This document shows positions 1 through 64,000 of a stretch of 64,000 bases of DNA, one piece after another. The position numbers and the translations under genes are program-made. The stretch is taken from the IMG/VR virus record IMGVR_UViG_3300036846_000743, positions 1 through 64,000 of that record; one strand, given 5' to 3'. How positions within the stretch are numbered: the first letter of the stretch is position 1; each line of letters starts with the position of its first letter. The notes under the pieces were generated by a model, which saw only the letters and a list, made by a program, of their open reading frames with translations, did not search any database and was not told the origin of the DNA.

Positions 1-363
1 ATCAGCCGCCAGTGCACATGGCAGACAGTCGTCGTCGAGCGTGATGACGACATCGGCCCCATGCTCGAGCACCGCGGCCAGAAAGCCCCAGGTCTTGATG
101 CCCGAGTCGCAGCGGGCCAACCAGCCCGGCAGATCGTGAGAGTCACACGACCGGCTGATCGTACCCCAGTCGTAGCAGGTCAACCCATCCCAGCTGCCTT
201 CGACCCGCGGATCGTCGGGCGTGAACTGCGGACCGCCGCCATCCTGGACCAAGATCGTGACGTCCCAGGGGAACCCCTTCTTGCCATACCAGGCGTCGAT
301 GAACTCGCGGAACTGTTCCTCGCGGTTAGACGCGACGACCACGCCGACCTTACGCTCTTCCAC
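1..363 (-). CDS. RGP/GT75-like (reversibly glycosylated polypeptide, UDP-sugar mutase-like) glycosyltransferase, 3' end outside window
   Basis: Not in the ORF track because it runs off the edge. Manual translation: GTG at 363 with AGGAG RBS, VEERKVGVVVASNREEQF...RCDSGIKTWGFLAAVLEHGADVVITLDDDCLP. The DS-x-x-x-x-GF...I/V-T-L-DDDC pattern resembles RGP-family proteins. Confidence 0.65.
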   Translation of the reverse strand, partial: MEERKVGVVVASNREEQFREFIDAWYGKKGFPWDVTILVQDGGGPQFTPDDPRVEGSWDGLTCYDWGTISRSCDSHDLPGWLARCDSGIKTWGFLAAVLEHGADVVITLDDDCLPCALAAD

Positions 364-373
364 GATGGTTCTC

Positions 374-1237
374 CTAGACGATGTCTTTGAACTCACGCGG
401 CATCGGAGCCAGATCAGCTGCCCTCGCTGGCGGGTTATCAATGTTGCGGTACCACCATTCCCTGAGCTGCTCCTCATCGTGGAACCGGTTCTGGGCGCCG
501 GCCGTGGGGTGATACCGGTCTGCCTCGTTCCAGTTCCGCGCAGAAGTCCGCTTCCACCTAGCCACAGCGATACGCCAGTCGACCTTGTGCAGGTGCAGGA
601 GCAACAGCTCAGGGTCCGCAGCCACATCGACAGGCATGAACTGGTCCGTGGTGCCCTCCACGCGGCTGAATGGCTGATGGAACCCGTTGTCCCAGTGCGG
701 CGGTATGCGCCAGATCAGAACCTTGGAGTAGAGCCATGACCAGTAATACCAGCCCCGACGCTCGAGAACATGACCGCCCAGCGGTAATACCTCGGCGGGA
801 TCGAGAGCAGGCTCGTGATCGATGCGGTGGACGACCTCGTAGCCGTTGCAGCGCGCGGCCGGCGCGCCTTTGAGGTACCAGTTATCGAGCCAGCGCATCA
901 GATCGCGTTTAGGAACCCTGCCAGGATGGAGCGTGACGATCTCGTCAACTTCGGTGAACATCACCGTGTCATAGGAACCGAGCAGGAACTCCGCAAACTG
1001 CTGAACTCGCTCACGCAGCCAGGTATGATCGAACGACGCATCATGGTAGACGCGGATCAGGTTGGTATCCTTGAAGACCGGGACCCGCAACCACTCGGGC
1101 CCGATGTCGCCCTCTTCGGGGAGCGGATGATAGAGCACATACATGTTGTTCGGTGAATAGTGGCCGCGGTAATACTTGTGCCAGAGCGGGAAGAAGAACG
1201 GCTCATCCTGAACGATCGTGAAAACAGCGTGTCTCAC
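374..1237 (-). CDS. GT-A fold glycosyltransferase (GT2-like)
   Basis: AVFTIVQDEPFFFPLWHKYY N-terminal strand and VMFTEVDEIV DxD-like motif. Probable GTG start at 1237 with AAGGGA RBS. Confidence 0.7.
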   Translation of the reverse strand: MRHAVFTIVQDEPFFFPLWHKYYRGHYSPNNMYVLYHPLPEEGDIGPEWLRVPVFKDTNLIRVYHDASFDHTWLRERVQQFAEFLLGSYDTVMFTEVDEIVTLHPGRVPKRDLMRWLDNWYLKGAPAARCNGYEVVHRIDHEPALDPAEVLPLGGHVLERRGWYYWSWLYSKVLIWRIPPHWDNGFHQPFSRVEGTTDQFMPVDVAADPELLLLHLHKVDWRIAVARWKRTSARNWNEADRYHPTAGAQNRFHDEEQLREWWYRNIDNPPARAADLAPMPREFKDIV

Positions 1238-1250
1238 AGAGGGCACTCCC

Positions 1251-1961
1251 TTGCTATGCGTCATCGTGCTGCCAATACCTCGCAGCGGCTCGAGCATGGT
1301 AGCCGGTATCCTGGAACAGCTTGGCATCGACATGGGGCCGTGCAAGCCTCCCGACCTTGCCAACCCGCTTGGCTACTTTGAGGACATCAGGTTCTGGTGG
1401 ATGCACCGGTCCTGGTCGCGTCGCTACGAGACCGACAGTGCGCGGCTCCGGCTGAGACTGCCGTCCTGGAATCCCGCGCTGAGTGCGGTCGACCTGCGAC
1501 GTTATGACCGGTTGATCCGCACCTGCGAACAGCGGCCATGCTGGGGCGTCAAAGACCCGGAACTCTGTTACTACGCCTCGACTTTCGCGGCCACGCTGCG
1601 CCAGCCTTTCCGGGTGATCGCGACGACGCGCAATCTGAACGACGTAATCCAGAGCCTGGACTATGTGCGCCGTTCCTCGTCGGCCAACAATACGATGATC
1701 GCGCATGACTACGTCCGCCGGCAGACCTCGGCGATCGAGGAGCTGGAAGCGCACGGCATCGCCCCGACGATGCGGATCGACTATGACGCAGCCCTCGACG
1801 ATCCTGATGCCATGGTGCAACGGATCGCCGAGCACGTAGGGCTGCCCGTGACGGAGGCCGCGGCGTCGTTCATCTCGCCTGAGCTTCGCCGTCACGGGCA
1901 GGAACAGCCTGGGAATACGCTGCGTAACGACGATCAAGGGGTCACCACCTCGACGACGTAG
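1251..1961 (+). CDS. Sulfotransferase family protein
   Basis: VIVLPIPRSGSSMVAGIL PAPS-binding loop, NPLGYFED, WGVKDP, IATTRN, and a C-terminal IDYDAALDDP motif. Start uncertain (TTG 1251 or GTG 1218). Confidence 0.8.
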   Translation: MLCVIVLPIPRSGSSMVAGILEQLGIDMGPCKPPDLANPLGYFEDIRFWWMHRSWSRRYETDSARLRLRLPSWNPALSAVDLRRYDRLIRTCEQRPCWGVKDPELCYYASTFAATLRQPFRVIATTRNLNDVIQSLDYVRRSSSANNTMIAHDYVRRQTSAIEELEAHGIAPTMRIDYDAALDDPDAMVQRIAEHVGLPVTEAAASFISPELRRHGQEQPGNTLRNDDQGVTTSTT

Positions 1962-2686
1962 TCCTTTTTGCGCACGCGAAAACAATGCTTCCCCAAGAAC
2001 CGGGTCGTAGGCTTCTGATCGTCCTCGAAGTTGTTCTCTGGCAGCTGCACGAACCGGTCCACGTAGGGCCGCTTCCCGTTCACGATCGCGATGACGATCC
2101 GGTCGGGGATCTTGGGGAACTCGATGGTGAAGTTGCGCAGCACATCACCATCGGCCTGATCCGGCGACGGATTGCCGGCCAGCCAGCTGGTGATCTCCTT
2201 GACCTCACGCTTCGGGACATGAATCTCATAGTAGTTGGCGGGATCGATCGGGAAGACGTGCTCCCGCTTGATGTTGGTCCAGGGCTCGCCGGCCACGTCG
2301 GTGAACGCGACGGTCCCGTTGGAGTCTCGCGTGATACCGTTCTCGTCAGTCAGGATGCTCTGTCCTGGAAACCGGTAAACGGCCTGCATGCCGACCATGT
2401 TGGCCGGGCGGGTCACAGGCTCGTCCGTAGCGACATCGCCGTTATCGCTGGGCTCCGCCGGGCCCTCTTCGGCTTCAGCCTCGGGCTCTGGCTCAGGGTC
2501 GCCAGCGCCGGTAGCAAAGTAGGCGTCGATGTACCCGCTCAGGGTCATCCCCTCGAGTTCATCCTTCAGGTCGGTGTATTCGCACAGGAGTGCGAGCTGC
2601 ACTTCGGCGTCGAGTCCTTTCGCGATGTGGTGACCCTGGATCGTATCCCAGGTCGTGACCTTCTGTGTGACCTTCTGCGTGGCCAT
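1934..2686 (-). CDS. Hypothetical protein
   Basis: ORF with GGAG RBS before MATQKV and an acidic Pro/Glu linker. Confidence 0.6.
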   Translation of the reverse strand: MATQKVTQKVTTWDTIQGHHIAKGLDAEVQLALLCEYTDLKDELEGMTLSGYIDAYFATGAGDPEPEPEAEAEEGPAEPSDNGDVATDEPVTRPANMVGMQAVYRFPGQSILTDENGITRDSNGTVAFTDVAGEPWTNIKREHVFPIDPANYYEIHVPKREVKEITSWLAGNPSPDQADGDVLRNFTIEFPKIPDRIVIAIVNGKRPYVDRFVQLPENNFEDDQKPTTRFLGKHCFRVRKKDYVVEVVTP

Positions 2687-2957
2687 GCATATTCTCCGTT
2701 TTCTCGTCAAGTGGAACGATCAGCAAGAGGCCATCCGAGCTATCGAAATAGCAAGCGACACCATCAGTAGTGACCCGATCGCTCGTGCTGGGCTTCTTCC
2801 TGGTGCGTCCAGTTCGCAGCTTAACGGCAACACTATCATTGCCGCTACTCAGCGTTTCCGTTCTCGACATTTTTGGCTCCTGATACGGGAGACGATCATA
2901 AAAGATCGACTCCAGGCCGGCGAGGGCGCACCTCGCCGGCGCAGGTTATAGGCGTGA

Positions 2958-3215
2958 TCACACCCTGAAGCCCTTGCCATGCTTGTCGGTGGCGAACAGC
3001 GCGCCCGGACCGTTGCCCTCGGAGTCGCGCGCCGCGTAGATCCTGGTGCCGTCGCTCAGCACCAGCACGGACGGCGCCCCGTGACGACCCTTCTCCCAGC
3101 TCTCGGCTTCCAGCTCGGTACGGCTCATCTTGCGAAGGCTCACAATCACGCGGCCCGTCACGCCGTCAGGATGGAGTTCCTCGGGTTTCGGACTTGGTTC
3201 GGTCTTCTCGGCCAT
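2958..3215 (-). CDS. Hypothetical protein
   Basis: GAGGAGG RBS before MAEKTE; tiles with neighbouring genes. Confidence 0.55.
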   Translation of the reverse strand: MAEKTEPSPKPEELHPDGVTGRVIVSLRKMSRTELEAESWEKGRHGAPSVLVLSDGTRIYAARDSEGNGPGALFATDKHGKGFRV

Positions 3216-3423
3216 CTGGTTCCTCCTCGGAGTCAATGTCAACATCCACAAGGCGATAAACATCATCCCATTCAAGGCCGCAGCCGCCACATGTGACAGA
3301 CTGCCAGGCGTAGCCGGCGTCAGCGTTGAACGAGGCGCCGTTGAGATCATCGCTGCCGCAGCGCGGACACTTCGTGCCCTGGTGATCGATGTAATGCCGC
3401 CAGTCGAGCTGGGGCTCGCTCAT
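3166..3423 (-). CDS. Small zinc-ribbon protein
   Basis: CPRC...CGGC pairs; GAGGAGG RBS. Confidence 0.6.
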   Translation of the reverse strand: MSEPQLDWRHYIDHQGTKCPRCGSDDLNGASFNADAGYAWQSVTCGGCGLEWDDVYRLVDVDIDSEEEPDGREDRTKSETRGTPS

Positions 3424-3438
3424 GTCCAAACATCCTCC

Positions 3439-3621
3439 TCATGTGATATCGCTGCTGTCCACGACCCGGAAGCTCTGACTAGCCGGGGCCTGGATCTCGA
3501 CCTTGATGATCCGCGGATCACTGCTCAGCCGATAGGAACGATAAACGGTGCAGATCTCGTTGGTCTCCTTGAGGATCACCTCATCGCCGTTGTGTAGCTT
3601 CAGCGCGTCACGTCTCCGCAT
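3439..3621 (-). CDS. Hypothetical protein
   Basis: GAGGAGG RBS before MRRRDALK. Confidence 0.5.
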   Translation of the reverse strand: MRRRDALKLHNGDEVILKETNEICTVYRSYRLSSDPRIIKVEIQAPASQSFRVVDSSDIT

Positions 3622-3892
3622 CAGCTTCCTCCTCGTCCTCATCCCAGCCACTTTGGAACGTCACGCGGTAAGGCTGGCCCGGCACAGCGCACAGCGACGT
3701 CAGCTTGGCGCCGTTACCCATGGCCGCGTCGAACTCCTCGAGCGTACGGCCCCCTCGCCTCCAGGCAAACTGAAGCGCCCCCAGGTGCTCCTGGGTAGCA
3801 ATGCCGAAGTCGGCGATCGCCGCCGGCCGTGGCCAGACATCAAGCGCCAGGCATTCGAGCAGGTGTACGGTCAGATCACGGATCGCTGACAT
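3608..3892 (-). CDS. Hypothetical protein
   Basis: AAGGAGG RBS before MSAIRD. Confidence 0.5.
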   Translation of the reverse strand: MSAIRDLTVHLLECLALDVWPRPAAIADFGIATQEHLGALQFAWRRGGRTLEEFDAAMGNGAKLTSLCAVPGQPYRVTFQSGWDEDEEEADAET

Positions 3893-4193
3893 GTTCGTCC
3901 TCCTTGGTTGGAGCCGGTACGGCGGCCGGCTCTCGCTTGTAGCCATAGATGCGAAGAGTCTTACCGTCGGCCATCTTGCATAGGATATCGTCGATGCCAG
4001 GTTCCATCGCCTCGTCGATCGAAGCGTACTGGGTTTGATCATCACGGACCAGCTGGCCCAGAACGGTCTCACCGTTATCGAGCCACTCGTTGATCCACTC
4101 GGCCCGCATCGCCATCTCGGTCTGCTGGAGGGTAAAATACATCCTCCCGGAAAACCGCCGGCGCTGCGGCCGAGCTTTGTTGGCCTCATTCAT
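3876..4193 (-). CDS. Hypothetical protein
   Basis: ORF tiling with overlapping start/stop and an RBS. Confidence 0.5.
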   Translation of the reverse strand: MNEANKARPQRRRFSGRMYFTLQQTEMAMRAEWINEWLDNGETVLGQLVRDDQTQYASIDEAMEPGIDDILCKMADGKTLRIYGYKREPAAVPAPTKEDEHVSDP

Positions 4194-4639
4194 GTGGCTT
4201 CCTCTTCCTTGTCGTCTTTCTCCGCGTCATGAGGCTTGGGCGCATCCACCCCCGGGAACTCGATCCCGAACGACTCGAGCAAGATGCCGACATCCTGCCA
4301 GCGATCGGCGTTCCATTCCTTCTCTTCGTCCCAGTGGTTCTCCCGGTAGTCGAACCAGAGGATATTCACGAGCTGCTGCTCGAAGGTCTGCGTCTCCATT
4401 GCAGCAAACGGGGTATGACGTTCGTTGATGCGAACTTCGCTGTAACCCTCGGGCACGGCATCGGCAAAGCCTTCGATCTTGTCTTCGGGCCTGGACCAGG
4501 TAAGTCCCAGGAACAGGCCCTTGAGCCGTTCCAGGGTACATATCGGCCCGAGCGCCCGTAGCTGGGTGGCACCAAATAGGCGCACCAGGATCCAGACCGG
4601 CCTGGGCAACAGGCCGGCCGTCTTCGGTTCTTGTGTCAT
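4190..4639 (-). CDS. Hypothetical protein
   Basis: ORF tiling with 4-bp overlap to the next gene. Confidence 0.5.
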   Translation of the reverse strand: MTQEPKTAGLLPRPVWILVRLFGATQLRALGPICTLERLKGLFLGLTWSRPEDKIEGFADAVPEGYSEVRINERHTPFAAMETQTFEQQLVNILWFDYRENHWDEEKEWNADRWQDVGILLESFGIEFPGVDAPKPHDAEKDDKEEEAT

Positions 4640-4753
4640 TGATAGTCTCACGCAGTCGGTTCAGGGATGTCGTAATGCGACGTGTCCAGCCGCTCGCATT
4701 TCGGGCATCCTACGCTGAGAGTCCGGCGCGGAACGCAGCATTTCGACATCAGT

Positions 4754-5107
4754 TCAGTCCCCTTCCAGGATCCGGATATTGTTCTCGCCCCACGGGCTGC
4801 TCTCATCATTGCCTTGTCGCTGCGCGCCCGTACGGTTGATGCCGCGCGGGATCACGCTGCCAGGGTTCAACTTGATGACTAGCTCATGCAGACACTTCTT
4901 GCAGAACCGGCCATCGCGAGTGATGGCCTCCGCACTCTCGCAGCTAATGCAGCGCCCGTCTGGACGAGGGTCAGGCAGATCCGGCGCGCTTGGCCAGTCT
5001 CCCCTGGCCGGCCTGGCCGGCTCACCAGCTGGTATCGGCTGCGGCTCAAGTATCCGACGTCTTCTCCCCACGTTACTTCTCCCACCAAGGCTTGACGACC
5101 GGATCAC
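4754..5107 (-). CDS. Hypothetical zinc-finger protein
   Basis: CISC...CKKC pairs; start uncertain. Confidence 0.45.
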   Translation of the reverse strand: MIRSSSLGGRSNVGRRRRILEPQPIPAGEPARPARGDWPSAPDLPDPRPDGRCISCESAEAITRDGRFCKKCLHELVIKLNPGSVIPRGINRTGAQRQGNDESSPWGENNIRILEGD

Positions 5108-5345
5108 GCGGACGGTCGTCAGCTTCCGGATCGACGTAATAATGACCCCGCCCGGTGCGGGAGTCAGTCTCTGAGCAGTTCTCCTTGAGCTGCATCAGGC
5201 AACGCATACGGCTTTTCGGACCGGTGCCGAACGCCTCTTCGGCCTCGCCACATTCCGGACAGGTTGCGCGCACCCCACGCTGGGACAGTCCAGACTTCTC
5301 ATCACGCAGGTTGACTTCCTCGAATTCCAGTTCGATCTTGGCCAT
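5073..5345 (-). CDS. Hypothetical zinc-ribbon protein
   Basis: CPECG motif followed by C...C. Confidence 0.55.
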   Translation of the reverse strand: MAKIELEFEEVNLRDEKSGLSQRGVRATCPECGEAEEAFGTGPKSRMRCLMQLKENCSETDSRTGRGHYYVDPEADDRPRDPVVKPWWEK

Positions 5346-5383
5346 GATTCGTCGCCTTTACTCGGTAAGCCATATCGTCCGGA

Positions 5384-5950
5384 TCACGGTTTGGCCCTCG
5401 CAGCGACGGGCTCGATAAATTCCCACCCGAGTATGTTGATGGTCGGGGCGAAGTCCGGCTGCTCCAGGTAGTAGATGTTCTGCTGGGTGTACATCGCTGC
5501 GATCCTGGCGTAGGCGTCCCGCGTCTGGGTCGGGTTCCCGATCGTCGTGCCCCAGTCCAGGGCCATCATGATCCCGTCGTAGGGCGGGCCGAAGCTCTTG
5601 ATCTTGGCGCCGTTATCGGCCTTGATGTCATCGCGAATGGCGTCCTTCTGGGCGCTGGAGAGCAACGCTATGTCCGCGTAGATGTCCCAGAGCCTCCGGA
5701 CGCGTTTGGGGGAGATGTCCAGGGTCATGACGGTCTGGTCGCCCTCGACGATCTGCTCCGGCGTGGCCTCGGGAAGATAGCTGATATCCACCACGAGCCC
5801 GTCGTCGCGAACAACGACATGCTTTTCGGGCGGGTATTCCTCCGCGGGATCCAGCGTGGCCACGCCGTTGATCGGTATGCCGTCATTGGTCAGCGCCATG
5901 TGGAACATCTGGACCGGCTCTTCGAGCGTCAAGTTGGGTACGTTTGTCAT
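5384..5950 (-). CDS. Hypothetical protein
   Basis: GGAGGG RBS; 188 aa ORF with typical protein composition. Confidence 0.6.
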   Translation of the reverse strand: MTNVPNLTLEEPVQMFHMALTNDGIPINGVATLDPAEEYPPEKHVVVRDDGLVVDISYLPEATPEQIVEGDQTVMTLDISPKRVRRLWDIYADIALLSSAQKDAIRDDIKADNGAKIKSFGPPYDGIMMALDWGTTIGNPTQTRDAYARIAAMYTQQNIYYLEQPDFAPTINILGWEFIEPVAARAKP

Positions 5951-6024
5951 CGGTCATCCCTCCGAAAGACTCGACTATGCTAGGTCTTGCGACCACAATC
6001 ATGGTTTCATCGGTTTGCCTTTTT

Positions 6025-6267
6025 TCACTCGGTGAGCCGGACCGTCCGGACGACTTTCCTGGCCCGATCTGCGATCTCTCTGGGACACTCGGAATGATCG
6101 ACATCCACGACGACCAGGAAGTACGGCCGGTTGTTCACGACTTTTTCCAGCCTGGGATAACGAACGTCCCAAGCTGCAATCTCTTCAGGAGTCGCGTCGC
6201 GGATGTATGGCGCGCTCTCCAGTTCCGAGCAGCCTTCGGCGCCCAGTAGAATCGTACAAGCCATCAC
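6025..6267 (-). CDS. Hypothetical protein
   Basis: GGAGG RBS and ORF tiling. Confidence 0.5.
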   Translation of the reverse strand: MMACTILLGAEGCSELESAPYIRDATPEEIAAWDVRYPRLEKVVNNRPYFLVVVDVDHSECPREIADRARKVVRTVRLTE

Positions 6268-6480
6268 ACCTCCCCATCGATCATGGCCTGCGCGTCCTTG
6301 CGCTCATCGGCGTTGTGAATCTCGGCCCGCGTCCGCCAGTGGGCCATACCCAGCCAGCGGCCATAGGTACCCCGTCTGCCCCAGCGGCCGCCGAGCCGAG
6401 CCCAGTTGTCCTCCGGCCAGCCGAAGAACTTAGTGTTGCGGGACTTGATCTTGCGGATCTTCAGCCTGGTTGTCTTCACG
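6264..6480 (-). CDS. Small basic hypothetical protein
   Basis: Probable GTG start at 6480 (VKTTRLKIRK) after a GGGAG RBS; 3' part of the listed ORF 6264..6722. Confidence 0.4.
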
Positions 6481-6912
6481 CGTTGTCTCCCTGGTTTGGC
6501 TAGACGATGCCGTAGCGGCGCCAGCTCGAGCCCATTCGATACGGTAGTTGCCGATTGCTGCCTCGGCTTCATCGGTTGTGCAATTGAGCGTGTCACAAGC
6601 CGCCCAAACAGCTTTCGCGAACTCCTCGGGCGTGCCGTGTCTTTCTCGTAGCTCCGCTTGACCCGGCGATAGCACAGGTTTCCATGAAGGCCAGAGTATC
6701 TTGAAGCCTTCCTCCATCTCATCGATCAGGGCCCGGACCATATCCGGCTTATCGATCGAGATGCTGCGCTCGCCAATGCCCACCACGAACCGGTTCTTGC
6801 GTCCGCAGCCACAATCGCAAGCGGTCATGGCGCGAATGCTCGTCATGCCCTGGCCTGGGCCTGGTTTCCCCAGCACGCATAGTATGCGCTGCTCTCCATG
6901 TTTTGGTATCAA
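6430..6912 (-). CDS. Hypothetical protein carrying an HGTPEEF domain
   Basis: GAGG RBS; shares a ~36 aa motif with the upstream ORF. Confidence 0.55.
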   Translation of the reverse strand: MIPKHGEQRILCVLGKPGPGQGMTSIRAMTACDCGCGRKNRFVVGIGERSISIDKPDMVRALIDEMEEGFKILWPSWKPVLSPGQAELRERHGTPEEFAKAVWAACDTLNCTTDEAEAAIGNYRIEWARAGAATASSSQTRETTREDNQAEDPQDQVPQH

Positions 6913-6924
6913 TCATGCCTCCTC

Positions 6925-7599
6925 TCAGCCGTTAAAACGCTTGATGTTGAGCCCAATGATCCTGGCCAGTAGCAAGCCCTGATCGAGTATCTTGTCGCTC
7001 ACCGCCCTGGCCGCTTCCAGGGTGGGAAACTTGAAGCTCGTCTGGCTGATATGCCTGCCACCGTCCACGTGAATGAGCACGGCAAACTTACCGTTCTCTT
7101 CGAGAATGCTGGCACAGATGACATCCGGAGCGGGTTCATCTGTCCGGTTCTCCTGGAGTGATCGATCGCCAGCGGCGACCCATTCCTTGCGATACCGGGT
7201 GATCGCTTCCATGGCCTCGCTGGCATCGATCATCTTGTCGTAGAACGCAGCCCACGTGGCCTTCTCGAACTCCTCGGGCGTGCCATGCGCGGCCTGGAGC
7301 TTGTCCTGGGTCGTCACCGTGCCTTCCTGTGGCGTCTGGCCCAGCCAGAACCGCGGATCACGTTGCGCCCTCTGGGTCCGATCCTTATGCTCATTGACGA
7401 CGTCCTGGGAATAGGCCATCTTCTTCTGGCCATCGTGGGAAACCTCCATGGGCCCGCCACAGTACAGGCAGCGAACCCGCGCCGCCCGGGTCATCTCGTG
7501 GCGTTTTGCAAAGCGGAACTTGCCGCAATCGCGACATTTCATCCTCAGTGCGTGTCGGGTGGCCCTCCCTATCCTGCGCATTTCTTCTTCGTTCATCAC
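6925..7599 (-). CDS. Hypothetical protein: N-terminal zinc finger plus HGTPEEF domain
   Basis: CRDC...CLYC pairs, then HGTPEEFEKATWAA...EAITRYRKEW. Confidence 0.55.
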   Translation of the reverse strand: MMNEEEMRRIGRATRHALRMKCRDCGKFRFAKRHEMTRAARVRCLYCGGPMEVSHDGQKKMAYSQDVVNEHKDRTQRAQRDPRFWLGQTPQEGTVTTQDKLQAAHGTPEEFEKATWAAFYDKMIDASEAMEAITRYRKEWVAAGDRSLQENRTDEPAPDVICASILEENGKFAVLIHVDGGRHISQTSFKFPTLEAARAVSDKILDQGLLLARIIGLNIKRFNG

Positions 7600-7605
7600 G
7601 CATCC

Positions 7606-9387
7606 TCAACCTTGTTTGATCTTGGGAACCGGGAATAGCAAAGTCGGGGTATCAGGCGGCAGGAATGTCCGCTTGAGCAGCACCCAACACGCCGGGTTGA
7701 ACATGAGCACCTTCACGTGCTCGCGTTCGAGTCGTTTCATGCGGAACACGGGGATATACAGGGGCGGCACCTCGATCCCTTTCTCCTCGGCCTCGAGCCG
7801 CGCGACTGTGTTCTTAACGACCTTGACGTTTTCCGCGCGGCAAAGCCGCTTCATCCATAAGGATGCCTTGCCGTAGTCTGGACAGTGATCGAGGCCGAAC
7901 GACTTATCGGTCAGCTTGGGTGCCCGCTTGAGGGCATCGGCCACGCCGTCCATCTCGACGTATTCCTTGGCCGTGGCGAACATCTGATGGCTCGGCAGGA
8001 TCAGCTGAATCGTCTGCCGGGACAGCTCCAGCTGCTCACGGTTGCTGACGGCAATGTCGGCCAGCCGGGCCACGGCCCCGGTCATGGTCGCAATCAGCTC
8101 GGCCAGCTCGCCGGGAGGAGCGCCATGGGCCTTGACGGCCTTCAGGACGATCGGTTCGAGCGTCGCCGGCAATTCCTCCAGGATGATCGCGCGGAACGCA
8201 GCACGCAGCTCCTCGTCCGTCAGGCCGGTCTTGGCACCAGGCGCTTTGTAATGGCCGTACTTGCGAATCGACGGCAAAACGTCGTGGTACACCCACCGTC
8301 TGAACCCCTCTGCATCCTTCTTGCGACTGGTCGAGATCAGTCTGTACAAGCCCGGTTCTTTGAGCGTGACGTGAGATTGGGGGCCGCCAGGGGTATCTAC
8401 TACGCGGAGCCCCTTTTCATCGGCAGGAACTCGCGACAGAGCCTGATGAGGTTGGGCGATACCGAGCGCATCGGTGACATAAAGCCCTACCCACTCAGGA
8501 TCTTCGTACGTCCCGAAGGTCGGACACGGATACTTGTCCATGAAGATATCCGGGACGCCTACCAGAGGCTGCTCGACCGGCAATTCGGGCTCGGGTGGTG
8601 GTGCTGAAGCCTCGACTGGCTTCTGGCCAGCCGCGATCGGTATGCCGTCGGCCAGCTGAAGCTCGCCGTCGGGGGCCATCATCGCCAGGCGCGGCAACAG
8701 TCGCGGCTCGGCTGGATGCCGACCCGCCCGCCACTCCGCCCGGTCCTGCGCCGTGGACAGCTGCGCGACGTGGAACGTCATCACGCGGGCTGCATCGTCG
8801 ACGGGGATGTCGAGGAGCGTAGGCTTGGCCCAGCTGGACAGCACCTTCGTGACGGCCGCCGTACCCAGGATCAGGACCGGCGTGACGTCACGCTCCAGCC
8901 TGGCGTCTCTCGCCTTGACCGCCGCCAGGAAGGTGGACTCGGGCATCCTTCTGCGCGTGGCGGTCCAGTGATCGATGGCCTCGTCCCAGGCCATGATCAG
9001 CTCGGCGTGATGCGCCGCGAAGGGGATGTATCTGGGCAGAACGTAGCGGATGAGATTGCGGCAGAACTCGATGTAGCCGCCGACGCGCATGTGGAACGCC
9101 TTCTGGATCAGTCCCTCCACAGCGAAAAGTGTTGTGCTCCGCATTCGCGTCTTGGTGTAGATCTTGTGCGGGTCCGGCACGCGCCGCACGTACTTCTCGG
9201 AGATCCCGCCGGCGATGTCGCTGGTGCTGTACTCGCCGGTAGCCCGGCGGCCGAAGCCGCTCAACCTCGCAACCTGCTGGGCCGGGGCCCAGAGAGTATG
9301 GTCCTGGCCGGGTTCGTGGAGAATGTCGACCTCCACGTCGCCATAGAACAAGATCGTCTGCGTCTCGTAGCCTTGGAGCGCTGGCAT
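7606..9387 (-). CDS. BRO-N domain protein (phage antirepressor-like)
   Basis: PEWVGLYVTDALG...EKGLRVVDTPGGPQSHVTLKEPGLYRLISTSRKKDAEGFRRWVYHDVLPSIRKYGHY is a canonical Bro-N motif; GGAGGAGG RBS. Confidence 0.85.
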   Translation of the reverse strand: MPALQGYETQTILFYGDVEVDILHEPGQDHTLWAPAQQVARLSGFGRRATGEYSTSDIAGGISEKYVRRVPDPHKIYTKTRMRSTTLFAVEGLIQKAFHMRVGGYIEFCRNLIRYVLPRYIPFAAHHAELIMAWDEAIDHWTATRRRMPESTFLAAVKARDARLERDVTPVLILGTAAVTKVLSSWAKPTLLDIPVDDAARVMTFHVAQLSTAQDRAEWRAGRHPAEPRLLPRLAMMAPDGELQLADGIPIAAGQKPVEASAPPPEPELPVEQPLVGVPDIFMDKYPCPTFGTYEDPEWVGLYVTDALGIAQPHQALSRVPADEKGLRVVDTPGGPQSHVTLKEPGLYRLISTSRKKDAEGFRRWVYHDVLPSIRKYGHYKAPGAKTGLTDEELRAAFRAIILEELPATLEPIVLKAVKAHGAPPGELAELIATMTGAVARLADIAVSNREQLELSRQTIQLILPSHQMFATAKEYVEMDGVADALKRAPKLTDKSFGLDHCPDYGKASLWMKRLCRAENVKVVKNTVARLEAEEKGIEVPPLYIPVFRMKRLEREHVKVLMFNPACWVLLKRTFLPPDTPTLLFPVPKIKQG

Positions 9388-9428
9388 AAGAAACCTCCTC
9401 CTGGATAGGATCTAGCCCGTTCCACTGA

Positions 9429-9457
9429 TATATGACAGGTTTTTTCCGTGTGGTAAG
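9429..9457 (-). promoter_or_regulatory. Candidate phage promoter, variant copy (CTTAC-N16-GTCATATA)
   Basis: Same -10-like box and spacing as three other copies; 42 nt upstream of the BRO start. Confidence 0.45.
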
Positions 9458-9606
9458 TTCCCGGAAAGTCAAGGTGAGTTCTCGGTGAAGTTCCAGAAGT
9501 TCTCCCCCGTAGATCTTTATGCTAGTGACTCTGTGAGAGAGAACTTATAGGAAAGTCCCGCTCTGACACGCTTTTCTGGCACAGTCTCATACCGTGACAT
9601 ATCGCG

Positions 9607-10311
9607 TCACGGTAGGTTAGCTGCCAGCGGCTGGCCCATGGCCGCGCGCCAGTAGTCGGTCGGGATCTTGGCCTTGTGACCGGCCTTGTGCAGCGCCGCG
9701 TAGATCGCGGGCGCATCGTCTCCCCACCATGCCAGCGGCAGGTTGGCCAACCAGAACAGCTGGTAGATGTTGAAGTCACGGTCCTGGCCGCCGGTTAGCT
9801 CTACCAGCCGCTCCAGGGCACCGCCGGTCACTTCGAGCTGGGTGAGCTGGCGTCTTTCCGCTCGCTGTGACTCGGTCAGGCGTGGCGAGTCCTGGGACTC
9901 GTCGTGCGGACCGGCTGGATAGGGGCCGCGCCGCTCGAATGAAGCTCGCTGGCCACCGACATCATAGTCTCGTCCAATGCCGAAATACAGATACGGCTCG
10001 CGCATCTGGAAGCACCAGCGCGTAGGGTCAATCACCTGCTTGTCCGGGGTCTCGATCCAGCCGTGTCGCTGGAACGGCCAGCCATGTCTGGGATGCTTCT
10101 TGGAGACCGGACCATAGTAATGCCCGTAGCGATCGACACCCACTACGAGCTTGGCCTTGAGCATCTTGCATGAGATCTCGTGGCATCGGTTCACCCAGCG
10201 ATTGGCCTTGAGTCCGATCGCTTTCTCGACTTCCGCGATCGACGGCAGATCGAGTGCTGTGGTGTTCGAAGCCCCGGCCTTGGGCATGACAACTCTACGG
10301 CGCTTCTTCAT
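9607..10311 (-). CDS. Hypothetical protein, possible transglutaminase/papain-like fold
   Basis: RCHEIS...HGWIE...VIDPT gives a plausible Cys-His-Asp triad spacing; AGGAG RBS. Confidence 0.4.
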   Translation of the reverse strand: MKKRRRVVMPKAGASNTTALDLPSIAEVEKAIGLKANRWVNRCHEISCKMLKAKLVVGVDRYGHYYGPVSKKHPRHGWPFQRHGWIETPDKQVIDPTRWCFQMREPYLYFGIGRDYDVGGQRASFERRGPYPAGPHDESQDSPRLTESQRAERRQLTQLEVTGGALERLVELTGGQDRDFNIYQLFWLANLPLAWWGDDAPAIYAALHKAGHKAKIPTDYWRAAMGQPLAANLP

Positions 10312-10699
10312 GCTTCAACTCCTGCTTGGTGAAATAACCGGATTGCACGCGGCAGCCGCGACGCCTGAGCCAGGCCATCTGCGCCGCGCGTGATGCCATG
10401 GGGTCGTACCTGGCCCACATCGCGATGTGCTGCCGGAGCTGAGGCGTCAGCCTGGTGCCGTGCTTCTCGTAGATGACGCGGAACCGCTCGCTGTTGACGT
10501 AAGTATCGTCGGCCCATCGCAGCACGCGATCCCAGCACCGACTACGGCTGTTCGACAGGGTCCTCGGCGCGTAGACCAGCGAAGCATTATTGCCCATGAC
10601 CATCGGCACGATAGCCATGAACATGCTGGGCGGCTGCGGCGGTGGGGGTGGTGGAGGTGGTGGCGGGGGCGGAGCCCAGCGCGCGGCAAGTGCGACCAT
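10295..10699 (-). CDS. Hypothetical protein with an N-terminal polyproline tract
   Basis: Run of 12 Pro after MVALAARWA; the tract uses mixed Pro codons. Confidence 0.45.
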   Translation of the reverse strand: MVALAARWAPPPPPPPPPPPPQPPSMFMAIVPMVMGNNASLVYAPRTLSNSRSRCWDRVLRWADDTYVNSERFRVIYEKHGTRLTPQLRQHIAMWARYDPMASRAAQMAWLRRRGCRVQSGYFTKQELKHEEAP

Positions 10700-10714
10700 C
10701 AGAGGGATCCTCCT

Positions 10715-11818
10715 TCAGGTTCGTTTATCGCGGAAACAGCCGTAGCGGGCAACAAGCCGCCGGCCTTCGCGGATACTCAAATAGGCGAGAGCATCCTCGA
10801 CCGGCACCCGCGGGTTGATGAGCCCATCGGGATAACGCAGCGCCCTGGCCACGGCAGACACCACCACGCGACGTTTGGGCCTGGGTATGACGACATGGAG
10901 CAAGGGCTTATTGCTCCGTGCCAGCTCGTGCACCTTCTTGGGCACGTTGGCACCGTCGACGGCCAAGATCACCTGATGGACCTGGACCTCCCAGGGATAA
11001 GCATGATCATCGACGCAGCGGAAGTGAATCACTTCGAGCATGCCGCCGCCTGGCCCGGCAGCCTTCAAGAGCGCCTTGGACTCGCTCAGCCGATGAAGCC
11101 GGGCATCGGGCGCGCCACGGACGCGGCTATCCAGGAACGTGCTCAGGCCACAGCGCTGGATCGTGCCGCTGATCAACTGCCCGCTCTTGTCTCCCGTGAT
11201 CCGGACATTCCTCACAGGCTTTGGCACAGATCGCGGCAACCGGAAGGTGAAGATCCGCCGGACCAGGTCGTAAGGACTCTTGCTGCCGACTTCGACGTCC
11301 TTTATACTCCGTATAAAGGACGCCGACTTCTCAGGTTTCGGGCCAGTATCGACCGGCCGGACCCGCCGTTTTACCCCTGGTGGTGACGGAAAGAAGCGCG
11401 AGTCGATCTTCAACCAGTATTGCCTGACGTCGCGCGCCCAGCAGAACGGACAGATCTGCCTGAGCTTGCAAGGTCTACGACCTTCCTTCTTGTCGAAGGT
11501 CATGACAAAAGCCACCGGACAGGACATGGCGTTGGGCAATCGCGACTTCTTGCCAGGCAGGTTGAATGGCTTCCAGCCCGCCTCAGCCAGCTGGACGACC
11601 CTGCGACGCCACAGATGCAGTATCCAGGCCGTGGCATCTGAGATATCAGCGTCGCTCCTGAGCCGGCCGAAGGTGGGCCGCAGAACCGCGGAGAGCTGAA
11701 CCTGGTCTTGGTACCGCAACGGTACCGCCGAGACCCTGTAACCGGGATTGGGCGGCCTCTTGCGAAACCTGGAACCGTCCGATGGAGACGCCTCGACGTC
11801 TAGGAGCTTGTCTGACAT
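10715..11818 (-). CDS. Rep_1-like (pC194/pUB110-type HUH) protein with degenerate motifs
   Basis: In order: MSC-x16-CKLRQICPFCWAR Cys cluster; IFTFR (motif I-like); GMLEV...WEVQVHQVIL (motif II, QVH for HUH); ALRYP (motif III Tyr); RRLVARYGCFR C-terminal box. GGAGG RBS before MSDKLL. Confidence 0.5.
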   Translation of the reverse strand: MSDKLLDVEASPSDGSRFRKRPPNPGYRVSAVPLRYQDQVQLSAVLRPTFGRLRSDADISDATAWILHLWRRRVVQLAEAGWKPFNLPGKKSRLPNAMSCPVAFVMTFDKKEGRRPCKLRQICPFCWARDVRQYWLKIDSRFFPSPPGVKRRVRPVDTGPKPEKSASFIRSIKDVEVGSKSPYDLVRRIFTFRLPRSVPKPVRNVRITGDKSGQLISGTIQRCGLSTFLDSRVRGAPDARLHRLSESKALLKAAGPGGGMLEVIHFRCVDDHAYPWEVQVHQVILAVDGANVPKKVHELARSNKPLLHVVIPRPKRRVVVSAVARALRYPDGLINPRVPVEDALAYLSIREGRRLVARYGCFRDKRT

Positions 11819-12251
11819 GGGACCTCCGTGGGGCCATTTGGGGCAGTTTGCGACAGTTTTCGCCAGATGCATTTGACCACGGAATGAGTGACATACGCTT
11901 GTCGCAATCATTCCAGGCTGCGCAAGTCTTGAAGGGTTCGAGACTTCTGGAGAATTAAACAAGTTGCACCAAGTGTTGCAACTATTGAAGCCTCGGACGC
12001 AAGTACTTGCTGGTATTGGTTTTAGTTAGCCTAAATATGGGAAGAAGACTTGTCAAGTCACTAGCCTATTGTTTTTTGCTAGTGACTACTACGTAGATAA
12101 CTTTTTGTGAGAGGTCGCCGCTTCGCGACCTCCCTCTCACAAAAACGGAAAACTTTTTTGTTCGCTTTTTCGATCCGGTACCCAAGTCCTAGCGCCACCA
12201 TCTCGCGCGCCGATCCGGCGAAGCCCTTGAGTCGCCGTCACGGCACCGAGA

Positions 12252-12290
12252 TGCTACTTCCGAGGTAGCATTGCTACTTCCGAAGTAGCA
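12252..12290. repeat. Tandem pair of 19-bp palindromic units TGCTACTTCCGA(G/A)GTAGCA
   Basis: Two copies at 12252-12270 and 12272-12290, differing at one position. Confidence 0.9.
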
Positions 12291-12968
12291 AACCTGCGGG
12301 ATCTAGCGCTATGTTAAGTCCCACAGGTTTTCGTCCTGAATTCCCGGGAAGGGGGAAATTCTTTCATCCGGCTTTCCCTATAGGGCCCTGTTTTTGGTTT
12401 TTTGAGACCCTACTCTCTTGTTTAGTGTTCACAGTGAACGCTCGCGTTCACTGACGTGAACGTTCACGTTCATACCAGCCAGCTAACTGTTCGAGGAACA
12501 GTGCGCACATGCCTAAGAGGATCCCCAACTGCTGATCGAGGCTGGTCTTTCATTTGCACCCGTCAGTCTTCCACTTCAGGGCTCGAGCTTTTCACAAAGA
12601 CCGGTTTTTCCCTCGAACTTTTTCATTTCGAAGTCAAAGTCTTTCGTGCGGCTTTCCCAGGAGGTCTGTTATCTAGCTCTAATGTTTAGATCCCCAGCCA
12701 GCCAGCGCTGGTTGGCCGCCAACCAGCGACAACCAGCGACAGCCAGAGCTGGCAGGCCCCTGAAGCGCGCAATCCATTGCCGCGCCAACAGCTTGGCGCG
12801 GCTCCAGTTGCGCCGCCAGCATTGGCGTCTGGCTTCGCTGATCACTTGGAGTAGTGAATGTTGGTTTTTCACTACCTTGACTTTCCGAAAGGGACTTTCC
12901 GTTCAGCAAAGTTCCGCTGGTTCATGAACCGGCGATGAACCAGCGAACCAAGAAACTTCGCTGAACTC

Positions 12969-13011
12969 GAGGGTTGGTTTTCCAACCCTGGGAGGGTTGG
13001 TTTTCCAACCC
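12969..13011. repeat. Tandem pair of 20-bp hairpin units GAGGGTTGGTTTTCCAACCC
   Basis: Identical copies at 12969-12988 and 12992-13011; each folds as GGGTTGG-TTTT-CCAACCC. Confidence 0.9.
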
Positions 13012-13174
13012 ATCTGGCGCAAGTCCGATGCAGATCCTATTTTCGCTCCGATGAAGATCCGATGATCGAGCGGTTGCTAGCCTTAATATTTAGGCACTAC
13101 TAGGCATGTGCGCACCGAAGCGTCCCGATGCGACTGGAGACGTCGCCAGCCGCTCAAATGTAACCAGAATGTGG

Positions 13175-13513
13175 CTATTCCTGGACTCTGCTGGACTTTG
13201 CTGGACCGACAACAGGGCCTTTGCTCATCAGTTCGAGAATGGTGGCCGAGACCTTGGTCTCGTCGAGATAGTCGGCGGGATCACTCCCGGAGAGAGCGCG
13301 CCGGACCTTGGTCTCGATGTCTACCACATCGAGCACGCCGATCGCCACCTCGGCGTGGTACATATCGAGCGCCAGCTCGGCAGCGTCGCTGCGAGAGCCG
13401 GCCTTGACCTTGTAGGTATGAGTGCCCAGGCCGGCCTCCGAGTCCATCTCAGCATCATCGATTGTGCAGCCTTCAGCCAGGGTCACAGTCACTTTCACGT
13501 CATAGGCAGTCAT
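13175..13513 (-). CDS. Hypothetical protein
   Basis: AGGAGG RBS; acidic 112 aa ORF. Confidence 0.6.
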   Translation of the reverse strand: MTAYDVKVTVTLAEGCTIDDAEMDSEAGLGTHTYKVKAGSRSDAAELALDMYHAEVAIGVLDVVDIETKVRRALSGSDPADYLDETKVSATILELMSKGPVVGPAKSSRVQE

Positions 13514-13543
13514 CAGGACCTCCTTGAATACGCAGCGTAACGG

Positions 13544-13744
13544 TTAAAGAACAGGATCGTTGGGGTCGATGTCATCGAGCACGTCTTGGCCGGTCTCCAG
13601 GTCGACCAGGGTCTCGACCGACGTCTCTCCATGGATGTTCAGTGCCACCTCGACGAAGGCATCCGCCGGGCTCTCAGCCTCGACCTCGATGTCGAACGGG
13701 CCCTTGCCGCCAGTTCCGGTAGCTCGATATTTGCGCACAGCCAT
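13544..13744 (-). CDS. Hypothetical protein
   Basis: AAGGAG RBS; 66 aa. Confidence 0.55.
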   Translation of the reverse strand: MAVRKYRATGTGGKGPFDIEVEAESPADAFVEVALNIHGETSVETLVDLETGQDVLDDIDPNDPVL

Positions 13745-13907
13745 TTCGGGTTACTCCCTTCGTTGTTGATGTAGTGGGTTAGACCCCTTGAGTGAGTAAA
13801 AAGAATGGGCCGGCCCAAAGGCAGCGTCCTGCCCTTCGACCGGCCCTCCGGGATCAGCGAGGCCGAAGCCCCGAATCACGGGCTGCCAGACCCGGCGCCG
13901 GGCCCAG

Positions 13908-14339
13908 CTAGTGCACAGGTGTGTCAGTAGGTGCGGGCGCTGGCGGATCAACCAGCTCGGCGATGGGCTCAGCGCCCGGCTTCGGCTTGATATTGAGCCG
14001 CAGCGCCACATTGATGCCGGACTCATCCCAGCCGATATCGAAAAAACCCCCAGCCTGGCTGAAATGGAAGTAGGTCAGGTCTATCTCCTCGAGCAGGTCC
14101 AAGAAGTCGAACTCGGCCAGCTCGTAGATCTCGTTGCCCTTCTGGCCGTTGCCTTCAGACTTCTCTTCTTCAACGACGATGTTGGGCCAGGCTTCCAGGG
14201 TATAGCACTCCAGGTTCCCGTCGTAGTAGCACTCGGTCTGTGCCCCGGCTATGAACCAGCAGCCCATAGCCTCGTCGAAGATCATTTGCAGGGCCTGTTC
14301 GAGCCGCTGGTAGATCCGAGCTTCTTCTTCCTCGGTCAT
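13908..14339 (-). CDS. Hypothetical acidic protein
   Basis: AGGAGG RBS; 143 aa. Confidence 0.6.
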   Translation of the reverse strand: MTEEEEARIYQRLEQALQMIFDEAMGCWFIAGAQTECYYDGNLECYTLEAWPNIVVEEEKSEGNGQKGNEIYELAEFDFLDLLEEIDLTYFHFSQAGGFFDIGWDESGINVALRLNIKPKPGAEPIAELVDPPAPAPTDTPVH

Positions 14340-14492
14340 CGGATCCTCCTACTATGCGTTGAGCTGACCAATACGAAACAGGGTAGGGATCACTTGCGTG
14401 GAACGGACCCCTTGGGAGTACCCTAAACAAAGCCAGGGAGTTCACCCAGCCCTCGCATTATCCGTTCTTTTTGATCCCAGTAACGTGCGACC

Positions 14493-15080
14493 TTACCGTA
14501 GATTCAAGGTCCAATAGGCGCCGAGGCCGGCGATACCCATCCAGCGCGCTGTTGGGTCTAACAGCGCTGCTCGATGACCAGCTGAGTTTAGCCACATCGA
14601 GCCGATGTTCGCGAACGAACCATAGGCCGCGTTCTGACGGCGAGCTGGGCCCATCACGAAGTGGCCCATGCCCCGGGCTGCCTGGTGGTTGTTGTTCTCG
14701 GCAGCCCAACTCGAGAGATTCGGGTCGTGACCGACCGCCGACAGGCCATAAGCAGCCCGGGTGGCGTTCAGCCAGCTCAAGAACCCGTAGGGATCAGTCG
14801 ATACCTCCGTGACCGGCTGTGTCGTGGCGACAGGCATGGTCGTGGTGGTAGCAACGGTCGTTGCGGCAAGAACGGCTTGCCCAGCGGCTGGATCAATTGC
14901 CGGCGGCACTTCAACAGTGCGATTGTCGATCCGCCGGAACTTCGTAGTGATCACCCAGCCATTCCCGTTGAGCTTACCGTAGCCTTCCCAGCCAGGTTGG
15001 TTAGTCAGCCGGAACCACTGAGGTTGATCTGACTGCGAACCTTGACCGAGAGCGACCAGAAGAAACAGCGTTGCTAGCAT
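14493..15080 (-). CDS. Secreted CAP (SCP) domain protein
   Basis: Signal peptide MLATLFLLVALGQG, Thr-rich linker, then LSWLNATRAAYGL...WLNSAGHRAALL...GIA CAP signature. Confidence 0.8.
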   Translation of the reverse strand: MLATLFLLVALGQGSQSDQPQWFRLTNQPGWEGYGKLNGNGWVITTKFRRIDNRTVEVPPAIDPAAGQAVLAATTVATTTTMPVATTQPVTEVSTDPYGFLSWLNATRAAYGLSAVGHDPNLSSWAAENNNHQAARGMGHFVMGPARRQNAAYGSFANIGSMWLNSAGHRAALLDPTARWMGIAGLGAYWTLNLR

Positions 15081-15115
15081 CTCATTCTCCGTACAAAAGT
15101 GTCGAAAGTCCTCAG

Positions 15116-15151
15116 AAAACGACGGACGGCCGACTATAGCGGCCGCCCGCT
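15116..15151 (-). terminator. Terminator-like hairpin
   Basis: Minus strand GCGGGCGGCCG-CTATAGT-CGGCCGTCCGT followed by CGTTTT, just after the stop of 15196. Confidence 0.5.
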
Positions 15152-15195
15152 GCGATGGGGAGTCCAATCTGCCCATCAGCATCCACGCATGGTGG

Positions 15196-15720
15196 TCACT
15201 CGAAGTCGCACGCGACATCGCTGGGGAACGCGCAGTCCTTGTCGCAATGCCTGCACCCCAGTCGTTCGTTGTGGCTGCCCTCATCGGCGACGTCATAGCG
15301 GCTCCTGATCATCAACGTGTCCTCCTTCAGGCTGATCAGGTCGCGCATGCTCGAGACATCCTCCACGTAGAAGAAGTTGTCGAGCCCGGTCGTGTGACAG
15401 TACGGACATTCCAGGTCATCTTCCTCGCCGGCTGCACCAGCCAGCGTGATAACCTCAAGCATCTTGTTCTGGCTTTGTTTGGGCTCTAGCCGCAGCAATG
15501 TGTAGTCCAGATCGAACAGCTCCCCGTCGAACTCGAGGGTGTATCGCGGCTTGCCGTGAGCGATATAGACCTGGACGATCTCGCCGGTCTTGCCCTGGCA
15601 TAACTTGAGACAAGCCCTGGGCACAGGTTCCAGGATCATTTCGAGATCCTTGCCGGCGTAGAGTTGCACCTTTCGGCCCAGCAACCTGGTATGCAGCTGG
15701 GCTCCTGTATCACTCGCCAT
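15196..15720 (-). CDS. Hypothetical protein with a C-terminal zinc ribbon
   Basis: CPYC...CRHC pairs; GGAGG RBS. Confidence 0.55.
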   Translation of the reverse strand: MASDTGAQLHTRLLGRKVQLYAGKDLEMILEPVPRACLKLCQGKTGEIVQVYIAHGKPRYTLEFDGELFDLDYTLLRLEPKQSQNKMLEVITLAGAAGEEDDLECPYCHTTGLDNFFYVEDVSSMRDLISLKEDTLMIRSRYDVADEGSHNERLGCRHCDKDCAFPSDVACDFE

Positions 15721-16060
15721 GTGGTACCTCCGTAATTCCATCGGGACCTAGCCCGATCGACTCGAGAATGGCAGGCAGACAAGCTGCCGCCTTTTCATGG
15801 ATAACTTTGGACCCTCGTTCGGCAAACTGGACCTGATCGGGGTCGATCAGGTCCAGCGTGTAGTCGGGCGGATCGAATGAATGGTTGATACTGTAGTTGT
15901 CATGGTCAGTGATGTCCCGCCCAGTTCGTTCCCGGTAGATCGTGGCCGCTTTGGGGTGGGCCAGGATCGCGCAGGAGCTGCCGCTCCTGGTCTGGGCGTT
16001 GATCTTACTCAGGATTCTTTGCAGGGCCTTCCAGTCGGTCCTCGTCAGAACAATGACCAT
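15710..16060 (-). CDS. Hypothetical protein
   Basis: ORF tiling with GGAG RBS. Confidence 0.5.
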   Translation of the reverse strand: MVIVLTRTDWKALQRILSKINAQTRSGSSCAILAHPKAATIYRERTGRDITDHDNYSINHSFDPPDYTLDLIDPDQVQFAERGSKVIHEKAAACLPAILESIGLGPDGITEVPHGE

Positions 16061-16283
16061 CGTCTTCTCCGATCTTGATCAGGTATAGCTCGGTCAGGAT
16101 CTCGTGATCCAGCACGATCCGCGGCCTGTCGCCGCTACGCGTGGCCCAAAAGGTCAGGATCCTGACGACTTCTTCCGGGCCATCCTGGAGCCACTCGGCG
16201 ACCGCCAGCTCGAAGTAGGCTCGTACGGCGGCCTCGTAGTCCTGCGTGAGCAGAGCGCGGAAGTCTCGTTCATGGTGCGTCAT
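16005..16283 (-). CDS. Hypothetical protein
   Basis: AGGAGG RBS. Confidence 0.55.
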   Translation of the reverse strand: MTHHERDFRALLTQDYEAAVRAYFELAVAEWLQDGPEEVVRILTFWATRSGDRPRIVLDHEILTELYLIKIGEDDGHCSDEDRLEGPAKNPE

Positions 16284-16309
16284 CGGGATCCTCCTGGTTC
16301 ACCGGGGCT

Positions 16310-16819
16310 TCAGTTGTGGGCCGCCAGGCCGTCCGGATCCATCGGGGGGATGAGTTCAGCATCGACCAGAGACCGGAGCGTGGTGTGGCCAAGGTTGCGG
16401 GCCCCGAAGAAGAGGTCATCGTAGGTCACACCGGCCAGATCGCCGACCAGGAGGACCCGGCCCGGCGCCCGCGATTCGTCGGGCTTGAGGTACGCGAGGA
16501 TCGAGTCCAGCCGGGTTGCCATCCCATACATGCGAATGCCGCGCGCCCGGAGCACATCGGCGACGGGGGTCTGTGAGGTAGCGATCACACCGGCGAACGC
16601 CCACGCCTTGCCGGTGTGATCGCAGTCGCCGCAGCGCATCATCGAATTGTCGTCCCATTCCTGGTCCGACGTGTCGATATCGGTCTCGATGTTCGTAGGG
16701 TCATGCTGGTCGAGCCGGGCCCAGCACAGGACGGTCACGGCCAGCTGGTCCGTGCCACGGCAGCGCGGGCAGCAGTAGCGGGCATTGATGTCAGGCTTGC
16801 GTTTTGACTTAGTGGGCAC
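16310..16819 (-). CDS. Hypothetical zinc-ribbon protein
   Basis: CPRC...CGDC pairs; GGAGG RBS. Confidence 0.6.
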   Translation of the reverse strand: MPTKSKRKPDINARYCCPRCRGTDQLAVTVLCWARLDQHDPTNIETDIDTSDQEWDDNSMMRCGDCDHTGKAWAFAGVIATSQTPVADVLRARGIRMYGMATRLDSILAYLKPDESRAPGRVLLVGDLAGVTYDDLFFGARNLGHTTLRSLVDAELIPPMDPDGLAAHN

Positions 16820-16839
16820 TGGATCCTCCCCGTGCGAGT

Positions 16840-17184
16840 TCAGATCAGCATGTAGCCCGGCGGCTCGCCGGGCCTGGTACTGGGACCGTGGTCGTCGTCA
16901 TCAGCAGGATCAGCATCGCCCCGGCCATGATCAGCATCATCGTCGTCCTTGAATTCGGGATGGGGATTGCCCAGGTAGCGGCCACGAACGTATCCGCACC
17001 TGGGGCACTTCTGGAGCTGGACTGGCGTGCCGGTATCAATAGCCTCGTCGATCTCGGGAGTCGTGGGGGGACCAAAGTCCTTCCACACACATGTCTCGTC
17101 AGAACATTGCACCGGTGGCTTACCGATCCCGACGGCCATCGGGGTCGTGACCCAGGTGCCGTCTGGCAGCTTTATGTCTTGCAT
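16840..17184 (-). CDS. Hypothetical zinc-ribbon protein
   Basis: C-x4-C and CPRC; AGGAG RBS. Confidence 0.55.
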   Translation of the reverse strand: MQDIKLPDGTWVTTPMAVGIGKPPVQCSDETCVWKDFGPPTTPEIDEAIDTGTPVQLQKCPRCGYVRGRYLGNPHPEFKDDDDADHGRGDADPADDDDHGPSTRPGEPPGYMLI

Positions 17185-17304
17185 GGGTTCTCCTAGTCTT
17201 CGGTCTTACGTTTGTTGGGACAGCCATGCTCATGGCAGGCTACACCGTTGATGACGAGTGCCTCGCACTGCGAACACCCGACGCGATAGTGCCCGGTCTC
17301 ACGG

Positions 17305-17838
17305 TCATAGCTGGTCCGGTCGAAGCCCTGCTTGCGCAGACGATCGCCGGCCCGGTAATTCTTGTTGGACATCAGTCCCCTCGTCTTGGTGAAAGTCCTC
17401 GAAAGGGCATCTGCCTGACGGCGCAGGGGTCATCGATGTGATGTTCGAGTCATCCCAGCTCAACCCACAGACACCGCACGTACTTTTGGCTTCGGCTATC
17501 GCACCTGGTCCCAGCGGCTGGACCGGCCAATCAGCCGGAATTCTGTCCACGATGGTATCCTCACCGGCTTCGGCAGTGACCAATGCGTCATGATCCAGCT
17601 CAGACTCGAAGCCGGCCTGGTCGTGAGCACAGAGCTGCTCGTTCTCGGTCCAGAAGATCAGCGCCGAGACTTCGATATCCGGTTTGTCGGCATTCTCGTC
17701 GAAAGTCGCTCGAACTTCGTCGATAGTCATCTCGTCGCTGCCATGGCCGTCCATGCCTGCGAACGTGTAAGTTCGATTGGCCCAGTCGATCACCAGCGTG
17801 CCCAAGCAAGCCGTGTAGCTGTACAGGTCGATCGCCAT
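17305..17838 (-). CDS. Hypothetical protein
   Basis: 177 aa acidic ORF with C-terminal CGVC...CPF. Confidence 0.55.
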   Translation of the reverse strand: MAIDLYSYTACLGTLVIDWANRTYTFAGMDGHGSDEMTIDEVRATFDENADKPDIEVSALIFWTENEQLCAHDQAGFESELDHDALVTAEAGEDTIVDRIPADWPVQPLGPGAIAEAKSTCGVCGLSWDDSNITSMTPAPSGRCPFEDFHQDEGTDVQQELPGRRSSAQAGLRPDQL

Positions 17839-17839
17839 T

Positions 17840-18316
17840 TCAGTCGTTCTCCCGTTCGGCCGCCTCGTCGTCCCGCCGCATCTGCTCGAGATAGGCTGGG
17901 TTGGCCGGCCCGATCACGAACTCGACGGTGCCCACGTAATAGCAGTTGTCGCTGCCCTCGAAGACGATCTCACCGCAGATGTCCCAGGTACAGCCCCGAT
18001 CCAGGTTGGCCGCGGCTTGTTCCGTGACCTCGTCGAAGGTCAGGCCCGGCACTAGCTCCAGCTCGCCGGTCGAGATCACTGTCTTGACGGTCGTCGGCGG
18101 CCGGTCCATCTCCAGCTCGTCGCGGAGAAAGCTGATCGCGGTCTTGACGTTGATCAGGCTGGACGGGACCCGCGTGTCGATGTAGCTCGCGTCCGTGCTG
18201 CGGTCGATGCCGCCGAAGATGTTCCAGGCCATGTCGTAGATGATCTCGGCCTTGATATGATCAGGCAGATCGGCGATCCGCTGCTTCAGCTCTTCAGGTG
18301 TCCAGCGCATCGTCAT
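17840..18316 (-). CDS. Hypothetical protein
   Basis: GAGG RBS before MTMRWTPEE. Confidence 0.55.
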   Translation of the reverse strand: MTMRWTPEELKQRIADLPDHIKAEIIYDMAWNIFGGIDRSTDASYIDTRVPSSLINVKTAISFLRDELEMDRPPTTVKTVISTGELELVPGLTFDEVTEQAAANLDRGCTWDICGEIVFEGSDNCYYVGTVEFVIGPANPAYLEQMRRDDEAAEREND

Positions 18317-18617
18317 CCTCTTCTGCCATCTTTTTAGCAAGTCTGGCACGATAGTCGGCTGCCACGTCGGAACGCAGCGCGTACAGGTATGGCCTTGCAG
18401 TTTTATCGACGCAGAACAGCGAGTCCGGCCGCTGTACGTCTTTGTGCAGCAGGGACCCAATGGTCGCGGCCGGATCGGGTTCGAGCCGGACCGTCCCGTA
18501 CGGTTGTTTCAACCCAAGTTCATTGACGACCATGTACGCGAGTTCTTTCGTCGTACACCAGCCGCCAACTATGCTGAGGGCGTATGCTATTGCCGTCTTG
18601 TATGTGTATCTATGCAT
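18294..18617 (-). CDS. HARE-HTH-like winged-helix protein
   Basis: YKTAIAYALSIVGGWCTTKELAYMVV...PAATIGSLLHKDVQRPDSLF matches the HB1/ASXL/REase HTH pattern. Confidence 0.55.
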   Translation of the reverse strand: MHRYTYKTAIAYALSIVGGWCTTKELAYMVVNELGLKQPYGTVRLEPDPAATIGSLLHKDVQRPDSLFCVDKTARPYLYALRSDVAADYRARLAKKMAEEDDDALDT

Positions 18618-18652
18618 GATGCTCCTGGCATAGAAAAATGGGACCATCTCAT

Positions 18653-19108
18653 CTAAATGTCCACCGCATCGCTGTCACTCTCTTCGATGATGAATTCCAC
18701 AGGCCCACCTGGCGGATAGATGCGCAGGCTCATCTCCAGAGGCTCGATCCGGATCTTGTAGACTTCCGCGGCCCAGCCGGGACGACTGGCCTTGACCCGC
18801 AAGATGGCCAGTTCGCCGGCGGCGTCGACCATGGTGGTCTGGGCTTCGTGCAAACCTCGCAGGAGCGTCGCGACGATCTTGCGACGGCCATGCTCGACAC
18901 GGATGATCCGGTAGAGAATGCCGATGTAGTCAGCAGGTAGCGGATCGTCGTCAATCGTAGGGGTCTCCCGTATGCTCCGCGCCGAGAACCGACTTGATCG
19001 GCTGAGCCGGCGGCTCCCCAGAAGGCGGATCCGCCGGTGCAGGTCCTGGCTCAAAGTTTTGCGGATTGCGCCCGTACCACTGCTCGCGATGCCGGACGGT
19101 CTTGTCAA
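18653..19108 (-). CDS. Hypothetical protein (true start probably near 18960)
   Basis: The 3' half has typical protein composition; the 5' half overlaps the upstream gene. Confidence 0.4.
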   Translation of the reverse strand: MTRPSGIASSGTGAIRKTLSQDLHRRIRLLGSRRLSRSSRFSARSIRETPTIDDDPLPADYIGILYRIIRVEHGRRKIVATLLRGLHEAQTTMVDAAGELAILRVKASRPGWAAEVYKIRIEPLEMSLRIYPPGGPVEFIIEESDSDAVDI

Positions 19109-19460
19109 ACACGCCCAGACAGTCGTCGAGATACTGCGCCAGGATGAAGTCGGGCGTGTTCGACCCGTTCTCCTTGCTGTGCCGGTTGATCAGGCTTTCC
19201 AGCTCCTTGCGGAAGCTATCTGTGCTCTCGCCTCCCATGTACGTTCCTCCCATGCTCTCGATGAGCAGACATATCGTGGCAGAGATTGATGGTTTGTGGT
19301 TGCCGTTGAGCAGCGCGGAGCTGACTGCCGCGAACCAGCCGGTCTTGGCCGCTTCGCCGATCTTACCAGCCTGATCCAGGAACCTGCTGGCCATGTCGAG
19401 CTGGGCCATGATCCCTGTCTGCACGGCGACGAGCCCCCTGATGATCTCACGGGTGGTCAT
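18951..19460 (-). CDS. Hypothetical phage protein
   Basis: Contains FRKELESLINRHSKENGSNTPDFILAQYL, a motif I recall from small uncharacterised phage proteins. Confidence 0.55.
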   Translation of the reverse strand: MTTREIIRGLVAVQTGIMAQLDMASRFLDQAGKIGEAAKTGWFAAVSSALLNGNHKPSISATICLLIESMGGTYMGGESTDSFRKELESLINRHSKENGSNTPDFILAQYLDDCLGVFDKTVRHREQWYGRNPQNFEPGPAPADPPSGEPPAQPIKSVLGAEHTGDPYD

Positions 19461-19987
19461 TCTGGCTCCTGTAAAGAGTCCTGGAGTTCCGCGGCTCCCG
19501 CTTCGTTTTCATCGGCGTAGAGAAATTCCATGGCGTCATCCTTAACCTCGATATCAAACGGACCGGGATGAGTCAGCCGATCGTACAGGTTTTCGGCCAG
19601 ATCGTCCGTAGGGTAGCTCCGATCGCGGAGATTGTCGACATAGTCGGGCCCCCGTCGCAGCAGCTGCTCAGTGACGTCAAACCGGACCGGCTGCCCGTCA
19701 GCTATCACAGCGTCGTTCTTCCATCGCTGAGGAATGAACAAGGCCGTGATAGCGAACCGTGCCTCGACCAGCCGGATCAGGCAGCCCATGGCCACTTCCC
19801 TCATGCTCTCGGGCAGGCGCCAGATCTCTTTCCAGACCTTGCACAGATCTCCCCTGGTCGTAGCGGGATCGGCCAGATGATCCCAGTTGAACAGAACGAC
19901 CTTGACCTCGCTGACCTCATCGTCTTGATCGACTTCGTAGTTGGTCACGCCTTCCTGGGTATGGATCAGCACAGTCGGTGTTTTCAT
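19457..19987 (-). CDS. Hypothetical protein
   Basis: GGGAG RBS; 4-bp overlap tiling. Confidence 0.55.
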   Translation of the reverse strand: MKTPTVLIHTQEGVTNYEVDQDDEVSEVKVVLFNWDHLADPATTRGDLCKVWKEIWRLPESMREVAMGCLIRLVEARFAITALFIPQRWKNDAVIADGQPVRFDVTEQLLRRGPDYVDNLRDRSYPTDDLAENLYDRLTHPGPFDIEVKDDAMEFLYADENEAGAAELQDSLQEPE

Positions 19988-20149
19988 GTCATCTCCCTAC
20001 GCGGTTCAAGTAAGTTGCGATGCAGTACCAGTACCAGGCCCCTTGCTCTTCTGCGCGGGGCAGGCACCACCAGCAAAACCAGAAGCCGCAGATCTGCTGC
20101 TCGAGGTTATCGCGGCGTTCGCAGTAGTAGCATTCGTCGGTTCTCATGG

Positions 20150-21019
20150 TCATGGCTCGAAATACTTGGCCAGTTTGTGCAGGTCACGGGCAAGCCGATA
20201 GAAGCCGTAACGCTCGAAGTCACGGGCCCGCTGGCCACTACGACCGAGCACCTCACCAATCTGGTGAAAGGTCATCGGCGGATCGTCGCCCAGACCGTAG
20301 CGCAGCACAAGAGTCGCCGCCCACAGCGGCTTGAGATATTCCAGCGTGTTGTACAGCTTGTTCCCCAGCCACCTGCGCTCGGCGTAGTCCTCGACGGGAG
20401 GAAGATCGGCGACCAGGTTATCGAGCGCGTCCTGGTTCTCATCAGGATCACGCGCGCGTACCTGGAACGCCCGGCGCCCATGTTCCAGGATCTTGATCTG
20501 CCGTTTCTTGAGCCTGAGCGCCGCCGCCACTGTCGTCCAGTGCGGGATATCGCCGAGCGTGATCATGAGCAGCTGCTCAGCTTTATCCCACCTTTTCAGG
20601 GCTTTGCGAACGGCATCAGGCACGGAGACCAGCTGATCATCGAGATGGATGGCCTTGATGACCCGGTTCACGATGTGATAGCGAGCGTAGGTGATAAAGC
20701 GGGCATTGCCGCCGACTATATAGTCAGGTATGGCTTCGAGAAGGCCGAGGTTACCAGCCTGGATCAGGTCCATGACGCGAACCCGGGAATGTCTGCCTTC
20801 CTCACGGCAGCCGCGCGTGTAAGCCCGGTGGAACCAACCGGCGCACCAGATGACATAGCGGAGATGCCGATGAATCAACTCCTGTCTTGCCTCTTCGCAT
20901 CCTTGCTTGGTCCGTATGATCAGTTCCAGTTCTTGGGCAGGTGTCGGCGGATCTAGCCCCAGTTCTCTGATCTGGCGTAGGTAGGTGGAGCGGCCGCGAC
21001 CCGGTATGCGGGCCTTCAT
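20150..21019 (-). CDS. Phage-encoded sigma70-family RNA polymerase sigma factor (regions 1.2, 2, 3, 4; no region 1.1)
   Basis: TYLRQI (1.2), ARQELIHRHLRYV (2.1), DLIQAGNLGLLEAI (2.2), RFITYA (2.3), VLVL-like TLVLRYGL...MTFHQIGEVLG (4). Confidence 0.9.
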   Translation of the reverse strand: MKARIPGRGRSTYLRQIRELGLDPPTPAQELELIIRTKQGCEEARQELIHRHLRYVIWCAGWFHRAYTRGCREEGRHSRVRVMDLIQAGNLGLLEAIPDYIVGGNARFITYARYHIVNRVIKAIHLDDQLVSVPDAVRKALKRWDKAEQLLMITLGDIPHWTTVAAALRLKKRQIKILEHGRRAFQVRARDPDENQDALDNLVADLPPVEDYAERRWLGNKLYNTLEYLKPLWAATLVLRYGLGDDPPMTFHQIGEVLGRSGQRARDFERYGFYRLARDLHKLAKYFEP

Positions 21020-21055
21020 GTTCTCCCCTTCACGGCGGCCAGGCGCGCGGTCGAA

Positions 21056-23908
21056 CTAACCGCACGGCCCTGGATTGCCGCAGTTGTCGCAACGATAGCA
21101 GCGGGCCCCGTTGGGGACCATGACCGTGCCGCAGATGCGGCATGGCGGTCCCGTGAGCCGGGCCGTGGCCAGCCGTGAAGCCGTCATGGTAGCAACGCCA
21201 TTGCTTATGCTGTTGCCAGCGACGATAGTCGTCGATACAGGCTTCACATCGAAGTGATCTTCCGAGTGCCGCACGGGCACATTCTGCTCACGGTAGCCGG
21301 GGATGAACCGCATGCCCATCCATCTGAAGATGTAGTCAACGACACTCCGGGCAATAGGGATGTCCGGGTTCTTGGTGAATCCTGATGGATCGAACCGGGT
21401 GTACGTGAATTTGTCGACGTAGACACCGATGGGCACGCCGTATTGGAGGCCCATCGAGATCAGGGTGCCGATGGTGTCCATCAGCCCGCCGACGGTTGAT
21501 CCCTCCTTGGCCATCGTGATGAATAGCTCGCCAGGAGTGCCGTCGTCGTAGAGGCCGACGATCAGGTAGCCTTCGCAGTTACCGTCGATCGTAAACTTAT
21601 GGGTTACCGACCCGCGGGTATCTGGTAACCGGCGTCGGTAGGGCGCCGTCTGGATGGCCGCGGCCACCGTCGCCGCCATTGTTTCGATCTCCTGCTTCAT
21701 GACCACCGGCTGGCTCCCCTTGGAGCCATCCCGGAATATGGCCAGAGCTTTCAGGCCCAGCTTCCAGCCCAGCAGGTAGGCATCCCTGATCTGGTCGACC
21801 GTCGCGTCGGCCGGCAGGTTACAGGTCTTTGAGATCGCCCCCGAGACGAATGGCTGGGCCGCCCCCATCATCTTGACGTGGCCCGCGAACGGTATCGATC
21901 GCTCACCACTGGCCGGCACGAAAGCACAGTCGAAGACCGGCAGATCATGAGTCTTCATGTAAGGCGCGCCCTCGATCGTGCCGGTCTCCTCCATGTGGGC
22001 CAGGATCGCGGTGATGTGCTCAGGCTTGTAGCGCAGAGCTTCGAGCGCAATCGGCACCGTGTGATTGACGATCTTGAGCTGTCCGCCGCCGGCCAGGTTC
22101 TTGTACTTCACCAGGCCGATCTCGGGCTCGATGCCGGTGGTATCAGCTCCCATCATGAAAGCGATCGTGCCGGTGGGCGCGATCACCGAGATCTGACTGT
22201 TGCGATAGCCATGGGCCTGGCCGGCGCTGATGACCTCGTTCCATACCTTCCAGGCAATATCCGTCAGCTCATGATCGACCGACCCGGGATCGATCGCGAG
22301 CAGCGCACTACGATGCAGCTCCATGACCTTGAGCATCGGCTCACGGTTCTCGGCAAAGCCCTCGAACGGCCCTGCGACGCTGGCCAGCTCGGCTGAAGTC
22401 AGGTATCCCTGACCAGTCAGGATAGCTGTCAGGGCAGCGCAGGTAGCACGGCCCTCGGGGCTGTCGTAGGGCTTGCCCATGGCCATGATCAGGGCGCCCA
22501 GGTTGCAGTAGCCCAGGCCCAGCGGCCGGAAGCGATGACTGTTCTCGGCGATCTTGGGCGTCGGATAGCTGCCGTGATCGACCAGGATCTCCTGGGCCGT
22601 GATCATGATCCGGCAGGCTGCGCGGTAACGGTTCACATCGAATGAACCGTCTTCTCGCCGGAACTTCATCAAGTTGAGCGAGGCCAGATTGCAGGACGTA
22701 TCGTCCAGGAACATGAACTCACTGCACGGATTCGATGCGTTAATAGGACCGGTGTTGGGACACGTATGCCACTGCTGGATCGTGTCTTCGTACTGGAGCC
22801 CGGGGTCGCCGCAGGCCCAGGTACCCGTAGCGATCTTGTCCATGAGATCGACCGCGCTATAGACCGGCATCTCGCCGACGGGCGTGCCGGGCACGACCGG
22901 TACTGTCTGCCACTGAGCCCCATTATCAGCGGCCCGGAGGAATTCGCCGGTAGCCCGGACGCTCATGTTGCAGTTCTGGTAACGAACCGAAGCATAAGCC
23001 TCGCCATTGAAGTCGGGATCGTAGCCGGCGGCAATCAGGGCCTGGGCCTTGCGTTCTTCTTTGGCCTTGGCCTCGATGAACTCCAGGATATCTGGATGAG
23101 TGCACTTGAGTGACTGCATCTTGGCCGCGCGCCGGGTCTTGCCGCCGCTCTTGACCGTCGAGGCCACGCCGTCGTAGATCTGCATGAAGGACACTGGACC
23201 TGACGCCATGCCACCGCCTGAAACTTTCTCGCGGCTCGACCGGAGCGTCGACAGGTCGGTACCCGTGCCTGAGCCATACTTGAAGAGCATGGCCTCAGAG
23301 GTCGCCAGAGTCATGATGCCTTCCATGTCGTCGGTGACCGACTGGATGAAGCAGGCCGAGCCCTGGGGGTGCTTGTAGGCGTCCCCGGGCTGGACCTTGA
23401 CCGTGCTCTCCGTCTTCCGGTCCCAGTGCCACGACCGGCTGGTGCCCTGGATGCCGTACTGGTGATACAGCCCCACGTTGAACCAGACAGGCGAGTTGAA
23501 GGCCGCATACTGCTGGAGCAGCAGCACCACCAGTTCGTCGAAGAAGATGTCGGCGCTGGCCTGGTCGCAGAAGATCCCGTAGCTGATGCCCTGCTGGGTG
23601 ATCGTGCGCGCCACCCGGTGCACCAGCTGGCGGACGCTGCTCTCGCGCTCGGGCCGGCCATCTTCCAGCTGTCTTTGCGAATCACCGTAGAAGTACTTGG
23701 ATACCACCACGTTGGTGGAAACATCAGTGTAGCTGGCCGGAACTTCGGCATCGTCCTGCCGGAATATCTCCTGGCCCTTGTCATCGCGGATGACAGCCAT
23801 CCGTTTGGTCCAGCGAACCGACTCGAATGGATCTTGGCCCTCTTTGCTGAAGATGCGCTCGAAACCCAGCCCCGCACTGGGGGCTGCCGTGACCGCTACG
23901 GTATTCAT
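21056..23908 (-). CDS. nrdJ: Class II (adenosylcobalamin-dependent) ribonucleotide reductase with C-terminal TSCPD and zinc-ribbon domains
   Basis: FNSPVWFN, SACFI, NASNPCSEFMFLDDTSCNLASLNL, IAPTGTI, GAISKTCN, RRRLPDTRGSVTHKF, CRICG...CDNCG; AAGGA RBS before MNTV. Confidence 0.95.
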   Translation of the reverse strand: MNTVAVTAAPSAGLGFERIFSKEGQDPFESVRWTKRMAVIRDDKGQEIFRQDDAEVPASYTDVSTNVVVSKYFYGDSQRQLEDGRPERESSVRQLVHRVARTITQQGISYGIFCDQASADIFFDELVVLLLQQYAAFNSPVWFNVGLYHQYGIQGTSRSWHWDRKTESTVKVQPGDAYKHPQGSACFIQSVTDDMEGIMTLATSEAMLFKYGSGTGTDLSTLRSSREKVSGGGMASGPVSFMQIYDGVASTVKSGGKTRRAAKMQSLKCTHPDILEFIEAKAKEERKAQALIAAGYDPDFNGEAYASVRYQNCNMSVRATGEFLRAADNGAQWQTVPVVPGTPVGEMPVYSAVDLMDKIATGTWACGDPGLQYEDTIQQWHTCPNTGPINASNPCSEFMFLDDTSCNLASLNLMKFRREDGSFDVNRYRAACRIMITAQEILVDHGSYPTPKIAENSHRFRPLGLGYCNLGALIMAMGKPYDSPEGRATCAALTAILTGQGYLTSAELASVAGPFEGFAENREPMLKVMELHRSALLAIDPGSVDHELTDIAWKVWNEVISAGQAHGYRNSQISVIAPTGTIAFMMGADTTGIEPEIGLVKYKNLAGGGQLKIVNHTVPIALEALRYKPEHITAILAHMEETGTIEGAPYMKTHDLPVFDCAFVPASGERSIPFAGHVKMMGAAQPFVSGAISKTCNLPADATVDQIRDAYLLGWKLGLKALAIFRDGSKGSQPVVMKQEIETMAATVAAAIQTAPYRRRLPDTRGSVTHKFTIDGNCEGYLIVGLYDDGTPGELFITMAKEGSTVGGLMDTIGTLISMGLQYGVPIGVYVDKFTYTRFDPSGFTKNPDIPIARSVVDYIFRWMGMRFIPGYREQNVPVRHSEDHFDVKPVSTTIVAGNSISNGVATMTASRLATARLTGPPCRICGTVMVPNGARCYRCDNCGNPGPCG

Positions 23909-24222
23909 GTCTGGTTCCTTGGGATCAGCAGGGAATACGGAGTCTCCTCGGGGCCGGCCTCGCGGTGAGGCGGCTGATGAAGTGCATCGCTCAGGCGGCT
24001 CTTGCCAGTCCCGAAGGACCGTTGGCATGCGAGGGCCGCCTGATCATATCGCACCTCCGTGTAAAGCCCGGTGCTCCATCAGTGAACAACAGTCGGCGTG
24101 GCCCGCTGGGTGTCATGCCCTGCCGCCGACCGTCTACCGGGGGTTTATCCTACACGGCGCAGGCCACCTGGCCAACCCAGGCCCTGTCGCGATCTAGCAG
24201 TTATGCCGCAACTGTAGGTATA

Positions 24223-24906
24223 TTACGTGTTTGCGTTGATATTATAGATCTCGGCGTCGAGAACACGCGCGCCATTGCCCTTGGGTTTCAGCCGGACCGC
24301 AGCAATCGCGTCGCGCGCGACGCCCGCTACCTCGTCGGCGAGCTTGTTGAGTCCGACCGTGCAGCGCGCGATCCAGTGAAAGTGGAAGATGTAGCCAGCT
24401 CGTTCGAGTTGAAGCAGAACGTTCCAGAGCGGCCGCTTCTTGCGGAGCTTGATCGCGGGCTGACCGCCCTGGGCCAAGAGGTTCCAGTGCTTGACAGTCG
24501 TATCATTATCCGTGAGCACGTGCACGTTGAGTATAGGTCGACCCGTCCGGATCGTAGCCGTGTGCCTGTGGAACTCGTCATACCACAGGATCGCGTGCAC
24601 GGCCGGCATCAGCTCGGCGATGGTGATCGAGCCCGTCGACATGCCGCCGTAGAAAGCACGTCTGCGGGCCAGATGCCGGTCAATCAGCGTGCAGCCCCAG
24701 CCGCACGGCTTGTCCCACCAGCAGCCAGCACCGTCGCCAATGATCAGGATGTCCCATGTATCGGGAATGCCGGCTTCCGTGATGATCTTATCGAGGCTCT
24801 TCTGAGCATACTCCGGTACCAGCGGAGCTGATGTCCTGTTTTGTTTCAACCCCTGGCGGAGATGGTACCCGTTGCGGTTGTGCTGCTTCTGCCTCTGCTT
24901 TGGCAT
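24223..24906 (-). CDS. RNase HI-like nuclease
   Basis: IIGDGAG (D), TIAELMP (E), VLTDN (D), FHWI...NKLADEVA (N..AD): the RNase H catalytic constellation. Confidence 0.8.
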   Translation of the reverse strand: MPKQRQKQHNRNGYHLRQGLKQNRTSAPLVPEYAQKSLDKIITEAGIPDTWDILIIGDGAGCWWDKPCGWGCTLIDRHLARRRAFYGGMSTGSITIAELMPAVHAILWYDEFHRHTATIRTGRPILNVHVLTDNDTTVKHWNLLAQGGQPAIKLRKKRPLWNVLLQLERAGYIFHFHWIARCTVGLNKLADEVAGVARDAIAAVRLKPKGNGARVLDAEIYNINANT

Positions 24907-25246
24907 CAGTGAGTTTCCTCGCATACCGGCCAAGCATCTGATCGAGGATCTGGACATCACGCTGACTATTGGTTATCAGCTGCGTGCCGACCCGCACCCA
25001 GACATCAAACAGTCGCACGTTCTGATCAGGGCGGAGCTGTGGCCCCTCCGCGCCGATGATCATTGCCGACATGACACCCATCAGCTGTTTGGAGAGGAAC
25101 ATGACCCCGATAGCCTCGACCTCGGGGTGGTCAGCCATGATTGACCGACATTCTCTCTCGAGCCGCTCGCGGATATCCACGTCAAGCGTTTTCTTCACGG
25201 TTCTGACTCCCGCGATCGTAGCCATGTTCGTGGCCGAGCCACGCAT
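24788..25246 (-). CDS. Hypothetical protein
   Basis: 152 aa ORF with a coiled-coil-like C-terminus. Confidence 0.55.
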   Translation of the reverse strand: MRGSATNMATIAGVRTVKKTLDVDIRERLERECRSIMADHPEVEAIGVMFLSKQLMGVMSAMIIGAEGPQLRPDQNVRLFDVWVRVGTQLITNSQRDVQILDQMLGRYARKLTDAKAEAEAAQPQRVPSPPGVETKQDISSAGTGVCSEEPR

Positions 25247-25538
25247 TCAGGAGCCACGCCATTCGGCCCACGGCCAGCGCAACGAGCAAGATACGTAGAA
25301 TGAGCCCGGCCCACCTGGGAACGCCCATGGGTAAGGCCCAGAGCCCCAGGGTGAGCCAGATCGGAACTTGATAGTTCAGACACAGGCTGCACCCCATCAG
25401 CTCGGAGAACGTGTTCTCCCAGGTCTCGATCCGGGCGCGCCAGCCGGCGAAGATCGAGCCGTTGAGCCAGACGTCCACGACCGCTCCTGTCGCCAGGGCT
25501 AGCAGGATGACATCGATCAGAAGGTCGAATCCGTTCAT
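25182..25538 (-). CDS. DUF1360-like membrane protein
   Basis: Hydrophobic helices flanking IFAGWR...SELMGCSLCLNY (CxxC). Confidence 0.55.
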   Translation of the reverse strand: MNGFDLLIDVILLALATGAVVDVWLNGSIFAGWRARIETWENTFSELMGCSLCLNYQVPIWLTLGLWALPMGVPRWAGLILRILLVALAVGRMAWLLNAWLGHEHGYDRGSQNREENA

Positions 25539-25771
25539 GCTGGTAATTCGCCGGCTTCTCCCCATGGCCAGATATCGCTCTGGCCTCGATCAGGCGGCGG
25601 ACACCCGTTTTCATACCCGATCAAGCACGGATCAGGATGGGGTGGCACGAGCGGGTAGACGTGTACGGGATTGTTGCTTGGCGCGACCGACGGCAGGGGA
25701 TGACGCTGGGTGGGAAATATCCCTACGCGCTCCAGAAAATAGGCCGCCGATCGCGTCGTAGGATAGGACAT
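25535..25771 (-). CDS. Hypothetical protein
   Basis: ORF tiling with overlapping start/stop. Confidence 0.4.
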   Translation of the reverse strand: MSYPTTRSAAYFLERVGIFPTQRHPLPSVAPSNNPVHVYPLVPPHPDPCLIGYENGCPPPDRGQSDIWPWGEAGELPA

Positions 25772-26106
25772 CAGTCTGCTCCGTGACTATCGTGTTCTGG
25801 CGTCATTGTGGGATCGTCATGCCGGTGAGTCAACGGCTTCTCCAGATCCCGTTTCAGAACCTCCAGGAGCGATAGGACCCGTTCCGGCGGCGGATGGTAG
25901 CGGCGCCGGCCCCAGGCGTAGTGGACCGACCAGTGCAGGCAGAGCAGGCTCACGTCGACGACGATGACGTGTTCCCGCCGCCCCGAGCCGTCGGTCAGTC
26001 GGGGCCGAACATAGACACGCATCGGCAGCGCCCACTCCCAGGTGGCGATCTCGATGGACCACCACAAGGGATAGGCATACCGGCGATGCAGCCTCCAGAT
26101 CATGAT
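25771..26106 (-). CDS. Hypothetical Trp-rich protein
   Basis: Probable start MIMIWRLH; tiles with neighbours. Confidence 0.4.
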   Translation of the reverse strand: MMIWRLHRRYAYPLWWSIEIATWEWALPMRVYVRPRLTDGSGRREHVIVVDVSLLCLHWSVHYAWGRRRYHPPPERVLSLLEVLKRDLEKPLTHRHDDPTMTPEHDSHGAD

Positions 26107-26483
26107 CAATCCCTGCCCACGAGCCCACGCCCGTGAATGTAGTCGGTCATGAACGCCGCGCGGACTTCCTTGGCGTTGGTACAGACCGCGTAAGCCATGA
26201 TCTCGCACGTGGCACCGTCGAAGACAGCGACGATCCGGCCAGCATCGAGATCACGCCGGAGTTCGGCGGTATCCTCACGGTCGAGCAGACGAATGCCGGG
26301 TTCGTCCGCTTCGGCCTTGATGATCGTCATGTCCAGGTCAGGGTTCCTGGGCTGATCAGCGTCGACGACCGCTTCGAAGGCGCGGGCGGCAACGGCCGAC
26401 CAGTTGACGGGCGGATCTTGGACGTCCATCCACGCTTTGAGCTGCGCTGGAATGCTGATTGTCATCCGTACATTCTTGGGCAT
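26106..26483 (-). CDS. Hypothetical protein with an N-terminal ribbon-helix-helix-like segment
   Basis: MPKNVRMTISIPAQLKAWMD...VNWSAVAARAF resembles an RHH DNA-binding pattern. Confidence 0.5.
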   Translation of the reverse strand: MPKNVRMTISIPAQLKAWMDVQDPPVNWSAVAARAFEAVVDADQPRNPDLDMTIIKAEADEPGIRLLDREDTAELRRDLDAGRIVAVFDGATCEIMAYAVCTNAKEVRAAFMTDYIHGRGLVGRD

Positions 26484-26490
26484 AGTGTCC

Positions 26491-26700
26491 TCACAAGCAA
26501 AGGTTCAGTGTTGATCGGTTGCTGGAAATGATCTCGGCCTTCCAGCCTTCGATCCGTGCGTCGGACAGGGCCTCGATCGCCTGGTGCTTGGCATCGGCCG
26601 GATTGGCAGCGACGCCTTCCCAGGTGCCATGGGGGTGCCAGATGCCGTCATCATCCCGCCAGTAAACGGCGACCTTGTAAGCCCTCGGTGATCTATTCAT
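26491..26700 (-). CDS. Hypothetical protein
   Basis: AGGAG RBS; 69 aa. Confidence 0.5.
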   Translation of the reverse strand: MNRSPRAYKVAVYWRDDDGIWHPHGTWEGVAANPADAKHQAIEALSDARIEGWKAEIISSNRSTLNLCL

Positions 26701-27457
26701 TGCGATATCCGTCTCCTTGAAAAAACGCGGCTAATTCCTCGGGGTCGGGGCCCCAGTCAAACCGTGGGTAACGGCAACGACGAGGATCATAGGGTGGCAA
26801 CGATCCGCAATACTTGGCCCCGTAGACGCCGACGAAGAGCCCATTCCACCACCACTTGTCGGCTTCATAGTAGACCTCGACGTCGCTTCTGAGATTCGCG
26901 GTGAACAGCTTCCAGTGTGCCAGGGGATGCCATGAGCGAGCGGGCCGTGCAATCCGCATGCCTTCGCGGACCTGGAACGTATTCCAGTCGTCAACGACCA
27001 CGATACACGTGTCGGCCAGAGCGGGGGCAAGATATTCGATGGCGCGCTGTGTACCGGCCGTGCTGTGATCGGCGTCATAGAAAAGCACGTCGATCGGTGG
27101 CAGCCGATCGAGTTGAACTTCCCAGAGCGTGCTAGCGATCAGTTCGACCGGTGCCATTTCTCGATGTGCCGCCAGGTTAGCCTCGCAAATATCCTGCCCG
27201 CCGAACAGCTGGAAGTTATCGATCGTGATGAACCGGCCGTGATTGCCGTAGCTGGCTGAGAGCGCGGTGGCTCCATAGAATGTGCCTACTTCAAGGAAGT
27301 GGCAGTCATCGAAGCTGCACAGGTTATTCAGGAGCCGGCGATTCATCGCCGAGCTGAGCCCGTGGATGGCCAGCACGGACTCCGGGACCTTGGATACCCC
27401 GCGATAGGCATCAGCGATGGCACAGGTCGCATGCATGACGAGATCGACTGGCTCCAT
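26693..27457 (-). CDS. Class I SAM-dependent methyltransferase (Methyltransf_24-like)
   Basis: FLEVGTFYGATA, ITIDNF, IDVLFYDADHS, CIVVVDDWN. Confidence 0.85.
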   Translation of the reverse strand: MEPVDLVMHATCAIADAYRGVSKVPESVLAIHGLSSAMNRRLLNNLCSFDDCHFLEVGTFYGATALSASYGNHGRFITIDNFQLFGGQDICEANLAAHREMAPVELIASTLWEVQLDRLPPIDVLFYDADHSTAGTQRAIEYLAPALADTCIVVVDDWNTFQVREGMRIARPARSWHPLAHWKLFTANLRSDVEVYYEADKWWWNGLFVGVYGAKYCGSLPPYDPRRCRYPRFDWGPDPEELAAFFQGDGYRNE

Positions 27458-27518
27458 TGTGCGGGGCTCCTCTCGCGTTGTAGCATCGGGCGGGGCCTGA
27501 AGTTCAAGGGAAGATAGC

Positions 27519-29459
27519 ATGTCGGTTGGGATCAAGACACCAGGCAAAGATGAACGAGTTGCGGAGCGACGTCTCAGAGAGACAGCCGCGGCACTGGCCG
27601 ATCTCAAGAAAGTCGAGCAAGACGGCCGCGCAATCAGCGACGTCGATCGGATCATCGCGATCCGGAAGCTGTGCGAAGCTGGCTCGATCCACACTCTGGA
27701 ACCGCTTCTGCCGCTCCTGTTCAACCTGAACGGCCGGCCATACAGTCTCTACGACTACTTCCCGTTCAGCCCGGTCTTCCGGACCCGGATGCCAACCAAC
27801 CTGGTCTTGATGACCGGCCGGCAGGTCTCAAAGTCCACATCGATGGCCAGCCATGGCGTGGCCCTGTCCAATTCGATCCCTCACTTCTCGACCCTGTTCG
27901 TCACGCCCCGCTACGAGCAGATTCGCCGGTTCTCGACCGAATATGTCGGCGCCTTCATCAAGCAGTCGCCGGTACGGGACCTGTGGGTCTCGACCGAGAC
28001 CACCGGCAACGTGCTCTTGCGCACGTTTAACAACGGCTCCCGGATGTTCTTCTCGTTCGCGCTGCTCGATGTCGACCGGGTCCGCGGCATCCCCGCCCAG
28101 AAGGTCGGCATCGACGAGGCCCAGGACATGGACCCCGATCACGTCCCCATCATCCGGGAGACCATGTCGGCATCCAAAGAATATGGGATCACCCAGGTTA
28201 CGGGCACGCCCAAGACGCTCGACAACCTCATGCACGGCGAGTGGATGCGGTCGAGTCAGGCTGAATGGTTCACGCCCTGCTTTCGCTGCGGCGCCTGGAA
28301 CATCGCCAGCCTCGAATATCATCTCGAAGCGATGCTGGGCCCGTTTCACGACGATATCTCCGAGGCCAACCCAGGAACGATCTGTCACAAGTGCCGGCGG
28401 CCTATCAACCCACGCTATGGCCGGTGGGTACATCGGCACCCTGATCGCCGCTGGAGCCGGTTAGGGCTGCATGTGCCCCAGCCGATCATGCCCCTGCACT
28501 ATGCGATCCCCAAGAAATGGTCCGAGCTACTCCAGAAACGGGAAGGGGCTGCGAATACGGCCCCACACGTCTTCATCAATGAGTCACTGGGCGAGTCGTC
28601 GGCCACGGGCAATCAGCTGGTCACCTTGCCTGACCTCCAGGAGGCGGCCGAGCTGGACTGGGAGAACAATCCCCTGGAACCGCACCCGGACGTGATCGCA
28701 CGGCTGTCTCGCTACCGGATGATCGTCATGGGGGTCGACTGGGGCGGTGGCGGCGAAGACGGGGTGTCCTTCACCGTCCTGGCCCTGCTCGGGTTTCGCC
28801 ATGACGGCAATATCGACGTGATCTGGGGCCGGCGGCTCCTGAACCCTCACGAGCACATCAAGGAAGCCGAAGAGATCTACAAGTACTACCAGCTGTTCAA
28901 ACCGACTTACATCGCGCATGACTACACCGGGGCCGGAATTCTCCGGGAGACCTTCCTGATCCAGGCTGGAATTCACATCGACCGGATCTTACCGATCCAG
29001 TACGTCCGGTCGGCAACGCACTCGCTCATGACATTTCACCAGGCCACGCCCCAGCACCAGCGATCACGGTATTCGCTGGACAAGACCCGCAGCCTGATCT
29101 ACGTGACCTCGGCGATCAAGCTCAAGATGATCCGGTTCTTCAAGTACGACTACAAGTCCGACGATATACCGGGATTGCTCCACGACTTCCTGGCCCTGAT
29201 CGACGAGAAACGGCCGGGAACCCACGCAGGCGACATTTACCTGATCAAGCGAGCCACCGGCTTCACCGATGACTTTGCCCAGGCAGTTAATATCGGCTGT
29301 GCCACGCTCTGGCATGCCAACGATGCCTGGCCCAACTTCGCCGCCGGCGCCAATTACCGGCTTACTCCGGATCAGGTGCGCCAGGCCGGGAATGTCGATG
29401 TTGGCTGGACTGACGACGATGTCCGTGCTGATGCCGGCGGATATTTCGCGAATCCATGA
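27519..29459 (+). CDS. terL: Terminase large subunit (GpA-like ATPase, zinc finger, RNase H-like nuclease)
   Basis: Walker A GRQVSKST, Walker B VGIDEAQD, coupling motif TGTPKT, CFRC...CHKC, nuclease MGVDWGGG and C-terminal DDFAQA. Confidence 0.85.
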   Translation: MSVGIKTPGKDERVAERRLRETAAALADLKKVEQDGRAISDVDRIIAIRKLCEAGSIHTLEPLLPLLFNLNGRPYSLYDYFPFSPVFRTRMPTNLVLMTGRQVSKSTSMASHGVALSNSIPHFSTLFVTPRYEQIRRFSTEYVGAFIKQSPVRDLWVSTETTGNVLLRTFNNGSRMFFSFALLDVDRVRGIPAQKVGIDEAQDMDPDHVPIIRETMSASKEYGITQVTGTPKTLDNLMHGEWMRSSQAEWFTPCFRCGAWNIASLEYHLEAMLGPFHDDISEANPGTICHKCRRPINPRYGRWVHRHPDRRWSRLGLHVPQPIMPLHYAIPKKWSELLQKREGAANTAPHVFINESLGESSATGNQLVTLPDLQEAAELDWENNPLEPHPDVIARLSRYRMIVMGVDWGGGGEDGVSFTVLALLGFRHDGNIDVIWGRRLLNPHEHIKEAEEIYKYYQLFKPTYIAHDYTGAGILRETFLIQAGIHIDRILPIQYVRSATHSLMTFHQATPQHQRSRYSLDKTRSLIYVTSAIKLKMIRFFKYDYKSDDIPGLLHDFLALIDEKRPGTHAGDIYLIKRATGFTDDFAQAVNIGCATLWHANDAWPNFAAGANYRLTPDQVRQAGNVDVGWTDDDVRADAGGYFANP

Positions 29460-29770
29460 CCTGGCCGCGCCAACAGCGAGCGCGCGGAATAGACGAAGGG
29501 GGCACCCGGGGCAGGCTACGACCTGTAGACCGCACCCGGGTAACCCACCACACCAGAGCCACGAGCAATGTCGCGGAGGTACTGACGAGCAAAGCCGTGA
29601 CCATGGATCCTTCCCTCCGTGGTTATAAGTTACGTTATCCGGGACGACCTGTGATCAGCAGGCCGGGGCCCGGATAACTACCATGCCGCAAGGTCCGGTG
29701 CCAAGGTGCTCAACACCGGGGGTCGGCAGCGACATGGGTCTGCCTCTAATTCGGTTACGCCGCGTAAGAC

Positions 29771-30115
29771 TCAAACGACTTCTTCCAGCGCGTCCTCCAG
29801 ATCGGCGTCTTCCTCATCGTCGTCATCATCCTCCTCGTCGAAGTCGTCCTCATCATCGTCATCGTCGAGACTATCGAGTTCGTCGTCGAGGTCCTCGTCG
29901 TCATCCTCCTCGAACTCTTCCGGGCTCATGTCGGCATCCTCGTCGATGTGCTCGACCTCTTCGCTTTCATCGACGATGCCGACGTCATCGTCATCATCGT
30001 CGCCTGCAAGGTAGCGCGCTTCACTGGCACTGACGTCATCACCTGCGAGATAGCCCGCTTCGCTGTCAGCGATATCCTCGGCCACATCACACTGATCATC
30101 CGGGGAAAAAGCCAT
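29771..30115 (-). CDS. Hyper-acidic protein
   Basis: MAFSPDD...; dominated by D/E, with no Lys and one Arg; AATAGGAG RBS. Confidence 0.7.
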   Translation of the reverse strand: MAFSPDDQCDVAEDIADSEAGYLAGDDVSASEARYLAGDDDDDDVGIVDESEEVEHIDEDADMSPEEFEEDDDEDLDDELDSLDDDDDEDDFDEEDDDDDEEDADLEDALEEVV

Positions 30116-30125
30116 GTTGAAACTC

Positions 30126-32864
30126 CTATTTGGCGACACTGAGATCGAACCTGTCGTCATGCCGGCGATCGTCCATGTGCTGGCGCAACCAGCTTTCCGG
30201 TACGACCCACCCAGCAACGTAGTCCTGGTCCCGCTCCTCGAGCAGGACACCTGATGAGCGTAGACTCAGGGAGATCGCATCGACATCCAGCGCGATCGCC
30301 AGCCGTTTTGCGAGACTCTCGTTGACTCCCCATTTCGGTATATGAACCAGGTCTCCACCGAGTACAATGATGGCGCGCTGCGCATTGGCGCCTGGCGGCG
30401 ACAGTCGCAGCTCACCACTGTCAATCAATCGACACACTAGCCGGCCGAACCTGGCACTGCGCGCAGTGGGATCGTCGGCGTAGATGTATTGCCTGGCCCG
30501 GTCGACCACCCGCGACGAGGCAACCCGCCCGTACCAGGCGGCCAGGTCCCGATGAACCGCGTCGAGCAGACTTCCCCCGACATCCAGATCGAGCCTGCGT
30601 TCGCAGAGATCCTTGAGGTAGTTCACGAGCACCGTGGCGCCATGCTCCCGGACCCGATCTGTAGTCACACTGTTTGAACACATAAGCACGTGCCAGCCAC
30701 CTGTCACGGAGAGCACCTCGGCGGGCCATGAGCCCGCCGCGGCAACAACTCCAGGCTGGATCGTGCCCAGGGTTTCGGCATGGACGACGCCAGCAGGATC
30801 ATCGCTGAGTCCATTGTGCCGGATCATGAGCAATGGCCAGCGGTGACCCTGGTCCAGCAATCGCTGCGCCGCTACAGCCAACCCGCGCTTGTGGTAGCCG
30901 CCCGATGCATAGGCTTCGAGACAGCCAAAAGCCCGCGCCACCGCCTGGCCCGCGCCAACAGCTCCCGCGCCGACCAAAGCGGTCGAGCTTCTCGGCATGC
31001 CCAGGGCCGGCGACAGGATATCGGTCAGCAGACAGACGGTTGCCGCCCAGAACAGCTCGTTGGCCTCGTCGCTCCAGGCCAGAGCGACCCTGGCTCCGGG
31101 TGTCATACCATCGGGCATAGTCAGCCCGGAGCCAGGCATGATCGTCTCGGCAGGCACCACATAGTCAGGGGCCACGACCTCGCCGTTGCCACGCAGGATG
31201 AACTGGGGCAAAGCAAAAGCATTACGATCATCGTCCCAGCCGACCATGTCGAGGCCGTGAATTGATTGTGGCGGCTCGAGCTGCTGGGCGATGTTCAGTA
31301 TGAACCGTGACCAGTACGTACCGCCGATAATAACTTCACCCAGACCAGCCTGGCCCACCTTGGTCTTGAGCCAGCGCAGTGTATTCTTCTCGATCTCAGA
31401 GTCGGGCGCCCAGAATGGCAGCGACTGGCCCTTGTACTCGATGCGGCCCCGATAGGAGACGGCCCCACCGGCCGACCGGATCACCTGGTCGATCCGCAGG
31501 ATGGCGTCGCAGACCAGCTCACCGGTCGAAGAGACCCGCCAGGCCCCGCAGGACTCGATGACCGTCTTGCCGGAGATGGTTACACCTCTGGGCTTGCCCA
31601 CGTCCGTGAACAGGGCGGCCAGGCGTGCCCTGGTGTCGTCGGCACAGGCCCGCAGAAAGCCAGCGGTCTCGTCGGGCTTGAGCTTCAGCCCCAGGACCAG
31701 CTCTTCAGCCTTGGCAGGCGCCAGCTGGCTCAGGAGGGCCTCCAGGGCTGCATCCCAGGGCCTGGCGGCTGCCACCATGCCCTGAACAGCCAGGATCGGC
31801 CGTGATCGCTCCAGGTGCCCGGCAACGGCCTGCCCGGCAGGCGCCAGGGCGACCTGTCCGTCCGCCAGCCTGGCTCTGGTAAGCAATTGTCCATTAGGTT
31901 CGGGTGACCAATGAACCAGGTTCCGCCGCGGCAGTATCGGCCAGATGGACTTGAACTCCCGCCGGCCCCAGGCCCCGACCACGGGCAGGAACGTGTCGGT
32001 ATTGACCAGATGCCGGAGCTGGATCCGCAATGCCATCACCGGATCTTCGACCACCACGACTGTGGAACCGAACTCGCGGTGCATGGTAAGCGCAGCGTCC
32101 AGCATGCTCACGCCAATAGCATAGGGCACCCCGGCCTTGAAGGTGAGAATGGGGGCGAAGACAAAGTCCTCCGGCCAGTGCGCCTCGCGGCCGATGAACA
32201 TGAGGCCCGAGATGCGGCCCGGGACGTCGCGATAGGCGACGACCAGGAGATCACGCCAGCCGCGGCCCGGGAACAAAGGCGCCCATCCCACGCCGCCCAC
32301 TCCTGTCATGCCGTGCTTGAGCCGGTAGGCCAGAACGCCGGGCCGCAGGAGCTTCTCGGCCTCGATGACGGGACAATGGCCCACGAACCGACCGCCACGC
32401 CGTGGCCATTCGGGAGCATGCATCATGCCGGGAGCGATACCCAGCTTGCGCTGCGCCGGGCCGGTGCCGCCGATATCGCTGGTCGATGCACGGGCGGTAT
32501 CCCAGAACGCCAGCACCTGCTTACGGAAAGCGGCTTTCTTCTCTTGCAGATCGAGCTTCTCAGGCTCCAACAAGTTGGGTGGAATGGGCAATCCCCGGGC
32601 AACCAGCTTGAGGATGGCGCTGCCGACCGAGATCTGGCCGGCGGCCGCCGTCAGGTCGACGGGATCACCCGCGAAGCCGCATCCGGTACAATGATACCAG
32701 TGGCCTGGCTTCGCCGGCTCCTTGTAGACTGTGAGCGACTGTCGCTGGCACAATGGGCAGCGAACCAGGGCCGGTAATACCGAGCCCTGCACCGACACGC
32801 CGAGCACCGGCAGTACACTCGTCCAGGGCAAGTACGCGTTGAGGGAGGGACCCCGTGATGCCAC
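30126..32864 (-). CDS. Primase/helicase-architecture protein with degenerate catalytic motifs
   Basis: N-terminal CPLC...WYHCTGCGFAGD (CHC2-like zinc finger), TOPRIM-like VVVVED lacking DxD, DUF927-like VGW segment. Confidence 0.55.
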   Translation of the reverse strand: MASRGPSLNAYLPWTSVLPVLGVSVQGSVLPALVRCPLCQRQSLTVYKEPAKPGHWYHCTGCGFAGDPVDLTAAAGQISVGSAILKLVARGLPIPPNLLEPEKLDLQEKKAAFRKQVLAFWDTARASTSDIGGTGPAQRKLGIAPGMMHAPEWPRRGGRFVGHCPVIEAEKLLRPGVLAYRLKHGMTGVGGVGWAPLFPGRGWRDLLVVAYRDVPGRISGLMFIGREAHWPEDFVFAPILTFKAGVPYAIGVSMLDAALTMHREFGSTVVVVEDPVMALRIQLRHLVNTDTFLPVVGAWGRREFKSIWPILPRRNLVHWSPEPNGQLLTRARLADGQVALAPAGQAVAGHLERSRPILAVQGMVAAARPWDAALEALLSQLAPAKAEELVLGLKLKPDETAGFLRACADDTRARLAALFTDVGKPRGVTISGKTVIESCGAWRVSSTGELVCDAILRIDQVIRSAGGAVSYRGRIEYKGQSLPFWAPDSEIEKNTLRWLKTKVGQAGLGEVIIGGTYWSRFILNIAQQLEPPQSIHGLDMVGWDDDRNAFALPQFILRGNGEVVAPDYVVPAETIMPGSGLTMPDGMTPGARVALAWSDEANELFWAATVCLLTDILSPALGMPRSSTALVGAGAVGAGQAVARAFGCLEAYASGGYHKRGLAVAAQRLLDQGHRWPLLMIRHNGLSDDPAGVVHAETLGTIQPGVVAAAGSWPAEVLSVTGGWHVLMCSNSVTTDRVREHGATVLVNYLKDLCERRLDLDVGGSLLDAVHRDLAAWYGRVASSRVVDRARQYIYADDPTARSARFGRLVCRLIDSGELRLSPPGANAQRAIIVLGGDLVHIPKWGVNESLAKRLAIALDVDAISLSLRSSGVLLEERDQDYVAGWVVPESWLRQHMDDRRHDDRFDLSVAK

Positions 32865-34024
32865 AGCAGATCCTCGACCAGACGACCGATCTCAACGGTC
32901 AGGAACAATTCCGCCTGTGCCAGCTCTATGAGGCACCGGACTTCGTCAAGCAAGCCAGCGTCGAGCAACTGTGCGGAATGGAGACCACACCGCCGCACCT
33001 GTTCGCTGACCAATTGCACCGACGCTACCCAATGGGCACCAAAGCTGCAACCTGGTTGTCATCAGTCTTCTTCGTCGAGAAACGAGCCGAGCTGGCTCCC
33101 CGCGAAGCCGCAATGATCGACGCCAGGCTGATGGAGGCGGCCGACTACTGGGGGCTCGCGAACCAATTCGCTGCGCTCAAGGAGAAAGCCGCCGAGATGG
33201 CCCAGGACGACCTATCCAGGCTACCCAACGAAGACTTCGCATGGGTAGCCGGAACCGAGCGGCAGCTGCCGCTGCGCAATGCCCTGGAGGTCAAGGCCGC
33301 TGCGGAGTACCTGCACAAGTGGCGAGACGAGTTCGCCTTCCCCGATCGCCAGAAGATGGCTCGAGCAATTCTTCAGAAGGCTGCGCGCTACGGGGCTGGT
33401 CTCAGCGATCACGATGAGTTCCTCGAACGGGTGGCTGGCTTTGGCGGTTGCAGCGCGACCGAGGCCGCGCAGCTGGTCTACGATCGGGCCAAGCTGGCCC
33501 GCGCCAAGGATCAGGAAGTCGCGACCGAGCTGGAGAAGATGGCCCAGATGATCCTGGCCAATCCAGTCAAGTCACGCTCGCCCCACCGGCTGGCCAAGGT
33601 CGCCGAGACCATCGATCAGCTCGACAGGTTCCTGCATCTGCGTGACTATTCGGAGGCGATACCGAGGGCCGAAGACGTGCTCTTCAGGATCACCAAGAAG
33701 ACAGCCTCCGCTTTCGCCGAGCAGCACCTGGCGACCCAGAGCGGCAGCGTTTATGATCGCGACGACCTGGCCCGGCTGCGGACCAAGGACGTGCGGCGTT
33801 TCCTGGGCGACGAGCTGGCTGACGCCACCACCGGCGACGGTATTCATGTCGACGGTACCAAACTAGCTGAGATCGTACCCACGCTACCGCTGGGTGACGC
33901 CCGGATCTTCGATCAATTGTGCAGTGATGTTGGTGTTCGCCGGTTCGCCAAGGAGGCCGCAGCCAGGCAGGGACTCACCAGGCAGGACCTGCTTGGAATG
34001 GCGGCTGCTCATCGTCCCAAGTGA
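32855..34024 (+). CDS. Hypothetical protein (possibly virion-associated)
   Basis: 389 aa Ala-rich helical ORF; GAGGGAGG RBS. Confidence 0.7.
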   Translation: MMPQQILDQTTDLNGQEQFRLCQLYEAPDFVKQASVEQLCGMETTPPHLFADQLHRRYPMGTKAATWLSSVFFVEKRAELAPREAAMIDARLMEAADYWGLANQFAALKEKAAEMAQDDLSRLPNEDFAWVAGTERQLPLRNALEVKAAAEYLHKWRDEFAFPDRQKMARAILQKAARYGAGLSDHDEFLERVAGFGGCSATEAAQLVYDRAKLARAKDQEVATELEKMAQMILANPVKSRSPHRLAKVAETIDQLDRFLHLRDYSEAIPRAEDVLFRITKKTASAFAEQHLATQSGSVYDRDDLARLRTKDVRRFLGDELADATTGDGIHVDGTKLAEIVPTLPLGDARIFDQLCSDVGVRRFAKEAAARQGLTRQDLLGMAAAHRPK

Positions 34025-34042
34025 CAATCACGGAGGTCTTCA

Positions 34043-34318
34043 ATGAACATGCTGTACTCGGCGATCACGATCCTGATCGCCGTCACTTCGCTGCCGATCG
34101 TGTTCGCGGACGTCAGCTTGCTGACCGTCGTCATAGTTGTAGCCGCATTCCTGATCGCCGGTGCCCTGATTGCCCTGCTCGACAAGTTTCTGGGCGAGAA
34201 GATCGGTTACCCACGATGGTTTGTGCACATGGCTTACGGACTGCTGGCCCTGATCGTGGTCCTGTACTTGTGCAAGGAATTCGGGGTCTTCCAGTTGCTC
34301 AATTCAGTGCGAGTATAA
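34043..34318 (+). CDS. Small multi-pass membrane protein
   Basis: Three hydrophobic stretches; GGAGG RBS. Confidence 0.65.
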   Translation: MNMLYSAITILIAVTSLPIVFADVSLLTVVIVVAAFLIAGALIALLDKFLGEKIGYPRWFVHMAYGLLALIVVLYLCKEFGVFQLLNSVRV

Positions 34319-34980
34319 TGGATCAAATGCTACTGGAATATTTATTCGAGGGTGATCCTTACGCCGGCTTTCCGGCGGACGACTATCCCCTGAATTATGA
34401 CAGCCCTGGCTTCAGCTTGCCCTGGAGATTGCTCAGCCATGTCGCAGAGATCAAGCCCAGCCGGATCATCGAGGTCGGTACCTGGAAAGGCAACTCGGCC
34501 TTCTTCATGGCCGACAAGATGACCGAGGCCGGCGCGCCATTCGAGATGGTCTGCGTGGACACCTGGCTGGGCTCGCGCGAGATGTGGGTAGCCGGGGAGC
34601 GCAAAGGGCGATGGGAGACGCTCAAGCTCAAGCACGGATACCCAACGCTCTTCTACCAGTTCCTGAGCAACGTTATTCACAAGGGATACCAGAAGTCGAT
34701 CATCCCGTTCCCGAACACGAGCTACGTCGCCTACGAGGTGCTCAAGCAACTGAACTATACGGCACAGTTCATTTACATCGACGCCAACCATGACTACGCG
34801 GACGTGTACAACGATATCACACACTACTGGGACCTGGTCGAGCCCGGCGGTATGCTGTGCGGAGACGACTACGGCTGGACCGGCGTGCACAGGGCGGTCA
34901 CCCAGTTCGCGGCCGAGAAAGGCTGCGACGTGAAGGTCGACACCAGCGAACAGTCCTGGCGGGGACTCAAGTGCAAGTAA
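34318..34980 (+). CDS. Class I SAM-dependent methyltransferase (Methyltransf_24-like)
   Basis: IIEVGTWKGNSA, VCVDTWLGS, FIYIDANHDY, GGMLCGDDY. Confidence 0.9.
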   Translation: MDQMLLEYLFEGDPYAGFPADDYPLNYDSPGFSLPWRLLSHVAEIKPSRIIEVGTWKGNSAFFMADKMTEAGAPFEMVCVDTWLGSREMWVAGERKGRWETLKLKHGYPTLFYQFLSNVIHKGYQKSIIPFPNTSYVAYEVLKQLNYTAQFIYIDANHDYADVYNDITHYWDLVEPGGMLCGDDYGWTGVHRAVTQFAAEKGCDVKVDTSEQSWRGLKCK

Positions 34981-35819
34981 GAACAGTCACGCCAGCTGGT
35001 CGCGCCCGCTACGTGGCGATCCTGCATCAGTACCTGCTGCGTAACCGGCACATCATCGATAAGCACATCTGGTGGCGGAATACCGACCACGAGCCCGACG
35101 TTCGCTACCTGCGACAGCTGGTGGACGAGTTCCCTGACTTCTACGAGATCCAGGAGCAAAAAGAGCCCTGGTACAAGGACACGTTCAATATTCACCGGTT
35201 CTATCCAGACTGCGCTTGCGATCCGGACACGGTCTACATCAGGTTCGATGACGACATCTGCTGGATGGCCGACGACGCGATCGAGAAGCTCGTCGCCTGC
35301 CGGCTTGCCCACCCCAAGCCGTTCCTTGTCTTCGGGAACATCGTCAACAATGCAATCTGTAATTGCATTCATCAACAGATCGGAGCAATCCCGGCGGATC
35401 TGCCCCTGACCTGGAAAGCCACGTGCCCCTTCTCGTGGGAAAATGGCTGGGCCGGCTTTCTTTTCCATGAATTCTTCTTCAAGCACTGCATGGACAAGAC
35501 GCTGGATAGATACAAGTTCGGCATTCCCAACACACTCATTAGTTACGAACGGTTCTCGATCAGCGTCGCCTCCTGGCTGGGGAAAGACTTCGCCAAGTTC
35601 GGCGGCGAAGTGGGAGGCGATGAAGAATGGTGGCTCAGCGAGGTCAAGCCCGCCGAACTGAAACGGCCCTGCATGATCTGCGGCGATGCCCTTTTCGTTC
35701 ATTTTGCGTTTCATACCCAACGACCGTACCTGGAGCAGCGCTCGACCTGTCTGGCTGCATACGAGGTCCTTGCGAGATCGCACGACATCCAGGAAATACC
35801 CAGCTTGCTATGTGAATAA
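34971..35819 (+). CDS. GT-A fold glycosyltransferase-like protein
   Basis: VTPAGRARY N-terminus and TVYIRFDDDICW DxD-like motif. Confidence 0.65.
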   Translation: MQVRTVTPAGRARYVAILHQYLLRNRHIIDKHIWWRNTDHEPDVRYLRQLVDEFPDFYEIQEQKEPWYKDTFNIHRFYPDCACDPDTVYIRFDDDICWMADDAIEKLVACRLAHPKPFLVFGNIVNNAICNCIHQQIGAIPADLPLTWKATCPFSWENGWAGFLFHEFFFKHCMDKTLDRYKFGIPNTLISYERFSISVASWLGKDFAKFGGEVGGDEEWWLSEVKPAELKRPCMICGDALFVHFAFHTQRPYLEQRSTCLAAYEVLARSHDIQEIPSLLCE

Positions 35820-35843
35820 GGGCGTGGCCTGAAGGCCACGCCC
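35820..35843. terminator. Hairpin between convergent genes
   Basis: GGGCGTGGCC-TGAA-GGCCACGCCC, a perfect 10-bp stem. Confidence 0.6.
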
Positions 35844-35901
35844 TCTCTCAGCTGGGCTCGCAGTCGCGCATAGCCCACGCCTGATCGCCGCCCCCGTCAT
35901 A

Positions 35902-36282
35902 TCAGGAAAGCGACGTTCGCCAGCAGTAGCCTTTGAGCCACTCTTTGATTGGATGGATAGACCCCGTAGGCACTTTCCGGATTGCCGTGATCGCTGCGTC
36001 GGCAGCATCGTTCAGCGCCTGGGCTGCGGGCTCGCTCTTGGGATCGCTGCTGTAGAGTTCCCAGCCGGCAGCATCTCCGGGTAGATCCGGCTTGCGACCG
36101 AGAACGGCATCGCGCAGCAAGCCCTGCCAGATCCCGTCCGGCTCCGTGTCGTACGCGCCCTGCTTCCGCCACTTCTTCTGCACTTCCTCGAAAGCATGGA
36201 CCGCGTCCCTAACTTGATCCAGGTGGCTCTTGGTTGGCTGCTTGGTCTGGCTCATGACTTTCCTTTGCTGGAAATGAGACAT
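35902..36282 (-). CDS. Hypothetical protein
   Basis: 126 aa ORF; start 36282 or 36255. Confidence 0.55.
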   Translation of the reverse strand: MSHFQQRKVMSQTKQPTKSHLDQVRDAVHAFEEVQKKWRKQGAYDTEPDGIWQGLLRDAVLGRKPDLPGDAAGWELYSSDPKSEPAAQALNDAADAAITAIRKVPTGSIHPIKEWLKGYCWRTSLS

Positions 36283-36946
36283 AAACGGTCAGCGCCCCGT
36301 CCGTTGACTGCTTCGACTTGTTAGCGGCAGCCTTCCGGACCAAGGTGAGCAGACTTACATGATTGATCTCGAGCTGTGCCTGGACTGGCACATACTTGTA
36401 GCCGTCGCCATCCTTGATGCGAACCTGTGCATTGACGATCGTAAACGCCGTTGCCTCGCCGTCATTAGGACCGACGCCGATGGACTGGGCGCTCTGTCGC
36501 TTCATTGGTTCCTCCTTCTGTTCCTCCTGTGGTGCTTCGATAAAGCCAGCGTACGCAGTCATCGCCCACTGCACGGCACGTTCGCCAGATACTGTCATGA
36601 TCTCCTTGAGTGGCACGTGCTGGCCCTCCAGTGACTCCCAGAAGTACTCTGCGCACTGGAGCGCCAGCGCGTCGGCAACCTTGGCGACGGTATCATCGTG
36701 GCGAAGCATATCCTGAATGGCCCGAGCCCATTCTCCGATCTTTTCCTCCCGGGATACCGGCCTGATCTCGGGCCCATGACGTTCCGTGGGCCTGGTCAAG
36801 ATATTCCTCCCAGGGCCCTGAGCAGCGACCGTAAAAGCAGAAAGAGCCCGACCACGCTGGCGATCCCTAATACGACCGCGACGATACAGCCAATCAGGCA
36901 GCCATAGTCGGCAATCTTGTCCACAGTCTTGGCGTGAAACGTCCAC
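36209..36946 (-). CDS. Hypothetical protein(s); the listed ORF may merge two genes
   Basis: Internal GAAGGAGG RBS before MKRQSA. Confidence 0.4.
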   Translation of the reverse strand: MDVSRQDCGQDCRLWLPDWLYRRGRIRDRQRGRALSAFTVAAQGPGRNILTRPTERHGPEIRPVSREEKIGEWARAIQDMLRHDDTVAKVADALALQCAEYFWESLEGQHVPLKEIMTVSGERAVQWAMTAYAGFIEAPQEEQKEEPMKRQSAQSIGVGPNDGEATAFTIVNAQVRIKDGDGYKYVPVQAQLEINHVSLLTLVRKAAANKSKQSTDGALTVYVSFPAKESHEPDQAANQEPPGSS

Positions 36947-36982
36947 GTATTATCGGCCCGATCGTCAATTGGCCACGGGCTA

Positions 36983-38197
36983 TCATGCGCACTCGGTGTC
37001 GGTGGCAGGGACATCGAACTTGACCTCCCAGCAGTCGGAACAGAGCTTGGCTCCGGCAGCATACTTGTTCCCACCATCAGACGGAGGAGCATAGAGATCA
37101 TGCAAGCTCTGCATGACCGTGCCGCAGGAGGCGCAGGTCAAGGACTGCTTCTTCTTGGCTTCAGCTTCCGCCGCGGCGGCGAGCATCGTCGCGGTAGGCT
37201 TGAGCTTCCTGAGCCGGCATTCCGCTTCGAGCCACTGCTTGACGTCCTGGTAATTGCCCCAGTCATTGTCGCCGAGATCCTTGGGACGATCACGGACCAG
37301 CTGGAGATACTCCTGCCAGTCATCGTTGTAACGATAAGCATGCTTGCCCAGGAAGGCCGCATGAATTGGCAGCAGGGCGCGGATGTACTGCACGATCTGG
37401 GTGGTCGACGAGTCACGATCGTCGCCGTTGGAATGGCGACTGCCGTATGTGCGGTTGGCATCGGCCTTGACCAGGACCTGGTCCAGCCCGAACTTGACCA
37501 GCTCGGCGCGCAAGACGGTATAGGCATCGGACGCGGCCACCCGCAGCTTGCGGGCGTACTCGACCAGATTGCTGGCGTGCTGCTCCTTCTTGGTGATGGT
37601 GGTCTTGGTCTTGCGGCGGGCCGCCGCCTTGGCGGGACGGTACTTGACGATCGAGTACCAGGTATCACGCTTGCCGATCACCAGGTCGGAGCCCCAGAAG
37701 TCAGCGTCTTCGCGCAGCCGCTCCTCGACCTCGGTGCTGATCAGCATATCCTCGCCGCCCAGGCAGAACTTCGTGAGCGTCGCGACCGGGTCCGGCAGCC
37801 AGTGCTTGATATACTTTTCGCCCCAGCTGTATTGGGGATGGTTCTTCGTGACCCGATAAAGCACCGAGTCCGCGAAGGGCATCGTGTGCAGCTTCAGGTC
37901 GCCCTCCTCGCAGATCTCGACCATGCTCACGCCGGGAACCGGCGAGATGCTTCGCTCCTCGAGCGCTTCCTTGATCTCCCGGCGCGAACCGCCAGCGATG
38001 AACTGGTCGTCGGGGAACAGTAGACAGTCGAGATTGTCGGTGAGCCGCCACCGCTCCGAGGGATGGCCGAGCGCGATGATGCCTTCCTCGTGATAAGGCA
38101 CACCAAGCCGCACGGCCCCGACGACTTCGCCCTTGAGCGGCTCTCTCTTGGGTAGCTCAGGATCATTACGGCCCCAGTGTCGTCTCCTTCTCCGCAT
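36983..38197 (-). CDS. Hypothetical protein with a C-terminal zinc finger
   Basis: 404 aa; CASC...CSDC. Confidence 0.6.
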   Translation of the reverse strand: MRRRRRHWGRNDPELPKREPLKGEVVGAVRLGVPYHEEGIIALGHPSERWRLTDNLDCLLFPDDQFIAGGSRREIKEALEERSISPVPGVSMVEICEEGDLKLHTMPFADSVLYRVTKNHPQYSWGEKYIKHWLPDPVATLTKFCLGGEDMLISTEVEERLREDADFWGSDLVIGKRDTWYSIVKYRPAKAAARRKTKTTITKKEQHASNLVEYARKLRVAASDAYTVLRAELVKFGLDQVLVKADANRTYGSRHSNGDDRDSSTTQIVQYIRALLPIHAAFLGKHAYRYNDDWQEYLQLVRDRPKDLGDNDWGNYQDVKQWLEAECRLRKLKPTATMLAAAAEAEAKKKQSLTCASCGTVMQSLHDLYAPPSDGGNKYAAGAKLCSDCWEVKFDVPATDTECA

Positions 38198-38987
38198 GCG
38201 CTACCTCCTTCTCGTTGGATGTTCCCAGTGCCGCCTTCCGGTAGTGGGCAAGCACAGTCTGGCCCTGCGGGCTTAGCAGCCACTGCTTGAAAGACTCGGC
38301 GACGTCACGCCAGTCACCGTGCACCTCGTACCGCATGTGGTGTTCGAGGAACCGGACGCAGGCGGCCGGGTCCCGGAACCACTCGTCGTAGAAACCGCCC
38401 ATGTTGTAGTGGGCGATGTGCCCCAGATGCAGGTGCAGCCCCTCGTAGATCCGCCGGGTGAACCGGTCCCGGTCACAATGATTGCAGAGGAAGAAGATCA
38501 AGGCCCTGCGGAACAGGACCTTGTCTTCGGCCGAGTTGAACTTGGTCGGCGCGAAGTCGGCAGCCTGGTAGTTCAGCTTGGGCCGGATGATCGGCTGGGG
38601 CTTGGCCACCAGGACTTTGCACTGTGCACCGGCATGATTGTTGATAAACGTCCTGAACTGGGTCGAGTTCATGACGCAGATCCTCGCATACTCATGTTGC
38701 TGGCTCTCGCCGGCCTGTGCACGCGGATGATCACGATAATGATCCATGAGGACGACCTTGCCCTTGTTCTCCCAGCACACGGCGATGCCGTTGTACTCAG
38801 TGCCAATCAGGCCGTTCACGTTCAAGGCCCCGTAGAGGATGACGAAGAACGAGTCATCTCCGAAGACCAGACGGTGAATGCTCTGGACCCGGTCCAGTGA
38901 TGTGCTGCTGGTCAATGGGAACCTGGTACCACCATCCAGATCGACTGGTCCGGCCTTACGCTGCGTAACGACATTCTTGGCGGGCAA
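38166..38987 (-). CDS. Hypothetical protein
   Basis: 273 aa; AGGAGG RBS. Confidence 0.6.
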   Translation of the reverse strand: MPAKNVVTQRKAGPVDLDGGTRFPLTSSTSLDRVQSIHRLVFGDDSFFVILYGALNVNGLIGTEYNGIAVCWENKGKVVLMDHYRDHPRAQAGESQQHEYARICVMNSTQFRTFINNHAGAQCKVLVAKPQPIIRPKLNYQAADFAPTKFNSAEDKVLFRRALIFFLCNHCDRDRFTRRIYEGLHLHLGHIAHYNMGGFYDEWFRDPAACVRFLEHHMRYEVHGDWRDVAESFKQWLLSPQGQTVLAHYRKAALGTSNEKEVAHAEKETTLGP

Positions 38988-39166
38988 GATAGCCTCCTGT
39001 TCGGGTCAGTTGGAATTGATCAGACAACATCCTTGAGCTGCTGTTCCTTATCCTGCGGCTTGGGAGCCAGCCGGCGGTTCGTCTTGTTCAACCGGCCTTC
39101 CGAATAACACGCAGAAACTGGGTCCGGCCAACACGGTGTTGGCCGGACCTTCCGAACCACTAATAC

Positions 39167-39892
39167 TCAGTCCATGCCGATCTGACGCAGGGTCGTACCA
39201 TCGACGGCCTTGTCGATGTAGGTAAGCCACGCGTCGAGCGTCTGCTTGCCCTCCTCGGTCCCGCGCATGGCATTCTCGGCGATACCAGCCCGCATGAGCT
39301 TCTCGAGTCGATGCGGGTTGAGCCGGTCCTTGGTGATGCGGGCCTCCCTGGCCTGAGTGGCTTGCTGTTCGCGCAGCTCAGCGATCTCATCACGCAGGTC
39401 TTCAGCATGCGCATCGGCGAGATTGTAGGTCTTGACCAGCCGGAGATCACCCTGGAACTGGAAGCCGACTTCGTACTTCAGGGTATCCGGATTCATGACC
39501 CCCTTGGTGGGCGTGAACGTGAGCCGGAAGCCCAGATCCGCTGCCAGTTCGACCAGGGCCTGGCATCGCTTCACGAAGTCGGGATCAGGAAGCTCTGCCT
39601 TGTAGATCTCTTCCAGCTCATGGAGCTTGACCATGATCTCGGCGGCCAGTCGCTGGGCCTCGCCGACCTGACGCTCCAGCCGCTCGGTCAGCCGGCTCTC
39701 GGCGTGGACCACGCCGACGGCGACCAGATTGTCGATACCGAGATCGAGTGCGATCTTGGTATTGGGGGGCCCCGCCGAGGCGGCGAGCACGATATCCGTG
39801 CCGTTAGGTTCGGCGCGCCTGGCCTCCACGACGGGCGCGGCGTGAGCCGGGCGCTTGGCAGTGCTTCTTTTCTTTGTCGTCGACTTGGACAT
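39167..39892 (-). CDS. Hypothetical coiled-coil protein
   Basis: GGAGAGGA RBS before MSKSTTKK. Confidence 0.6.
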   Translation of the reverse strand: MSKSTTKKRSTAKRPAHAAPVVEARRAEPNGTDIVLAASAGPPNTKIALDLGIDNLVAVGVVHAESRLTERLERQVGEAQRLAAEIMVKLHELEEIYKAELPDPDFVKRCQALVELAADLGFRLTFTPTKGVMNPDTLKYEVGFQFQGDLRLVKTYNLADAHAEDLRDEIAELREQQATQAREARITKDRLNPHRLEKLMRAGIAENAMRGTEEGKQTLDAWLTYIDKAVDGTTLRQIGMD

Positions 39893-40595
39893 GACGTTTC
39901 CTCTCCGGGGTCCAACAGATCCTACAGTTTGAGCACGTGATCTTAACCTGCCGTTTGATACCCTGCTCGTACGGACAGACAAGCACTCCGTTGGCTCGCT
40001 TGAGCGGCTGATGCTCGTTGTCGCGAAAGACCAGGTGCTGGTAGCCAGGGACCCGCGCGGGGTCTTCGCCACGATCCAGCAAGTAGGCAATCCGCACTCC
40101 GGGAATGACCGGGGCGCGCGGCATCTCGTGGTCCGTCGAGAACCAGAGATACATGTTCTTCATGGTTGCCAGCTCCGCCAAGACAGGCATGATATCATCC
40201 TGTGTCCAGCTCCGCGTGTAGCAGAGAAACGTGGTACGGTGGCACTGGCGCACGATCGACACCCACTTCCAGCCGTAGGCGGCTGAGTAGAAGTCACCGG
40301 CCACATGTATGCGGGCGACGGTGATACAGCGAGACTTGATCTCGGACACGGCATCATCGACGAAGCTGCGCTCACGAGTACGCTTCAGGTTCTCGATGTG
40401 CTTGCGCCGGACGTTCTCCATCATGAAGAAGCCCGTGTCGGCGTAGCAGATCGAGGCACAGAAGCGGCTCTTGCCAGGGCATGTCCGCTTGGCCGGGATC
40501 GAGAACGGGTAGATCAGCGGTCCCAGCTTGGCGATGTGCGGCTCACCGAAGAGCCTCGGCCTCCGTCTGCATGCAGCCATCATCGTGGCAGCCAT
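39804..40595 (-). CDS. Gp88-like protein (radical-SAM-like Cys cluster)
   Basis: KLG...FSIPAKRTCPGKSRFCASICYA...RIHVAGDFYS...CYTRSW. Confidence 0.7.
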   Translation of the reverse strand: MAATMMAACRRRPRLFGEPHIAKLGPLIYPFSIPAKRTCPGKSRFCASICYADTGFFMMENVRRKHIENLKRTRERSFVDDAVSEIKSRCITVARIHVAGDFYSAAYGWKWVSIVRQCHRTTFLCYTRSWTQDDIMPVLAELATMKNMYLWFSTDHEMPRAPVIPGVRIAYLLDRGEDPARVPGYQHLVFRDNEHQPLKRANGVLVCPYEQGIKRQVKITCSNCRICWTPERKRHVQVDDKEKKHCQAPGSRRARRGGQARRT

Positions 40596-40810
40596 ATCCA
40601 GCTGCCCCCAGAAGGGAATGGCCACGGGAGAGGGCCGCAGCCTCCTCCATGTTGACGTCGGCCGTGCCAAGGTCCACGAGGATCTCCACCTCGGTGTGCT
40701 TCATCGTGACGTGATCTTCAGCTTCGGACAGCGCATCCTCGAACTCGGTCCTGCCCTCGCAGAGAATGAGCTTGCCGAAGAAGTCGCGGTACTTAACGTG
40801 AAACATCTCA
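40543..40810 (-). CDS. Hypothetical protein
   Basis: Probable start MFHVKY within the listed ORF 40543..40968; boundaries approximate. Confidence 0.35.
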
Positions 40811-41134
40811 GGTATCCACGATCCGGGAGCGCTGCTTGGGCTTGCTGATCCCCAGCCGGGGCTCTTCCACAGCAGCAGATGTAGATCGGACCGGTTGCGT
40901 ACCGGTCTCATCGACGTCAGCAGTGAGATGCACAGCCCGCTTGACATGCTTGCAGGTGCGCACACCATCTTTCTCGAAACGCCACGCCGGGCAGTCGCAT
41001 GAAGTGTCGCCGTCGGCCCACAGGATCGTGGTATAGATGGTGCGTCCGTTGCTGCTACGGGAAGTGAGGTAGTGCTTGGGCTGAATCACCTTGCCGCCAG
41101 TGATCTTTTTGCCTTCATGAAAATGGGACTTCAC
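40808..41134 (-). CDS. SWIM zinc-finger protein
   Basis: SCDCPAW...TCKHV (CxC-xn-CxH). Confidence 0.75.
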   Translation of the reverse strand: MKSHFHEGKKITGGKVIQPKHYLTSRSSNGRTIYTTILWADGDTSCDCPAWRFEKDGVRTCKHVKRAVHLTADVDETGTQPVRSTSAAVEEPRLGISKPKQRSRIVDT

Positions 41135-41155
41135 ACTGGACTCTCCTTTTGCCGC

Positions 41156-41803
41156 TCATGTATCGACAATCCGGGAGCGCCGTGAGACTGTGCGTGCTCC
41201 CGGCGCGCTGGCCGGCCTGGGTTTTGCCTGTGCGCCGGTCTCATCGAGGTTGTCGGTGAGTTCCAGAACCCGCCTGGAATGCGCGCACGAACGTGTTCCA
41301 TCGCGCTGCTTCGGGCCCCACCTGGGACAGTTGCATGAACTGGTCCCATCCTCCCACAAGGTTGCGGTATGGACAGTGAATCCATCGTCGCCGTGAAACG
41401 TGTAGCGATACCTGGCCTCGATCACCTTGCCGCCCATGAACTTTTTGCCAGATCGATAACTGGGCTCCATGTTCTCTTTCTCCCCGGACGCCGAGGCACT
41501 GTCTTCCCTGTACTGGACGACGGTCACCGGCAGTTCGACGATGGGCCGGCCTTTCTGGTCGGCGCGGTAGACACGAACGATGTAGACCTTGCCCAGTTCG
41601 ACATCGTCGAACTGGGCGTGCATAGCGTGACCATTGGGGTGATTGACTAGCGGCCTCGTGATTGCATACGCCGGGATCTTCTCGCGCGGTCTGAATGTAT
41701 TCAACACGAAGTCGAAGAATTCACCATCTGCGCGCCTCTCGATCGAATAGATCAAGGGGGTACCGGCCGCAGCCGGCTCCAGATAGCGGATCGTGATGCC
41801 CAC
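41156..41803 (-). CDS. SWIM zinc-finger protein with N-terminal extension
   Basis: SCNCPRW...SCAHS; C-terminus paralogous to 40808..41134. Confidence 0.7.
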   Translation of the reverse strand: MGITIRYLEPAAAGTPLIYSIERRADGEFFDFVLNTFRPREKIPAYAITRPLVNHPNGHAMHAQFDDVELGKVYIVRVYRADQKGRPIVELPVTVVQYREDSASASGEKENMEPSYRSGKKFMGGKVIEARYRYTFHGDDGFTVHTATLWEDGTSSCNCPRWGPKQRDGTRSCAHSRRVLELTDNLDETGAQAKPRPASAPGARTVSRRSRIVDT

Positions 41804-41823
41804 GAATGGGCTCCATCATCACC

Positions 41824-42855
41824 TCACACGTCGACCAGGCGGACCCGTTCGTTCAGGCGTCGACGGACCTGCTCCACCGCGGCGGAGTCCTTGGCGGCCT
41901 CGGCCACCGGTGCGATGGCCGCAGTCAGGTCGCCCTTGTGGGCCGAGAGCAGATCGGACCAGGTCATGGACCAGGTCTTGTTGGCCTCGGCGTCGACCAG
42001 CGCCAGGTCAATCGCTTTCTCCAGCGCCTGGGACGTAGCCAGGAGCTTGGTGTCGGTGATGGTACCCGCGAAGGCGCGGTTGAGCGCGATTGCGTCCAGG
42101 ACCGCGTTGAACGACTTCGGCTGGAGGATCTTGCCTTCCTGGAGCTGATGGATCAGAGCATCCAGTGCTTCGGCCAGGACCTTGCGGGGACCGGCCACCA
42201 GCTCGTCCATGGCCGCTTCGTAGTCATCGCGCTTGTTTGCCCTGACCTCGGCGAGTAGCTCCTTGTCGAGCCTGATAAACTCCTTGTACTCCTCGCTGGG
42301 AGCTTCGAGCCGCCGGATGTTGCGCACGCTGTAGCGAAACCGTTCGCCGACATTATCGACAGCTGGGATCAGCTTGCCGATGACCACGCCGTAGTCATCG
42401 CCCAGTGTCGGGCCCCACTCTGCCTGGTTATAGTCGATGACCTCGGCCTGGTAGCGGCCGACGAATTCCTCGACGCATTCGGCCAGAAAGGCCCTGGCCT
42501 GCTTCAGCTCGGCGAAGAACTGGTTCCTGGACGGCCCGGCAACAGCGCGGGCGCCGGAGAAGTTGATGGTAAACCGGTCAAGCACGTGATCCACCCGCGA
42601 GTAGCCGGGTGTCAGGACGCCATTCAACGTCTTGGGGATCAGACAGGCGATCGACTTCTTGACCAGTTTGTCCTTGACTTCCTGACCCTTGACCTCGACC
42701 TTGGCCTTGGCCTTGGGATCAAGGACGTGCTCGCCAGACCAGCGGTGCTTGACGATGTCCACCAGGTAGATATCTGCTTCCAGCTTGACGTCCTCGACGG
42801 CAACGCCATCGGTCAAGGCCGTATCATTCTGGGGTTCCATGGTCGCCGTGCTCAT
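41824..42855 (-). CDS. DUF3150-like protein
   Basis: WSG...LIPK...VDHVLDRFTINFSGARAV...FFAEL...FVGRY...RFRY pattern recalled for DUF3150. Confidence 0.55.
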   Translation of the reverse strand: MSTATMEPQNDTALTDGVAVEDVKLEADIYLVDIVKHRWSGEHVLDPKAKAKVEVKGQEVKDKLVKKSIACLIPKTLNGVLTPGYSRVDHVLDRFTINFSGARAVAGPSRNQFFAELKQARAFLAECVEEFVGRYQAEVIDYNQAEWGPTLGDDYGVVIGKLIPAVDNVGERFRYSVRNIRRLEAPSEEYKEFIRLDKELLAEVRANKRDDYEAAMDELVAGPRKVLAEALDALIHQLQEGKILQPKSFNAVLDAIALNRAFAGTITDTKLLATSQALEKAIDLALVDAEANKTWSMTWSDLLSAHKGDLTAAIAPVAEAAKDSAAVEQVRRRLNERVRLVDV

Positions 42856-43196
42856 GTTGAATCTCGCGGTGAAAGATCGTCCGGCCTGCCGGCCGGCGCC
42901 GCGGCGTAGTCAATATCACGGCACTGCTCACACAGCAGCGCCGGCATGTGTTCGATGAGCCAGGTATGCTCACGCGCGAGGGCTTCATCCCTCGTGTCAA
43001 ACGGCCCGAGAACAACGGGCGAACCGAGCGGAGACATATCGGCTAACCAGCCGCCCCGCTCATTGTCGTACTCGACATGACTGGCCCGATTGATGACGGG
43101 GCGACCAAGGCCCGCCGCCAGGCGGATTGCTTCGTCGCTGTGGATGTAGCGCACAACCCCGTCCGGACCGATATCAAAGACCACTTCTTGCGCCAT
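42852..43196 (-). CDS. Conserved small protein of the planctomycete AAA/DUF2997 gene neighbourhood
   Basis: DGVVRYIHSD...INRASHVE...WLADMSP...LGPFDTRDEALAREHTWL. Confidence 0.6.
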   Translation of the reverse strand: MAQEVVFDIGPDGVVRYIHSDEAIRLAAGLGRPVINRASHVEYDNERGGWLADMSPLGSPVVLGPFDTRDEALAREHTWLIEHMPALLCEQCRDIDYAAAPAGRPDDLSPRDST

Positions 43197-43202
43197 GGTC
43201 TT

Positions 43203-43397
43203 TCACCCCTGCGACTGCTGAACGTGCGTAGCAGCCTTGACGTCCATCTCCTTGGTAGGCGTGTCGGACGCCGGGGTGCCGAAGAGCTTCTCGTAGGGGG
43301 CCGTGGCGGCCTTGCATGCAGGGCCCTTGTAGCCCTTGGCCTCGATCATGACAGCCCCGGTGTCTTTATCGATCGTGAAGATGATCTCTTTGGCCAT
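43203..43397 (-). CDS. DUF2997 family protein
   Basis: IIFTIDKDTGAVMIEAKGYKGPACKAATAPYEKLFG. Confidence 0.75.
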   Translation of the reverse strand: MAKEIIFTIDKDTGAVMIEAKGYKGPACKAATAPYEKLFGTPASDTPTKEMDVKAATHVQQSQG

Positions 43398-43398
43398 G

Positions 43399-45108
43399 TC
43401 AGTCTCCGGTGTTGACCTGTCGTGCTCGCTTCAAGGCCGCAACTGCGGGGGCCTTTTGGATGTAGACCGGCCGGGCCGACGTCTTGCAGTATTCGCGGAC
43501 CTGCTCGATGTCGTTGCGGTGTGTCTTGAACACGATATTCTGCGCCCGGTTGACGATCGTCTCGTCGATCTCCTCGAAGATCGGGATCGTCGTGCTGCGG
43601 CGGTAGGCTGCCAGCGCCCGGGACTGGGTAACCACGTCCTCCAGCTCGGAGCCTATGAAGTTATCGGTTCCGAGGATCAGGGTGTCCCAGTCTGCCGGTG
43701 TGAGCTTCACGCCGTTCTTGCCGGTGAGCTTGTCGATGTCAACGCCGCGCCGCTTGAAGTGACTGGCGATGATCTCCTTGCGGACATCGGAAGTCGGCAG
43801 GTCGGTCGCGAAGACGGCGTCGAACCGGCGAAAGAACTCCGGCTGGATGCCCTGGATCGTATTCAGGGTGCCGATGATGTAGCCCTTGTCGAGCGGGTTC
43901 TGGACCCGCTCCGACAGCCATGCCAGGATCTGGCCGACGGCCCGGAGCGATACCCCGGAGTCACCGTTGTAGCCGCCCGTCGCGAGCATCTTCTCCAGCT
44001 CGTCGATCACGAGCAGGTAGTGCCCCTGGGCCGACAGGGTCTCGGTGACCCAGCGCACATTGCTCTCGGTCTGGCCCACGATGCCGCCGAACAGGGCGGG
44101 CACGTTCAGGAGATAGACCGGGAACCGCTTGCCAGTCTGGTTGTAGAAGATCCGGGCTGCCAGCTTGCCCATCATGCTCTTGCCGGTGCCGGCCACGCCC
44201 ATCAGGAGCATGCCCTTGGGCCTATCAAGGCCCTTATCTTCTTGCTTGTAGCACTGGGCTTGCATGCCCAGGAACTCATGCACCTCGTCGAACCCGCGGA
44301 TATCGCCGTCCTGGGGCAGCCTGTTGAAGGGGATGTAGGTGAGGAAGCCCTGCTGCGAGATCAGCTCGGCCTTCTTCTGCTCGACCGTGTCAAGCACCTC
44401 CAGATCGAAGCCCTTGTGCGCATTGGCGGCCTCAGCCACGGCGTTCTCGAACTGGATCCAGGTCAGGCCGACGCCGATGGCGGCGAGGGCCTGGCGGATC
44501 TCATCGGTGCACTTCTTGCCGTCGGTGCCGGTCTCGACGCTGATCACGGTATCGACGTGCTCCTGCTCGGTAGGACGGGGATACTCGAGCGGCACGACGT
44601 ACTCATGCAGCTCGCGGTGGATCGGCTGCGGAGACACGAAGATGATCTGCCGCCGGTGCCCGGGGACCCCGTTCTTCTTGTCCTCGGCCTTGCAGAGGAC
44701 CAGGTCGTTGATCATCGTCTTGACGATCCGCCGGCAGGCCGGGCCGTCGGTCGGGTCCTCGAAGACGTCGTGGGGATCCAGGAAGACGAACACGCCCCGC
44801 TTCAGCCGTAGCGACTCCAGGGTGGAGATCATCTCCATGGCCGCGAGCATGTTGGTATAGTCGCTCCCCTTCTTGCTGGGAAAAGGGAACTCCTTGGAAA
44901 GGCCGGTCCGGTCGTCGATGCGGTTCCAGGTAAAACCGCGGACACGATCCCAGACGATGAATGCGCAATCGGGGTCAATCTCGTGCATGATCGCTTCGAT
45001 GTCCCGGAGGAACCGGCCATCCTCAGCAGTCCGCACGGATACGGTACCCTGGCTCGAACCCCAGAGGTTCTGAACCTTTCGCTTGACGTTCGGGTTGGTC
45101 ATCGGCAT
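43399..45108 (-). CDS. Ycf46-like AAA+ ATPase
   Basis: Degenerate N-terminal AAA-like domain; C-terminal Walker A GVAGTGKS, Walker B LLVIDELEK, TLN...PEFFRRFD...DLP. Confidence 0.85.
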   Translation of the reverse strand: MPMTNPNVKRKVQNLWGSSQGTVSVRTAEDGRFLRDIEAIMHEIDPDCAFIVWDRVRGFTWNRIDDRTGLSKEFPFPSKKGSDYTNMLAAMEMISTLESLRLKRGVFVFLDPHDVFEDPTDGPACRRIVKTMINDLVLCKAEDKKNGVPGHRRQIIFVSPQPIHRELHEYVVPLEYPRPTEQEHVDTVISVETGTDGKKCTDEIRQALAAIGVGLTWIQFENAVAEAANAHKGFDLEVLDTVEQKKAELISQQGFLTYIPFNRLPQDGDIRGFDEVHEFLGMQAQCYKQEDKGLDRPKGMLLMGVAGTGKSMMGKLAARIFYNQTGKRFPVYLLNVPALFGGIVGQTESNVRWVTETLSAQGHYLLVIDELEKMLATGGYNGDSGVSLRAVGQILAWLSERVQNPLDKGYIIGTLNTIQGIQPEFFRRFDAVFATDLPTSDVRKEIIASHFKRRGVDIDKLTGKNGVKLTPADWDTLILGTDNFIGSELEDVVTQSRALAAYRRSTTIPIFEEIDETIVNRAQNIVFKTHRNDIEQVREYCKTSARPVYIQKAPAVAALKRARQVNTGD

Positions 45109-45151
45109 TGGTTAGTCCTCGCTTGATCTATCAGAATAGCTGCGCAAGGAA

Positions 45152-45169
45152 ACGCCCGCTACGGGGCGT
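45152..45169 (-). terminator. Short hairpin after the stop of 45203
   Basis: ACGCCC-N6-GGGCGT followed by TTCC on the minus strand. Confidence 0.35.
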
Positions 45170-45202
45170 GCCGCGCAACGGGCGTAGGACTGAACATTGA
45201 AT

Positions 45203-45568
45203 TCACCGGCCAGCCTTGGGCGCAACGGGCTTGGGTTGCGGCTTGCCCTTGGGCTTGATCGCCGGCTTGGTCGTGGCACCTGTAGCAGAAACAAGACCAT
45301 CAGCAGCTCGCCTTGGTTTGGCCGGAGCACCAGCTACCTTGGCCGGATCGGTCGTGGCAAAACCGGGGGTCTTGACCACTTCCTGACCAGTATAAGGCTT
45401 GATGACTCCACCACGAAGCCCGCGGTGGTTATCGATGTCGTACTGGGCCGCTCGCATGGTGTTGAATACCTTGGGCCTGCCGCCGAACGTATGGTTCACG
45501 TTGGCATACAGATCTCCCTTTGCGACGACCCATCTCTTCTTCTGCTTGACGGTGGTAGGCATCGTCAA
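45203..45568 (-). CDS. Basic Lys/Pro/Ala-rich protein (histone-tail-like)
   Basis: C-terminus TTKPAIKPKGKPQPKPVAPKAGR; AAGGAG RBS. Confidence 0.6.
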   Translation of the reverse strand: MTMPTTVKQKKRWVVAKGDLYANVNHTFGGRPKVFNTMRAAQYDIDNHRGLRGGVIKPYTGQEVVKTPGFATTDPAKVAGAPAKPRRAADGLVSATGATTKPAIKPKGKPQPKPVAPKAGR

Positions 45569-46327
45569 TCACTCCTTGCCCAGAGCCTGGGCGAGTCTGC
45601 TTGCCAGCGCCCTGACGTCACCGTGCGCCAGGTGGAGCGCTTCAAGCTGTCCGATCAGCATTCGCAGGTTCGATCTGACGTGGTCATTGATCTCCTTGAC
45701 CTTGGCGGCCTCCGTCTGGGTGATGGCCGCGTGGGTCGCAGGATCGTCGAACTGCGAGTGGACCCGGGCAGCCTGGTTATGCCCACCGTTCCGGATCGCG
45801 ATCCGGAGCACGTCGGGCGGGTCGAGTATACCTTCCTGGTCCAGTGCCGCGCCGATATAGGCACGGACCTCCCTGGAAAACGGCTCCTCATCATCGTCGT
45901 CGGGGGGCGCCAGGAGCATCGCCTCGGTGATCCCCCAGGCGCATTCCGCTGCGTCGGCCGGGTCCCAGGTGGCCGGATCATAGAGCCCACCAGACAGGAC
46001 GTTGCAGATCTCGATGAAGCTGGGCGTGCTCTTGAAGAAGGCGTCCGAGGTGATGACGTGGATGCCAGCCATGAGCCGGTCGAAGTTGGCCCGAGGCAGC
46101 TCGACGCCGAAGTCATCCTGGATCTCGAGCAGGATCGTGCCCGGATGCCAGGCGTAACAGTTTTCGCCAGCCGCGTCCTTGGCGTCGTAGTATTCGTCAT
46201 GGAACAAGGTCACCAGCGTTGTCGCGAAAGACTTGGGATCCGTCCAGGTCACTGCTTGTTGCTGATGTCTCGCCGTGTGGGGCTTGAGCAGCGGCATCCT
46301 TTCGCTCCCAGAGAGACACCCGCTCAC
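45569..46327 (-). CDS. Hypothetical protein
   Basis: 252 aa acidic ORF; start probably at MPLLKP. Confidence 0.65.
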   Translation of the reverse strand: MSGCLSGSERMPLLKPHTARHQQQAVTWTDPKSFATTLVTLFHDEYYDAKDAAGENCYAWHPGTILLEIQDDFGVELPRANFDRLMAGIHVITSDAFFKSTPSFIEICNVLSGGLYDPATWDPADAAECAWGITEAMLLAPPDDDDEEPFSREVRAYIGAALDQEGILDPPDVLRIAIRNGGHNQAARVHSQFDDPATHAAITQTEAAKVKEINDHVRSNLRMLIGQLEALHLAHGDVRALASRLAQALGKE

Positions 46328-46757
46328 CGCGGGTTATTGCTGTCAGTCGTTCGAGCAGCTCGTAGAGATTGTACGCGATGTATTCCGCCACGCAGGATAG
46401 CGCTTTGTCCCGGGAAATATCCTCACCCGTATTCATGTCCACCATGGCTTCGCCGGCCGAACTATGCCAGCCGACATAGCGGCGATCGACCACATGGAAC
46501 GTCATTCCGTGCGTTTCGTCGTCAGCTTCGAGCCAGCCCCAGAGTCGGGCCATGACCATCAACACTGATGGCTGATCGAAGCCGTGGCTCTTGAGAGTGC
46601 CGGCTGCCAGAATGAGAACGCCTTCCGTCGTGGCGATGATCTCGTTCATGGCCGGTACCGGTCGCTTGACAACAAGCTGGAAGAGTGCCTGTAGCTCAGT
46701 CTGGGTGAGTCCGGCCGCTTTGCCGGTACCGATGATTGGTGGCTGCTGTTCCGTCAC
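46197..46757 (-). CDS. Hypothetical protein
   Basis: AGGAGG RBS; 186 aa. Confidence 0.6.
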   Translation of the reverse strand: MTEQQPPIIGTGKAAGLTQTELQALFQLVVKRPVPAMNEIIATTEGVLILAAGTLKSHGFDQPSVLMVMARLWGWLEADDETHGMTFHVVDRRYVGWHSSAGEAMVDMNTGEDISRDKALSCVAEYIAYNLYELLERLTAITRGERVSLWERKDAAAQAPHGETSATSSDLDGSQVFRDNAGDLVP

Positions 46758-47035
46758 ATGCCCTCCTGGAACGTGAAGTCCTGCCGGAAACGAGAACCGT
46801 CGGGCAGGGGCTGCAAGGCCGCAAGCGGAGTGCCATCCGGATCCACCGGATAATGCCCGCTCTGGCTCGAGAAGCCGGGCTTGCTGATGAACTGGCGCGC
46901 CATACTCAGCGCGGTGTTCCTGGCTTCCAGTGAATTCACGTCGAGCGGCGTGGCCCCTTCGACGGTCACAGTGGCCTTCGGCCCGTTGACGCTAACCTTG
47001 CCGCCTTCTGGCTGATCAACGATCGTAACGCCCAT
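46754..47035 (-). CDS. Hypothetical protein
   Basis: AGGGAG RBS; 93 aa. Confidence 0.6.
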   Translation of the reverse strand: MGVTIVDQPEGGKVSVNGPKATVTVEGATPLDVNSLEARNTALSMARQFISKPGFSSQSGHYPVDPDGTPLAALQPLPDGSRFRQDFTFQEGM

Positions 47036-47164
47036 GTTTGTCTCCCTGCTGGGTCCCGAGTCTTCAATCCTGGGCTATCCTACAGGGCGACTGCGTGCTG
47101 ATCAACCACGCGCGGTGACTTGCAATAGTTAAAACGAAAGCCAGAAGACCTAGCCGGCACGAGC

Positions 47165-47242
47165 GGGAAAGGCCCTCAAGGGTACGTCGAGGTGGGTGCT
47201 TGGGAAGCACACCCTTCGATCGTAACCCTTGAGGGATTCCCC
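47165..47242. other. Long imperfect intergenic stem-loop
   Basis: CCCTCAAGGGT...ACCCTTGAGGG outer arms (47173-47235) enclose TCGA/TCGA and GTGCTT/AAGCAC inner stems. Confidence 0.6.
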
Positions 47243-47268
47243 CTGAATTCAACCTCGACGCATCGAGG

Positions 47269-48315
47269 CTATGGTCGCGGATCAAGCTGCGACAGTAGTA
47301 AAGCCAACTCGGGATCATCGTTGACACGAAAACGGTTGGTCAAGAATGCCCCGGGAGCATGGGGCGTTGGAACCGAATGCAATGACTCGGGTTCCTTGGC
47401 GCCCCTGCGGACGGGCTCGCACGTGGTGCCGCAGCCACCGCCGAATGCCGTCCAGTTGCCTAGCTGGGCCTCGGCGAGTGGCATATTCACCCGTTGTTCG
47501 TAGGGGATCTCCAGGTGAATGTCGACGGTGCGATCCGGCCCCTGCTCAGACCACATGTTGAGACCGCTATCGATCTTGGGAAGTCTGAGACGAAGTACGG
47601 TGAGAGCCCTGCTCATTCGCGTGAGGTTCCCGCCGCCAACCCGGTAGACGATCTCGTAGGTCCGGTTGTCACGCCAGTAATTTGGCTCTTCGTTGTCCGC
47701 TTGCAGCTGGGGAACCGGATCGGGTATCCGCGCGACCGGCCTCTCGACTTCCTGAGCTGCCGGTATCGGCGGCTCAAGCGTTTCGAGACTGGGCATGCGG
47801 GTGATCACGTTGGCCACTGCGGGCGGACTGGTTACCGGAGGTGCCTCGCGGCTGACCGTGCTGGTCGCGGGCGGGCTGGCTATCACAGGTGTCTCGCTGC
47901 GGGCTGTGTCGACCGCAGCAGGTGGGCTGGTTGCCGCAGGCGCCACGCTGCCAGCCGGGCTGGCCGCAGCAGGCGCACTGGCGATACTCCTCGGGTACAT
48001 CCAGTTCGTGGCGAGCACCACAACAGCGGCACCTGTCAGGATGCCAACGCCATAGGTCCGCAAGACACTGGCGAATGTCGCCCGACGTGGTGCCGGCTGG
48101 ATCACGATCGCAGGGGCAGGATCCAGGATGACCGGATCCGGAACTCCAACAGCCCTGGTATCTTGACCGGATGCAGCTGGCACGTGCTTCTGAAGTCTGC
48201 GCGGCCTTGCCGGCTGCGCAGCTTGCTGTTCGACTGACGCGGCGATCTCTTCGACCGCCCGTGTGAACGAGTCTGAGTCCGGTCCTCCGACCGGTCCTGT
48301 GTTCGAGGCTTTCAT
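47269..48315 (-). CDS. Membrane-anchored Pro/Ala/Thr-rich protein
   Basis: Single TM (YGVGILTGAAVVVLATNW), long low-complexity linker, C-terminal globular region. Confidence 0.6.
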   Translation of the reverse strand: MKASNTGPVGGPDSDSFTRAVEEIAASVEQQAAQPARPRRLQKHVPAASGQDTRAVGVPDPVILDPAPAIVIQPAPRRATFASVLRTYGVGILTGAAVVVLATNWMYPRSIASAPAAASPAGSVAPAATSPPAAVDTARSETPVIASPPATSTVSREAPPVTSPPAVANVITRMPSLETLEPPIPAAQEVERPVARIPDPVPQLQADNEEPNYWRDNRTYEIVYRVGGGNLTRMSRALTVLRLRLPKIDSGLNMWSEQGPDRTVDIHLEIPYEQRVNMPLAEAQLGNWTAFGGGCGTTCEPVRRGAKEPESLHSVPTPHAPGAFLTNRFRVNDDPELALLLSQLDPRP

Positions 48316-48451
48316 GCTTATCTTTCTGTTGGGGTGGGAGACTTGGGTATTGGCAATCTCGTTGTTGGGGATTGGCTTGGTGGCGAACTCAGCGCCGGGT
48401 ATTTCTGCTAAGCGAGTTCTGCGACGTGGAACTTCCAGTAAACAACCGTAT

Positions 48452-48667
48452 TTACTGGTCAACCTTTTCCAGCAGAACCGCGAGCCAACCAGCGGTGACT
48501 TCAATCGACCTCGAATGGGAGTTAGTAGAATGAGCAACACCAGTGGATCCAACGGATGTCATGGACCTAACGATCCAACCTTGTTTGAGTAACTCGGTGA
48601 GATGTTCCTTAACATCTAGCTCGTTGGGTTTCTGCGTAGTAAGCCCGATCGTGATCAGTTTCTGCAC
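48452..48667 (-). CDS. DUF4177-like small protein
   Basis: LTELLKQGWIV...WLAVLLEK; GGAG RBS. Confidence 0.5.
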   Translation of the reverse strand: MQKLITIGLTTQKPNELDVKEHLTELLKQGWIVRSMTSVGSTGVAHSTNSHSRSIEVTAGWLAVLLEKVDQ

Positions 48668-48763
48668 TTCAACATTTCTCCAATGGCCGAACGATAAAGC
48701 TCACTTGTTCGGCCGGCACAAGTGAGCTGTCTAGGACATAGGGTGAGATATAAGAAAAAGGGT

Positions 48764-48795
48764 AAAGACGGCGGCCGTAGTACGCGGCCGCCGTC
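48764..48795 (-). terminator. Hairpin of the AAAGACGGCG family (copy 1)
   Basis: Minus strand GACGGCGGCCGC-GTACTA-CGGCCGCCGTC-TTT. Confidence 0.6.
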
Positions 48796-48811
48796 GTGCA
48801 AACAAGTTAGA

Positions 48812-49141
48812 TCACTTCTTAACGGGTGGTGCCGGAGCAGTCTTGGTTGTCGCTTCAGCCGGAGCCGGAGTGGCAGCCGGAGCAGCGGGCGGAGCAGGAG
48901 CAGCCGGAGCGGCAGTCAACGCAGGAGCGGCCACCTCGTCCACGATGGCGCGGACGATCACAGGCTTGTCATTGGTCGTGATCCTCACGACCTTCCTGCT
49001 GGTATTGGCCGGCACCTTGACCTCCGTCACTGTCGTATTTGTGCCTTCCGGAAAAAGATCCGGATCTCCGGTGCAGCCAACGGCGCCGAGGGTGGCAAAG
49101 ATCAGGGAAACGCACGCAAACCGACTCATGAACTTACGCAT
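48812..49141 (-). CDS. Putative lipoprotein with an Ala/Pro-rich tail
   Basis: MRKFMSRFACVSLIFATLGAVG-C lipobox; AGGAG RBS. Confidence 0.7.
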   Translation of the reverse strand: MRKFMSRFACVSLIFATLGAVGCTGDPDLFPEGTNTTVTEVKVPANTSRKVVRITTNDKPVIVRAIVDEVAAPALTAAPAAPAPPAAPAATPAPAEATTKTAPAPPVKK

Positions 49142-49257
49142 CGAAACTCCTAACGTAGTTGTGGTGGTGAAGCTGCTAACAAGCAGAAGAACCGAAGTTG
49201 GGGAAGTAGGAACGGCGGCTGCAACATGCAGTCGCCAACACTGAGATACACGACGGG

Positions 49258-49587
49258 TCAGCCTCCGGAGTCCGGCGCTGCTTTGTACGCGAGTGCAACT
49301 ATCACCAGGATGATCAACCAACCGAGCCCGTACAGGGCACCGATGAGGATCAGCCCGGAAACCATCAACAGGATGGTGTTTATCAACTTGCTGCGGAGTA
49401 CCCACCGGACCAGTACCATGACTGTCCTGCGCCAGAGCCATGTGGCGCACAGCCAGCGGAAAAAGATCCAGATACTCGCGATGGACGGTGAGAGGGTTAC
49501 GCTTTTACCCCCGACGACGACCACAGGATTGGCTAGAACAGCTGAGACATGAGCGTTGAAGCTGTTTACCTTCCTGTCTTCTTCCAT
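49258..49587 (-). CDS. Membrane protein
   Basis: Probable start MEEDRK; C-terminal hydrophobic helices. Confidence 0.55.
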   Translation of the reverse strand: MEEDRKVNSFNAHVSAVLANPVVVVGGKSVTLSPSIASIWIFFRWLCATWLWRRTVMVLVRWVLRSKLINTILLMVSGLILIGALYGLGWLIILVIVALAYKAAPDSGG

Positions 49588-49610
49588 GGCTTCTTTCGTA
49601 TCGCTGGAAA

Positions 49611-49644
49611 TGAAAGACGGCGACCACAACGAGCGATCGCCGAC
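49611..49644 (-). terminator. Hairpin of the AAAGACGGCG family (copy 2)
   Basis: TGAAAGACGGCGACCACAACGAGCGATCGCCGAC, near-identical to 50227-50260. Confidence 0.6.
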
Positions 49645-49675
49645 ATGATGGTTAGCTGAAGTCCGCACGGTCGGA

Positions 49676-50194
49676 TCAACTCGACCGTGATACGGTAACT
49701 CCATTGATCGTCGCCTCACTGGCAGTCAGCTTCGTGATCGGCGCATTATCGAACACGGTCACGGAATGGGACTTCCAGCAGACAATTGCCCAGACACGCG
49801 TTACATGGGCTGTCAGCTTACCGTCACGGACGCTCCACACGCCCTTGGCGTTACGCGTCGTGAACGTGCCGTCGCGTTTGAGGTCGACGTCGACCATCTT
49901 CCCGTTGACGCACAAGGCGTAGTGACCGGCGCAGTTTTCACTCGTGACCGGCAGCGGGCTGCTCGGAACAACCGTGACTGACAGCTGGCCGCCCGGAACA
50001 ACTTGCATGTTCGCGGAGGAATACGTGCCGCCGATGCGCACGTTGCCGCCTCCAGACGGGAGAGGCCAAGGTTGTTTGATCTCTCCCCCGGCACCGCTAT
50101 CAATCGTGAATTTGCAGCCTGTGGTGGTAGTGAGACCGGCAATCACGCAAGCCAACAAGACGAAGCGCATGAACCGGCCAGTGATCTTTCTCAT
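49676..50194 (-). CDS. Putative lipoprotein, beta-rich
   Basis: MRKITGRFMRFVLLACVIAGLTTTTG-C lipobox. Confidence 0.7.
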   Translation of the reverse strand: MRKITGRFMRFVLLACVIAGLTTTTGCKFTIDSGAGGEIKQPWPLPSGGGNVRIGGTYSSANMQVVPGGQLSVTVVPSSPLPVTSENCAGHYALCVNGKMVDVDLKRDGTFTTRNAKGVWSVRDGKLTAHVTRVWAIVCWKSHSVTVFDNAPITKLTASEATINGVTVSRSS

Positions 50195-50226
50195 CGAAAC
50201 TTTTTCCTTCTACTACGTGTACGAGC

Positions 50227-50260
50227 TGAAAGACGGCGACCGCAACGAGCGATCACCGTC
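50227..50260 (-). terminator. Hairpin of the AAAGACGGCG family (copy 3)
   Basis: TGAAAGACGGCGACCGCAACGAGCGATCACCGTC. Confidence 0.6.
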
Positions 50261-50275
50261 ACTGGAACTTAGTGA

Positions 50276-51190
50276 TCACCAGCTGCGCAGTCCGGGCATG
50301 GCATAGGTCCAGACCAGCCCGCACATGCAGAAGGTGAGGACGGTCAGCCCGAGCAGCCAGCCGACAGATGCCAGCTGCCGCTTCCATGTGACCGTCCTGA
50401 AGTGGCAGGCATTGGTGATGACGTCCATGATGCTGGCGACCAGCAGGGTGACGACCACCAAGGCGACGGCACACACGACCAGGCTCAAAGCATGGGTATA
50501 TACCCACCAGAAAGCAGCTATGACCGCTCGCCAGTAGAGCATGCCGGCACAAACGACGACGGCAGCCGCCACAAAGGCGGCAGCACCGAGCATGAATTGC
50601 TTAAACCATGAAGGGACCTTGCCCAACCCCAACCATACCTTGAAACCATCGATCTTGGTCCAGAACTTGCCGGCCAAGTTCGGCAGATACAATGGCGGTG
50701 GTGGACCCGGTGGACCCGGTGGAGCCGGTGGAGTCGGTGGAGCCGGTGGGATTGGCGGACCCGGCGACGGACTCGGCGATAGGCCCGGGAAAGCCGCCAC
50801 GGCTGCCGCCATGGCTGCCGCCATAGGATCGACAGCTGGCGGACCCGGAGGGGCTGGAGACGGAGCTGAAGCCGGAGCTGGCGGAGCCGCAGCAGCCGCC
50901 AACGCTAACATAGCCGTCTGGACAATCGCCTTGAGATCGCTGACTTCCTTGGCGAGTGCCTCGATGTCCTCGATCTTGACGGTCCTTTGGTTTGAAGCCG
51001 TCGGCGTTGAGTTCGCTGTCTTAGCTCCTCCTGCCTTCGCCGACGGCTTTGCTCCCGACCCTGCCACAGGTACCTGAACTGGTGCCTGCGCTGGTGCCTG
51101 AGCTGGTATCGGAGCCGGTATTGGAGCAGAATTAGCAGGTTGCCCATTAACGGGCACTGGGGGTGAAGCGGTCTGGGCCGCTGTACTCAT
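50276..51190 (-). CDS. Pro/Ala-rich membrane protein with three C-terminal TM helices
   Basis: Low-complexity Pro tracts, a short coiled coil and a hydrophobic C-terminus; AGGAGG RBS. Confidence 0.7.
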   Translation of the reverse strand: MSTAAQTASPPVPVNGQPANSAPIPAPIPAQAPAQAPVQVPVAGSGAKPSAKAGGAKTANSTPTASNQRTVKIEDIEALAKEVSDLKAIVQTAMLALAAAAAPPAPASAPSPAPPGPPAVDPMAAAMAAAVAAFPGLSPSPSPGPPIPPAPPTPPAPPGPPGPPPPLYLPNLAGKFWTKIDGFKVWLGLGKVPSWFKQFMLGAAAFVAAAVVVCAGMLYWRAVIAAFWWVYTHALSLVVCAVALVVVTLLVASIMDVITNACHFRTVTWKRQLASVGWLLGLTVLTFCMCGLVWTYAMPGLRSW

Positions 51191-51210
51191 GGAAAGAACC
51201 TCCTGATATT

Positions 51211-51240
51211 TGTTGGGGATCTGTTGGGGTTTTGTTGGGG
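51211..51240. repeat. Triple tandem TGTTGGGG (CCCCAACA on minus), period 11
   Basis: TGTTGGGGATC-TGTTGGGGTTT-TGTTGGGG, directly upstream of the RBS of 51190. Confidence 0.8.
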
Positions 51241-51388
51241 ATCAAACAAGGCAATGCACAAGGCCGCCGCCTACTTCAACTCATTCCTCCGCTCCCCCCA
51301 ACAACAAGAGTAGAGAAGGAGGAGCCGGCGGCGGCCCCTGTACGGGGCGTATGTGGGTGGTGATCGGGTTGACTCGAACCGGAGCAGG

Positions 51389-51754
51389 TTACTTCGCTAT
51401 GCCGCCGCCAGGACCTTTCGGTTCCTGCGTATTGACATGAGCGAGCCTGTCCCGCATGTCCTCGAACAGACCTGCGAGCTTATCCACCTGGGAGGTGACA
51501 GCTTCCTTCGAGGTGTGGATGATCTCCGCAGACTTGCGAGCGTCTCCAGCGTTGTCAGCAGCCCGGCTCGCTTCATCCTGGGCTTCCTGAACCAACTTCA
51601 CGATCTTCTCCATGGCCTTCTCGGCCGCATGAGCCTGGCTCTGGGCCGCCCTCGCGGCATCCCAGGCTTCCTGGTTGTAATGCCACTGAACACAGCTGAT
51701 GACCACCATGAGAACGATCATGGCGGCGACGGAATGCTTCTTGACGAAATTCAT
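51389..51754 (-). CDS. Membrane-anchored coiled-coil protein
   Basis: N-terminal TM/signal, then an Ala/Glu-rich helix; AGGAG RBS. Confidence 0.65.
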   Translation of the reverse strand: MNFVKKHSVAAMIVLMVVISCVQWHYNQEAWDAARAAQSQAHAAEKAMEKIVKLVQEAQDEASRAADNAGDARKSAEIIHTSKEAVTSQVDKLAGLFEDMRDRLAHVNTQEPKGPGGGIAK

Positions 51755-51904
51755 CTGCGCATACTCCTAGCTTGGTAGTTGGGGAACGAACACTGACTGG
51801 GGACGTGGACCGACCGAGCGATTGACATTCCCTCCGTCATGCGACGGAAGAAAGGGAACCGGCCGGCCCACGCTTACGGTTGGGGAACTAACAATCGAAC
51901 CTGG

Positions 51905-52207
51905 TCAGGAGCGATACTCTACCAGCCGATGAGCAGGAAGCTGCTCGAGAATATCGGACGGTAGGTATTCGCATTCGGGCAACAGCCCATCCCCGACATC
52001 CGGCGTAGCATCGAGGTCTTGTCCAGTGACCTCGCCGGCACACAGAGAGCAGAGCCACACGGTGAACTCCTCACCCGCGACTACCAGCAACACGACATGA
52101 GTCGCGTCGAGGTCTCCGCACTGCGTACAGGAACAACAGGAACACTCTGGCACACAGTCAACGATCCAGGCGTCGCTGTCGACATCTGGTTGAAGACGTC
52201 CTTTCAT
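51905..52207 (-). CDS. Cys-rich hypothetical protein
   Basis: CSCCSCTQC...CSLC...CEY. Confidence 0.5.
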   Translation of the reverse strand: MKGRLQPDVDSDAWIVDCVPECSCCSCTQCGDLDATHVVLLVVAGEEFTVWLCSLCAGEVTGQDLDATPDVGDGLLPECEYLPSDILEQLPAHRLVEYRS

Positions 52208-52282
52208 TTGCTGGACTCCCTGCTACGATCACCATGCTTCCGGGCACGATGCCAGCGATCCACAACCTATGTAGATCAACGC

Positions 52283-52311
52283 TATATGACAGGAATCTGG
52301 GCGAAATTTAG
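52283..52311 (-). promoter_or_regulatory. Candidate phage promoter CTAAA-N16-GTCATATA
   Basis: Minus strand GCTAAATTTCGCCCAGATTCCTGTCATATA, intergenic, upstream of 52207. Confidence 0.6.
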
Positions 52312-52323
52312 CGCCCAGAAACG

Positions 52324-52367
52324 AAACGGCCCGGCTTGGAGGCAAACCTCCGGGCCGGGCCATTTTC
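52324..52367. terminator. Terminator-like hairpin after the PEP-CTERM gene
   Basis: GGCCCGGC-TTGGAGG-CAAA-CCTCC-G-GGCCGGGCC flanked by A and T runs. Confidence 0.6.
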
Positions 52368-52393
52368 AGCAGGATAACGTGGTAGCGCGTTGC

Positions 52394-53092
52394 TTACGCC
52401 TTGCGGACGGACCTGCGGAAGTACCGTCTGTAGGCGAGCACACCAGTGAGCCCGATGCCCATCAGGGACATCGAGGCAGGCTCAGGCACGGCCTGCTGCG
52501 AGAAACTACCGTTAGCGACGATCGTCGAACCTGGCGTCGCGAACAACCCGGCAAAGCTATTGATCCCCCCACCGAAGGTAGTTCCGGTAAAGGTGAAGTT
52601 GATATCGCCGCCCTTGGCAAACAGCGAGTAGTCAAACCGTGGGTTGTCGTTCTCGATCAGACTGACGATCTTGCCGCTCATATTGAAAAAGTTGGGCAAA
52701 ACGGTCGGGGCAACACCAGTCGTGGCGGTGAACGTCAGCATCGCTTCAGCGCCCGGCACGTCGCCAACGGTCTTGGTATAGGTTGATGGCGACAGCGCCA
52801 ACGAGTAGGTCTCCGAGCCAGTAGGCGTCACCAACAAGGTGATCGGCCCGTTGACCGAGATCGGCTCAGGTGTCAGCAGTGACACGCCGTTGACCGTGTT
52901 CACCTGACTGAACAGATTGGGTATCCGCGCGATCTCGATCGTCGCGGTACCTCCCGAGATCCCCATGTTCGTCAGCTCGACACCGCCGATCGAACCGGAG
53001 TCGCTGAACACCACGGTACCGGCTTGCGCCGATCCCAGGCCGGCGATCGCAGCGACCAAAGCCATGGCAAAACAGAGAGAACGCATCTTCAT
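52394..53092 (-). CDS. PEP-CTERM (exosortase-targeted) cell-surface protein
   Basis: Signal peptide MKMRSLCFAMALVAAIAGLGSAQA; Thr/Ser/Gly-rich body; C-terminal VPEPASMSLMGIGLTGVLAY-RRYFRRSVRKA. Confidence 0.9.
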   Translation of the reverse strand: MKMRSLCFAMALVAAIAGLGSAQAGTVVFSDSGSIGGVELTNMGISGGTATIEIARIPNLFSQVNTVNGVSLLTPEPISVNGPITLLVTPTGSETYSLALSPSTYTKTVGDVPGAEAMLTFTATTGVAPTVLPNFFNMSGKIVSLIENDNPRFDYSLFAKGGDINFTFTGTTFGGGINSFAGLFATPGSTIVANGSFSQQAVPEPASMSLMGIGLTGVLAYRRYFRRSVRKA

Positions 53093-53180
53093 ACTTCCGA
53101 TACTCCATACTAGAGACACGAACAGCGCTGTTCCGTACTCCACGCACGGAACCTGAAGCCCGGGCTATAGGGCTCCATAG

Positions 53181-53209
53181 TATATGACAGGCAGACGGCC
53201 GAAGTTTAG
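53181..53209 (-). promoter_or_regulatory. Candidate phage promoter CTAAA-N16-GTCATATA
   Basis: Minus strand GCTAAACTTCGGCCGTCTGCCTGTCATATA, upstream of the PEP-CTERM gene. Confidence 0.6.
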
Positions 53210-53275
53210 CCCCTTGTCCGCCTATCTGGACGGCCGGCCAGGCTGTTGCTTCTTTCCGACACGTGTGACCGCCGC

Positions 53276-53590
53276 CTAGAAAGTCCGGTCAGTAACTTTG
53301 TTGGCTGCGTTGACGTGCACAACGCGGACCTGCCTGGCCCGCAGGAATTGCTTGAAGCGGATCTTGTCCTGGGGCTGAAGCGCCGCCAGCTCGTTCTTGA
53401 ACGTCCGATATTCGGCCAGAACAGTCCGTTGTTTCTTGGGGCAGCGACCGCAGCCCCGGCCCTGCTTGACCTGAACCAGCCGGGCCAGATGGGGAAACTC
53501 ACTGCGAAAGTCTTCCCGCGCCACCAGCGAGTCGATCAGGCTGTTCTCGATCACGACAACGCCGCGCATGGTCTCTGTACCGGTCGACAT
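53276..53590 (-). CDS. Hypothetical basic protein
   Basis: GGAG RBS before MSTGTE; CGRC motif. Confidence 0.55.
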   Translation of the reverse strand: MSTGTETMRGVVVIENSLIDSLVAREDFRSEFPHLARLVQVKQGRGCGRCPKKQRTVLAEYRTFKNELAALQPQDKIRFKQFLRARQVRVVHVNAANKVTDRTF

Positions 53591-53592
53591 GT

Positions 53593-54081
53593 TCAGCTCT
53601 CCGAGCCAATGGTGATCGGGGGTGCCGTGTTCTGCTGATCCATCACGTTGAGGGTCTCGACCAGCTGATTCACCTCGTACAGGATCGCATTGTACGCATC
53701 GTTGGCGATTGACCGGCTGCGCACGATCAGGTCGACGTAGTCGAGCCGGTACCAGGGCGGGCGCGCGTTCTGGACCGGCCAGTCCTCGGGAAAGTCCTCG
53801 AGATCGGCCGGACTGCAAACACCATCGAACGCCCCCATGTACTCGATGGCTACCGGCGGCTGATCAACGGTACCGGCCTGTACCCTGGTGGGCACAAGCC
53901 GGTAGCGAAAGATCTTGGTCGGCATCTGGACCGCCCCCGTGACGACAAGGGTGAACCGAAAGCCGTCGATCACGTTGGGCACGTACCCTTGCTGGAACGT
54001 GGGAACCAGCGTGATCTGCCGGATCCCGGTGCCGACAATCAGGGTATCCGCGGACTGATCGAGCGACTGCGTGGTGGCCAT
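53593..54081 (-). CDS. Hypothetical protein (possibly virion structural)
   Basis: GGAGG RBS; 162 aa, beta-rich. Confidence 0.65.
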   Translation of the reverse strand: MATTQSLDQSADTLIVGTGIRQITLVPTFQQGYVPNVIDGFRFTLVVTGAVQMPTKIFRYRLVPTRVQAGTVDQPPVAIEYMGAFDGVCSPADLEDFPEDWPVQNARPPWYRLDYVDLIVRSRSIANDAYNAILYEVNQLVETLNVMDQQNTAPPITIGSES

Positions 54082-54126
54082 TTCACATCCTCCCTGCGTG
54101 ACACGTCGGCTGTCAGTCCGGCGAAC

Positions 54127-54582
54127 CTATCTCGGGGTGCGGTTGAAGTCCATGCTATCCGTTGCCCCGCACTCAGGACAGGTATTGTCCGGAAAGCCAA
54201 CCCTGGCCCTGTACGAGCAGTTGCGGCAGCGGATACGAAATTCCCGCGCGTCACCCTCCTCCTTCTGAAACGGCTCGATGTAAGTGACGCCCTGGCGGAC
54301 GAGCTTGTTCAGATAAACCAGCTCATCCAGGCAAACCTCGATGCGATCCATGAGGTCAGGCCCCGCGTGCTTAGGATCGTCCTTGAGCACAGCGTGGATG
54401 TCAACGGCAGACGCCGCGTACAGCTTGTGTACCTGGCGGCGCACGGCAGAACGAAAACTTATATACTCCTGTGTATGCTTTGCATTCTGGGTTGGCATCT
54501 GTACGGCCCTCGTAGTATGGCGATGCCGGGCGCAAAGAGAACGTATGTACTCCTGCATGCCCTCTGTGATCTTCTTTGGCAT
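54127..54582 (-). CDS. Hypothetical protein with a C-terminal zinc ribbon
   Basis: CRNC...CPECG. Confidence 0.55.
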   Translation of the reverse strand: MPKKITEGMQEYIRSLCARHRHTTRAVQMPTQNAKHTQEYISFRSAVRRQVHKLYAASAVDIHAVLKDDPKHAGPDLMDRIEVCLDELVYLNKLVRQGVTYIEPFQKEEGDAREFRIRCRNCSYRARVGFPDNTCPECGATDSMDFNRTPR

Positions 54583-54616
54583 TCGTACCCCCTTCGTAGA
54601 AACGAACGAGCCTGGT

Positions 54617-55030
54617 TCAGTGTTTCAGCTCGAAAGACTCTTCTTCCTCGACGGTCACCGCACGCTTGGTGATCACCTCGTCGTTGCGAATGATGTAGAT
54701 GACAAACTCGTCGCCCTTCTTGCCGGCGATAAAAGCGTCGGGCACCAGGAAGCCCTTCGCCCAGACCAACTTCTTGGTGGCGGATTCCGTCGGAATGTCT
54801 GTGAGCGGTCGGAACGCACCCATCGCGAAGTCAAAGAACATGACGGGCCTGCATCCCTCGTCGGCATCATCCGCCTGGTCGTTCCTCTTTTTCTTCTTCT
54901 TGGGTTTCAGTTCGACTGCGTAAGCATAGATAGCTTTCCTGTCGCTCTTCGGCGCCAGGTAGCTGATCGTGAGCGGTTTGATCACAGCACTCTTCACCCA
55001 TCGCATGCCGACTGCCTCCCGGCTGACCAC
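54617..55030 (-). CDS. Hypothetical protein
   Basis: 137 aa basic ORF. Confidence 0.5.
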   Translation of the reverse strand: MVSREAVGMRWVKSAVIKPLTISYLAPKSDRKAIYAYAVELKPKKKKKRNDQADDADEGCRPVMFFDFAMGAFRPLTDIPTESATKKLVWAKGFLVPDAFIAGKKGDEFVIYIIRNDEVITKRAVTVEEEESFELKH

Positions 55031-55272
55031 GCCATGAAGTAACGGTTGCCACCGTGACCGCCACGGCGATCTGCCAGCTTTTCCTGCTCGAACCGATCCA
55101 GCATCAGCTGGACCTGTTCGAGAACTTGCCTGTGAGGATATGCACGGTATGTCGGACGATCGTGCAGCAAACCGGTAGCTTCTTCAGCGCTCAGCCCGCC
55201 GGCTATGGTCTCGACCAGCAACTCTAACAGGTCAACCTTGAGCAGCTTGAGATCGATCGAAGATGGTTCCAT
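54994..55272 (-). CDS. Hypothetical protein
   Basis: GGAGG RBS before MEPSSIDLK (3' part of the listed ORF 54994..55722). Confidence 0.5.
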   Translation of the reverse strand: MEPSSIDLKLLKVDLLELLVETIAGGLSAEEATGLLHDRPTYRAYPHRQVLEQVQLMLDRFEQEKLADRRGGHGGNRYFMAWSAGRQSACDG

Positions 55273-55289
55273 TCGTACCTCCGATAGTG

Positions 55290-55318
55290 AAAAAAATAGG
55301 CCGCCCCGAGGGGCGGCC
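55290..55318 (-). terminator. Rho-independent terminator
   Basis: Minus strand GGCCGCCCC-TCG-GGGCGGCC-TATTTTTTT. Confidence 0.7.
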
Positions 55319-55352
55319 GGTTGCCGGTGCTGGTGGTGGTGAGTCGGTCCGG

Positions 55353-55895
55353 TCACTTCAGCGGCAGCTTCGAGCCCCTGAGCATCTCCGACACGAAGCG
55401 CAGCGAGTTCTGCCGGAACTTCTCCTGGGCTTCCTCGCCGCGAATGTCGGCGCGATCCATCAACGCCACGAGGCGACGCTGGGAATCCCGCTTGACCTCG
55501 ACGCTGGGCCAGCGATCGAGCGTGTCCGCGCTGTAGATTGCCGTGAGCACGGTCATCAGCTGCAACTTGTCGACGTCCGGCTTGGCTTCCAGCGCGGCAA
55601 GCTGCCGCAAGGCCACGTCGACCACGCTCGGCTTGGGCTTGGGCGTCGACCGGTACTGCGTGCGATCCATCAGCACCCCGAGCCGCTCCATGCAGGTCAT
55701 GCCAACATCCTTGTCGGGCCAATGGTTGCCGTGGTGCACGGTGAGGCCCAGCCCGGCAACCACGTCCAGGTCGAGCATGAACGTGGCGTCGAGGGGCCGC
55801 TGCTGTGCCCGTCGCTCCAGGTCTTCAAGGCCATCCATCAGCAGCTTGAACAGATCCGGTTCAGGACCGGCTGTCGCCAGCGAATCCGGTGACAT
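55353..55895 (-). CDS. Hypothetical protein
   Basis: Helical ~180 aa ORF; AAAGG RBS. Confidence 0.6.
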   Translation of the reverse strand: MSPDSLATAGPEPDLFKLLMDGLEDLERRAQQRPLDATFMLDLDVVAGLGLTVHHGNHWPDKDVGMTCMERLGVLMDRTQYRSTPKPKPSVVDVALRQLAALEAKPDVDKLQLMTVLTAIYSADTLDRWPSVEVKRDSQRRLVALMDRADIRGEEAQEKFRQNSLRFVSEMLRGSKLPLK

Positions 55896-55961
55896 TGGTG
55901 ATCTACCTTTCGTAGAAAAAGTTGGGTAGGACCACTCCACAACTAGGAAGTGGCCTTACTG

Positions 55962-55990
55962 TTTATGACATTTTTCCGGCTGATCTTTAG
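55962..55990 (-). promoter_or_regulatory. Candidate phage promoter CTAAA-N16-GTCATAAA
   Basis: Minus strand CTAAAGATCAGCCGGAAAAATGTCATAAA, just after the collagen gene stop. Confidence 0.55.
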
Positions 55991-56003
55991 ATCAGTCAGC
56001 GCA

Positions 56004-56924
56004 TCAGGCTTCGTAAGCCTTCGACCAGAATTCCCGGTTCTTCCTGGCGACGTCGGCGGTGAACATCGGGAACCGGGTATCCTGTTTGCCCTCGCGGATG
56101 CCCGAGATGGTCACGACAAAGCGCGTGGGAATGCCGTGCGAAGTGTCGCCAACGTCCAGGAAGATTCGGCCGTTGTCGATCATGACGCCGACGGCACAGG
56201 GCAGATTGGGCGCCACGGCGATTGGCAGAAGTGAGCCCGACACGCAGACATCGAGGAACCGCTGGTCCAGCTGGACCATTACACGTTTCAGCTTCTTGCT
56301 GTTGGGAATATCATAGACATCGAAGAACCTGGCCTCGGGCATCTCGGCACAGAACAGGCCAACGTAGTCATCGTCGGCGTTATTGAGCGGCATGATGGCA
56401 TACTTGTCACCCTGTGCGCCGGTTTTCCCTTGGGTTCCCTGCGGGCCTTGCGCGCCATCAGAACCGTCCTTGCCGTCTGTACCGGCTTTTCCGGGGTATC
56501 CCTGCGGGCCAGGGTAGCCAATCCCGTCGTCGCCTGGAGGGCCTTGAGTGCCTGTGCCAGCGGGACCAGGATCGCCTTTGGGCCCCGCCGGGCCCGGCAC
56601 CGTACTGGCCGGGCCAATCGGGCCAGTCGGGCCGGGGGGACCATGCGGACCGATCGGACCTGGAACACCGACACCACCGATACCTTGGAGACCTTGGGGA
56701 CCCTGGGGACCTTGGGGACCCTGGGGGCCTTGGATACCCTGGATGCCCTGAATTCCGGACGGACCAGTGACCGGGATCGAAAGCCAGGCGTCGCAGTTCA
56801 TGATCGCCTGGGGCGCGTCGGGCACCGTGCAGTCGTTGATGAACGGCTCAATACCGATCGGGTGCAGATCCGGAGGGACCGGGCACTTCGTTGCATCGAA
56901 AATGGGGTCTGGAAAGTTAGGCAT
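56004..56924 (-). CDS. Collagen-like (Gly-X-Y) tail fibre/spike protein
   Basis: About 40 Gly-X-Y triplets with short interruptions (GIQ, GPQ, GPP); C-terminal [16 protein letters not shown] domain. Confidence 0.8.
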
Positions 56925-57927
56925 CGCCCAGGTCCTCGACAATCACTTCGACTGCATCGCCCAGGTCCTCGATGATCGTGCTGGCAGCTGCACAGACGGT
57001 CATGTCGTGCCGATCGAAGTCAACGATCAGGCTCGTGTTGTCGTCGGACGATGTGATCGTGGTGCCCACATCGGCAACCAGCAGAATGACGCTGGCCGTC
57101 AGCCCGTTAATGCCGTAGATGACCTCATCGCAGGCCGGCCCGCCGCTGAGCAGGCTGCTCCCGGGCGGAGGTTGCTCATCGGGCGTGAGTGGCAGCTCGC
57201 CGAGGGGCGCGTCCTCACCGCAAACCACGCCGGCGCCGCCGGCCAGCACCGCCATGAAGGTGATGGAATTGGTTCTGGTATTCTGGCGGATCGAAACGTT
57301 GAAGCCCTCCTTGAACCGCAGATCCCCCACCAGATTGCGTGCATTGATGATGTATTCGAGCGGCGAAGCAGGCAAGCTGCCGCCAGGACAATCATCCGGT
57401 GGTGTTACATGGGTGCGATCTTGATTGGCCAGATTGATCGTCCGGACATAGCTCCGGCTCAGGTTCTGGATCCGTGCCGGCTCGATCTGTGGGCCTGTGG
57501 TGGCCGCCAGCGTACCGTCTGCGGGCATCAAGGCGGCAAGGTTGTCCATTGGGCCGGTGACCAGGAAGCCCTCCCAGAGCGGCGGCTGGGGCGGCGGAGA
57601 GCTTCCCAGAGCCACAGCCGCAACGTAGTTGGTCGCGAACTCAGCATCAGTCAGATCACGACTGAACTTCAGTGCATATCCAACCAGGCCAGGTGCGCTC
57701 GAACGAAAGTCAAACGTGAACGTATTGCCTGCACGCGTGACCTGATGCAGGTATATAACGTCCTTGGTGTCGTCGAATTCGGAGTCGAGCCCCACCAGGC
57801 AGCCGAAGTCGAGCAGCGTATCCAGGGGCAGGCGGAATTCGGCTGGCTTGTCCGATAGCGCGTTCGAGAACGGGATCAGCGGATAGGCCCGTCCTTCGTT
57901 GTCGTTGCAGAATCCCGGCCGCGCCAT
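56917..57927 (-). CDS. Putative tail/baseplate protein, paralog family member
   Basis: N-terminal [10 protein letters not shown]; CGE...C...YGING motif. Confidence 0.6.
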
Positions 57928-57930
57928 GCG

Positions 57931-58701
57931 TCACCTCAGCTGTACCCCGTGAACTGTGCTGCCCACCAGACCGATGATCAGTGTATCCGGCGGCTTGGGA
58001 ACGATACGCAGGACCGTGTCGGGAGCGGAAGCATTCGCCACGGCGATCTGGAAGTTGCCCTCGGAGTCGGGTGCGATGCCATTGATCGTCTTGACGAACC
58101 GCGGGGGCGAGTATGACTGTGCCGGATAACAGAGCCGGCGCGCAAAGAGCGGGTCACCCACCACGTCGACCCGGATTGAGCCGTCGTCGTCCAGGCTGAC
58201 CTGAATGCCGTTCTCGCCAATGATCCAGGTATCGCCGGTGAGCAGGATGCCCTGCGACGCGAGCAGGCCGCGCACGCCTTCCTCGGGCGTGGAGATCGTG
58301 CAGCTGGCGGCGAACTCGGTGGCCCCGATGTCGAAGACATGCGCGCCCGTCGGCCATGACTGGGCCGACGCCAGTAAGATGGGATCGGCCACGAACAGCC
58401 CGGCAGGCCGGCCGTAGCCATCGGCCAGAGCAATCAAGTTCGGCGGCGCCAGCGGATCGAACGAGCCTGACGCGAGCTGGGGCCTGGTGGCGTCACCGAT
58501 CCAGATCGTGACGACGCGGTTCGAGACTTCGAGTGATGAGATGTAGACCCGCGGGCCGGCGCCGATCGGATAGACGACCGCATCGATGAGCATATCGGGG
58601 GTCAGACTGATCTTGTCCCGCGACAGGAGCGTAGCCGTGTCGGCGAACGGATAGAGCGAGTCCAGGTTCTCGTTGCGAAATTCCGGGTGAACAATTCTCA
58701 C
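57931..58701 (-). CDS. Putative tail/baseplate protein, paralog family member
   Basis: GTG start; EFRNENLDSLYPFADTAT and KTINGIAPDSEGNFQI. Confidence 0.6.
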   Translation of the reverse strand: MRIVHPEFRNENLDSLYPFADTATLLSRDKISLTPDMLIDAVVYPIGAGPRVYISSLEVSNRVVTIWIGDATRPQLASGSFDPLAPPNLIALADGYGRPAGLFVADPILLASAQSWPTGAHVFDIGATEFAASCTISTPEEGVRGLLASQGILLTGDTWIIGENGIQVSLDDDGSIRVDVVGDPLFARRLCYPAQSYSPPRFVKTINGIAPDSEGNFQIAVANASAPDTVLRIVPKPPDTLIIGLVGSTVHGVQLR

Positions 58702-58703
58702 GG

Positions 58704-60434
58704 CTAGCCCCCGAACGGATTGTCTGAATCCCAGAACGAGATGAAGCTGAACCGGCAGTGCGCGTTGTTGGCCCCGAACCCGATCTTGCCGCCGTGGATC
58801 AGGTTGATCCCCCAGGGCTGCATCACCTCGATCAATGTGAAGCTCGGGTCCTCGAGCGGCTTGAGCACGATGGTGAAGTTCCACAGGTCCTTGTTAGGGC
58901 CAGGATTGGGACTGATCGCGCTGTTGACGCTCAGCTCGTACCAGAGCCCGGGCTTGGGCCTGTTGGTGCCGAACGGGAACCCGACAGCCATGGTGAGCCC
59001 GCCGCGAAAGACATTGAACTCCAGGTAATTGGTGACCAGGTTGGGCCCGATGGAGAAAAAGGTCGGCATCCCGCCCATCGTGGGGTCCTGGGCAATGTAA
59101 TTGAGCACGATGGCGCCGTTCATCTGGGGCCCGGGCATGATCTTGATGTCGGTGCCAACGTTCAGATTCATGTTCAGGAAGTCATAGTCGCAGTCCCAGA
59201 TCGACACGCTCATCTTGGATGGGTTGGTGCAGGCGTAGCTCTGATTGATACTGGTGATCGTCGGGGCGGTTGTCCGGGTGGCCCGGTGCAGAGGTGGAAA
59301 GCCCGTGAACCCCAGAGTACGCCCGGGCGCAGGACCGGGCCCCGGGCCAGTTGCACCAGCAGGCTCCTGCGGCGAGTCGTCCGCTTCGATGGCCCAGTCG
59401 CCCTTCATCGGGACCCACGCCGACGATATGCCGAAGTCAAAGCTGTCGTAATAGGGCATCGGAACACAGCCTGCCGGCAATGGTCCCGGCGGTGTCGGCG
59501 TCGGCCCCGGCTCGGGTGTCGGCGGCAGTGGCGGCGGGCACTCATCCGGATACGTGCCGGGTAGGTTCCCTGCGCTGTCGGGCAGCGTATCTTGACCCAG
59601 ACAGACATCGGCCATGCCCAGCGACAGGTCCAGGGCAAAGCCGCCGCCACCCTCGAACGGCAGGTACTTCAGGATGTCGTAAGCCTTGCTGAAGTCGATG
59701 GTCAGATTGCCGTCACAGTCGGGCTGGACGGTGTTGATCATCTCGAGCACCGGCCTGCCACAGGTGTTGCTTTCAGGCCGACCTCCGCAAGGGCCCGTGT
59801 AGTAGCTGTAAACGTTGCGGTTCAGACTATCGATCAGGCCAATCACGATGGCGTCGACGTCGCCGCTATCGATGTTGCGTATCTCCTGCGTCACCGCGAT
59901 GTCGGTGCTGCCCAGAAGCTGGATCACGCCGGTCAGGGCCTGACTCAGGCCGAGCTTGCCCAGGGAACGGACCGGCAGGGGATCGTAGGCCAGGGCCACG
60001 CGGGGCAAGAGTAGCGACTGGCCCGGCGAGCTGAACCGGCCCGAGTAGGGCTCTTCGATGCCGCGGCCGAAGACCAGCCAGCCTCCGACGCCGCCGGCCA
60101 TGGGCTGGATTGGGTAGTGCCGGTTGGGTGTAACCGGCTTGGGCAGCGAGACCGACCCCAGGGGCTGCATGGCCACACCGTTCCGCAGCACACCACCCGG
60201 CGGCAGGACTGCGGTAGGAGTCGCCATGATCACGGCCGTGACGATACTTGGTCCGACAGTCACGCCGCTGAGGTAGGCGAACTGACCGATGGTCGTGGGG
60301 AACCGGATCCGGCAGTCGACCAGGATCTGGGGCGGTAGCTCCCGCCCGCCGTCGTCGCGCGCCGTCGCCGCGTCATCGAGCGGGTAGGCTCGGGTCGCAT
60401 TGGCTGCATACCAGTCCGGGTTCCTGATGCCCAT
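58704..60434 (-). CDS. Putative tail/baseplate protein with Pro linker and C-terminal beta domain
   Basis: IRNPDWYAANATRAYPLDDAAT; INTVQPDCDGNLTI; PPPLPPTPEP linker. Confidence 0.6.
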   Translation of the reverse strand: MGIRNPDWYAANATRAYPLDDAATARDDGGRELPPQILVDCRIRFPTTIGQFAYLSGVTVGPSIVTAVIMATPTAVLPPGGVLRNGVAMQPLGSVSLPKPVTPNRHYPIQPMAGGVGGWLVFGRGIEEPYSGRFSSPGQSLLLPRVALAYDPLPVRSLGKLGLSQALTGVIQLLGSTDIAVTQEIRNIDSGDVDAIVIGLIDSLNRNVYSYYTGPCGGRPESNTCGRPVLEMINTVQPDCDGNLTIDFSKAYDILKYLPFEGGGGFALDLSLGMADVCLGQDTLPDSAGNLPGTYPDECPPPLPPTPEPGPTPTPPGPLPAGCVPMPYYDSFDFGISSAWVPMKGDWAIEADDSPQEPAGATGPGPGPAPGRTLGFTGFPPLHRATRTTAPTITSINQSYACTNPSKMSVSIWDCDYDFLNMNLNVGTDIKIMPGPQMNGAIVLNYIAQDPTMGGMPTFFSIGPNLVTNYLEFNVFRGGLTMAVGFPFGTNRPKPGLWYELSVNSAISPNPGPNKDLWNFTIVLKPLEDPSFTLIEVMQPWGINLIHGGKIGFGANNAHCRFSFISFWDSDNPFGG

Positions 60435-60463
60435 CAGTTCTTCCTAGCTGAAGGTTGACACGA

Positions 60464-61828
60464 TCAATAGAACCATGGCCCTGTCCACGTGCCTTGCGGG
60501 CTGTAATGGGGAACGTTTTCCTTGGTGATGGTGACGACCTCCCCGGTGATCGTTATCGTCGCTCCCCAGGGCGGCGAGAGCAGCATCTCGAACGTGCCGC
60601 GCCATCCCTGGACCCGCATGGCCGCTACCCCACCGACGTGAGCAGTATAGGAGCCATTGGGATTCTGCTCTGGCTTGTAGGGGGCCATTTGCTTCTTGCC
60701 GAACTGCGTAATGTAAGTCGAACCGGGCACGATCTGCCAGGGAATTGGCGGGTCGCTCACGAGGTTGGCGGTCAGCTGCCCGTCGTAGAGGCAGTCACCC
60801 GTCATGTTGCAAACCCCGAAGCTGAAGTCGATGAACCTGGGGGGCCGGATTCTGGCGTCAATCTGCACCACGATGTTCTCGCGGCATTCCTTCTGCGCGT
60901 TCCATCGTTCCTTGGCCACGATGAATTCGTCGCGGGTGGCCTCGGCCTTGGCGGACGTGGCCCGCAGCTTGGCTTCGAGATCCAGGATGGCGCGCTGGAC
61001 GTTGACGAAGTCATCGCAGTCGCAGCACGGTCCGCAGTTATTGCCCAGCGCGAGGGCGCCCGGGGTCGGCACGGCCGTGTTGCCGGCCCCGATGGAGATC
61101 AGCTGCCGGACGAAGTAGCACTTGTCAGCCGCGAGGGCGAAGTTGCCCTGGTCATCGGGCCCGACGCCGCCAATCCTGCGTATGACAAGATCAGGATCCA
61201 CGCAGCCCGGATAGCGGCCTATGCCATTGCCGGGGTTAGCGTTGTAGGTCAGCGCGGTCGTGTTGCTGAGCGGCTCGGCGTAAGGCTTGGGGATGATGTC
61301 CATGTTGTAGCCGCAGCGGAATACGATCTCATCCGTGACGAGTATGGCTGGGTTGTTCTTCTCGCTCAGATACAGCAAGCGCTCCGGTATCAGGTAAGAA
61401 GTTCGCTCATCGAGCACGCCGTTCACAGGAATGATCTCATCGGGCCAGTCAGGACGATCCTCGGGGACGGCTGTGTGCTGCACGACCCGGCAGACAGCGC
61501 CCTGGGGAAAGAGCCACTCATGGACGCGCAGCCGCGGGCCGAAGGGCTTCCAGTAATAGTGCGCGTCGGGCGAGTCGAACACGGTCGCGCCATTGGCATC
61601 GACGATCGTGATCTGGGCGCTGGAAGATACGTCGTCGAATGCCTCCTGAAAGCCCGACAGGAAAGAAACGCTGAACGGCAGCACGGCATCGTGGTTCTCG
61701 TGCGCCAGCCAGAGATCGGCGAGCAGCCCGACAATGTCATCACTGGGCTGCACGAACGGGAAATTGGATCCCTGAGCTTCGACGCCAGTGCCTTTGCCGC
61801 CAGTCGGTAGAATCAACACTGGATACAT
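60464..61828 (-). CDS. Putative tail/baseplate protein, paralog family member
   Basis: RRIGGVGPDDQGNFAL; CGPCCDC followed by a coiled coil. Confidence 0.6.
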   Translation of the reverse strand: MYPVLILPTGGKGTGVEAQGSNFPFVQPSDDIVGLLADLWLAHENHDAVLPFSVSFLSGFQEAFDDVSSSAQITIVDANGATVFDSPDAHYYWKPFGPRLRVHEWLFPQGAVCRVVQHTAVPEDRPDWPDEIIPVNGVLDERTSYLIPERLLYLSEKNNPAILVTDEIVFRCGYNMDIIPKPYAEPLSNTTALTYNANPGNGIGRYPGCVDPDLVIRRIGGVGPDDQGNFALAADKCYFVRQLISIGAGNTAVPTPGALALGNNCGPCCDCDDFVNVQRAILDLEAKLRATSAKAEATRDEFIVAKERWNAQKECRENIVVQIDARIRPPRFIDFSFGVCNMTGDCLYDGQLTANLVSDPPIPWQIVPGSTYITQFGKKQMAPYKPEQNPNGSYTAHVGGVAAMRVQGWRGTFEMLLSPPWGATITITGEVVTITKENVPHYSPQGTWTGPWFY

Positions 61829-62778
61829 CCTTGATCGTTCAAACGTGAACCTAAGATGATCTGGCTGAAGGTATTGAGCTGGAGCGCGAGCTGATCAACG
61901 AAGCTCTGAAGAGTCGCCTCACCCGTACCCAGGATCTGGAGTTCCTGGGTGACGTATTCCAGTTCCGCGCACCCGCAGCACGGCGACGAGCAGCTGTCGT
62001 TGAGTTGAAGACCGTTGCTGAGCGGATTGATCGTCAGGCAGCTATCACCGGTCAGGGAGAAGTCGCCATTGGGCAAGGGCGATACGCCGTTGATCCTGCG
62101 GATCGGTGGACCGATAGTTCCCTCGCAGGCGCATTGCTCAGTCAAGCCAGCACCATCGATGGCATCAAAACGAACCTCGGCCGGGACAGCCGGCGAGGTG
62201 TCAGTGGCCTGGGAGCCCGGGGTCACCGAGATCTGCATGTTGCTCCCTGACGACAGGATCACGTGCCCGGTCAGCCTGTCACTCAGTTCGCCGTTATTCA
62301 GGACCCGGAGCGACTGGATGCCGCGGATCATCGGCCGGATGCAATCACTGTCGAGCCCGCCGCCATTGATGTCGAAGGAGAACTGCCCGGTCGGCTGAAG
62401 ATCGATCGAACCGAGCTGGCCGATGACGAGCTTGCCCACCGAGTCATCGAACGGGTAAACCCCTGGCAGGGAATAGGTCGTGTTCGGTACATGCGTGACC
62501 TTGCTGATGATGGCCGAGGCAACAATGGCCACGCCGTCGCTGCTGTTGTACCCGATCGAGATGTTGTAGCCGGTCGCGAAGATCGAGATCGAGGCGAGAA
62601 AGAATTGATCAACGTCAACGTTGACCCCGGCATGCGCGGGGAAATAAAGCTCCAGGATAAAGTCATCGGGCAGCTTGAACGTGCCGGTGAGATCGGTCTT
62701 GGTGGCATCATCGGACAGCGGATAGGACCGCTGCGAGTTATGATTGAGCCACTCCAGGTTCCAGATACCTACTGGCAT
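61813..62778 (-). CDS. Putative tail/baseplate protein, paralog family member
   Basis: WLNHNSQRSYPLSDDAT; RRINGVSPLPNGDFSL; CSSPCCGC followed by a coiled coil. Confidence 0.6.
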   Translation of the reverse strand: MPVGIWNLEWLNHNSQRSYPLSDDATKTDLTGTFKLPDDFILELYFPAHAGVNVDVDQFFLASISIFATGYNISIGYNSSDGVAIVASAIISKVTHVPNTTYSLPGVYPFDDSVGKLVIGQLGSIDLQPTGQFSFDINGGGLDSDCIRPMIRGIQSLRVLNNGELSDRLTGHVILSSGSNMQISVTPGSQATDTSPAVPAEVRFDAIDGAGLTEQCACEGTIGPPIRRINGVSPLPNGDFSLTGDSCLTINPLSNGLQLNDSCSSPCCGCAELEYVTQELQILGTGEATLQSFVDQLALQLNTFSQIILGSRLNDQGCIQC

Positions 62779-62808
62779 TTATTGGTCTCCTTACCAATAG
62801 GTATCCGG

Positions 62809-64000
62809 TCATGGTCCAGTGACGAGCGGGACGGCCGTCAGGATGCCGGCGGGCCGCATGAGCCCTACCTCGCCGGGATAGCCGTCATTGCTGGTGCGCA
62901 CCAGGTTGACGAGGATCGTATCACCGGCCGTCACAGGGATCGGCACGCTCTCGACCTGGACGTACTGGTCGGAATTGATCAACACGTGAGTGTTGATGGT
63001 CAGCACCTGCTCGTTGACCACCCCCGGCAGATTGATCGGTGTCGTCACCGGCGGTGCCGGCGGCGCTGGCTGCGTTGGCGCCAGCGGTGGCTGGTTCAAG
63101 ATGCGATAGGTCGCCGTCATGATCGGCAGTGTGCCGTTGACCCCGCGGCCGATGAGCTGCATCCGTAGCGCCACCTGCGGGGTGTCCGGTATGCCTTTGG
63201 CCGGGACATTGAACCGCATCCGGATGCTGGTATCGCGGCCGGAGTCGAAGCCGATGTAGGGGATCTCCATGTAGAACCGTTCTTCGGTCTGGGCCAGCCG
63301 GATCAATTCAGCTGGTAGCTCACGCTCGCCGGACACGGTGTCGATTGAGATCTTGACCGTCCCCTGGTGCAGGATGCTGCCGTCGAGCTGTGGCGTCGGA
63401 TTGGTCGAAAGCAGCTCACATCCACTGTTGGCATCGGCTTGCAGGCCCTCGACCACGAGTCCCTGCCGGAAGGTGATCCCATCCAGGCGCTTGAAAGCGA
63501 TGGGGCCGGTGACCAGGTTCTCCGTGTCGACCAAGAACTCCAGGTCGAGATGTGCATACAGATCGCCGGTCGTCGCGTCAGCGTCATTGCAGTCGGTGAA
63601 CCGCAGCTCCGGGCTGTCCGCCGCCGGCTGCAAGCTGGTCACCGTCGTGCGCTCGGTAGTGAAGACCATCATGGTGTAGGACAGGATGATCTGGAAGTTC
63701 TCGGTGCGCGGGCACTCAGGCCCGGTAGCAGGATTGCCGGTCTCGTCTTCGACGGGAGCAGTCCAGTCGCTGGGCCATGGTTGATCGCCGTCGCAATCGC
63801 TCATCCACCAGATGCCGAAGCGATCAACCGAGCACAGGCCGCCAGGGCCCGCTGGTATCAGCGTCCCGCCCAGATAGTTCTCGCCGCGATCGAGAAAGAT
63901 AGCAGCTCCCGAAGGCGGGATCGGCGGGAAGATCTGGGCCAGCTCGGGATGCATGGCCAGGTTATAGCCAAAGGCCGCGCCGGTCGGTATCGGAACGCTA
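62809..64000 (-). CDS. Putative virion structural protein, 5' end outside window
   Basis: The frame stays open from 63954 to the window edge (SVPIPTGAAFGYNLA-MHPEL). Confidence 0.6.
   Translation of the reverse strand, partial: SVPIPTGAAFGYNLAMHPELAQIFPPIPPSGAAIFLDRGENYLGGTLIPAGPGGLCSVDRFGIWWMSDCDGDQPWPSDWTAPVEDETGNPATGPECPRTENFQIILSYTMMVFTTERTTVTSLQPAADSPELRFTDCNDADATTGDLYAHLDLEFLVDTENLVTGPIAFKRLDGITFRQGLVVEGLQADANSGCELLSTNPTPQLDGSILHQGTVKISIDTVSGERELPAELIRLAQTEERFYMEIPYIGFDSGRDTSIRMRFNVPAKGIPDTPQVALRMQLIGRGVNGTLPIMTATYRILNQPPLAPTQPAPPAPPVTTPINLPGVVNEQVLTINTHVLINSDQYVQVESVPIPVTAGDTILVNLVRTSNDGYPGEVGLMRPAGILTAVPLVTGP

What the first reader, a model, noticed from the sequence alone, without database searches (positions are those of the whole stretch)
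9429..55990. Recurrent bipartite motif CTAAA-N16-GTCATA(T/A)A: candidate novel phage promoter
Seen: exact spacing at 52283-52311, 53181-53209 and 55962-55990, plus a CTTAC variant at 9429-9457. All four are intergenic, on the minus strand and 40-90 nt upstream of minus-strand starts (BRO, a Cys-rich ORF, PEP-CTERM, 55353 ORF). A partial plus-strand copy (CTAAA-N16-GTCAAG) sits at 12031-12057. Known: sigma factors read -35/-10 pairs with fixed spacers; this is not the sigma70 TTGACA/TATAAT consensus. Inference: a regulon read by the phage sigma at 20150-21019 or by a host alternative sigma.
Basis: partly seen in the sequence, partly recalled or inferred. Interest (0 to 1): 0.75.

Follow-up and report, generated by a model that had tools for sequence, protein, structure and literature searches.

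The report
Jumbo-phage promoter read by its own sigma

Summary
CTAAA-N16-GTCATA(T/A)A occurs three times in the window, against 0.00 expected, and a fourth time elsewhere in the 226-kb phage genome. A slightly relaxed form gives 7 sites, against about 0.17 expected.

All sites lie between genes, face the next ORF 41-88 nt away, and often follow a terminator. The same motif sits at matching intergenic positions in three syntenic relatives, where it is better conserved than the proteins it precedes. Clade variants (CTAAAT..GGCATA, CTTAAT..GTCATA) occur in all 40 further family members scanned: 156 hits, 153 on the majority strand, against 12 for a reversed-pattern control.

The layout is that of a sigma70-family promoter: a -35 box, a 17-bp spacer and a -10 box with A at -11. 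A structured leader follows.

A second, divergent sigma at genome 70212-71003 is present in all family members complete enough to judge. It is homologous to the sigma found in virions of Salmonella phage Arash. Its region 4.2 helix changes together with the -35 variant. The family also encodes one bacterial-type beta/beta' RNA polymerase.

Best reading: a dedicated phage promoter class, possibly early. No transcription start sites or binding data exist.

The parts
55962..55990 (-). Promoter copy 1: -35 CTAAAG, 16-nt gap, -10 GTCATAAA. It precedes ORF 55353-55895.
   Evidence: Exact match. Orthologous copies at G2 102271 and G1 10580/10161.
53181..53209 (-). Promoter copy 2: CTAAAC...GTCATATA. 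It precedes the PEP-CTERM protein gene.
   Evidence: Exact match. Orthologous copies at G2 104650 and G1 4094 (N17), between the same two conserved genes.
52283..52311 (-). Promoter copy 3: CTAAAT...GTCATATA. It precedes the Cys-rich ORF.
   Evidence: Exact match. Orthologous copies at G2 105677, G1 3137 and G003 47062. The downstream protein is only 30-38% identical while the promoter blocks are conserved.
9429..9457 (-). Probable weaker copy: -35 is CTTAC; the -10 GTCATATA and the following tcAGTGG are perfect. It precedes the BRO-N/Ant-like gene.
   Evidence: Two-mismatch match. PWM score 31 bits, though this site was among the 15 used to build the PWM; the best chance hits score 13-16. The G003 orthologue upstream of its BRO gene keeps only a decayed remnant.
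55926..55959 (-). Leader stem-loop directly after promoter 1.
   Evidence: MFE fold, z = -2.4.
53130..53177 (-). Two leader stem-loops after promoter 2.
   Evidence: MFE fold, z = -3.1.
52253..52281 (-). Leader stem-loop after promoter 3.
   Evidence: MFE fold, z = -1.9.
55353..55895 (-). ORF (180 aa, no family match) driven by promoter 1.
   Evidence: Gene call, translation, no Pfam or PHROG hit.
55299..55318 (-). Terminator-like hairpin with T-run. It closes the promoter-1 unit into a single-gene cassette.
52394..53092 (-). Gene for a secreted PEP-CTERM protein, driven by promoter 2.
   Evidence: Pfam PF07589. Signal peptide and C-terminal sorting motif visible in the translation. Homologues in G1 and G2.
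51905..52207 (-). Cys-rich 100-aa ORF driven by promoter 3.
   Evidence: Translation. Homologues directly downstream of the motif in G2 and G003.
51856..51869 (-). Weak terminator-like hairpin after the Cys-rich ORF.
7606..9387 (-). BRO-N / anti-repressor-like gene (593 aa) downstream of the 9429 variant.
   Evidence: Pfam PF02498 and PHROG Ant families.
20150..21019 (-). Accessory RpoD-like sigma ('sigma-B'), unique to this genome.
   Evidence: Pfam r2 and r4, NCBIfam RpoD/SigA-like. No homologue in 24 relatives.
12031..12057 (+). Not a member of the motif family.
   Evidence: It lacks the -10 block, scores below the PWM threshold of 12 bits, and lies in the repeat-rich gene-free stretch 11873-13174.

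Best explanation
The motif is a phage-specific sigma70-family promoter. If the first A of GTCATA is placed at -11, CTAAA(s) occupies -35 to -31 and (y)GTCATAyA covers -14 to -7, with 17 bp between the two hexamers. A semi-conserved GC-rich block sits near -25, and nnAGTGG spans the predicted start site. Each copy drives a short unit, often one gene: an upstream terminator, the promoter, a structured 5' leader, an ORF and a terminator. The most likely reader is not the sigma at 20150-21019. It is a divergent sigma70-family protein conserved throughout this jumbo-phage family ('sigma-A', genome 70212-71003, outside the window). Sigma-A probably works with the phage's own single bacterial-type beta/beta' RNA polymerase (genome 116389-125329). 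By analogy with Salmonella phage Arash, whose virions contain the homologous sigma plus beta and beta', and with the general rule for RNAP-encoding jumbo phages, these may be early promoters served by an injected holoenzyme. What is shown: the motif, its statistics, its positions, its conservation, the existence and distribution of sigma-A, and the phage RNAP genes.
For: Statistics: 3 exact copies against 0.00 expected. The relaxed pattern gives 7 sites in the genome; about 0.17 is expected (my composition-based estimate for the pattern).

Position: all sites are intergenic and face an ORF with a ribosome-binding site 41-88 nt away. The one plus-strand copy in a genome that is almost entirely minus-strand faces its own small ORF and terminator.

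Conservation: syntenic relatives G1, G2 and G003 (37-80% identical proteins) carry the motif at the same intergenic slots. In the aligned orthologous spacer only the terminator, -35, -10 and start-site blocks are conserved. In 23 aligned sites, G, T, C, A, A, A of the -10 block are invariant.

Family-wide: variants occur in 16 of the first 22 relatives scanned (the other six, including the complete but distant G024, gave no hit at one mismatch) and in 40 of 40 further records that carry sigma-A. In those 40 there are 156 hits, 153 on the majority strand, against 12 for the reversed control. Genome GC ranges from 43% to 65%.

Sigma-A: phmmer and profile searches of PDB sequences hit only sigma factors (best 3.5e-8, covering regions 2.3-4.2). 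The top 50 Foldseek matches are all sigma factors. It also matches the PHROG sigma family and only sigma families in NCBIfam. Orthologues are present in every sufficiently complete relative. It is homologous to Arash gp10, which was detected in virions together with beta and beta' (PMC10585845).

Co-variation: records whose sigma-A region 4.2 helix reads PGAVSQRAA use CTAAA almost exclusively. Records with PARVSQIR (G004, G005/6, G059, G047) use CTTAAT in about 20 of 25 sites.

Polymerase: there is one beta/beta' gene set.

Precedent: in RNAP-encoding jumbo phages, the motif that can be found bioinformatically has turned out to be the early promoter (PMC7598289).

Leaders: the 45 nt after the motif are more structured than shuffled sequence. 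Mean z is -1.59 (n=39) against -0.24 for random windows, p about 1e-7.
Against: There are no transcript 5' ends, no binding data and no isolate for this phage. The co-occurrence of sigma-A and the motif is confounded by shared ancestry, since everything in the family co-occurs. The -35 / helix co-variation may reflect a single evolutionary event. The apparent -10 co-variation (QGL with GTCATA, QSL with GGCATA) is not clean, because several QSL genomes use both GGCATA and GTCATA. Only 5-10 sites exist per genome, so most genes must use other, undetected signals. Arash, the only isolate with proteomics, lacks this motif, and its sigma is only 22% identical, so the 'virion-delivered, early' step rests on distant analogy. 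Whether sigma-A binds the phage or the host core enzyme is unknown.
Confidence: 0.6

Rival explanations
1. A host alternative sigma reads the motif: flagellar sigma28/FliA, or an ECF sigma. On this reading the cassettes are accessory genes tied to a host regulon.
For: The -35 box CTAAAG is identical to the P. aeruginosa sigma28 box TCTAAAG at -36 to -30. With A of GTCATA at -11, the C of CTAAA falls at -35, exactly as in sigma28 promoters (PMC12784957). GTC is also the core of the sigmaE -10 element (PMC7598289). The terminator-promoter-ORF-terminator layout resembles moron cassettes. One cargo is a PEP-CTERM surface protein.
Against: The sigma28 -10 box GCCGATAA (its CCGA core) is absent from all 23 aligned sites and from the listed family sites. 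The CTTAAT clade departs from the sigma28 -35 box. The motif tracks phage lineage across 43-65% GC genomes and carries extra conserved blocks, near -25 and at the start site, that are not part of sigma28 promoters. No tyrosine integrase was found in 5 family genomes, so lysogenic 'moron' expression is unlikely.
Confidence: 0.12
2. Host sigma70 recognises the -10-like CATAWW hexamer, while a phage activator or sigma appropriator reads the CTAAA box in place of a -35 element. This is the architecture of T4 MotA/AsiA middle promoters.
For: The -10 block is close to TATAAT in the AT-rich clades (GTCATAAT is 5 of 6). The -35 box is unlike TTGACA. T4 middle promoters pair a sigma70 -10 element with a phage-specific upstream box (general knowledge of T4 MotA/AsiA; AsiA is mentioned in PMC7824862).
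Against: C at -12 is invariant where sigma70 prefers T. In this clade -7 is A, not T. No MotA- or AsiA-like gene was identified, though none was specifically searched for. A complete sigma with its own regions 2.4 and 4.2 is conserved in the family, and its 4.2 helix co-varies with the -35 variant.
Confidence: 0.1
3. One reading: the regulon of the phage sigma encoded at 20150-21019.
For: It is a genuine sigma with regions 2 and 4, encoded in the same genome as the motif.
Against: No homologue was found in G1 or G2 or in 22 further relatives, including complete genomes. G000 served as a positive control in the Pfam search. In G2 the matching slot between the ribonucleotide reductase gene and the next gene contains a motif copy and no sigma gene. 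The motif nevertheless sits at orthologous positions in those relatives.
Confidence: 0.04
4. The motif is not a promoter. It is instead an operator for a DNA-binding regulator, an RNA-level element, or a target or scar of a mobile element.
For: In this genome three copies have inverted repeats around the -35 box. The conserved sequence extends into the transcribed region, and a leader hairpin follows.
Against: The -35 inverted repeats are not conserved in relatives. There is no Rfam match. The sites show strict strand polarity toward downstream ORFs, fixed 16-17 nt spacing of two blocks, and an A/T-rich -10 block with an invariant A. They sit after terminators. No flanking target-site duplications or transposase genes were seen.
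Confidence: 0.05

Closest known systems
Sigma28 / FliA-class promoters (TCTAAAG at -36..-30, GCCGATAA at -15..-8; PMC12784957)
   Same: Identical -35 box (CTAAAG/CTAAAC). The same distance from that box to the flipped A at -11. ATA at -11 to -9.
   Different: The block upstream of A-11 is (y)GTC, not GCCG. Related clades use CTTAAT or GGCATA. The candidate reader matches RpoD/SigA models better than FliA models, and none above a curated cut-off. The targets are phage cassettes, not flagellar genes.
[quoted passage not shown]
   Same: A phage with its own multisubunit RNAP. A strongly conserved, bioinformatically obvious motif lies in front of small genes of unknown function. The specificity subunit may be virion-delivered, by analogy with Arash.
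   Different: Those promoters are a single block of about 10 nt, AT-rich and centred at -10, and those phages have two highly divergent split RNAP sets and no recognisable sigma (PMC7824862). Here the motif is bipartite with a -35 box, there is one bacterial-like beta/beta' set, and there is a recognisable sigma70-family factor.
Phage-encoded sigma factors with their own promoter classes (for example SPO1 gp28, gp33/34, T4 gp55, phiEco32 gp36; from general knowledge, not checked here)
   Same: A phage sigma redirects transcription to a phage-specific consensus.
   Different: Those sigmas use the host core enzyme. This family also encodes beta and beta', and the consensus is new.
Salmonella phage Arash (OQ632216; PMC10585845)
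   Same: The nearest isolate by RNAP (33% identity) and by sigma-A (gp10, 22% identity). Its sigma gene lies among structural genes, and sigma, beta and beta' are found in virions.
   Different: The motif is not enriched in Arash: 3 hits against 11 for the control. No promoters have been described for Arash.

Membership tests
sigma70-family bipartite (-35/-10) promoter | Two conserved blocks at a fixed spacing (17 +/- 1 bp between hexamers) | tested here: met
   CTAAA, then 16 nt (some 17), then GTCATA. This puts 17-18 bp between the CTAAAn and CATAyA hexamers in 23 of 23 sites.
sigma70-family bipartite (-35/-10) promoter | A/T-rich -10 element with a conserved A at the melting position | tested here: met
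   G, T, C, A, A, A of GTCATAyA are invariant in 23 sites.
sigma70-family bipartite (-35/-10) promoter | Intergenic, in sense orientation upstream of genes | tested here: met
   All window copies are 41-88 nt upstream of start codons. In the family scan 153 of 156 hits are on the majority strand. The plus-strand copy has its own ORF and terminator.
sigma70-family bipartite (-35/-10) promoter | Transcription starts 5-9 nt downstream of the -10 element | not testable with these tools
   No transcript data are available.
sigma70-family bipartite (-35/-10) promoter | A cognate sigma binds the element | not testable with these tools
   A candidate (sigma-A) was identified, and its 4.2 helix co-varies with the -35 variant.
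sigma28/FliA promoter class | -35 box TAAA / TCTAAAG | tested here: met
   CTAAA[G/C/T] in 19 of 23 aligned sites, compared with PMC12784957.
sigma28/FliA promoter class | -10 box GCCGATAA | tested here: not met
   None of the 23 sites contains CCGATA. The block is (y)GTCATAyA.
sigma28/FliA promoter class | Read by a FliA/WhiG-family sigma | tested here: inconclusive
   Neither phage sigma is FliA-like by NCBIfam. The host is unknown, so a host FliA cannot be examined.
   The sigma is absent from 24 relatives, most of which carry the motif, while G000 rings as a positive control. The matching slot in G2 is empty of it.
phiKZ/AR9-type virion-RNAP early promoters | The phage encodes two sets of split, highly divergent beta/beta' subunits and no sigma | tested here: not met
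   Only one set is found with Pfam Rpb2_6 and Rpb1_2, and two sigma70-family genes are present.
phiKZ/AR9-type virion-RNAP early promoters | A single AT-rich block of about 10 nt centred at -10 | tested here: not met
   The motif is bipartite with an equally conserved -35 box.
phiKZ/AR9-type virion-RNAP early promoters | Specificity factor and RNAP packaged in the virion, and early timing | not testable with these tools
   This rests only on the Arash proteomics for homologous proteins and on the sigma-A gene lying beside a baseplate gene.

The most novel reading that the evidence does not exclude
A family of at least 50 uncultivated jumbo phages (about 180-226 kb where near-complete; 43-65% GC in the genomes fetched) carries a complete transcription system that is orthogonal to the host's: one bacterial-type beta/beta' RNA polymerase plus its own canonical sigma70-family factor, delivered with the virion. 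This information-rich bipartite motif would be its dedicated early promoter. Its -35 specificity has switched between clades (CTAAA to CTTAA) along with the sigma region 4.2 helix. That would be a third strategy beside phiKZ-type sigma-less RNAPs and RNAP-less phages that encode only sigmas.
Probability: 0.4. Interest if true: 0.75.

Novelty: new variant of a known kind. Interest (0 to 1): 0.62.

Why it matters
A 2021 survey of jumbo phages found multisubunit RNAPs only in phages without sigma factors, and sigma factors only in phages without RNAPs (PMC7824862). This family, like the isolate Arash, has both, and no promoter has been described for such a system. The finding supplies a sharply defined consensus, roughly 200 natural promoter variants, and a candidate sigma with natural specificity variants. 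Together these make promoter recognition by a phage-encoded sigma-dependent holoenzyme directly testable. The promoter/sigma pairs could also serve as orthogonal expression parts. For annotation, the motif marks a discrete set of autonomous single-gene cassettes in these phages, including a PEP-CTERM surface protein and a BRO/anti-repressor-like protein.

Tried and rejected
- Nucleotide search of the phage collection with 51-57 kb found nothing.
- Rfam and tRNA scans of the window found nothing.
- The sigma70 consensus scan showed no enrichment around the sites.
- A -35 hairpin, like the hairpin promoters of phage N4, was considered. Three copies in this genome have inverted repeats around CTAAA, but relatives do not, so it was dropped.
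- GCTAGAT, enriched in minus-strand intergenic DNA, was tested as a second promoter element. It is not conserved in relatives, so it was dropped.
- Raw counting of gapped dyads for de novo motif discovery was swamped by repeats and base composition and was not informative.
- A listing of AT-rich intergenic octamers revealed no second recurrent promoter class.
- The -10 co-variation (sigma-A QGL versus QSL with GTCATA versus GGCATA) looked clean in 15 genomes but failed in the wider set, where QSL genomes use both forms.
- Arash was scanned for the motif and shows no enrichment.
- The 'moraphage' lineage paper describes a different family without RNAP.
- A literature search for the motif strings returned only noise.
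- A temperate lifestyle was checked. No tyrosine integrase was found in 5 family genomes; serine recombinases were not tested.
- The exact-pattern scan of IMG/VR mostly returned unrelated AT-rich contigs, but it did reveal the first two relatives.

Full report
**Observation.**
The pattern CTAAA-N16-GTCATAWA occurs exactly at 52283-52311, 53181-53209 and 55962-55990, all on the minus strand. None is expected in 100 dinucleotide-preserving shuffles. With two mismatches the 9429-9457 copy (CTTAC) appears as well. The window is the first 64 kb of a 226,073-bp IMG/VR virus record (61% GC, CheckV 100%) in which almost every gene lies on the minus strand. A fourth exact copy lies at genome 119557-119585 on the plus strand. 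A slightly relaxed pattern, CT[ATG]A[AC]-N16/17-GTCA[TC]A[TCA]A, finds 7 sites in the genome; from base composition I estimate about 0.17 by chance. All window copies are intergenic and sit 41-88 nt upstream of a start codon with a ribosome-binding site.

**Anatomy.**
The consensus of 23 sites from four related genomes is CTAAAnnTCGGGCnnnTTCnTGTCATATAnCAnTGGA, with G, T, C, A, A, A of the -10 block invariant. Several copies follow a hairpin and T-run directly. The first 45 transcribed nucleotides are more structured than shuffled sequence. Mean z is -1.59 over 39 sites, against -0.24 for 150 random windows (Mann-Whitney p about 1e-7). In the window the units look like single-gene cassettes:
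- Promoter 55990, ORF 55353-55895, strong terminator 55299-55318.
- Promoter 53209, PEP-CTERM protein gene.
- Promoter 52311, Cys-rich ORF, weak terminator 51856-51869.

The plus-strand copy is the useful exception in a genome that is almost entirely minus-strand. It faces its own 32-aa ORF and an 11-bp-stem terminator that stops short of the convergent RNA polymerase gene.

**Relatives.**
An exact-pattern scan of IMG/VR gave mostly unrelated single hits, but also two GC-rich contigs with several copies each. These (G1, G2), and later G003, are syntenic relatives with proteins mostly 37-80% identical. The motif sits at the same intergenic slots:
- G0 53181 matches G2 104650 and G1 4094.
- G0 52283 matches G2 105677, G1 3137 and G003 47062.
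- G0 55962 matches G2 102271 and G1 10580/10161.
- G0 119557(+) matches G1 82687(+).

The Cys-rich protein downstream of the 52283 site is only 30-38% identical between genomes. In the aligned spacer, by contrast, the terminator, the -35 and -10 blocks and the start-site block are the conserved islands.

**The wider family.**
More distant relatives were found through the RNA polymerase gene (about 60% identity) and through sigma-A. In the first 22, the pattern with one mismatch hit 16; the six without a hit include the complete but most distant G024. These relatives carry clade variants with the same geometry:
- CTAAAT-N15-GGCATA(TT).
- CTTAAT-N15-GTCATA(AT).

All 40 further records scanned have exact matches to CTWAA-N16-GKCATA. 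There are 156 hits, 153 on the majority strand, against 12 for the reversed-pattern control. Genome GC in the family runs from 43% to 65%.

**What kind of signal it is.**
If the first A of GTCATA is placed at -11, the C of CTAAA falls at -35 and the two hexamers are 17 bp apart. This is the classical sigma70-family layout. The -35 box equals that of sigma28: in P. aeruginosa, TCTAAAG lies at -36 to -30 and GCCGATAA at -15 to -8 (PMC12784957). The sigma28 -10 box, however, is never present. GTC also recalls the sigmaE -10 core. The motif is therefore a new consensus within a known architecture.

**Who reads it.**
The sigma at 20150-21019 is a real RpoD-like sigma. It has no homologue in G1, G2 or 22 other relatives, with G000 ringing as a positive control. 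In G2 the slot between the ribonucleotide reductase gene and the next gene holds a motif copy instead. It is an accessory gene of this one genome. G005 carries a different accessory sigma-like ORF.

Weak region-4 hits pointed to a conserved ORF of about 265 aa, here called sigma-A (genome 70212-71003). The evidence that sigma-A is a sigma factor is consistent across methods:
- Sequence and profile searches against PDB sequences hit only sigma factors (best 3.5e-8, spanning regions 2.3-4.2).
- The top 50 Foldseek matches to its predicted structure (mean pLDDT 73) are all sigma factors.
- PHROGs and NCBIfam agree.

Orthologues occur in every sufficiently complete relative. The gene lies next to a baseplate wedge gene. 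Its homologue in the nearest isolate, Salmonella phage Arash, is gp10. Proteomics found gp10 in virions together with the phage beta and beta' subunits (PMC10585845).

The genome also encodes one bacterial-type RNA polymerase. It comprises a beta gene with a LAGLIDADG insert, a fusion of the beta C-terminus to the beta' N-terminus, and a likely beta' C-terminal gene.

**Co-variation.**
Sigma-A proteins whose region 4.2 recognition helix reads PGAVSQRAA go with CTAAA almost exclusively. Those reading PARVSQIR (G004, G005/6, G059, G047) go with CTTAAT in about 20 of 25 sites. This supports direct readout by sigma-A, but it may reflect a single evolutionary event. A similar pattern for the -10 block (QGL versus QSL) did not survive wider sampling.

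**Timing.**
Only 5-10 sites exist per genome. They precede small genes of unknown function and none lies in the structural module. Reviews note that in RNAP-encoding jumbo phages the one motif that can be found bioinformatically is the early promoter used by the virion enzyme (PMC7598289). Together with the Arash proteomics, this makes 'early promoters of an injected sigma-A holoenzyme' the most attractive reading. It is inference by distant analogy. Arash itself lacks the motif.

**Rivals.**
- A host sigma28 or ECF sigma: same -35 box, wrong -10 box, and the motif follows the phage lineage.
- Host sigma70 plus a phage factor that reads the -35 box, as at T4 middle promoters. This is not excluded.
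- The 20150-21019 sigma: contradicted by its distribution.
- Not a promoter: argued against by polarity, spacing and position.

No tyrosine integrase was found in five family genomes, which weakens a lysogenic 'moron' reading.

**Novelty.**
A 2021 comparative survey found sigma factors only in jumbo phages without RNAPs, and RNAPs only in phages without sigmas (PMC7824862). I found no description of promoters for the RNAP-plus-sigma type. The finding is a new promoter consensus, with a new candidate reader, inside a known architecture.

Noticed in passing
window 11873-13174: A 1.3-kb gene-free stretch with paired palindromic 19-mers (12252-12290), a 20-mer repeated at 12969 and 12992, and a perfect 15-nt inverted repeat (12501-12515 / 13101-13115). 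It may be a replication origin or a regulatory hub.
   Followed up: partly
window 9410, 12301, 12671, 20951, 24192, 48614 (minus strand): All six minus-strand copies of GCTAGAT lie outside called genes (the plus strand has three more, one of them coding). One sits between the 9429 promoter and its ribosome-binding site. The word is not conserved in relatives G1, G2 or G003, so its meaning is unclear.
   Followed up: partly
window 20150-21019: An RpoD-like sigma factor unique to this genome, inserted between the ribonucleotide reductase gene and the next conserved gene. In relative G2 that slot holds a copy of the promoter motif instead. Relative G005 carries a different accessory sigma-like ORF.
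   Followed up: yes
window 52394-53092: A phage-encoded secreted protein with a PEP-CTERM sorting signal, conserved in G1 and G2. It implies a host with an exosortase system.
   Followed up: partly
genome 119827-125329 (outside the window; loci L090, L097): The phage RNA polymerase beta gene carries a LAGLIDADG homing-endonuclease-like domain. The beta C-terminus is fused to the beta' N-terminus in a single ORF.
   Followed up: partly
genome 134681-142444 (locus L086): A 2587-aa multidomain protein combining LigD 3'-phosphoesterase, DNA-ligase OB and SNF2 helicase domains.
   Followed up: no
window 48364-51879 (minus strand): The word TCCCCAAC recurs 6 times in the large intergenic gaps of this region, including a tandem pair at 51212 and 51234. 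CCGGGCTTC is also enriched in intergenic DNA and is probably part of terminator stems.
   Followed up: no
G1 79634 and 10580; genome 175735 and 119816: Terminator T-runs followed directly by AGCTAT recur just upstream of several promoter copies. This may be a conserved boundary between terminator and promoter.
   Followed up: no
window 19988-20149: A small Cys-rich ORF (about 53 aa) fills the gap between the accessory sigma gene and the next gene.
   Followed up: no

What the first reader, a model, noticed from the sequence alone, without database searches (positions are those of the whole stretch)
10715..13170. Rolling-circle Rep_1-like HUH protein beside a hairpin-packed 1.2 kb locus: candidate origin or processing system in a large dsDNA phage
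Seen: the protein has, in order, a C...CKLRQICPFCWAR cluster, IFTFR, GMLEV...QVHQVIL, ALRYP and RRLVARYGCFR. Known (recalled, not aligned): pC194/pUB110 Reps have C...FCKxRLCPxCxWRR, FLTLT, EVT...HxH, AKYxxK and RLISYGG, and HUH enzymes act on ssDNA hairpin origins. Here HUH reads QVH and the Lys after Tyr is missing, so the protein is either a variant nickase or a catalytically dead origin binder. Its gene starts right next to the only long non-coding, hairpin-rich region in the window. Inference: a plasmid-type initiator repurposed for large-phage replication initiation or concatemer processing. This is the best candidate for an undescribed system here.
Basis: partly seen in the sequence, partly recalled or inferred. 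Interest (0 to 1): 0.8.

Follow-up and report, generated by a model that had tools for sequence, protein, structure and literature searches.

The report
Diverged Rep-like gene with conserved hairpins
A large soil phage carries an uncharacterised gene that looks like a very distant, histidine-less relative of plasmid rolling-circle replication initiators. A small three-hairpin DNA element always sits just upstream of it, so the pair may be an initiator with its target site, but this is not proven.

Summary
The gene is real, but it starts at ATG 11818 (367 aa), not at TTG 11962. It belongs to an unannotated family of 747 proteins (E<=1e-3) and is a syntenic core gene of 160-230 kb soil phage contigs.

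Sequence tests against Rep_1 fail. No Pfam hit was found, and hhalign gives about 1% probability. Three indirect lines still point to Rep_1 or G2P-type HUH initiators: protein-language-model neighbours, Foldseek hits among viral models, and a collinear set of motifs. Those motifs are a 4-Cys ribbon (CPFCWAR) and an almost invariant R-Y-P tyrosine.

The family consensus at that spot is x-V-R-Q.

The 1.36 kb non-coding stretch is truly hairpin-rich: 8 of the window's 39 long perfect stems, with folding z-scores down to -8. Only a 92-nt three-hairpin module next to the gene (12055-12146, minus strand) is conserved. It is single-copy and co-oriented with the gene, 23 of its 29 pairs show compensatory changes, and it persists down to 31% protein identity. 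The remaining ~1 kb varies between relatives.

Best reading: a Rep_1-derived protein paired with its own cis hairpin site, either origin-like or autoregulatory. Whether it nicks DNA is unknown.

The parts
10715..11818 (-). Gene for a 367-aa Rep_1-like protein. It has an N-terminal helical region, a 4-Cys ribbon (C100, C117, C123, C126; CPFCWAR) and a C-terminal alpha/beta domain (about residues 176-367) with conserved W276, R281/Q282, R316, Y329-P330 and a C-terminal RRLxxxYGxFR motif.
   Evidence: ORF. 28 close homologs and 747 family members at E<=1e-3. Start supported by homolog lengths and a GGAGG sequence before the ATG. AF2 pLDDT 83.9 for the whole protein and 88.5 for the C-terminal domain. 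Conservation table.
11819..12027 (-). Leader between the promoter-like block and the start codon, about 210 nt. It contains a conserved CGACTTGCGTTCGAGG-type small hairpin and an AGTTGCAAC palindrome (11962-11983).
   Evidence: Alignments A3 and A6. Shared TTGCAACACTTGSTGCAAC module with L002 and L060.
12028..12056 (-). Promoter-like block: TTGACA (12056-12051), a 17-nt spacer containing the conserved CTTCCCAT, then a weak -10 (TAGGCT, 12033-12028). It occurs once in the window.
   Evidence: Conserved in A3 and A6. Unique in the window. It does not pass the tool's sigma-70 criteria, so promoter function is inferred, not shown.
12055..12146 (-). Conserved three-hairpin module. Hairpin 1 (about 12102-12146) is a T5...A5-flanked long stem with a 3-4 nt purine bulge on the 5' arm and an apex, GTCGC-GRAGCG-GCGAC (12114-12129), identical in the six closest relatives. 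Hairpin 2 (about 12082-12097) is short in the window. Hairpin 3 is 12056-12087.
   Evidence: Covariance model R1 scores the window at 72.7 bits. It independently finds L060 (51.9 bits, E 2.8e-8) and L082 (29 bits, E 1.8e-3) and no other copy in the window or the distant loci. 15/29 and 23/29 pairs show compensatory changes, and 90-93% of cells are paired against 38-55% for slid controls. The apex 16-mer is unique in the window and in each locus.
12147..13174 (.). Lineage-variable, GC-poor stretch rich in hairpins and palindromes. Many units come as tandem pairs (12252-12290; 12432-12472; 12969-13011), as direct-plus-inverted repeats (12697-12757; 12915-12945) or as single hairpins (12779-12802; 12848-12877). 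The stretch 12480-12720 is unstructured.
   Evidence: Repeat list, z-scores, stem counts. Only short modules are shared with relatives, at shuffled positions and orientations. No conserved ORF. The hairpins lack the T-runs of the phage's own terminators.

Best explanation
The locus is a two-part cassette that is conserved in a lineage of 160-230 kb soil phages.

(i) The first part is a 367-aa protein. It is most likely a deep offshoot of the Rep_1/G2P branch of the HUH rolling-circle initiator superfamily. It keeps the N-terminal 4-Cys zinc ribbon, an RRM-like alpha/beta core and the motif-3 tyrosine (R-Y-P). It has replaced the metal-binding His-U-His with x-V-R-Q.

(ii) The second part is a single-copy, co-oriented 92-nt module of three hairpins immediately upstream of the gene's promoter-like block. 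Its pairing is kept by compensatory substitutions, and the apex of its first, bulged hairpin is identical in the six closest relatives.

I infer that the protein recognises this module as a folded single strand or an extruded cruciform. It would use the module as its cis site, either to start DNA synthesis there (origin-like, with Y329 as a possible nucleophile) or to bind it and control its own expression, as plasmid Reps do at origins that overlap their promoters.

The other ~1 kb of hairpins and paired palindromes is a fast-evolving intergenic zone. It is built from reshuffled short modules and is not a conserved part of the system.

Shown: the gene family, the synteny, the residue conservation, the structured module and its linkage to the gene. 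Inferred: homology to Rep_1, the protein-hairpin interaction, and any nicking or replication role.
For: - Family and synteny. There are 28 close and 747 wider homologs, none annotated. The same neighbourhood (class II RNR ... sigma-like ... this gene ... Bro-N/Ant) occurs in contigs of 160-231 kb.
- Rep_1 leads. ESM Atlas nearest named clusters are all Rep_1-type for the whole protein (0.94-0.96), for family member P0065 (73/100 clusters, 0.97) and for residues 176-367 alone (52 Rep_1 plus 33 G2P of 100).
- Structural leads. BFVD Foldseek gives 3 hits at E<1e-3 with probability 1.00, and replication initiators dominate the named hits.
- Motif collinearity. The zinc motif aligns with pC194 CKNRFCPVCAWRK. 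hhalign aligns residues 255-364 with pC194 133-249 and places Y329 on Y214.
- Residue conservation. The 4 Cys are in >=142/145 members, R316 in 138, Y329 in 138 and P330 in 135.
- Module. It is found in 8 independent genomes upstream of the gene on the same strand, down to 31% protein identity. It shows strong covariation, occurs once in 64 kb and is absent from chance 16-mer matches in IMG/VR.
- Not a terminator. Hairpin 1 is flanked by T5 on the 5' side and A5 on the 3' side, on either strand.
Against: - There is no significant sequence or profile link to Rep_1.
- There is no significant match to solved structures. HUH domains (6q1m, 7y56, 1l2m) appear only at E 0.7-1.2 among generic RRM-like folds.
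- The family has no HUH histidines, and the residue aligned with pC194 Glu210 is Arg. Canonical HUH chemistry is therefore unlikely.
- More distant homologs (27-38% identity) lack the module, and one has no upstream gap at all.
- There is no GC-skew inflection at 12-13 kb in the 64 kb available.
- There are no read-level or RNA data. The only run holding this DNA is kept as contigs.
- The position just upstream of a promoter-like block fits plain cis-regulation equally well.
Confidence: 0.45

Rival explanations
1. The three-hairpin module and the whole hairpin-rich stretch are ordinary cis-regulatory DNA or RNA for an early or middle transcription unit: operators, an attenuator, or RNA stability or processing hairpins. 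Under this reading the protein, whatever it does, does not act on them.
For: The module abuts a conserved TTGACA...CTTCCCAT block, and a GGAGG-led gene follows. G-T wobbles favour the gene-sense strand 8 to 3, as expected for an RNA of that strand. Many units in 12147-13174 are perfect palindromes in tandem pairs, like operator arrays. Length and content vary between relatives, as regulatory intergenic DNA does.
Against: The tool's sigma-70 scan finds no promoter here. Hairpin 1 has no 3' T-run although this phage uses canonical terminators elsewhere. The module occurs once in 64 kb and is strictly tied to this one gene family across deep divergence, which is unusual for a general regulatory motif. 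The wobble count is too small to be significant.
Confidence: 0.3
2. The protein is an exapted, catalytically dead Rep derivative. It would be a zinc-ribbon DNA or RNA binder, for example a transcription regulator or a structural origin-binding factor, with no strand-transfer activity.
For: Both His residues of HUH are lost across the family, and the position aligned with pC194 Glu210 is Arg. The gene sits among early-type genes (Bro-N/Ant, sigma-like factor, RNR) rather than in a small replicon.
Against: Tyr329-Pro330 and several Arg residues are almost invariant in 145 members. That pattern is hard to explain for a mere binder and is typical of a catalytic Tyr with phosphate-contacting arginines.
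Confidence: 0.3
3. The protein is unrelated to HUH/Rep_1. The motif resemblance (CxxCxxR ribbon, a Tyr on a helix, a beta-strand pair) is convergent, and the fold is a generic RRM/ferredoxin-like sandwich with some other function.
For: All alignment-based tests are non-significant. The top PDB Foldseek hits are Cas6e, Cas5, carbamoylase, HPPK and CutA at the same weak level as the HUH domains. By the tool's own caveats, Atlas scores are leads only.
Against: Three independent Atlas queries, including the C-terminal domain without the zinc motif, return only RCR-initiator families. The named BFVD hits are dominated by replication initiators. hhalign repeatedly returns the same collinear alignment.
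Confidence: 0.2
4. The hairpin-packed stretch 12147-13174 produces small structured RNAs (regulators or anti-defence decoys), or it is the phage's packaging or partition site, independent of the neighbouring gene.
For: The stretch shows extreme local structure on both strands, tandem pairs of near-identical hairpins and no coding potential. One hairpin (12848-12877) is 90% conserved in L002.
Against: There is no Rfam match and no RNA data. The content is mostly not conserved. The terminase gene is 15 kb away. No read ends or variant joints are seen, although only contigs were available.
Confidence: 0.1

Closest known systems
Rep_1 (PF01446) rolling-circle initiators of pC194/pUB110-type plasmids
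   Same: Both have an N-terminal C...CxxRxCPxCxxR zinc motif. The order of beta-strand motifs is the same, followed by a helix carrying a conserved Tyr and a C-terminal R-L/I-x-x-Y/G-G motif. A hairpin-containing cis site lies just upstream of the gene. Rep_1 clusters are the nearest neighbours in protein-language-model space.
   Different: The window protein has no Pfam hit and no significant profile match. His-U-His is replaced by x-V-R-Q, Glu210 of pC194 corresponds to Arg, and K-Y-x-x-K is R-Y-P. It is encoded in a ~226 kb phage genome, not a 2-5 kb replicon. The hairpin bears no resemblance to the pC194-type CTTGATA nick site; that nick-site sequence is from my own knowledge.
HUH initiators of double-stranded DNA phages (P2 gpA, corticovirus PM2 P12) and REP_ORF2-G2P (PF23343) proteins
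   Same: These are precedents for a rolling-circle-type initiator serving a dsDNA phage, with its origin close to or inside its own gene (established knowledge). G2P-type clusters are among the Atlas neighbours of the C-terminal domain.
   Different: Those proteins keep HUH and one or two catalytic Tyr residues, and they belong to phages of 10-35 kb. No sequence similarity to them was detected here.
Rep-Arvir/Rep-SNJ2 with its downstream hairpin origin (PMC13107129)
   Same: The discovery logic is the same: an unannotated viral protein recognised only through structure, paired with an adjacent essential DNA hairpin that serves as the origin.
   Different: According to that paper, Rep-Arvir has the TBP-like Rep_trans fold and is unrelated to HUH. 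It is an archaeal pleolipovirus protein and its function was tested experimentally. Nothing here has been tested.
Circovirus/nanovirus Rep with a degenerate HUH (H-U-Q)
   Same: It shows that one His of HUH can be replaced in an active enzyme (my own knowledge, not tested here).
   Different: In the present family neither His is conserved, and Arg/Gln occupy the strand.

Membership tests
Rep_1 (PF01446) | Match to the Pfam model above its gathering score | tested here: not met
   0 families even at E<=10 for the window protein. 0 of 42 family members hit Rep_1 at E<=1. The positive control pC194 Rep scores 198.7 bits.
Rep_1 (PF01446) | Significant profile-sequence or profile-profile similarity to bona fide Rep_1 proteins | tested here: not met
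   hmmsearch with a Rep_1 HMM against 175 family proteins gives a best score of 8.6 bits. hhalign of family alignments (26, 42 and 145 sequences) against 11 Rep_1 sequences gives probability 0.7-1.5% and E 0.03-0.09, although the alignment is collinear.
Rep_1 (PF01446) | N-terminal zinc-binding motif C...CKxRxCPxCxWRR | tested here: met
   C100, C117, C123, P124, C126 and R129 are present in >=140 of 145 members. A local hhalign places RPCKLRQICPFCWARDVRQ on NSCKNRFCPVCAWRKARK. In the Rep_1 alignment C37, C60, C65 and C68 are invariant.
HUH endonuclease superfamily | His-hydrophobic-His metal-binding motif on the central beta-strand | tested here: not met
   At the aligned positions 279/280/281 the family has variable/V/R (Arg 110, His 12 of 145). 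The window's Q-V-H is a minority form. H155 and H157 are invariant in Rep_1.
HUH endonuclease superfamily | Catalytic Tyr on the helix after the HUH strand (motif 3) | tested here: inconclusive
   Y329 is present in 138/145 members (Phe in 4). It lies on a predicted helix (316-326 region) and is aligned with pC194 Y214 by hhalign. Its catalytic role cannot be tested with these tools.
HUH endonuclease superfamily | RRM-like five-stranded antiparallel sheet with flanking helices, similar to known HUH domains | tested here: inconclusive
   The models are confident (pLDDT 83.9 and 88.5). Against the PDB the best E-values are 0.07-0.1, to RRM/ferredoxin-like proteins; HUH domains 6q1m, 7y56 and 1l2m appear only at E 0.7-1.2. 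Against BFVD there are 3 hits at E 3.7e-7 to 9.8e-4, and many named weaker hits are replication initiators.
Rolling-circle initiator-origin cassette | A conserved hairpin-forming cis site next to the initiator gene | tested here: met
   The three-hairpin module is found upstream of the gene in 8 genomes. 23/29 pairs show compensatory changes, and independent covariance-model hits occur in L060 and L082.
Rolling-circle initiator-origin cassette | Site-specific nicking with a covalent Tyr-DNA intermediate and ssDNA replication intermediates | not testable with these tools
   No isolate, no reads and no RNA data are available. The only run holding this DNA is stored as contigs.
Rolling-circle replicons (plasmids, ssDNA phages) | The initiator is encoded on a small circular replicon that it replicates | tested here: not met
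   The close family sits in contigs of 160-231 kb with RNR, terminase and Bro-N genes. Contexts of the more distant members are mostly short contigs and are unresolved.

The most novel reading that the evidence does not exclude
The family is an active tyrosine nickase that evolved from the HUH/Rep_1 fold but gave up His-coordinated metal catalysis. It would use an arginine-based active site instead (R281, R316 and others with Y329, analogous in chemistry to type IB topoisomerases and tyrosine recombinases). It would start replication of 160-230 kb phage genomes at a bulged hairpin origin next to its own gene.
Probability: 0.12. Interest if true: 0.85.

Novelty: new variant of a known kind. Interest (0 to 1): 0.55.

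Why it matters
How most environmental jumbo phages start replication is unknown, and this lineage has almost no annotatable genes. A conserved pair made of an initiator-like protein and a covarying hairpin gives a concrete, testable candidate for an origin or a master regulatory site. If the protein still nicks DNA, it would show that the HUH fold can work without its defining histidines. If it does not, it is a clear case of a rolling-circle initiator exapted as a binder in a large dsDNA virus. Either way, a family of about 750 proteins that is currently 'hypothetical' would gain a working annotation.

Tried and rejected
- tRNA, Rfam and phage-database DNA or protein searches of the locus found nothing.
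- PHROGs, NCBIfam and PADLOC found nothing meaningful for the protein.
- A PDB sequence-profile search gave 0 hits at E<=10.
- The terminator reading of hairpin 1 was rejected. It is flanked by a 5' T-run and a 3' A-run on both strands, while true terminators of this phage carry T-runs.
- The idea that the apex 16-mer is a dispersed phage motif was rejected. 33 of 35 IMG/VR matches lack the extended stem and the gene; the remaining two (L025 and L047) are contigs already in the set, the L001 phage and the window's own contig.
- CTCGA enrichment was checked and found not notable.
- No conserved small ORFs are hidden in 11819-13174.
- A transitive structure test (folding a Rep_1 alignment and comparing its BFVD hits) could not be run.
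- Read-level analysis was impossible because only contigs are stored.
- The strand of the structured element was not resolved (G-T 8 against A-C 3).
Full report
**Setting.** The window is the first 64 kb of IMG/VR contig IMGVR_UViG_3300036846_000743 (226,073 nt). The apex motif and the gene sit at the same coordinates in locus L047 and L053 of that contig. It is a large phage genome. It has a class II ribonucleotide reductase (21056-24028, minus strand), a gpA-type terminase ATPase (27519-29459, plus strand), a Bro-N/anti-repressor-like protein (7606-9387, minus strand), a CAP-domain protein and two methyltransferases. Most ORFs have no Pfam or PHROG match. No GenBank phage record resembles the locus at DNA or protein level. 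A Logan contig from a soil-metagenome run reproduces 10700-13600 without a single difference, so the region is not an assembly artefact. That run may be the source sample and offers no read-level information.

**The gene.** The ORF listed as 10715-11962 (415 aa, TTG) is real but over-extended. The 28 close homologs are 329-387 aa, and their alignment begins near the window's MSDKLL. ATG 11818 is preceded by GGAGG in the window, and the relatives aligned at this position show GGAGG (some only GGAG or AGGAG) before their own starts. I therefore take 10715-11818 (367 aa) as the gene. The non-coding stretch is then 11819-13174, or 1356 nt.

A profile search of 1.84 billion representatives finds 747 family members at E<=1e-3 and 307 at E<=1e-10. 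None is annotated, and none of 42 members scanned hits any relevant Pfam family. NCBIfam and PADLOC are also blank.

The close clade is a syntenic core gene. In contigs of 160-231 kb the order is RNR, then a sigma-70-like gene where one is present, then this gene, then Bro-N/Ant. This order holds down to a homolog of 31% identity, P0039 in L082.

**Is it Rep_1-like?** The alignment-based tests fail:
- No Pfam hit is found even at E<=10, while pC194 Rep scores 198.7 bits as a positive control.
- An HMM of 11 bona fide Rep_1 proteins scores at most 8.6 bits on 175 family members.
- hhalign of family alignments (26, 42 or 145 sequences) against the Rep_1 alignment gives about 1% probability and E 0.03-0.09.

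Every hhalign run nevertheless returns the same collinear alignment. Residues 255-364 align with pC194 133-249. The strand pair GxLE.../W-x-V-x-x-R-Q-L falls on G-x-x-R-x-x-E-x-T/H-P-H-F-H-V-L. V-A-R-x-x-R-Y-P falls on E-x-x-K-Y-S-x-K, so Y329 lies on pC194 Y214. R-R-L-x-x-x-Y-G falls on K-R-x-I-x-Y-G-G. A separate local hit places CKLRQICPFCWAR on CKNRFCPVCAWRK.

Three non-alignment lines agree with this picture:
- The ESM Atlas nearest named clusters are all Rep_1, sometimes together with Zn_Tnp_IS91 or REP_ORF2-G2P, at 0.94-0.96 for the whole protein.
- For family member P0065, 73 of the 100 nearest clusters are Rep_1, with a top score of 0.97.
- For residues 176-367 alone, without the zinc motif, the neighbours are 52 Rep_1 and 33 G2P clusters, plus DUF1424 and RepSA. 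All of these are HUH-type rolling-circle initiators.

The AF2 models are confident (pLDDT 83.9, pTM 0.81 for the whole protein; 88.5 and 0.82 for the C-terminal domain). Against viral models (BFVD), three unnamed proteins match at E 3.7e-7 to 9.8e-4. Among the named weaker hits, replication initiators of microviruses, a CRESS virus, a parvovirus (NS1) and protein 1 of Halorubrum pleomorphic virus 1 predominate. Against the PDB nothing is significant. The best hits (E 0.07-0.1) are RRM/ferredoxin-like proteins such as Cas6e. The HUH domains of wheat dwarf virus Rep, a parvoviral NS1 and a geminivirus Rep appear only at E 0.7-1.2. A recent paper compares Rep_1 only through a UniProt-accession model rather than a PDB entry, which suggests that no experimental Rep_1 structure was at hand (PMC13107129). 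That limits what the PDB test can show.

My reading is that descent from the Rep_1/G2P branch is likely, at about 0.7, but membership of Rep_1 is not established.

**The active site.** Conservation across 145 full-length members was tabulated:
- The four cysteines, P124 and R129 are essentially invariant.
- So are W276 (135/145), R316 (138), Y329 (138, with Phe in 4), P330 (135) and the C-terminal R350, R354, G360, F362 and R363.
- On the strand that aligns with HUH, position 279 is variable (Q 30, R 22, E 19, T 15, H 12), position 281 is Arg in 110 and His in 12, and Q282 is conserved (105).

The family has no HUH motif, and the residue aligned with pC194 Glu210 is Arg. An almost invariant Tyr-Pro surrounded by invariant arginines suggests a functional Tyr, but canonical metal-dependent HUH chemistry is improbable. 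Whether the protein nicks DNA or only binds it cannot be decided here.

**The non-coding stretch.** The observation of exceptional structure holds:
- It has 8 perfect stems of >=8 bp in one kilobase, against 31 in the other 63 kb.
- Dinucleotide-controlled MFE z-scores are <=-4 on both strands at 12061-12360 and 12721-13080, down to -8.0. Flanking coding windows rarely pass -3.
- Many units are palindromes or hairpins in tandem pairs, or direct-plus-inverted repeats.
- They lack the 3' T-runs that mark this phage's own terminators at 48.7-48.8 kb.
- There is no tRNA, no Rfam family and no conserved ORF.

The stretch as a whole is not conserved. Relatives have upstream gaps of roughly 270 to more than 900 nt with different hairpins. 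Only short modules are shared, at shuffled positions and orientations:
- GGTAGTGAAAA..CAAC.TTCACTACTCC at 12848-12877, also found in L002.
- GGGAAAGCCGCAYGAAAG at 12641-12661 and 12361-12378; in relatives it lies in the leader of the gene.
- TTGCAACACTTGSTGCAAC at 11963-11981.

**The conserved partner.** What is conserved is a 92-nt module at 12055-12146 on the gene's strand.
- Hairpin 1 has a T5...A5-closed long stem whose lower part covaries. It carries a 3-4 nt purine bulge on the 5' arm. Its apex, GTCGC-GRAGCG-GCGAC, is identical in the six closest relatives.
- Hairpins 2 and 3 differ completely in sequence between genomes but always pair.
- Next comes a conserved TTGACA...CTTCCCAT block that looks like a promoter. 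It does not pass the tool's sigma-70 criteria.

On the MAFFT alignment of six genomes, 90.4% of cells pair and 15 of 29 pairs show compensatory double changes. No shuffle out of 500 reaches this, and slid controls give 39-55% paired with at most 10 such pairs. A covariance model built from those six independently recovers the module upstream of the gene in L060 (50% protein identity; 51.9 bits, E 2.8e-8) and in L082 (31% identity; 29 bits, E 1.8e-3). It finds no second copy in the 64 kb window and none in the loci of more distant homologs. With eight sequences, 93% of cells pair and 23 of 29 pairs are compensatory; this alignment was fitted to the model, so it leans towards the structure.

The apex 16-mer is unique in the window and in each locus. 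Of 35 IMG/VR matches, only the two with the extended stem carry the gene, and both are contigs already in the set: L025 is the L001 phage and L047 is the window's own contig. G-T wobbles favour the gene-sense strand 8 to 3, which is too few to decide between an RNA and a DNA structure. Homologs at 27-38% identity lack the module. In one of them (P0062 in L086) the gene is called with its start overlapping the end of an upstream AcrVA2-like gene, leaving no gap.

**Interpretation.** The best-supported picture is a conserved cassette: a Rep_1-derived zinc-ribbon/Tyr protein plus its own bulged-hairpin cis site. This is analogous to plasmid Reps, whose double-strand origins lie next to and often overlap the rep promoter. 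It is also analogous to the recently described Rep-SNJ2 with its hairpin origin (PMC13107129). The protein could start replication there, or it could merely bind there and autoregulate.

Several points argue against a replication role. The histidines are lost, there is no GC-skew inflection at 12-13 kb, no experimental or read-level data exist, and the same anatomy fits plain transcriptional control. The variable ~1 kb of paired palindromes is best seen as fast-evolving intergenic DNA, perhaps auxiliary binding sites or small-RNA hairpins, and not as part of a conserved system.

**Verdict.** The Rep_1 resemblance is the best lead and a structured partner element exists. Family membership, the HUH motif and conservation of the whole 1.2 kb locus all fail their tests. 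I rate this a new variant of a known kind, of moderate interest.

Noticed in passing
window 48400-49000 (minus strand): A second, smaller hairpin cluster in a GC-poorer intergenic gap. It consists of canonical intrinsic terminators (GC-rich stem plus T-run) after the gene ending near 48812. This shows that the phage uses ordinary terminators, unlike the hairpins at 12-13 kb.
   Followed up: partly
window 10295-10699 (minus strand): The 134-aa ORF immediately downstream of the Rep-like gene begins with a run of about 14 prolines. It has no family match. A gene of similar size follows the Rep-like gene in all relatives examined.
   Followed up: no
window 12361-12378 and 12641-12661; L002 5886-5906; L004 5894-5912; L060 1980-1996: An 18-21 nt motif, GGGAAAGCCGCAYGAAAG, recurs in this phage group. 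It occurs twice in the window's non-coding stretch, in the orientation opposite to the gene. In relatives it lies in the leader of the Rep-like gene. A short unrelated 428-nt contig in the same run also carries it.
   Followed up: partly
L060 1900-2820: A 50%-identity relative has its own upstream non-coding stretch of >=900 nt. It contains a (GAAGT)n tandem repeat, TTGCAAC-type repeats and a second GTCGC-GAA-GCGAC hairpin about 100 nt upstream of the main module.
   Followed up: partly
L086 363-2568: In a distant homolog (P0062) the Rep-like gene is called with its start overlapping the end of a gene whose product hits PF26125 (AcrVA2-like). There is no intergenic gap.
   Followed up: no
contig of P0002 (ENA ERZ26871208, 177 kb; no DNA available): The closest homolog outside the window (61% identity) sits beside a phage-integrase fragment and an 1133-aa Ser/Thr kinase with WD40 repeats. 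This context differs from that of the other relatives.
   Followed up: no
L058 (Candidatus Kuenenia stuttgartiensis MAG contig CAMDPK010000032.1): This is the only hit in 185,579 species genomes: a 29%-identity match to the N-terminal region in a planctomycete MAG. It may be a prophage or a binned phage contig, and it may hint at the host range of the wider family.
   Followed up: no
window 13095-13113 and L005 280-298: An exact 19-nt match (GCGCACATGCCTAGTAGTG) links the far end of the window's non-coding stretch to the leader of the Rep-like gene in L005. This suggests a partial duplication of leader sequence at 13.1 kb.
   Followed up: partly
window 26693-27724 (minus strand) and 34021-34980 (plus strand): Two Methyltransf_24-domain proteins lie in the region around the terminase gene. 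One also resembles sugar O-methyltransferases (CmcI/TylF).
   Followed up: no
window 14493-15296 and 15196-15741 (minus strand): A CAP/SCP-domain protein ORF overlaps the upstream 181-aa ORF by about 100 nt, so its real start is probably further downstream. CAP-domain genes occur at the same relative position in L002 and L006.
   Followed up: no

What the first reader, a model, noticed from the sequence alone, without database searches (positions are those of the whole stretch)
11963..13170. Dense array of at least ten hairpins plus iteron-like octamers in a long non-coding region
Seen: stems at 12056-12086, 12432-12453 (perfect 10 bp), 12454-12469 (perfect 16-bp palindrome), 12851-12875 and 12901-12966 (nested), among others. 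AACCAGCG occurs five times in mixed orientation (12706, 12721, 12731, 12915, 12938), and T-rich tracts are present. The flanking genes are both on the minus strand, so this is not a divergent promoter gap. Inference: replication origin, packaging (pac) site or large structured ncRNA.
Basis: partly seen in the sequence, partly recalled or inferred. Interest (0 to 1): 0.6.

Follow-up and report, generated by a model that had tools for sequence, protein, structure and literature searches.

The report
Origin-like hairpin region of jumbo phage
The longest non-coding stretch of a 226-kb soil jumbo phage holds more DNA hairpins and paired palindromes than any other part of the genome, its core is conserved upstream of a distant relative of rolling-circle replication initiators, and it is most likely that gene's control region and a replication origin, though this is unproven.

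Summary
The true gap is 11819-13174 (1356 nt, GC 0.52 against 0.61). No ORF in it scores as coding. It has 23 perfect hairpins of at least 7 bp, against 1.3 in shuffles, and holds 8 of the genome's 78 hairpins of at least 9 bp. The folding z-score is -12 on both strands. The window is the first 64 kb of a complete 226-kb metagenomic phage. Every palindrome type in the gap occurs only here in the genome. Eight related phage loci carry a shorter gap (320-880 nt by my estimate) upstream of the same 367-aa gene. They share a covarying ~45-nt hairpin (H1), two further hairpins, a sigma70-like promoter and ACCAGCGCTGG-type palindromes. The gene has no Pfam or PHROG family. Its predicted fold, its language-model neighbours and a weak but colinear profile alignment all point to Rep_1 (pC194-type) initiators. 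The 4-Cys motif and a tyrosine are kept; the HUH histidines and the catalytic glutamates are not. Best reading (0.45): an origin plus promoter/operator region of a Rep-like initiator. Rivals: purely transcriptional control, structured RNA, a rolling-circle transposon relic, or a pac site. No RNA or raw-read data exist to decide.

The parts
11819..13174 (.). Whole non-coding gap, 1356 nt, GC 0.52. It is the densest hairpin and palindrome cluster in the 226-kb genome.
10715..11818 (-). 367-aa gene directly downstream of the gap. It is a Zn-binding (4-Cys), Rep_1-like protein with no Pfam or PHROG family. Y329 is nearly invariant and the HUH motif is replaced.
12102..12145 (-). Hairpin H1: a T5 run, a purine-rich arm, the invariant apical stem GTCGC/GCGAC with loop GNAGCG, a pyrimidine-rich arm and an A5 run. 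There is one copy per genome, 298-445 nt upstream of the gene, in all 9 loci. The lower stem covaries.
12086..12096 (-). H2: a small hairpin or palindrome (CTAC-GTA-GTAG). Its sequence varies between relatives, where GTTAC direct repeats flank it.
12056..12087 (-). H3: a 10-bp stem with an A-rich 12-nt loop, covarying among relatives. It abuts the -35-like hexamer.
12028..12056 (-). Sigma70-like promoter pointing at the gene: TTGACA (12056-12051), a 17-nt spacer holding the conserved CTTCCCAT (12044-12037), then TAGGCT (12033-12028). L009 has TTGACA-17-TATACT. The CTTGA word is also a possible nick-site-like motif. The genome's lowest-GC 100-nt window begins at 12014.
   Evidence: read directly from the sequence
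11962..11987 (.). GTTGCAAC / GTGCAAC repeats in the 5' leader. They are conserved in L010, L012, L015 and L067 and occur nowhere else in the genome.
12252..12291 (.). Two tandem 19-bp palindromes of TGCTACTTC-N-GAAGTAGCA type, 20 bp apart. Unique in the genome.
12290..12330 (.). 12-bp stem with a 17-nt loop that holds a TAGCGCTA palindrome.
12356..12378 (+). Copy 1 of a 23-nt module ending in GGCTTTCCC. Relatives carry one copy about 105 nt upstream of the gene, mostly in the opposite orientation. It is followed by TGTTTAG and a palindrome pair.
12432..12472 (.). Two adjacent palindromes sharing GTGAACG/CGTTCAC half-sites, 22 bp apart. Unique in the genome.
12636..12658 (+). Copy 2 of the GGCTTTCCC module. 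A 21-nt stretch is identical to L015.
12697..12738 (.). AACCAGCG cluster I: the CCAGCGCTGG palindrome, an 11+1+11 palindrome and one extra direct copy. The same ACCAGCGCTGG palindromes occur in L012, L013, L014 and L016.
12779..12802 (.). GC-rich 10-bp hairpin with a 4-nt loop.
12851..12875 (.). GTAGTGAA...TTCACTAC hairpin. In L010, L012, L013 and L067 it is the first element after the upstream gene.
12901..12966 (.). Nested inverted repeat: 13-bp outer arms and, inside them, the 11-bp CGCTGGTTCAT/ATGAACCAGCG pair (AACCAGCG cluster II).
12971..13011 (.). Two identical GGGTTGG-TTTT-CCAACCC hairpins, 23 bp apart.
13024..13068 (+). Two 22-nt direct repeats of TCCGATG-N-AGATCC type, 23 bp apart.
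12501..12515 (.). Left arm of a perfect 15-nt inverted repeat; the partner is at 13101-13115. The same word is single-copy in the 5' leader of L012 and L014, which suggests that this window's gap grew by duplication and inversion.
13101..13115 (.). Right arm of the 15-nt inverted repeat.
11296..11322 (-). Perfect 12-bp hairpin with a 3-nt loop inside the Rep-like gene (codons 165-172, a low-confidence loop of the model). It sits at the same codon position in all 9 homologues, and the stems covary.

Best explanation
The gap is the cis-acting control region of a phage replication-initiator-like gene. It combines a replication origin with that gene's promoter and operators. The proposed mechanism follows; every step is inferred, none is shown. 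The 367-aa Zn-finger, Rep_1-like protein binds the genome-specific palindromes, which come in tandem pairs about two helical turns apart. Negative supercoiling and the AT-rich surroundings let the conserved inverted repeats extrude. These repeats are H1, which has T5/A5 runs at its base, and possibly the hairpin inside the gene. Extrusion exposes a single-stranded loop where replication starts, either by a nick as in rolling-circle dso elements or by local melting and loading of the phage's own helicase and family-A polymerase. In single-stranded form H1-H3 could also prime the lagging strand, as an sso does. The same protein sitting on sites that flank the TTGACA-17-TAnnnT promoter would autoregulate its own gene. 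What is shown: the region is non-coding; it is uniquely rich in hairpins; its elements occur nowhere else in the genome; it holds the genome's most AT-rich spot; its proximal ~400 nt are conserved, with covariation and in a fixed orientation, upstream of the same gene in nine phage loci; and that gene resembles Rep_1 in fold and in its Cys motif.
For: Hairpin excess and z = -12. No coding signal. Each palindrome type is confined to the gap, even allowing mismatches. The lowest-GC 100-nt and 200-nt windows of the whole genome start at 12014 and 11907. All 13 homologue contexts examined show a gap of 111-918 nt between called genes upstream of the gene. H1 is present once, in the same orientation, in all 9 loci with DNA. 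For H1 and H3, 94.2% of cells pair against 83.7% in shuffles, 12 of 24 pairs change on both sides, 0 of 500 shuffles reach this, and slid controls fall to 47-56%. L067 has a double compensatory change in the otherwise invariant apical stem. ACCAGCGCTGG palindromes and TTGCAAC repeats are shared among relatives, while other paired palindromes are genome-specific, as replicon-specificity sites would be. Protein evidence: the top three ESM-Atlas structural neighbours are all Rep_1 clusters (TM 0.49-0.51 by the query, 0.56-0.57 by the match; 232-245 residues aligned). Seven of 30 language-model neighbours are Rep_1. The top VIA-align match is the SIRV1 ORF119 Rep, Z 6.2. hhalign of 51 family members against 9 plasmid Rep_1 proteins gives a colinear 193-column alignment, E 0.0024, that puts the 4-Cys motif and the nearly invariant Y329 in register with the Rep_1 Cys motif and catalytic Tyr. 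The phage has its own family-A polymerase and a weak DnaB-like hit, so an origin and an initiator are expected. In rolling-circle plasmids the dso lies upstream of rep or inside it, and the sso is a large, orientation-specific hairpin region (PMC5703833).
Against: No experiment or read data bear on replication. The hhalign probability is only 12%. No HMM (Pfam, PHROGs, PDB) detects the protein. The HUH histidines align to Q-V-(R/H), and the two catalytic Glu residues of the pC194 family align to non-acidic residues, so nicking activity is doubtful. Z 6.2 is tied with generic ferredoxin-like folds. No E. coli-type DnaA box and no RSB sequence occur in the gap. The repeats come in pairs, not in longer iteron arrays. 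Covariation of inverted repeats is also expected for operators bound by co-evolving dimeric proteins. GC skew shows no switch at this position. Most of the distal 950 nt is specific to this window.
Confidence: 0.45

Rival explanations
1. A purely transcriptional control region. It marks an operon boundary and holds the promoter of the downstream gene cluster, operator palindromes for one or more phage regulators (tandem dimer sites about 2 helical turns apart), and RNA hairpins (H1-H3) that stabilise or process the upstream transcript. It has no role in replication.
For: The -35 hexamer (TTGACA or TTGCGA) is conserved, and a TAnnnT/A hexamer sits 17-18 nt downstream in 6 of 9 loci; L009 has TTGACA-17-TATACT. 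An A-rich H3 loop lies where an UP element would be. Short-loop palindromes in pairs spaced 20-23 bp are typical operators. An Ant/Bro-N anti-repressor-like gene lies in the downstream cluster. The phage encodes its own sigma-like factor. In H1, two relatives have G-U pairs only on the gene strand.
Against: The consensus scan finds no sigma70-type promoter in this window's gap. None of the palindromes recurs at any other intergenic region of the genome, which is unusual for regulators. H1 has a T-run 5' and an A-run 3' of the stem, so it is not an intrinsic terminator on either strand. This reading does not explain the conserved link with a Rep-like gene or the hairpin inside that gene. It is compatible with the origin reading, since many origins overlap the promoter of their rep gene.
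Confidence: 0.28
2. One or several structured non-coding RNAs, for example an antisense or counter-transcript RNA that controls the downstream gene, or a phage regulatory or anti-defence RNA, are transcribed from the gap.
For: Folding is strong (z about -12). H1 and H3 covary. The loop (GNAGCG) and the purine bulge are conserved and asymmetric, which argues for a function in a single-stranded form. Two promoter-like GGCTTTCCC modules point along the + strand, antisense to the flanking genes.
Against: No Rfam family matches, even at E <= 1. The energy is equal on both strands, and G-U counts do not pick a strand. Most elements are perfect palindromes with loops of 1-4 nt. No terminator follows the hairpins (sequence). 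No RNA data set holds the locus.
Confidence: 0.12
3. A relic of a rolling-circle mobile element (IS91- or Helitron-like). The Rep_1-like gene would be its transposase, and the hairpins its ori and ter ends, now domesticated or decaying inside the phage.
For: One of the nearest structural clusters combines Rep_1 with Zn_Tnp_IS91. The protein family is large (612 representative clusters) and is found on contigs with unrelated neighbourhoods. This window's gap contains a 15-nt perfect inverted repeat and shuffled, duplicated modules.
Against: The gene and H1 keep the same position, with flanking Bro-N and ribonucleotide-reductase synteny, across phages that differ by 40-55% in protein sequence. 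There is one copy per genome. The hairpins lie on one side of the gene only. No Y2 or HUH motifs are present.
Confidence: 0.08
4. A packaging initiation (pac or cos) site recognised by the terminase.
For: It is a unique, structured, repeat-bearing non-coding site. A gpA-type large terminase is encoded in the window.
Against: The terminase gene is 14 kb away and on the other strand. The site is tied to a different conserved gene. The contigs of the relatives begin at different places, and this contig closes on itself with an overlap of about 129 nt, so no fixed end is seen here. No raw reads exist to test termini.
Confidence: 0.05

Closest known systems
Double-strand and single-strand origins (dso, sso) of rolling-circle plasmids with a Rep_1 initiator (pC194/pUB110 family)
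   Same: A non-coding, hairpin-rich, AT-rich region lies directly upstream of a gene of the same size (about 320-370 aa) with the same 4-Cys motif (C...C-x4/5-CPxC-W/R) and an aligned tyrosine. There are paired initiator-type binding sites next to the gene's promoter. There is an orientation-fixed large hairpin whose loop contains AGCG, as in the CS-6 motif TAGCG(T/A). A CTTGA word sits at the start of the conserved block; the pC194 origin core has CTTGATA (PMC7072734; PMC5703833, PMC6395029).
   Different: The replicon is 226 kb, not 2-10 kb, and has its own polymerase. The HUH histidines and both catalytic Glu residues are not conserved. No HMM-level similarity exists. No RSB is present. The nick-site consensus is not matched beyond 5 nt. 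H1 is a near-perfect ~20-bp stem, whereas an sso is a ~160-nt imperfect structure.
Intergenic region of filamentous (Ff) phages
   Same: It is a single long non-coding region with a row of distinct hairpins that serve origin functions for a Rep-type nickase and overlap transcription signals. This rests on my own knowledge and was not tested here.
   Different: That is an ssDNA phage of 6.4 kb. One of its hairpins is a packaging signal. There is no sequence or protein-family similarity.
pT181-family origin inside the rep gene; the phiX174 and P2 gene A origins
   Same: A conserved cruciform-capable palindrome lies inside the initiator's own coding sequence (PMC5703833, for pT181; phiX174 and P2 from my own knowledge). 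Here a perfect 11-16 bp hairpin sits at the same codon position in all 9 homologues.
   Different: The loop here is only 3 nt. The initiator family differs (Rep_trans against Rep_1-like). No nick site is known.
Iteron-type theta origins (lambda ori, P1 oriR, Rep_3 plasmids)
   Same: Repeated initiator-type sites about two helical turns apart lie next to an AT-rich segment and next to the initiator gene. The lambda iterons are themselves palindromic (my own knowledge).
   Different: Here each site type has two copies, not four or more. No DnaA box is present. The neighbouring protein shows no similarity to Rep_3 or lambda O-type initiators.
Phage immunity and operator regions (for example lambda OR/OL)
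   Same: Tandem palindromic sites are spaced 20-23 bp apart beside a promoter, and an anti-repressor-like gene lies downstream.
   Different: At least five unrelated palindrome families sit in one gap. No repressor gene was identified nearby, and none of the sites recurs elsewhere in the genome.

Membership tests
Rep_1 (PF01446, pC194-type rolling-circle initiator), tested on the neighbouring 367-aa protein | A match to the family HMM above the gathering score | tested here: not met
   No Pfam hit for the protein, for 19 close relatives at E <= 10, or for 51 distant relatives at E <= 0.01. pC194 RepA itself scores 198.7 bits.
Rep_1 (PF01446) | Overall fold and domain order | tested here: inconclusive
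   The top 3 ESM-Atlas structural rows are all Rep_1 clusters: TM 0.49-0.51 by the query and 0.56-0.57 by the match, with 232-245 residues aligned over residues 29-367. VIA-align puts the SIRV1 Rep first at Z 6.2, but tied with generic ferredoxin-like folds. Foldseek against the PDB finds nothing. hhalign of A3 against A4 is colinear over 193 columns, at E 0.0024 and probability 12%.
Rep_1 (PF01446) | N-terminal Cys cluster: C...C-x4-CPxC-x-W-R | tested here: met
   C100, C117, C123, P124, C126 and R129 are invariant in 51 family members. They align with C42, C65, C70, P71, C73 and R76, which are invariant in the 9 plasmid Rep_1 proteins.
Rep_1 / HUH superfamily | HUH metal-binding motif (HPHxHVLL) | tested here: not met
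   It aligns to W-x-V-Q-V-(R/H)-Q-L-I-L. The two His positions are Q and R/H.
Rep_1 (pC194 family) | Catalytic Tyr214 with Glu210 and Glu142 (PMC5703833) | tested here: inconclusive
   The nearly invariant Y329, preceded by R, aligns with the K-Y of motif 3. The equivalents of Glu210 and Glu142 align to R and T.
Rolling-circle dso | Initiator binding repeats plus a palindrome carrying the nick site, upstream of or inside rep | tested here: inconclusive
   The layout fits: palindromes, paired sites, and hairpins both upstream of and inside the gene. No nick-site consensus beyond CTTGA is present, and there are no biochemical data.
ssoA-type single-strand origin | RSB sequence, and CS-6 (TAGCGT/A) in the terminal loop of a large imperfect hairpin | tested here: not met
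   RSB is absent at up to 3 mismatches. The H1 loop is GNAGCG and shares only AGCG with CS-6; one relative has GTAGCG.
DnaA-dependent, iteron-type theta origin | DnaA boxes, at least 3-4 direct iterons, and an AT-rich unwinding element | tested here: not met
   No TTATCCACA at up to 1 mismatch occurs in the gap. The repeats are palindromic pairs. The AT-rich element is present. The host is unknown, so its DnaA box could differ.
Any described RNA family (Rfam 15) | A covariance-model match | tested here: not met
   There is no match at gathering score in the window. At E <= 1 over 11600-13400 there is one match, to a eukaryotic lncRNA model at E 0.5 and 17.3 bits against a gathering score of 45, which I take as chance.
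Intrinsic terminator | A GC-rich stem followed by a 3' U-tract | tested here: not met
   H1 has T5 on the 5' side and A5 on the 3' side on both strands. The scan lists only weak 5-7 bp candidates: 7 found, against 2.7 +/- 1.6 expected.
pac or cos site | Physical DNA ends at the site, usually beside the terminase genes | not testable with these tools
   Only Logan contigs of one soil DNA run hold the locus. The terminase gene is 14 kb away.

The most novel reading that the evidence does not exclude
A large, unannotated protein family (at least 612 clusters at 50% identity) descends from Rep_1 rolling-circle initiators, has lost the HUH metal site, and keeps the Zn cluster and a tyrosine. In ~226-231-kb soil jumbo phages it acts as the replication initiator at a conserved cruciform origin: H1 upstream of the gene, plus a palindrome inside the gene kept by selection on DNA structure at the cost of the protein sequence. 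That would be a new initiator-origin system for giant phages.
Probability: 0.22. Interest if true: 0.75.

Novelty: new variant of a known kind. Interest (0 to 1): 0.55.

Why it matters
To my knowledge (the one literature search on this found nothing relevant), origins of replication and initiators are mostly undefined for jumbo phages. This locus offers a concrete, testable pair: a unique cis region and an adjacent conserved gene. The gene belongs to a widespread metagenomic family with no annotation. If the protein binds or nicks these hairpins, that would define the family's function. It would also extend rolling-circle-type initiators to genomes of about 230 kb and give a replicon module for engineering such phages. 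If the region is only regulatory, it is still an unusually dense and well-conserved control hub, with an example of a coding sequence constrained by a nucleic-acid hairpin.

Tried and rejected
- **Coding sequence in the gap:** rejected, from negative codon-usage scores and no tblastx remnant.
- **tRNA, tmRNA or a known RNA family:** none found.
- **DNA similarity of the gap to GenBank phages:** none. tblastn of the 367-aa protein against the same phages: none.
- **Exact-pattern scans for the hairpins:** the GGGTTGG hairpin gave five unrelated viral contigs. The AACCAGCG palindrome and the H1 core gave none in viral contigs. The 19-nt H1 core in metagenome contigs gave 50 hits, all chance matches without the hairpin arms.
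- **The Rep-like protein in reference prokaryote genomes:** no relative found. A second viral-contig scan only recovered the L009 phage again.
- **Names for family members:** all are "hypothetical protein".
- **Dispersed promoter or operator idea:** rejected, because no palindrome type and no GGCTTTCCC module recurs elsewhere in the genome.
- **Partition site (parS) idea:** weakened, because no ParB_N domain is found in the genome.
- **AEP primase idea for the protein:** only a 17-residue Zn-motif match at E about 1.2, and no conserved acidic triad.
- **GC skew:** not informative.
- **Other "gaps" from my crude gene caller:** mostly contain long ORFs, and none approaches this hairpin density.
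- **Reads and codes:** Read laying was not used, because the only run is kept as contigs and cannot show ends or expression. No genetic code other than table 11 was used.
Full report
**Setting.** The window is bases 1-64000 of a 226,073-bp IMG/VR virus record that CheckV rates 100% complete. Its ends overlap by about 129 nt, so the assembly closes on itself. Genome GC is about 0.61. It encodes a class II ribonucleotide reductase, a sigma70-like factor, a gpA-type large terminase and a Bro-N/Ant-like protein in the window. At 209.7-213.4 kb it has a family-A DNA polymerase, and near 215 kb a weak DnaB-like hit. The only public run that holds the locus is one soil metagenome kept as contigs. No GenBank phage resembles it in DNA.

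**Observation.** The left flanking gene starts at ATG 11818 behind a GGAGG site. Its homologues align from there, so the gap is 11819-13174, or 1356 nt.
- A codon-usage model trained on the phage's long ORFs scores every ORF of at least 40 aa in the gap negative, and scores both neighbours positive on the minus strand. tblastx against the relatives and against the rest of the genome finds no coding remnant.
- The gap has 23, 13 and 8 perfect hairpins with stems of at least 7, 8 and 9 bp. Dinucleotide shuffles give 1.3, 0.37 and 0.10.
- It contains 8 of the genome's 78 hairpins of at least 9 bp. No other window of the same size has more than 3. Density is 17 hairpins per kb, against 2.8 per kb in the first 60 kb.
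- The folding energy is 12 standard deviations below shuffles on both strands.
- AACCAGCG occurs five times here, in mixed orientation, at P about 1e-8. TTGGTTTT occurs five times in the genome, all in the gap and all on the + strand.

**Anatomy.** Most elements are palindromes with loops of 1-4 nt, arranged as tandem pairs 20-23 bp apart: the TGCTAC type, the GTGAACG type, the GGGTTGG hairpins and the TCCGATG direct repeats. AACCAGCG sites form two clusters. Allowing mismatches, none of these site types, nor H1, GTTGCAAC or the GGCTTTCCC module, occurs anywhere else in the 226 kb. They are therefore locus-specific cis elements and not dispersed promoters or operators. The lowest-GC 100-nt and 200-nt windows of the whole genome start at 12014 and 11907.

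**Relatives.** The downstream 367-aa gene has 28 homologues at 46-62% identity in metagenomes, several on contigs of 226-231 kb. In all 13 contexts examined a gap precedes the gene. It measures 111-918 nt between called genes. For the eight relatives with DNA I put the true non-coding stretch at 320-880 nt, because some small ORF calls inside it look spurious. Bro-N and ribonucleotide-reductase synteny is kept in several contexts. In the nine loci with DNA, the proximal ~400 nt form a conserved module, read on the gene strand as follows.
- **H1.** A hairpin with a T-run at its 5' base, a purine-rich arm, a 3-4 nt purine bulge, the invariant apical stem GTCGC/GCGAC with loop GNAGCG, a pyrimidine-rich arm and an A-run. 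It lies 298-445 nt upstream of the start codon, always in the same orientation.
- **H2.** A small hairpin of variable sequence, flanked in most relatives by GTTAC direct repeats.
- **H3.** A hairpin with an A-rich loop.
- **Promoter-like block.** TTGACA (or TTGCGA), a spacer holding CTTCCCAT, and a TAnnnT/A hexamer 17-18 nt downstream in six of nine loci. L009 has TTGACA-17-TATACT.
- **Leader.** TTGCAAC repeats.

On the eight-sequence alignment A2, the H1 and H3 helices pair in 94.2% of cells, against 83.7 +/- 1.6% in shuffles. Twelve of 24 pairs change on both sides. No shuffle out of 500 reaches these values, and slid controls fall to 47-56% (RNAalifold). L067 even swaps T-A for A-T in the otherwise invariant apical stem. 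Each sequence folds into the same architecture with similar energy on either strand, so the strand, and whether the structure acts as DNA or RNA, cannot be told. Upstream of H1 the relatives share a GTAGYGAAA hairpin right after the preceding gene.

This window's gap is two to four times longer than the relatives' gaps. The extra sequence consists of copies of words that are single-copy in the relatives' leaders, partly inverted: the GGCTTTCCC module appears twice, and a 15-nt word appears as a perfect inverted repeat 585 nt apart. Window-specific palindrome pairs make up the rest. The gap looks like an expansion of the same control region by duplication and inversion.

**The neighbouring protein.**
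- Nothing in Pfam, PHROGs or PDB sequences detects it or 50 relatives.
- A profile search finds 612 representative clusters at E <= 0.001, so it is a large unannotated family. All source names read "hypothetical protein".
- Invariant across 51 diverse members are C100, C117, C123, P124, C126 and R129. Nearly invariant are W70, W135, G259, W276, R316, Y329, P330 and R350.
- The AlphaFold2 model is confident (pLDDT 78, pTM 0.80).
- Foldseek against the PDB finds nothing. VIA-align ranks the SIRV1 ORF119 Rep first at Z 6.2, tied with generic ferredoxin-like folds.
- In the ESM Atlas the three nearest structural groups are all Rep_1 clusters (TM 0.49-0.51 by the query, 0.56-0.57 by the match; 232-245 aligned residues spanning almost the whole protein). 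Seven of 30 language-model neighbours are Rep_1.
- I built a Rep_1 alignment from pC194 and eight plasmid "protein rep" genes. hhalign against the 51-member family gives one colinear alignment of 193 columns, E 0.0024, probability 12%. It matches the family's Cys cluster to the invariant Rep_1 cluster C...C-x4-CPxC-x-W-R, and matches R-Y329 to the K-Y of the catalytic-tyrosine motif.
- In the same alignment the HUH histidines fall on Q-V-(R/H), and the two catalytic glutamates of the pC194 family (PMC5703833) fall on non-acidic residues.

I read this as probable remote homology to Rep_1, with the classical active site not retained. The protein is not a demonstrable member of the family.

**Interpretation.** In rolling-circle replicons the double-strand origin (initiator binding sites plus a palindrome that extrudes as a cruciform) lies upstream of rep, or inside it in the pT181 family. 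The single-strand origin is a large, orientation-specific hairpin region with a conserved loop motif, CS-6 = TAGCG(T/A) (PMC5703833, PMC6395029). The locus here has the same logic:
- it is a unique, AT-rich, hairpin-dense region fixed in orientation upstream of a Rep_1-like gene;
- it has paired, genome-specific palindromes next to the gene's promoter;
- the H1 loop contains AGCG;
- a CTTGA word begins the conserved block (the pC194 origin core contains CTTGATA; PMC7072734);
- a perfect 11-16 bp hairpin lies inside the gene, at the same codon position in all nine homologues, and its stem covaries while the encoded loop peptide changes.

I therefore favour an origin combined with an autoregulated promoter, at confidence 0.45. 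The steps from binding to extrusion to nicking or melting are inferred, not shown. Arguments against:
- the similarity to Rep_1 is weak and the catalytic residues are missing;
- there is no RSB, no E. coli-type DnaA box and no skew signal;
- inverted repeats bound by co-evolving dimeric proteins also covary.

**Rivals.**
- A purely transcriptional hub (0.28) explains the promoter and the operator-like pairs. It does not explain why the sites occur nowhere else in the genome, the link to the Rep-like gene, or the in-gene hairpin. It can also coexist with an origin.
- Structured RNA (0.12) is not excluded for H1-H3. It lacks any Rfam match, strand asymmetry, terminators or RNA data.
- A relic of an IS91-like rolling-circle transposon (0.08) fits the nearest structural neighbours. 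It does not fit the stable synteny or the single copy per genome.
- A pac site (0.05) is unlikely given the distance from the terminase gene, and cannot be tested without raw reads.

**Novelty and score.** A literature search found no paper linking jumbo phages with HUH or Rep-type origins. If the reading is right, this is a new variant of a known kind: an initiator-plus-origin module of rolling-circle ancestry in a 226-kb phage, with an unannotated, HUH-less Rep_1-like family. Interest is 0.55. The structure is real, conserved and testable, but its function rests on inference.

Noticed in passing
window 11296-11322 (inside gene 10715-11818, minus strand); L009 6402-6426, L010 6511-6545, L012 6516-6540 and the same codon position in L013-L016 and L067: A perfect 11-16 bp hairpin with a 3-nt loop sits inside the Rep-like coding sequence in all nine homologues. 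The stems covary while the encoded peptide, a low-confidence loop of the model, changes (for example SFIRSIKD against SIASTRSVEAIE). Selection therefore acts on the nucleic-acid structure. It could be an origin or nick site inside the gene, or a regulatory RNA hairpin.
   Followed up: partly
window 12501-12515 and 13101-13115: A perfect 15-nt inverted repeat lies 585 nt apart. The same word, 19 nt identical, is single-copy in the 5' leader of L012 and L014. Together with two inverted copies of the GGCTTTCCC module, this suggests that the window's gap grew by duplication and inversion and might be invertible.
   Followed up: partly
window about 48500-49700: This is a second zone with weak coding scores at a strand switch. 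It has 9 hairpins of at least 7 bp (5.6 per kb), including 48698-48728 and 48767-48795. It may be another regulatory region.
   Followed up: no
L012 9636-9662: A hairpin with the same apex as the in-gene hairpin (TATAC-GTA-GTATA), on a different lower stem, lies between two genes 3.6 kb downstream in a relative. The apex may be a recognition motif used more than once.
   Followed up: no
L003 5590-5605 and 6719-6736 (IMG/VR contig of 185 kb, a 36%-identical homologue): A distant homologue of the Rep-like gene is flanked on both sides by a TAATTAGCGCTAATTA-type palindrome. Upstream of it lies a 200-nt AT-rich stretch with three hairpins, one with AACCAGT/ACTGGTT arms, and direct repeats. AGCGCT-centred palindromes may be a family-wide site.
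   Followed up: partly
window 14493-15296 (minus strand): A 267-aa ORF has a weak CAP (cysteine-rich secretory protein) domain match, E 8e-6. Weak CAP-domain hits also occur on genes upstream of the Rep-like gene in L010 and L016.
   Followed up: no
whole genome, 56-102 kb against the rest: GC skew on the + strand is positive over roughly 56-102 kb and negative elsewhere, although nearly all genes are on the minus strand throughout. Gene orientation does not explain this.
   Followed up: no
L019, L026, L027, L030, L049 (unrelated metagenome contigs): The 19-nt H1 core word also occurs in unrelated soil contigs. In L049 (fully) and L026 (in part) it recurs a few tens of nt downstream as an inverted copy. 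These may be a repeat family of their own and are not related to this locus.
   Followed up: no
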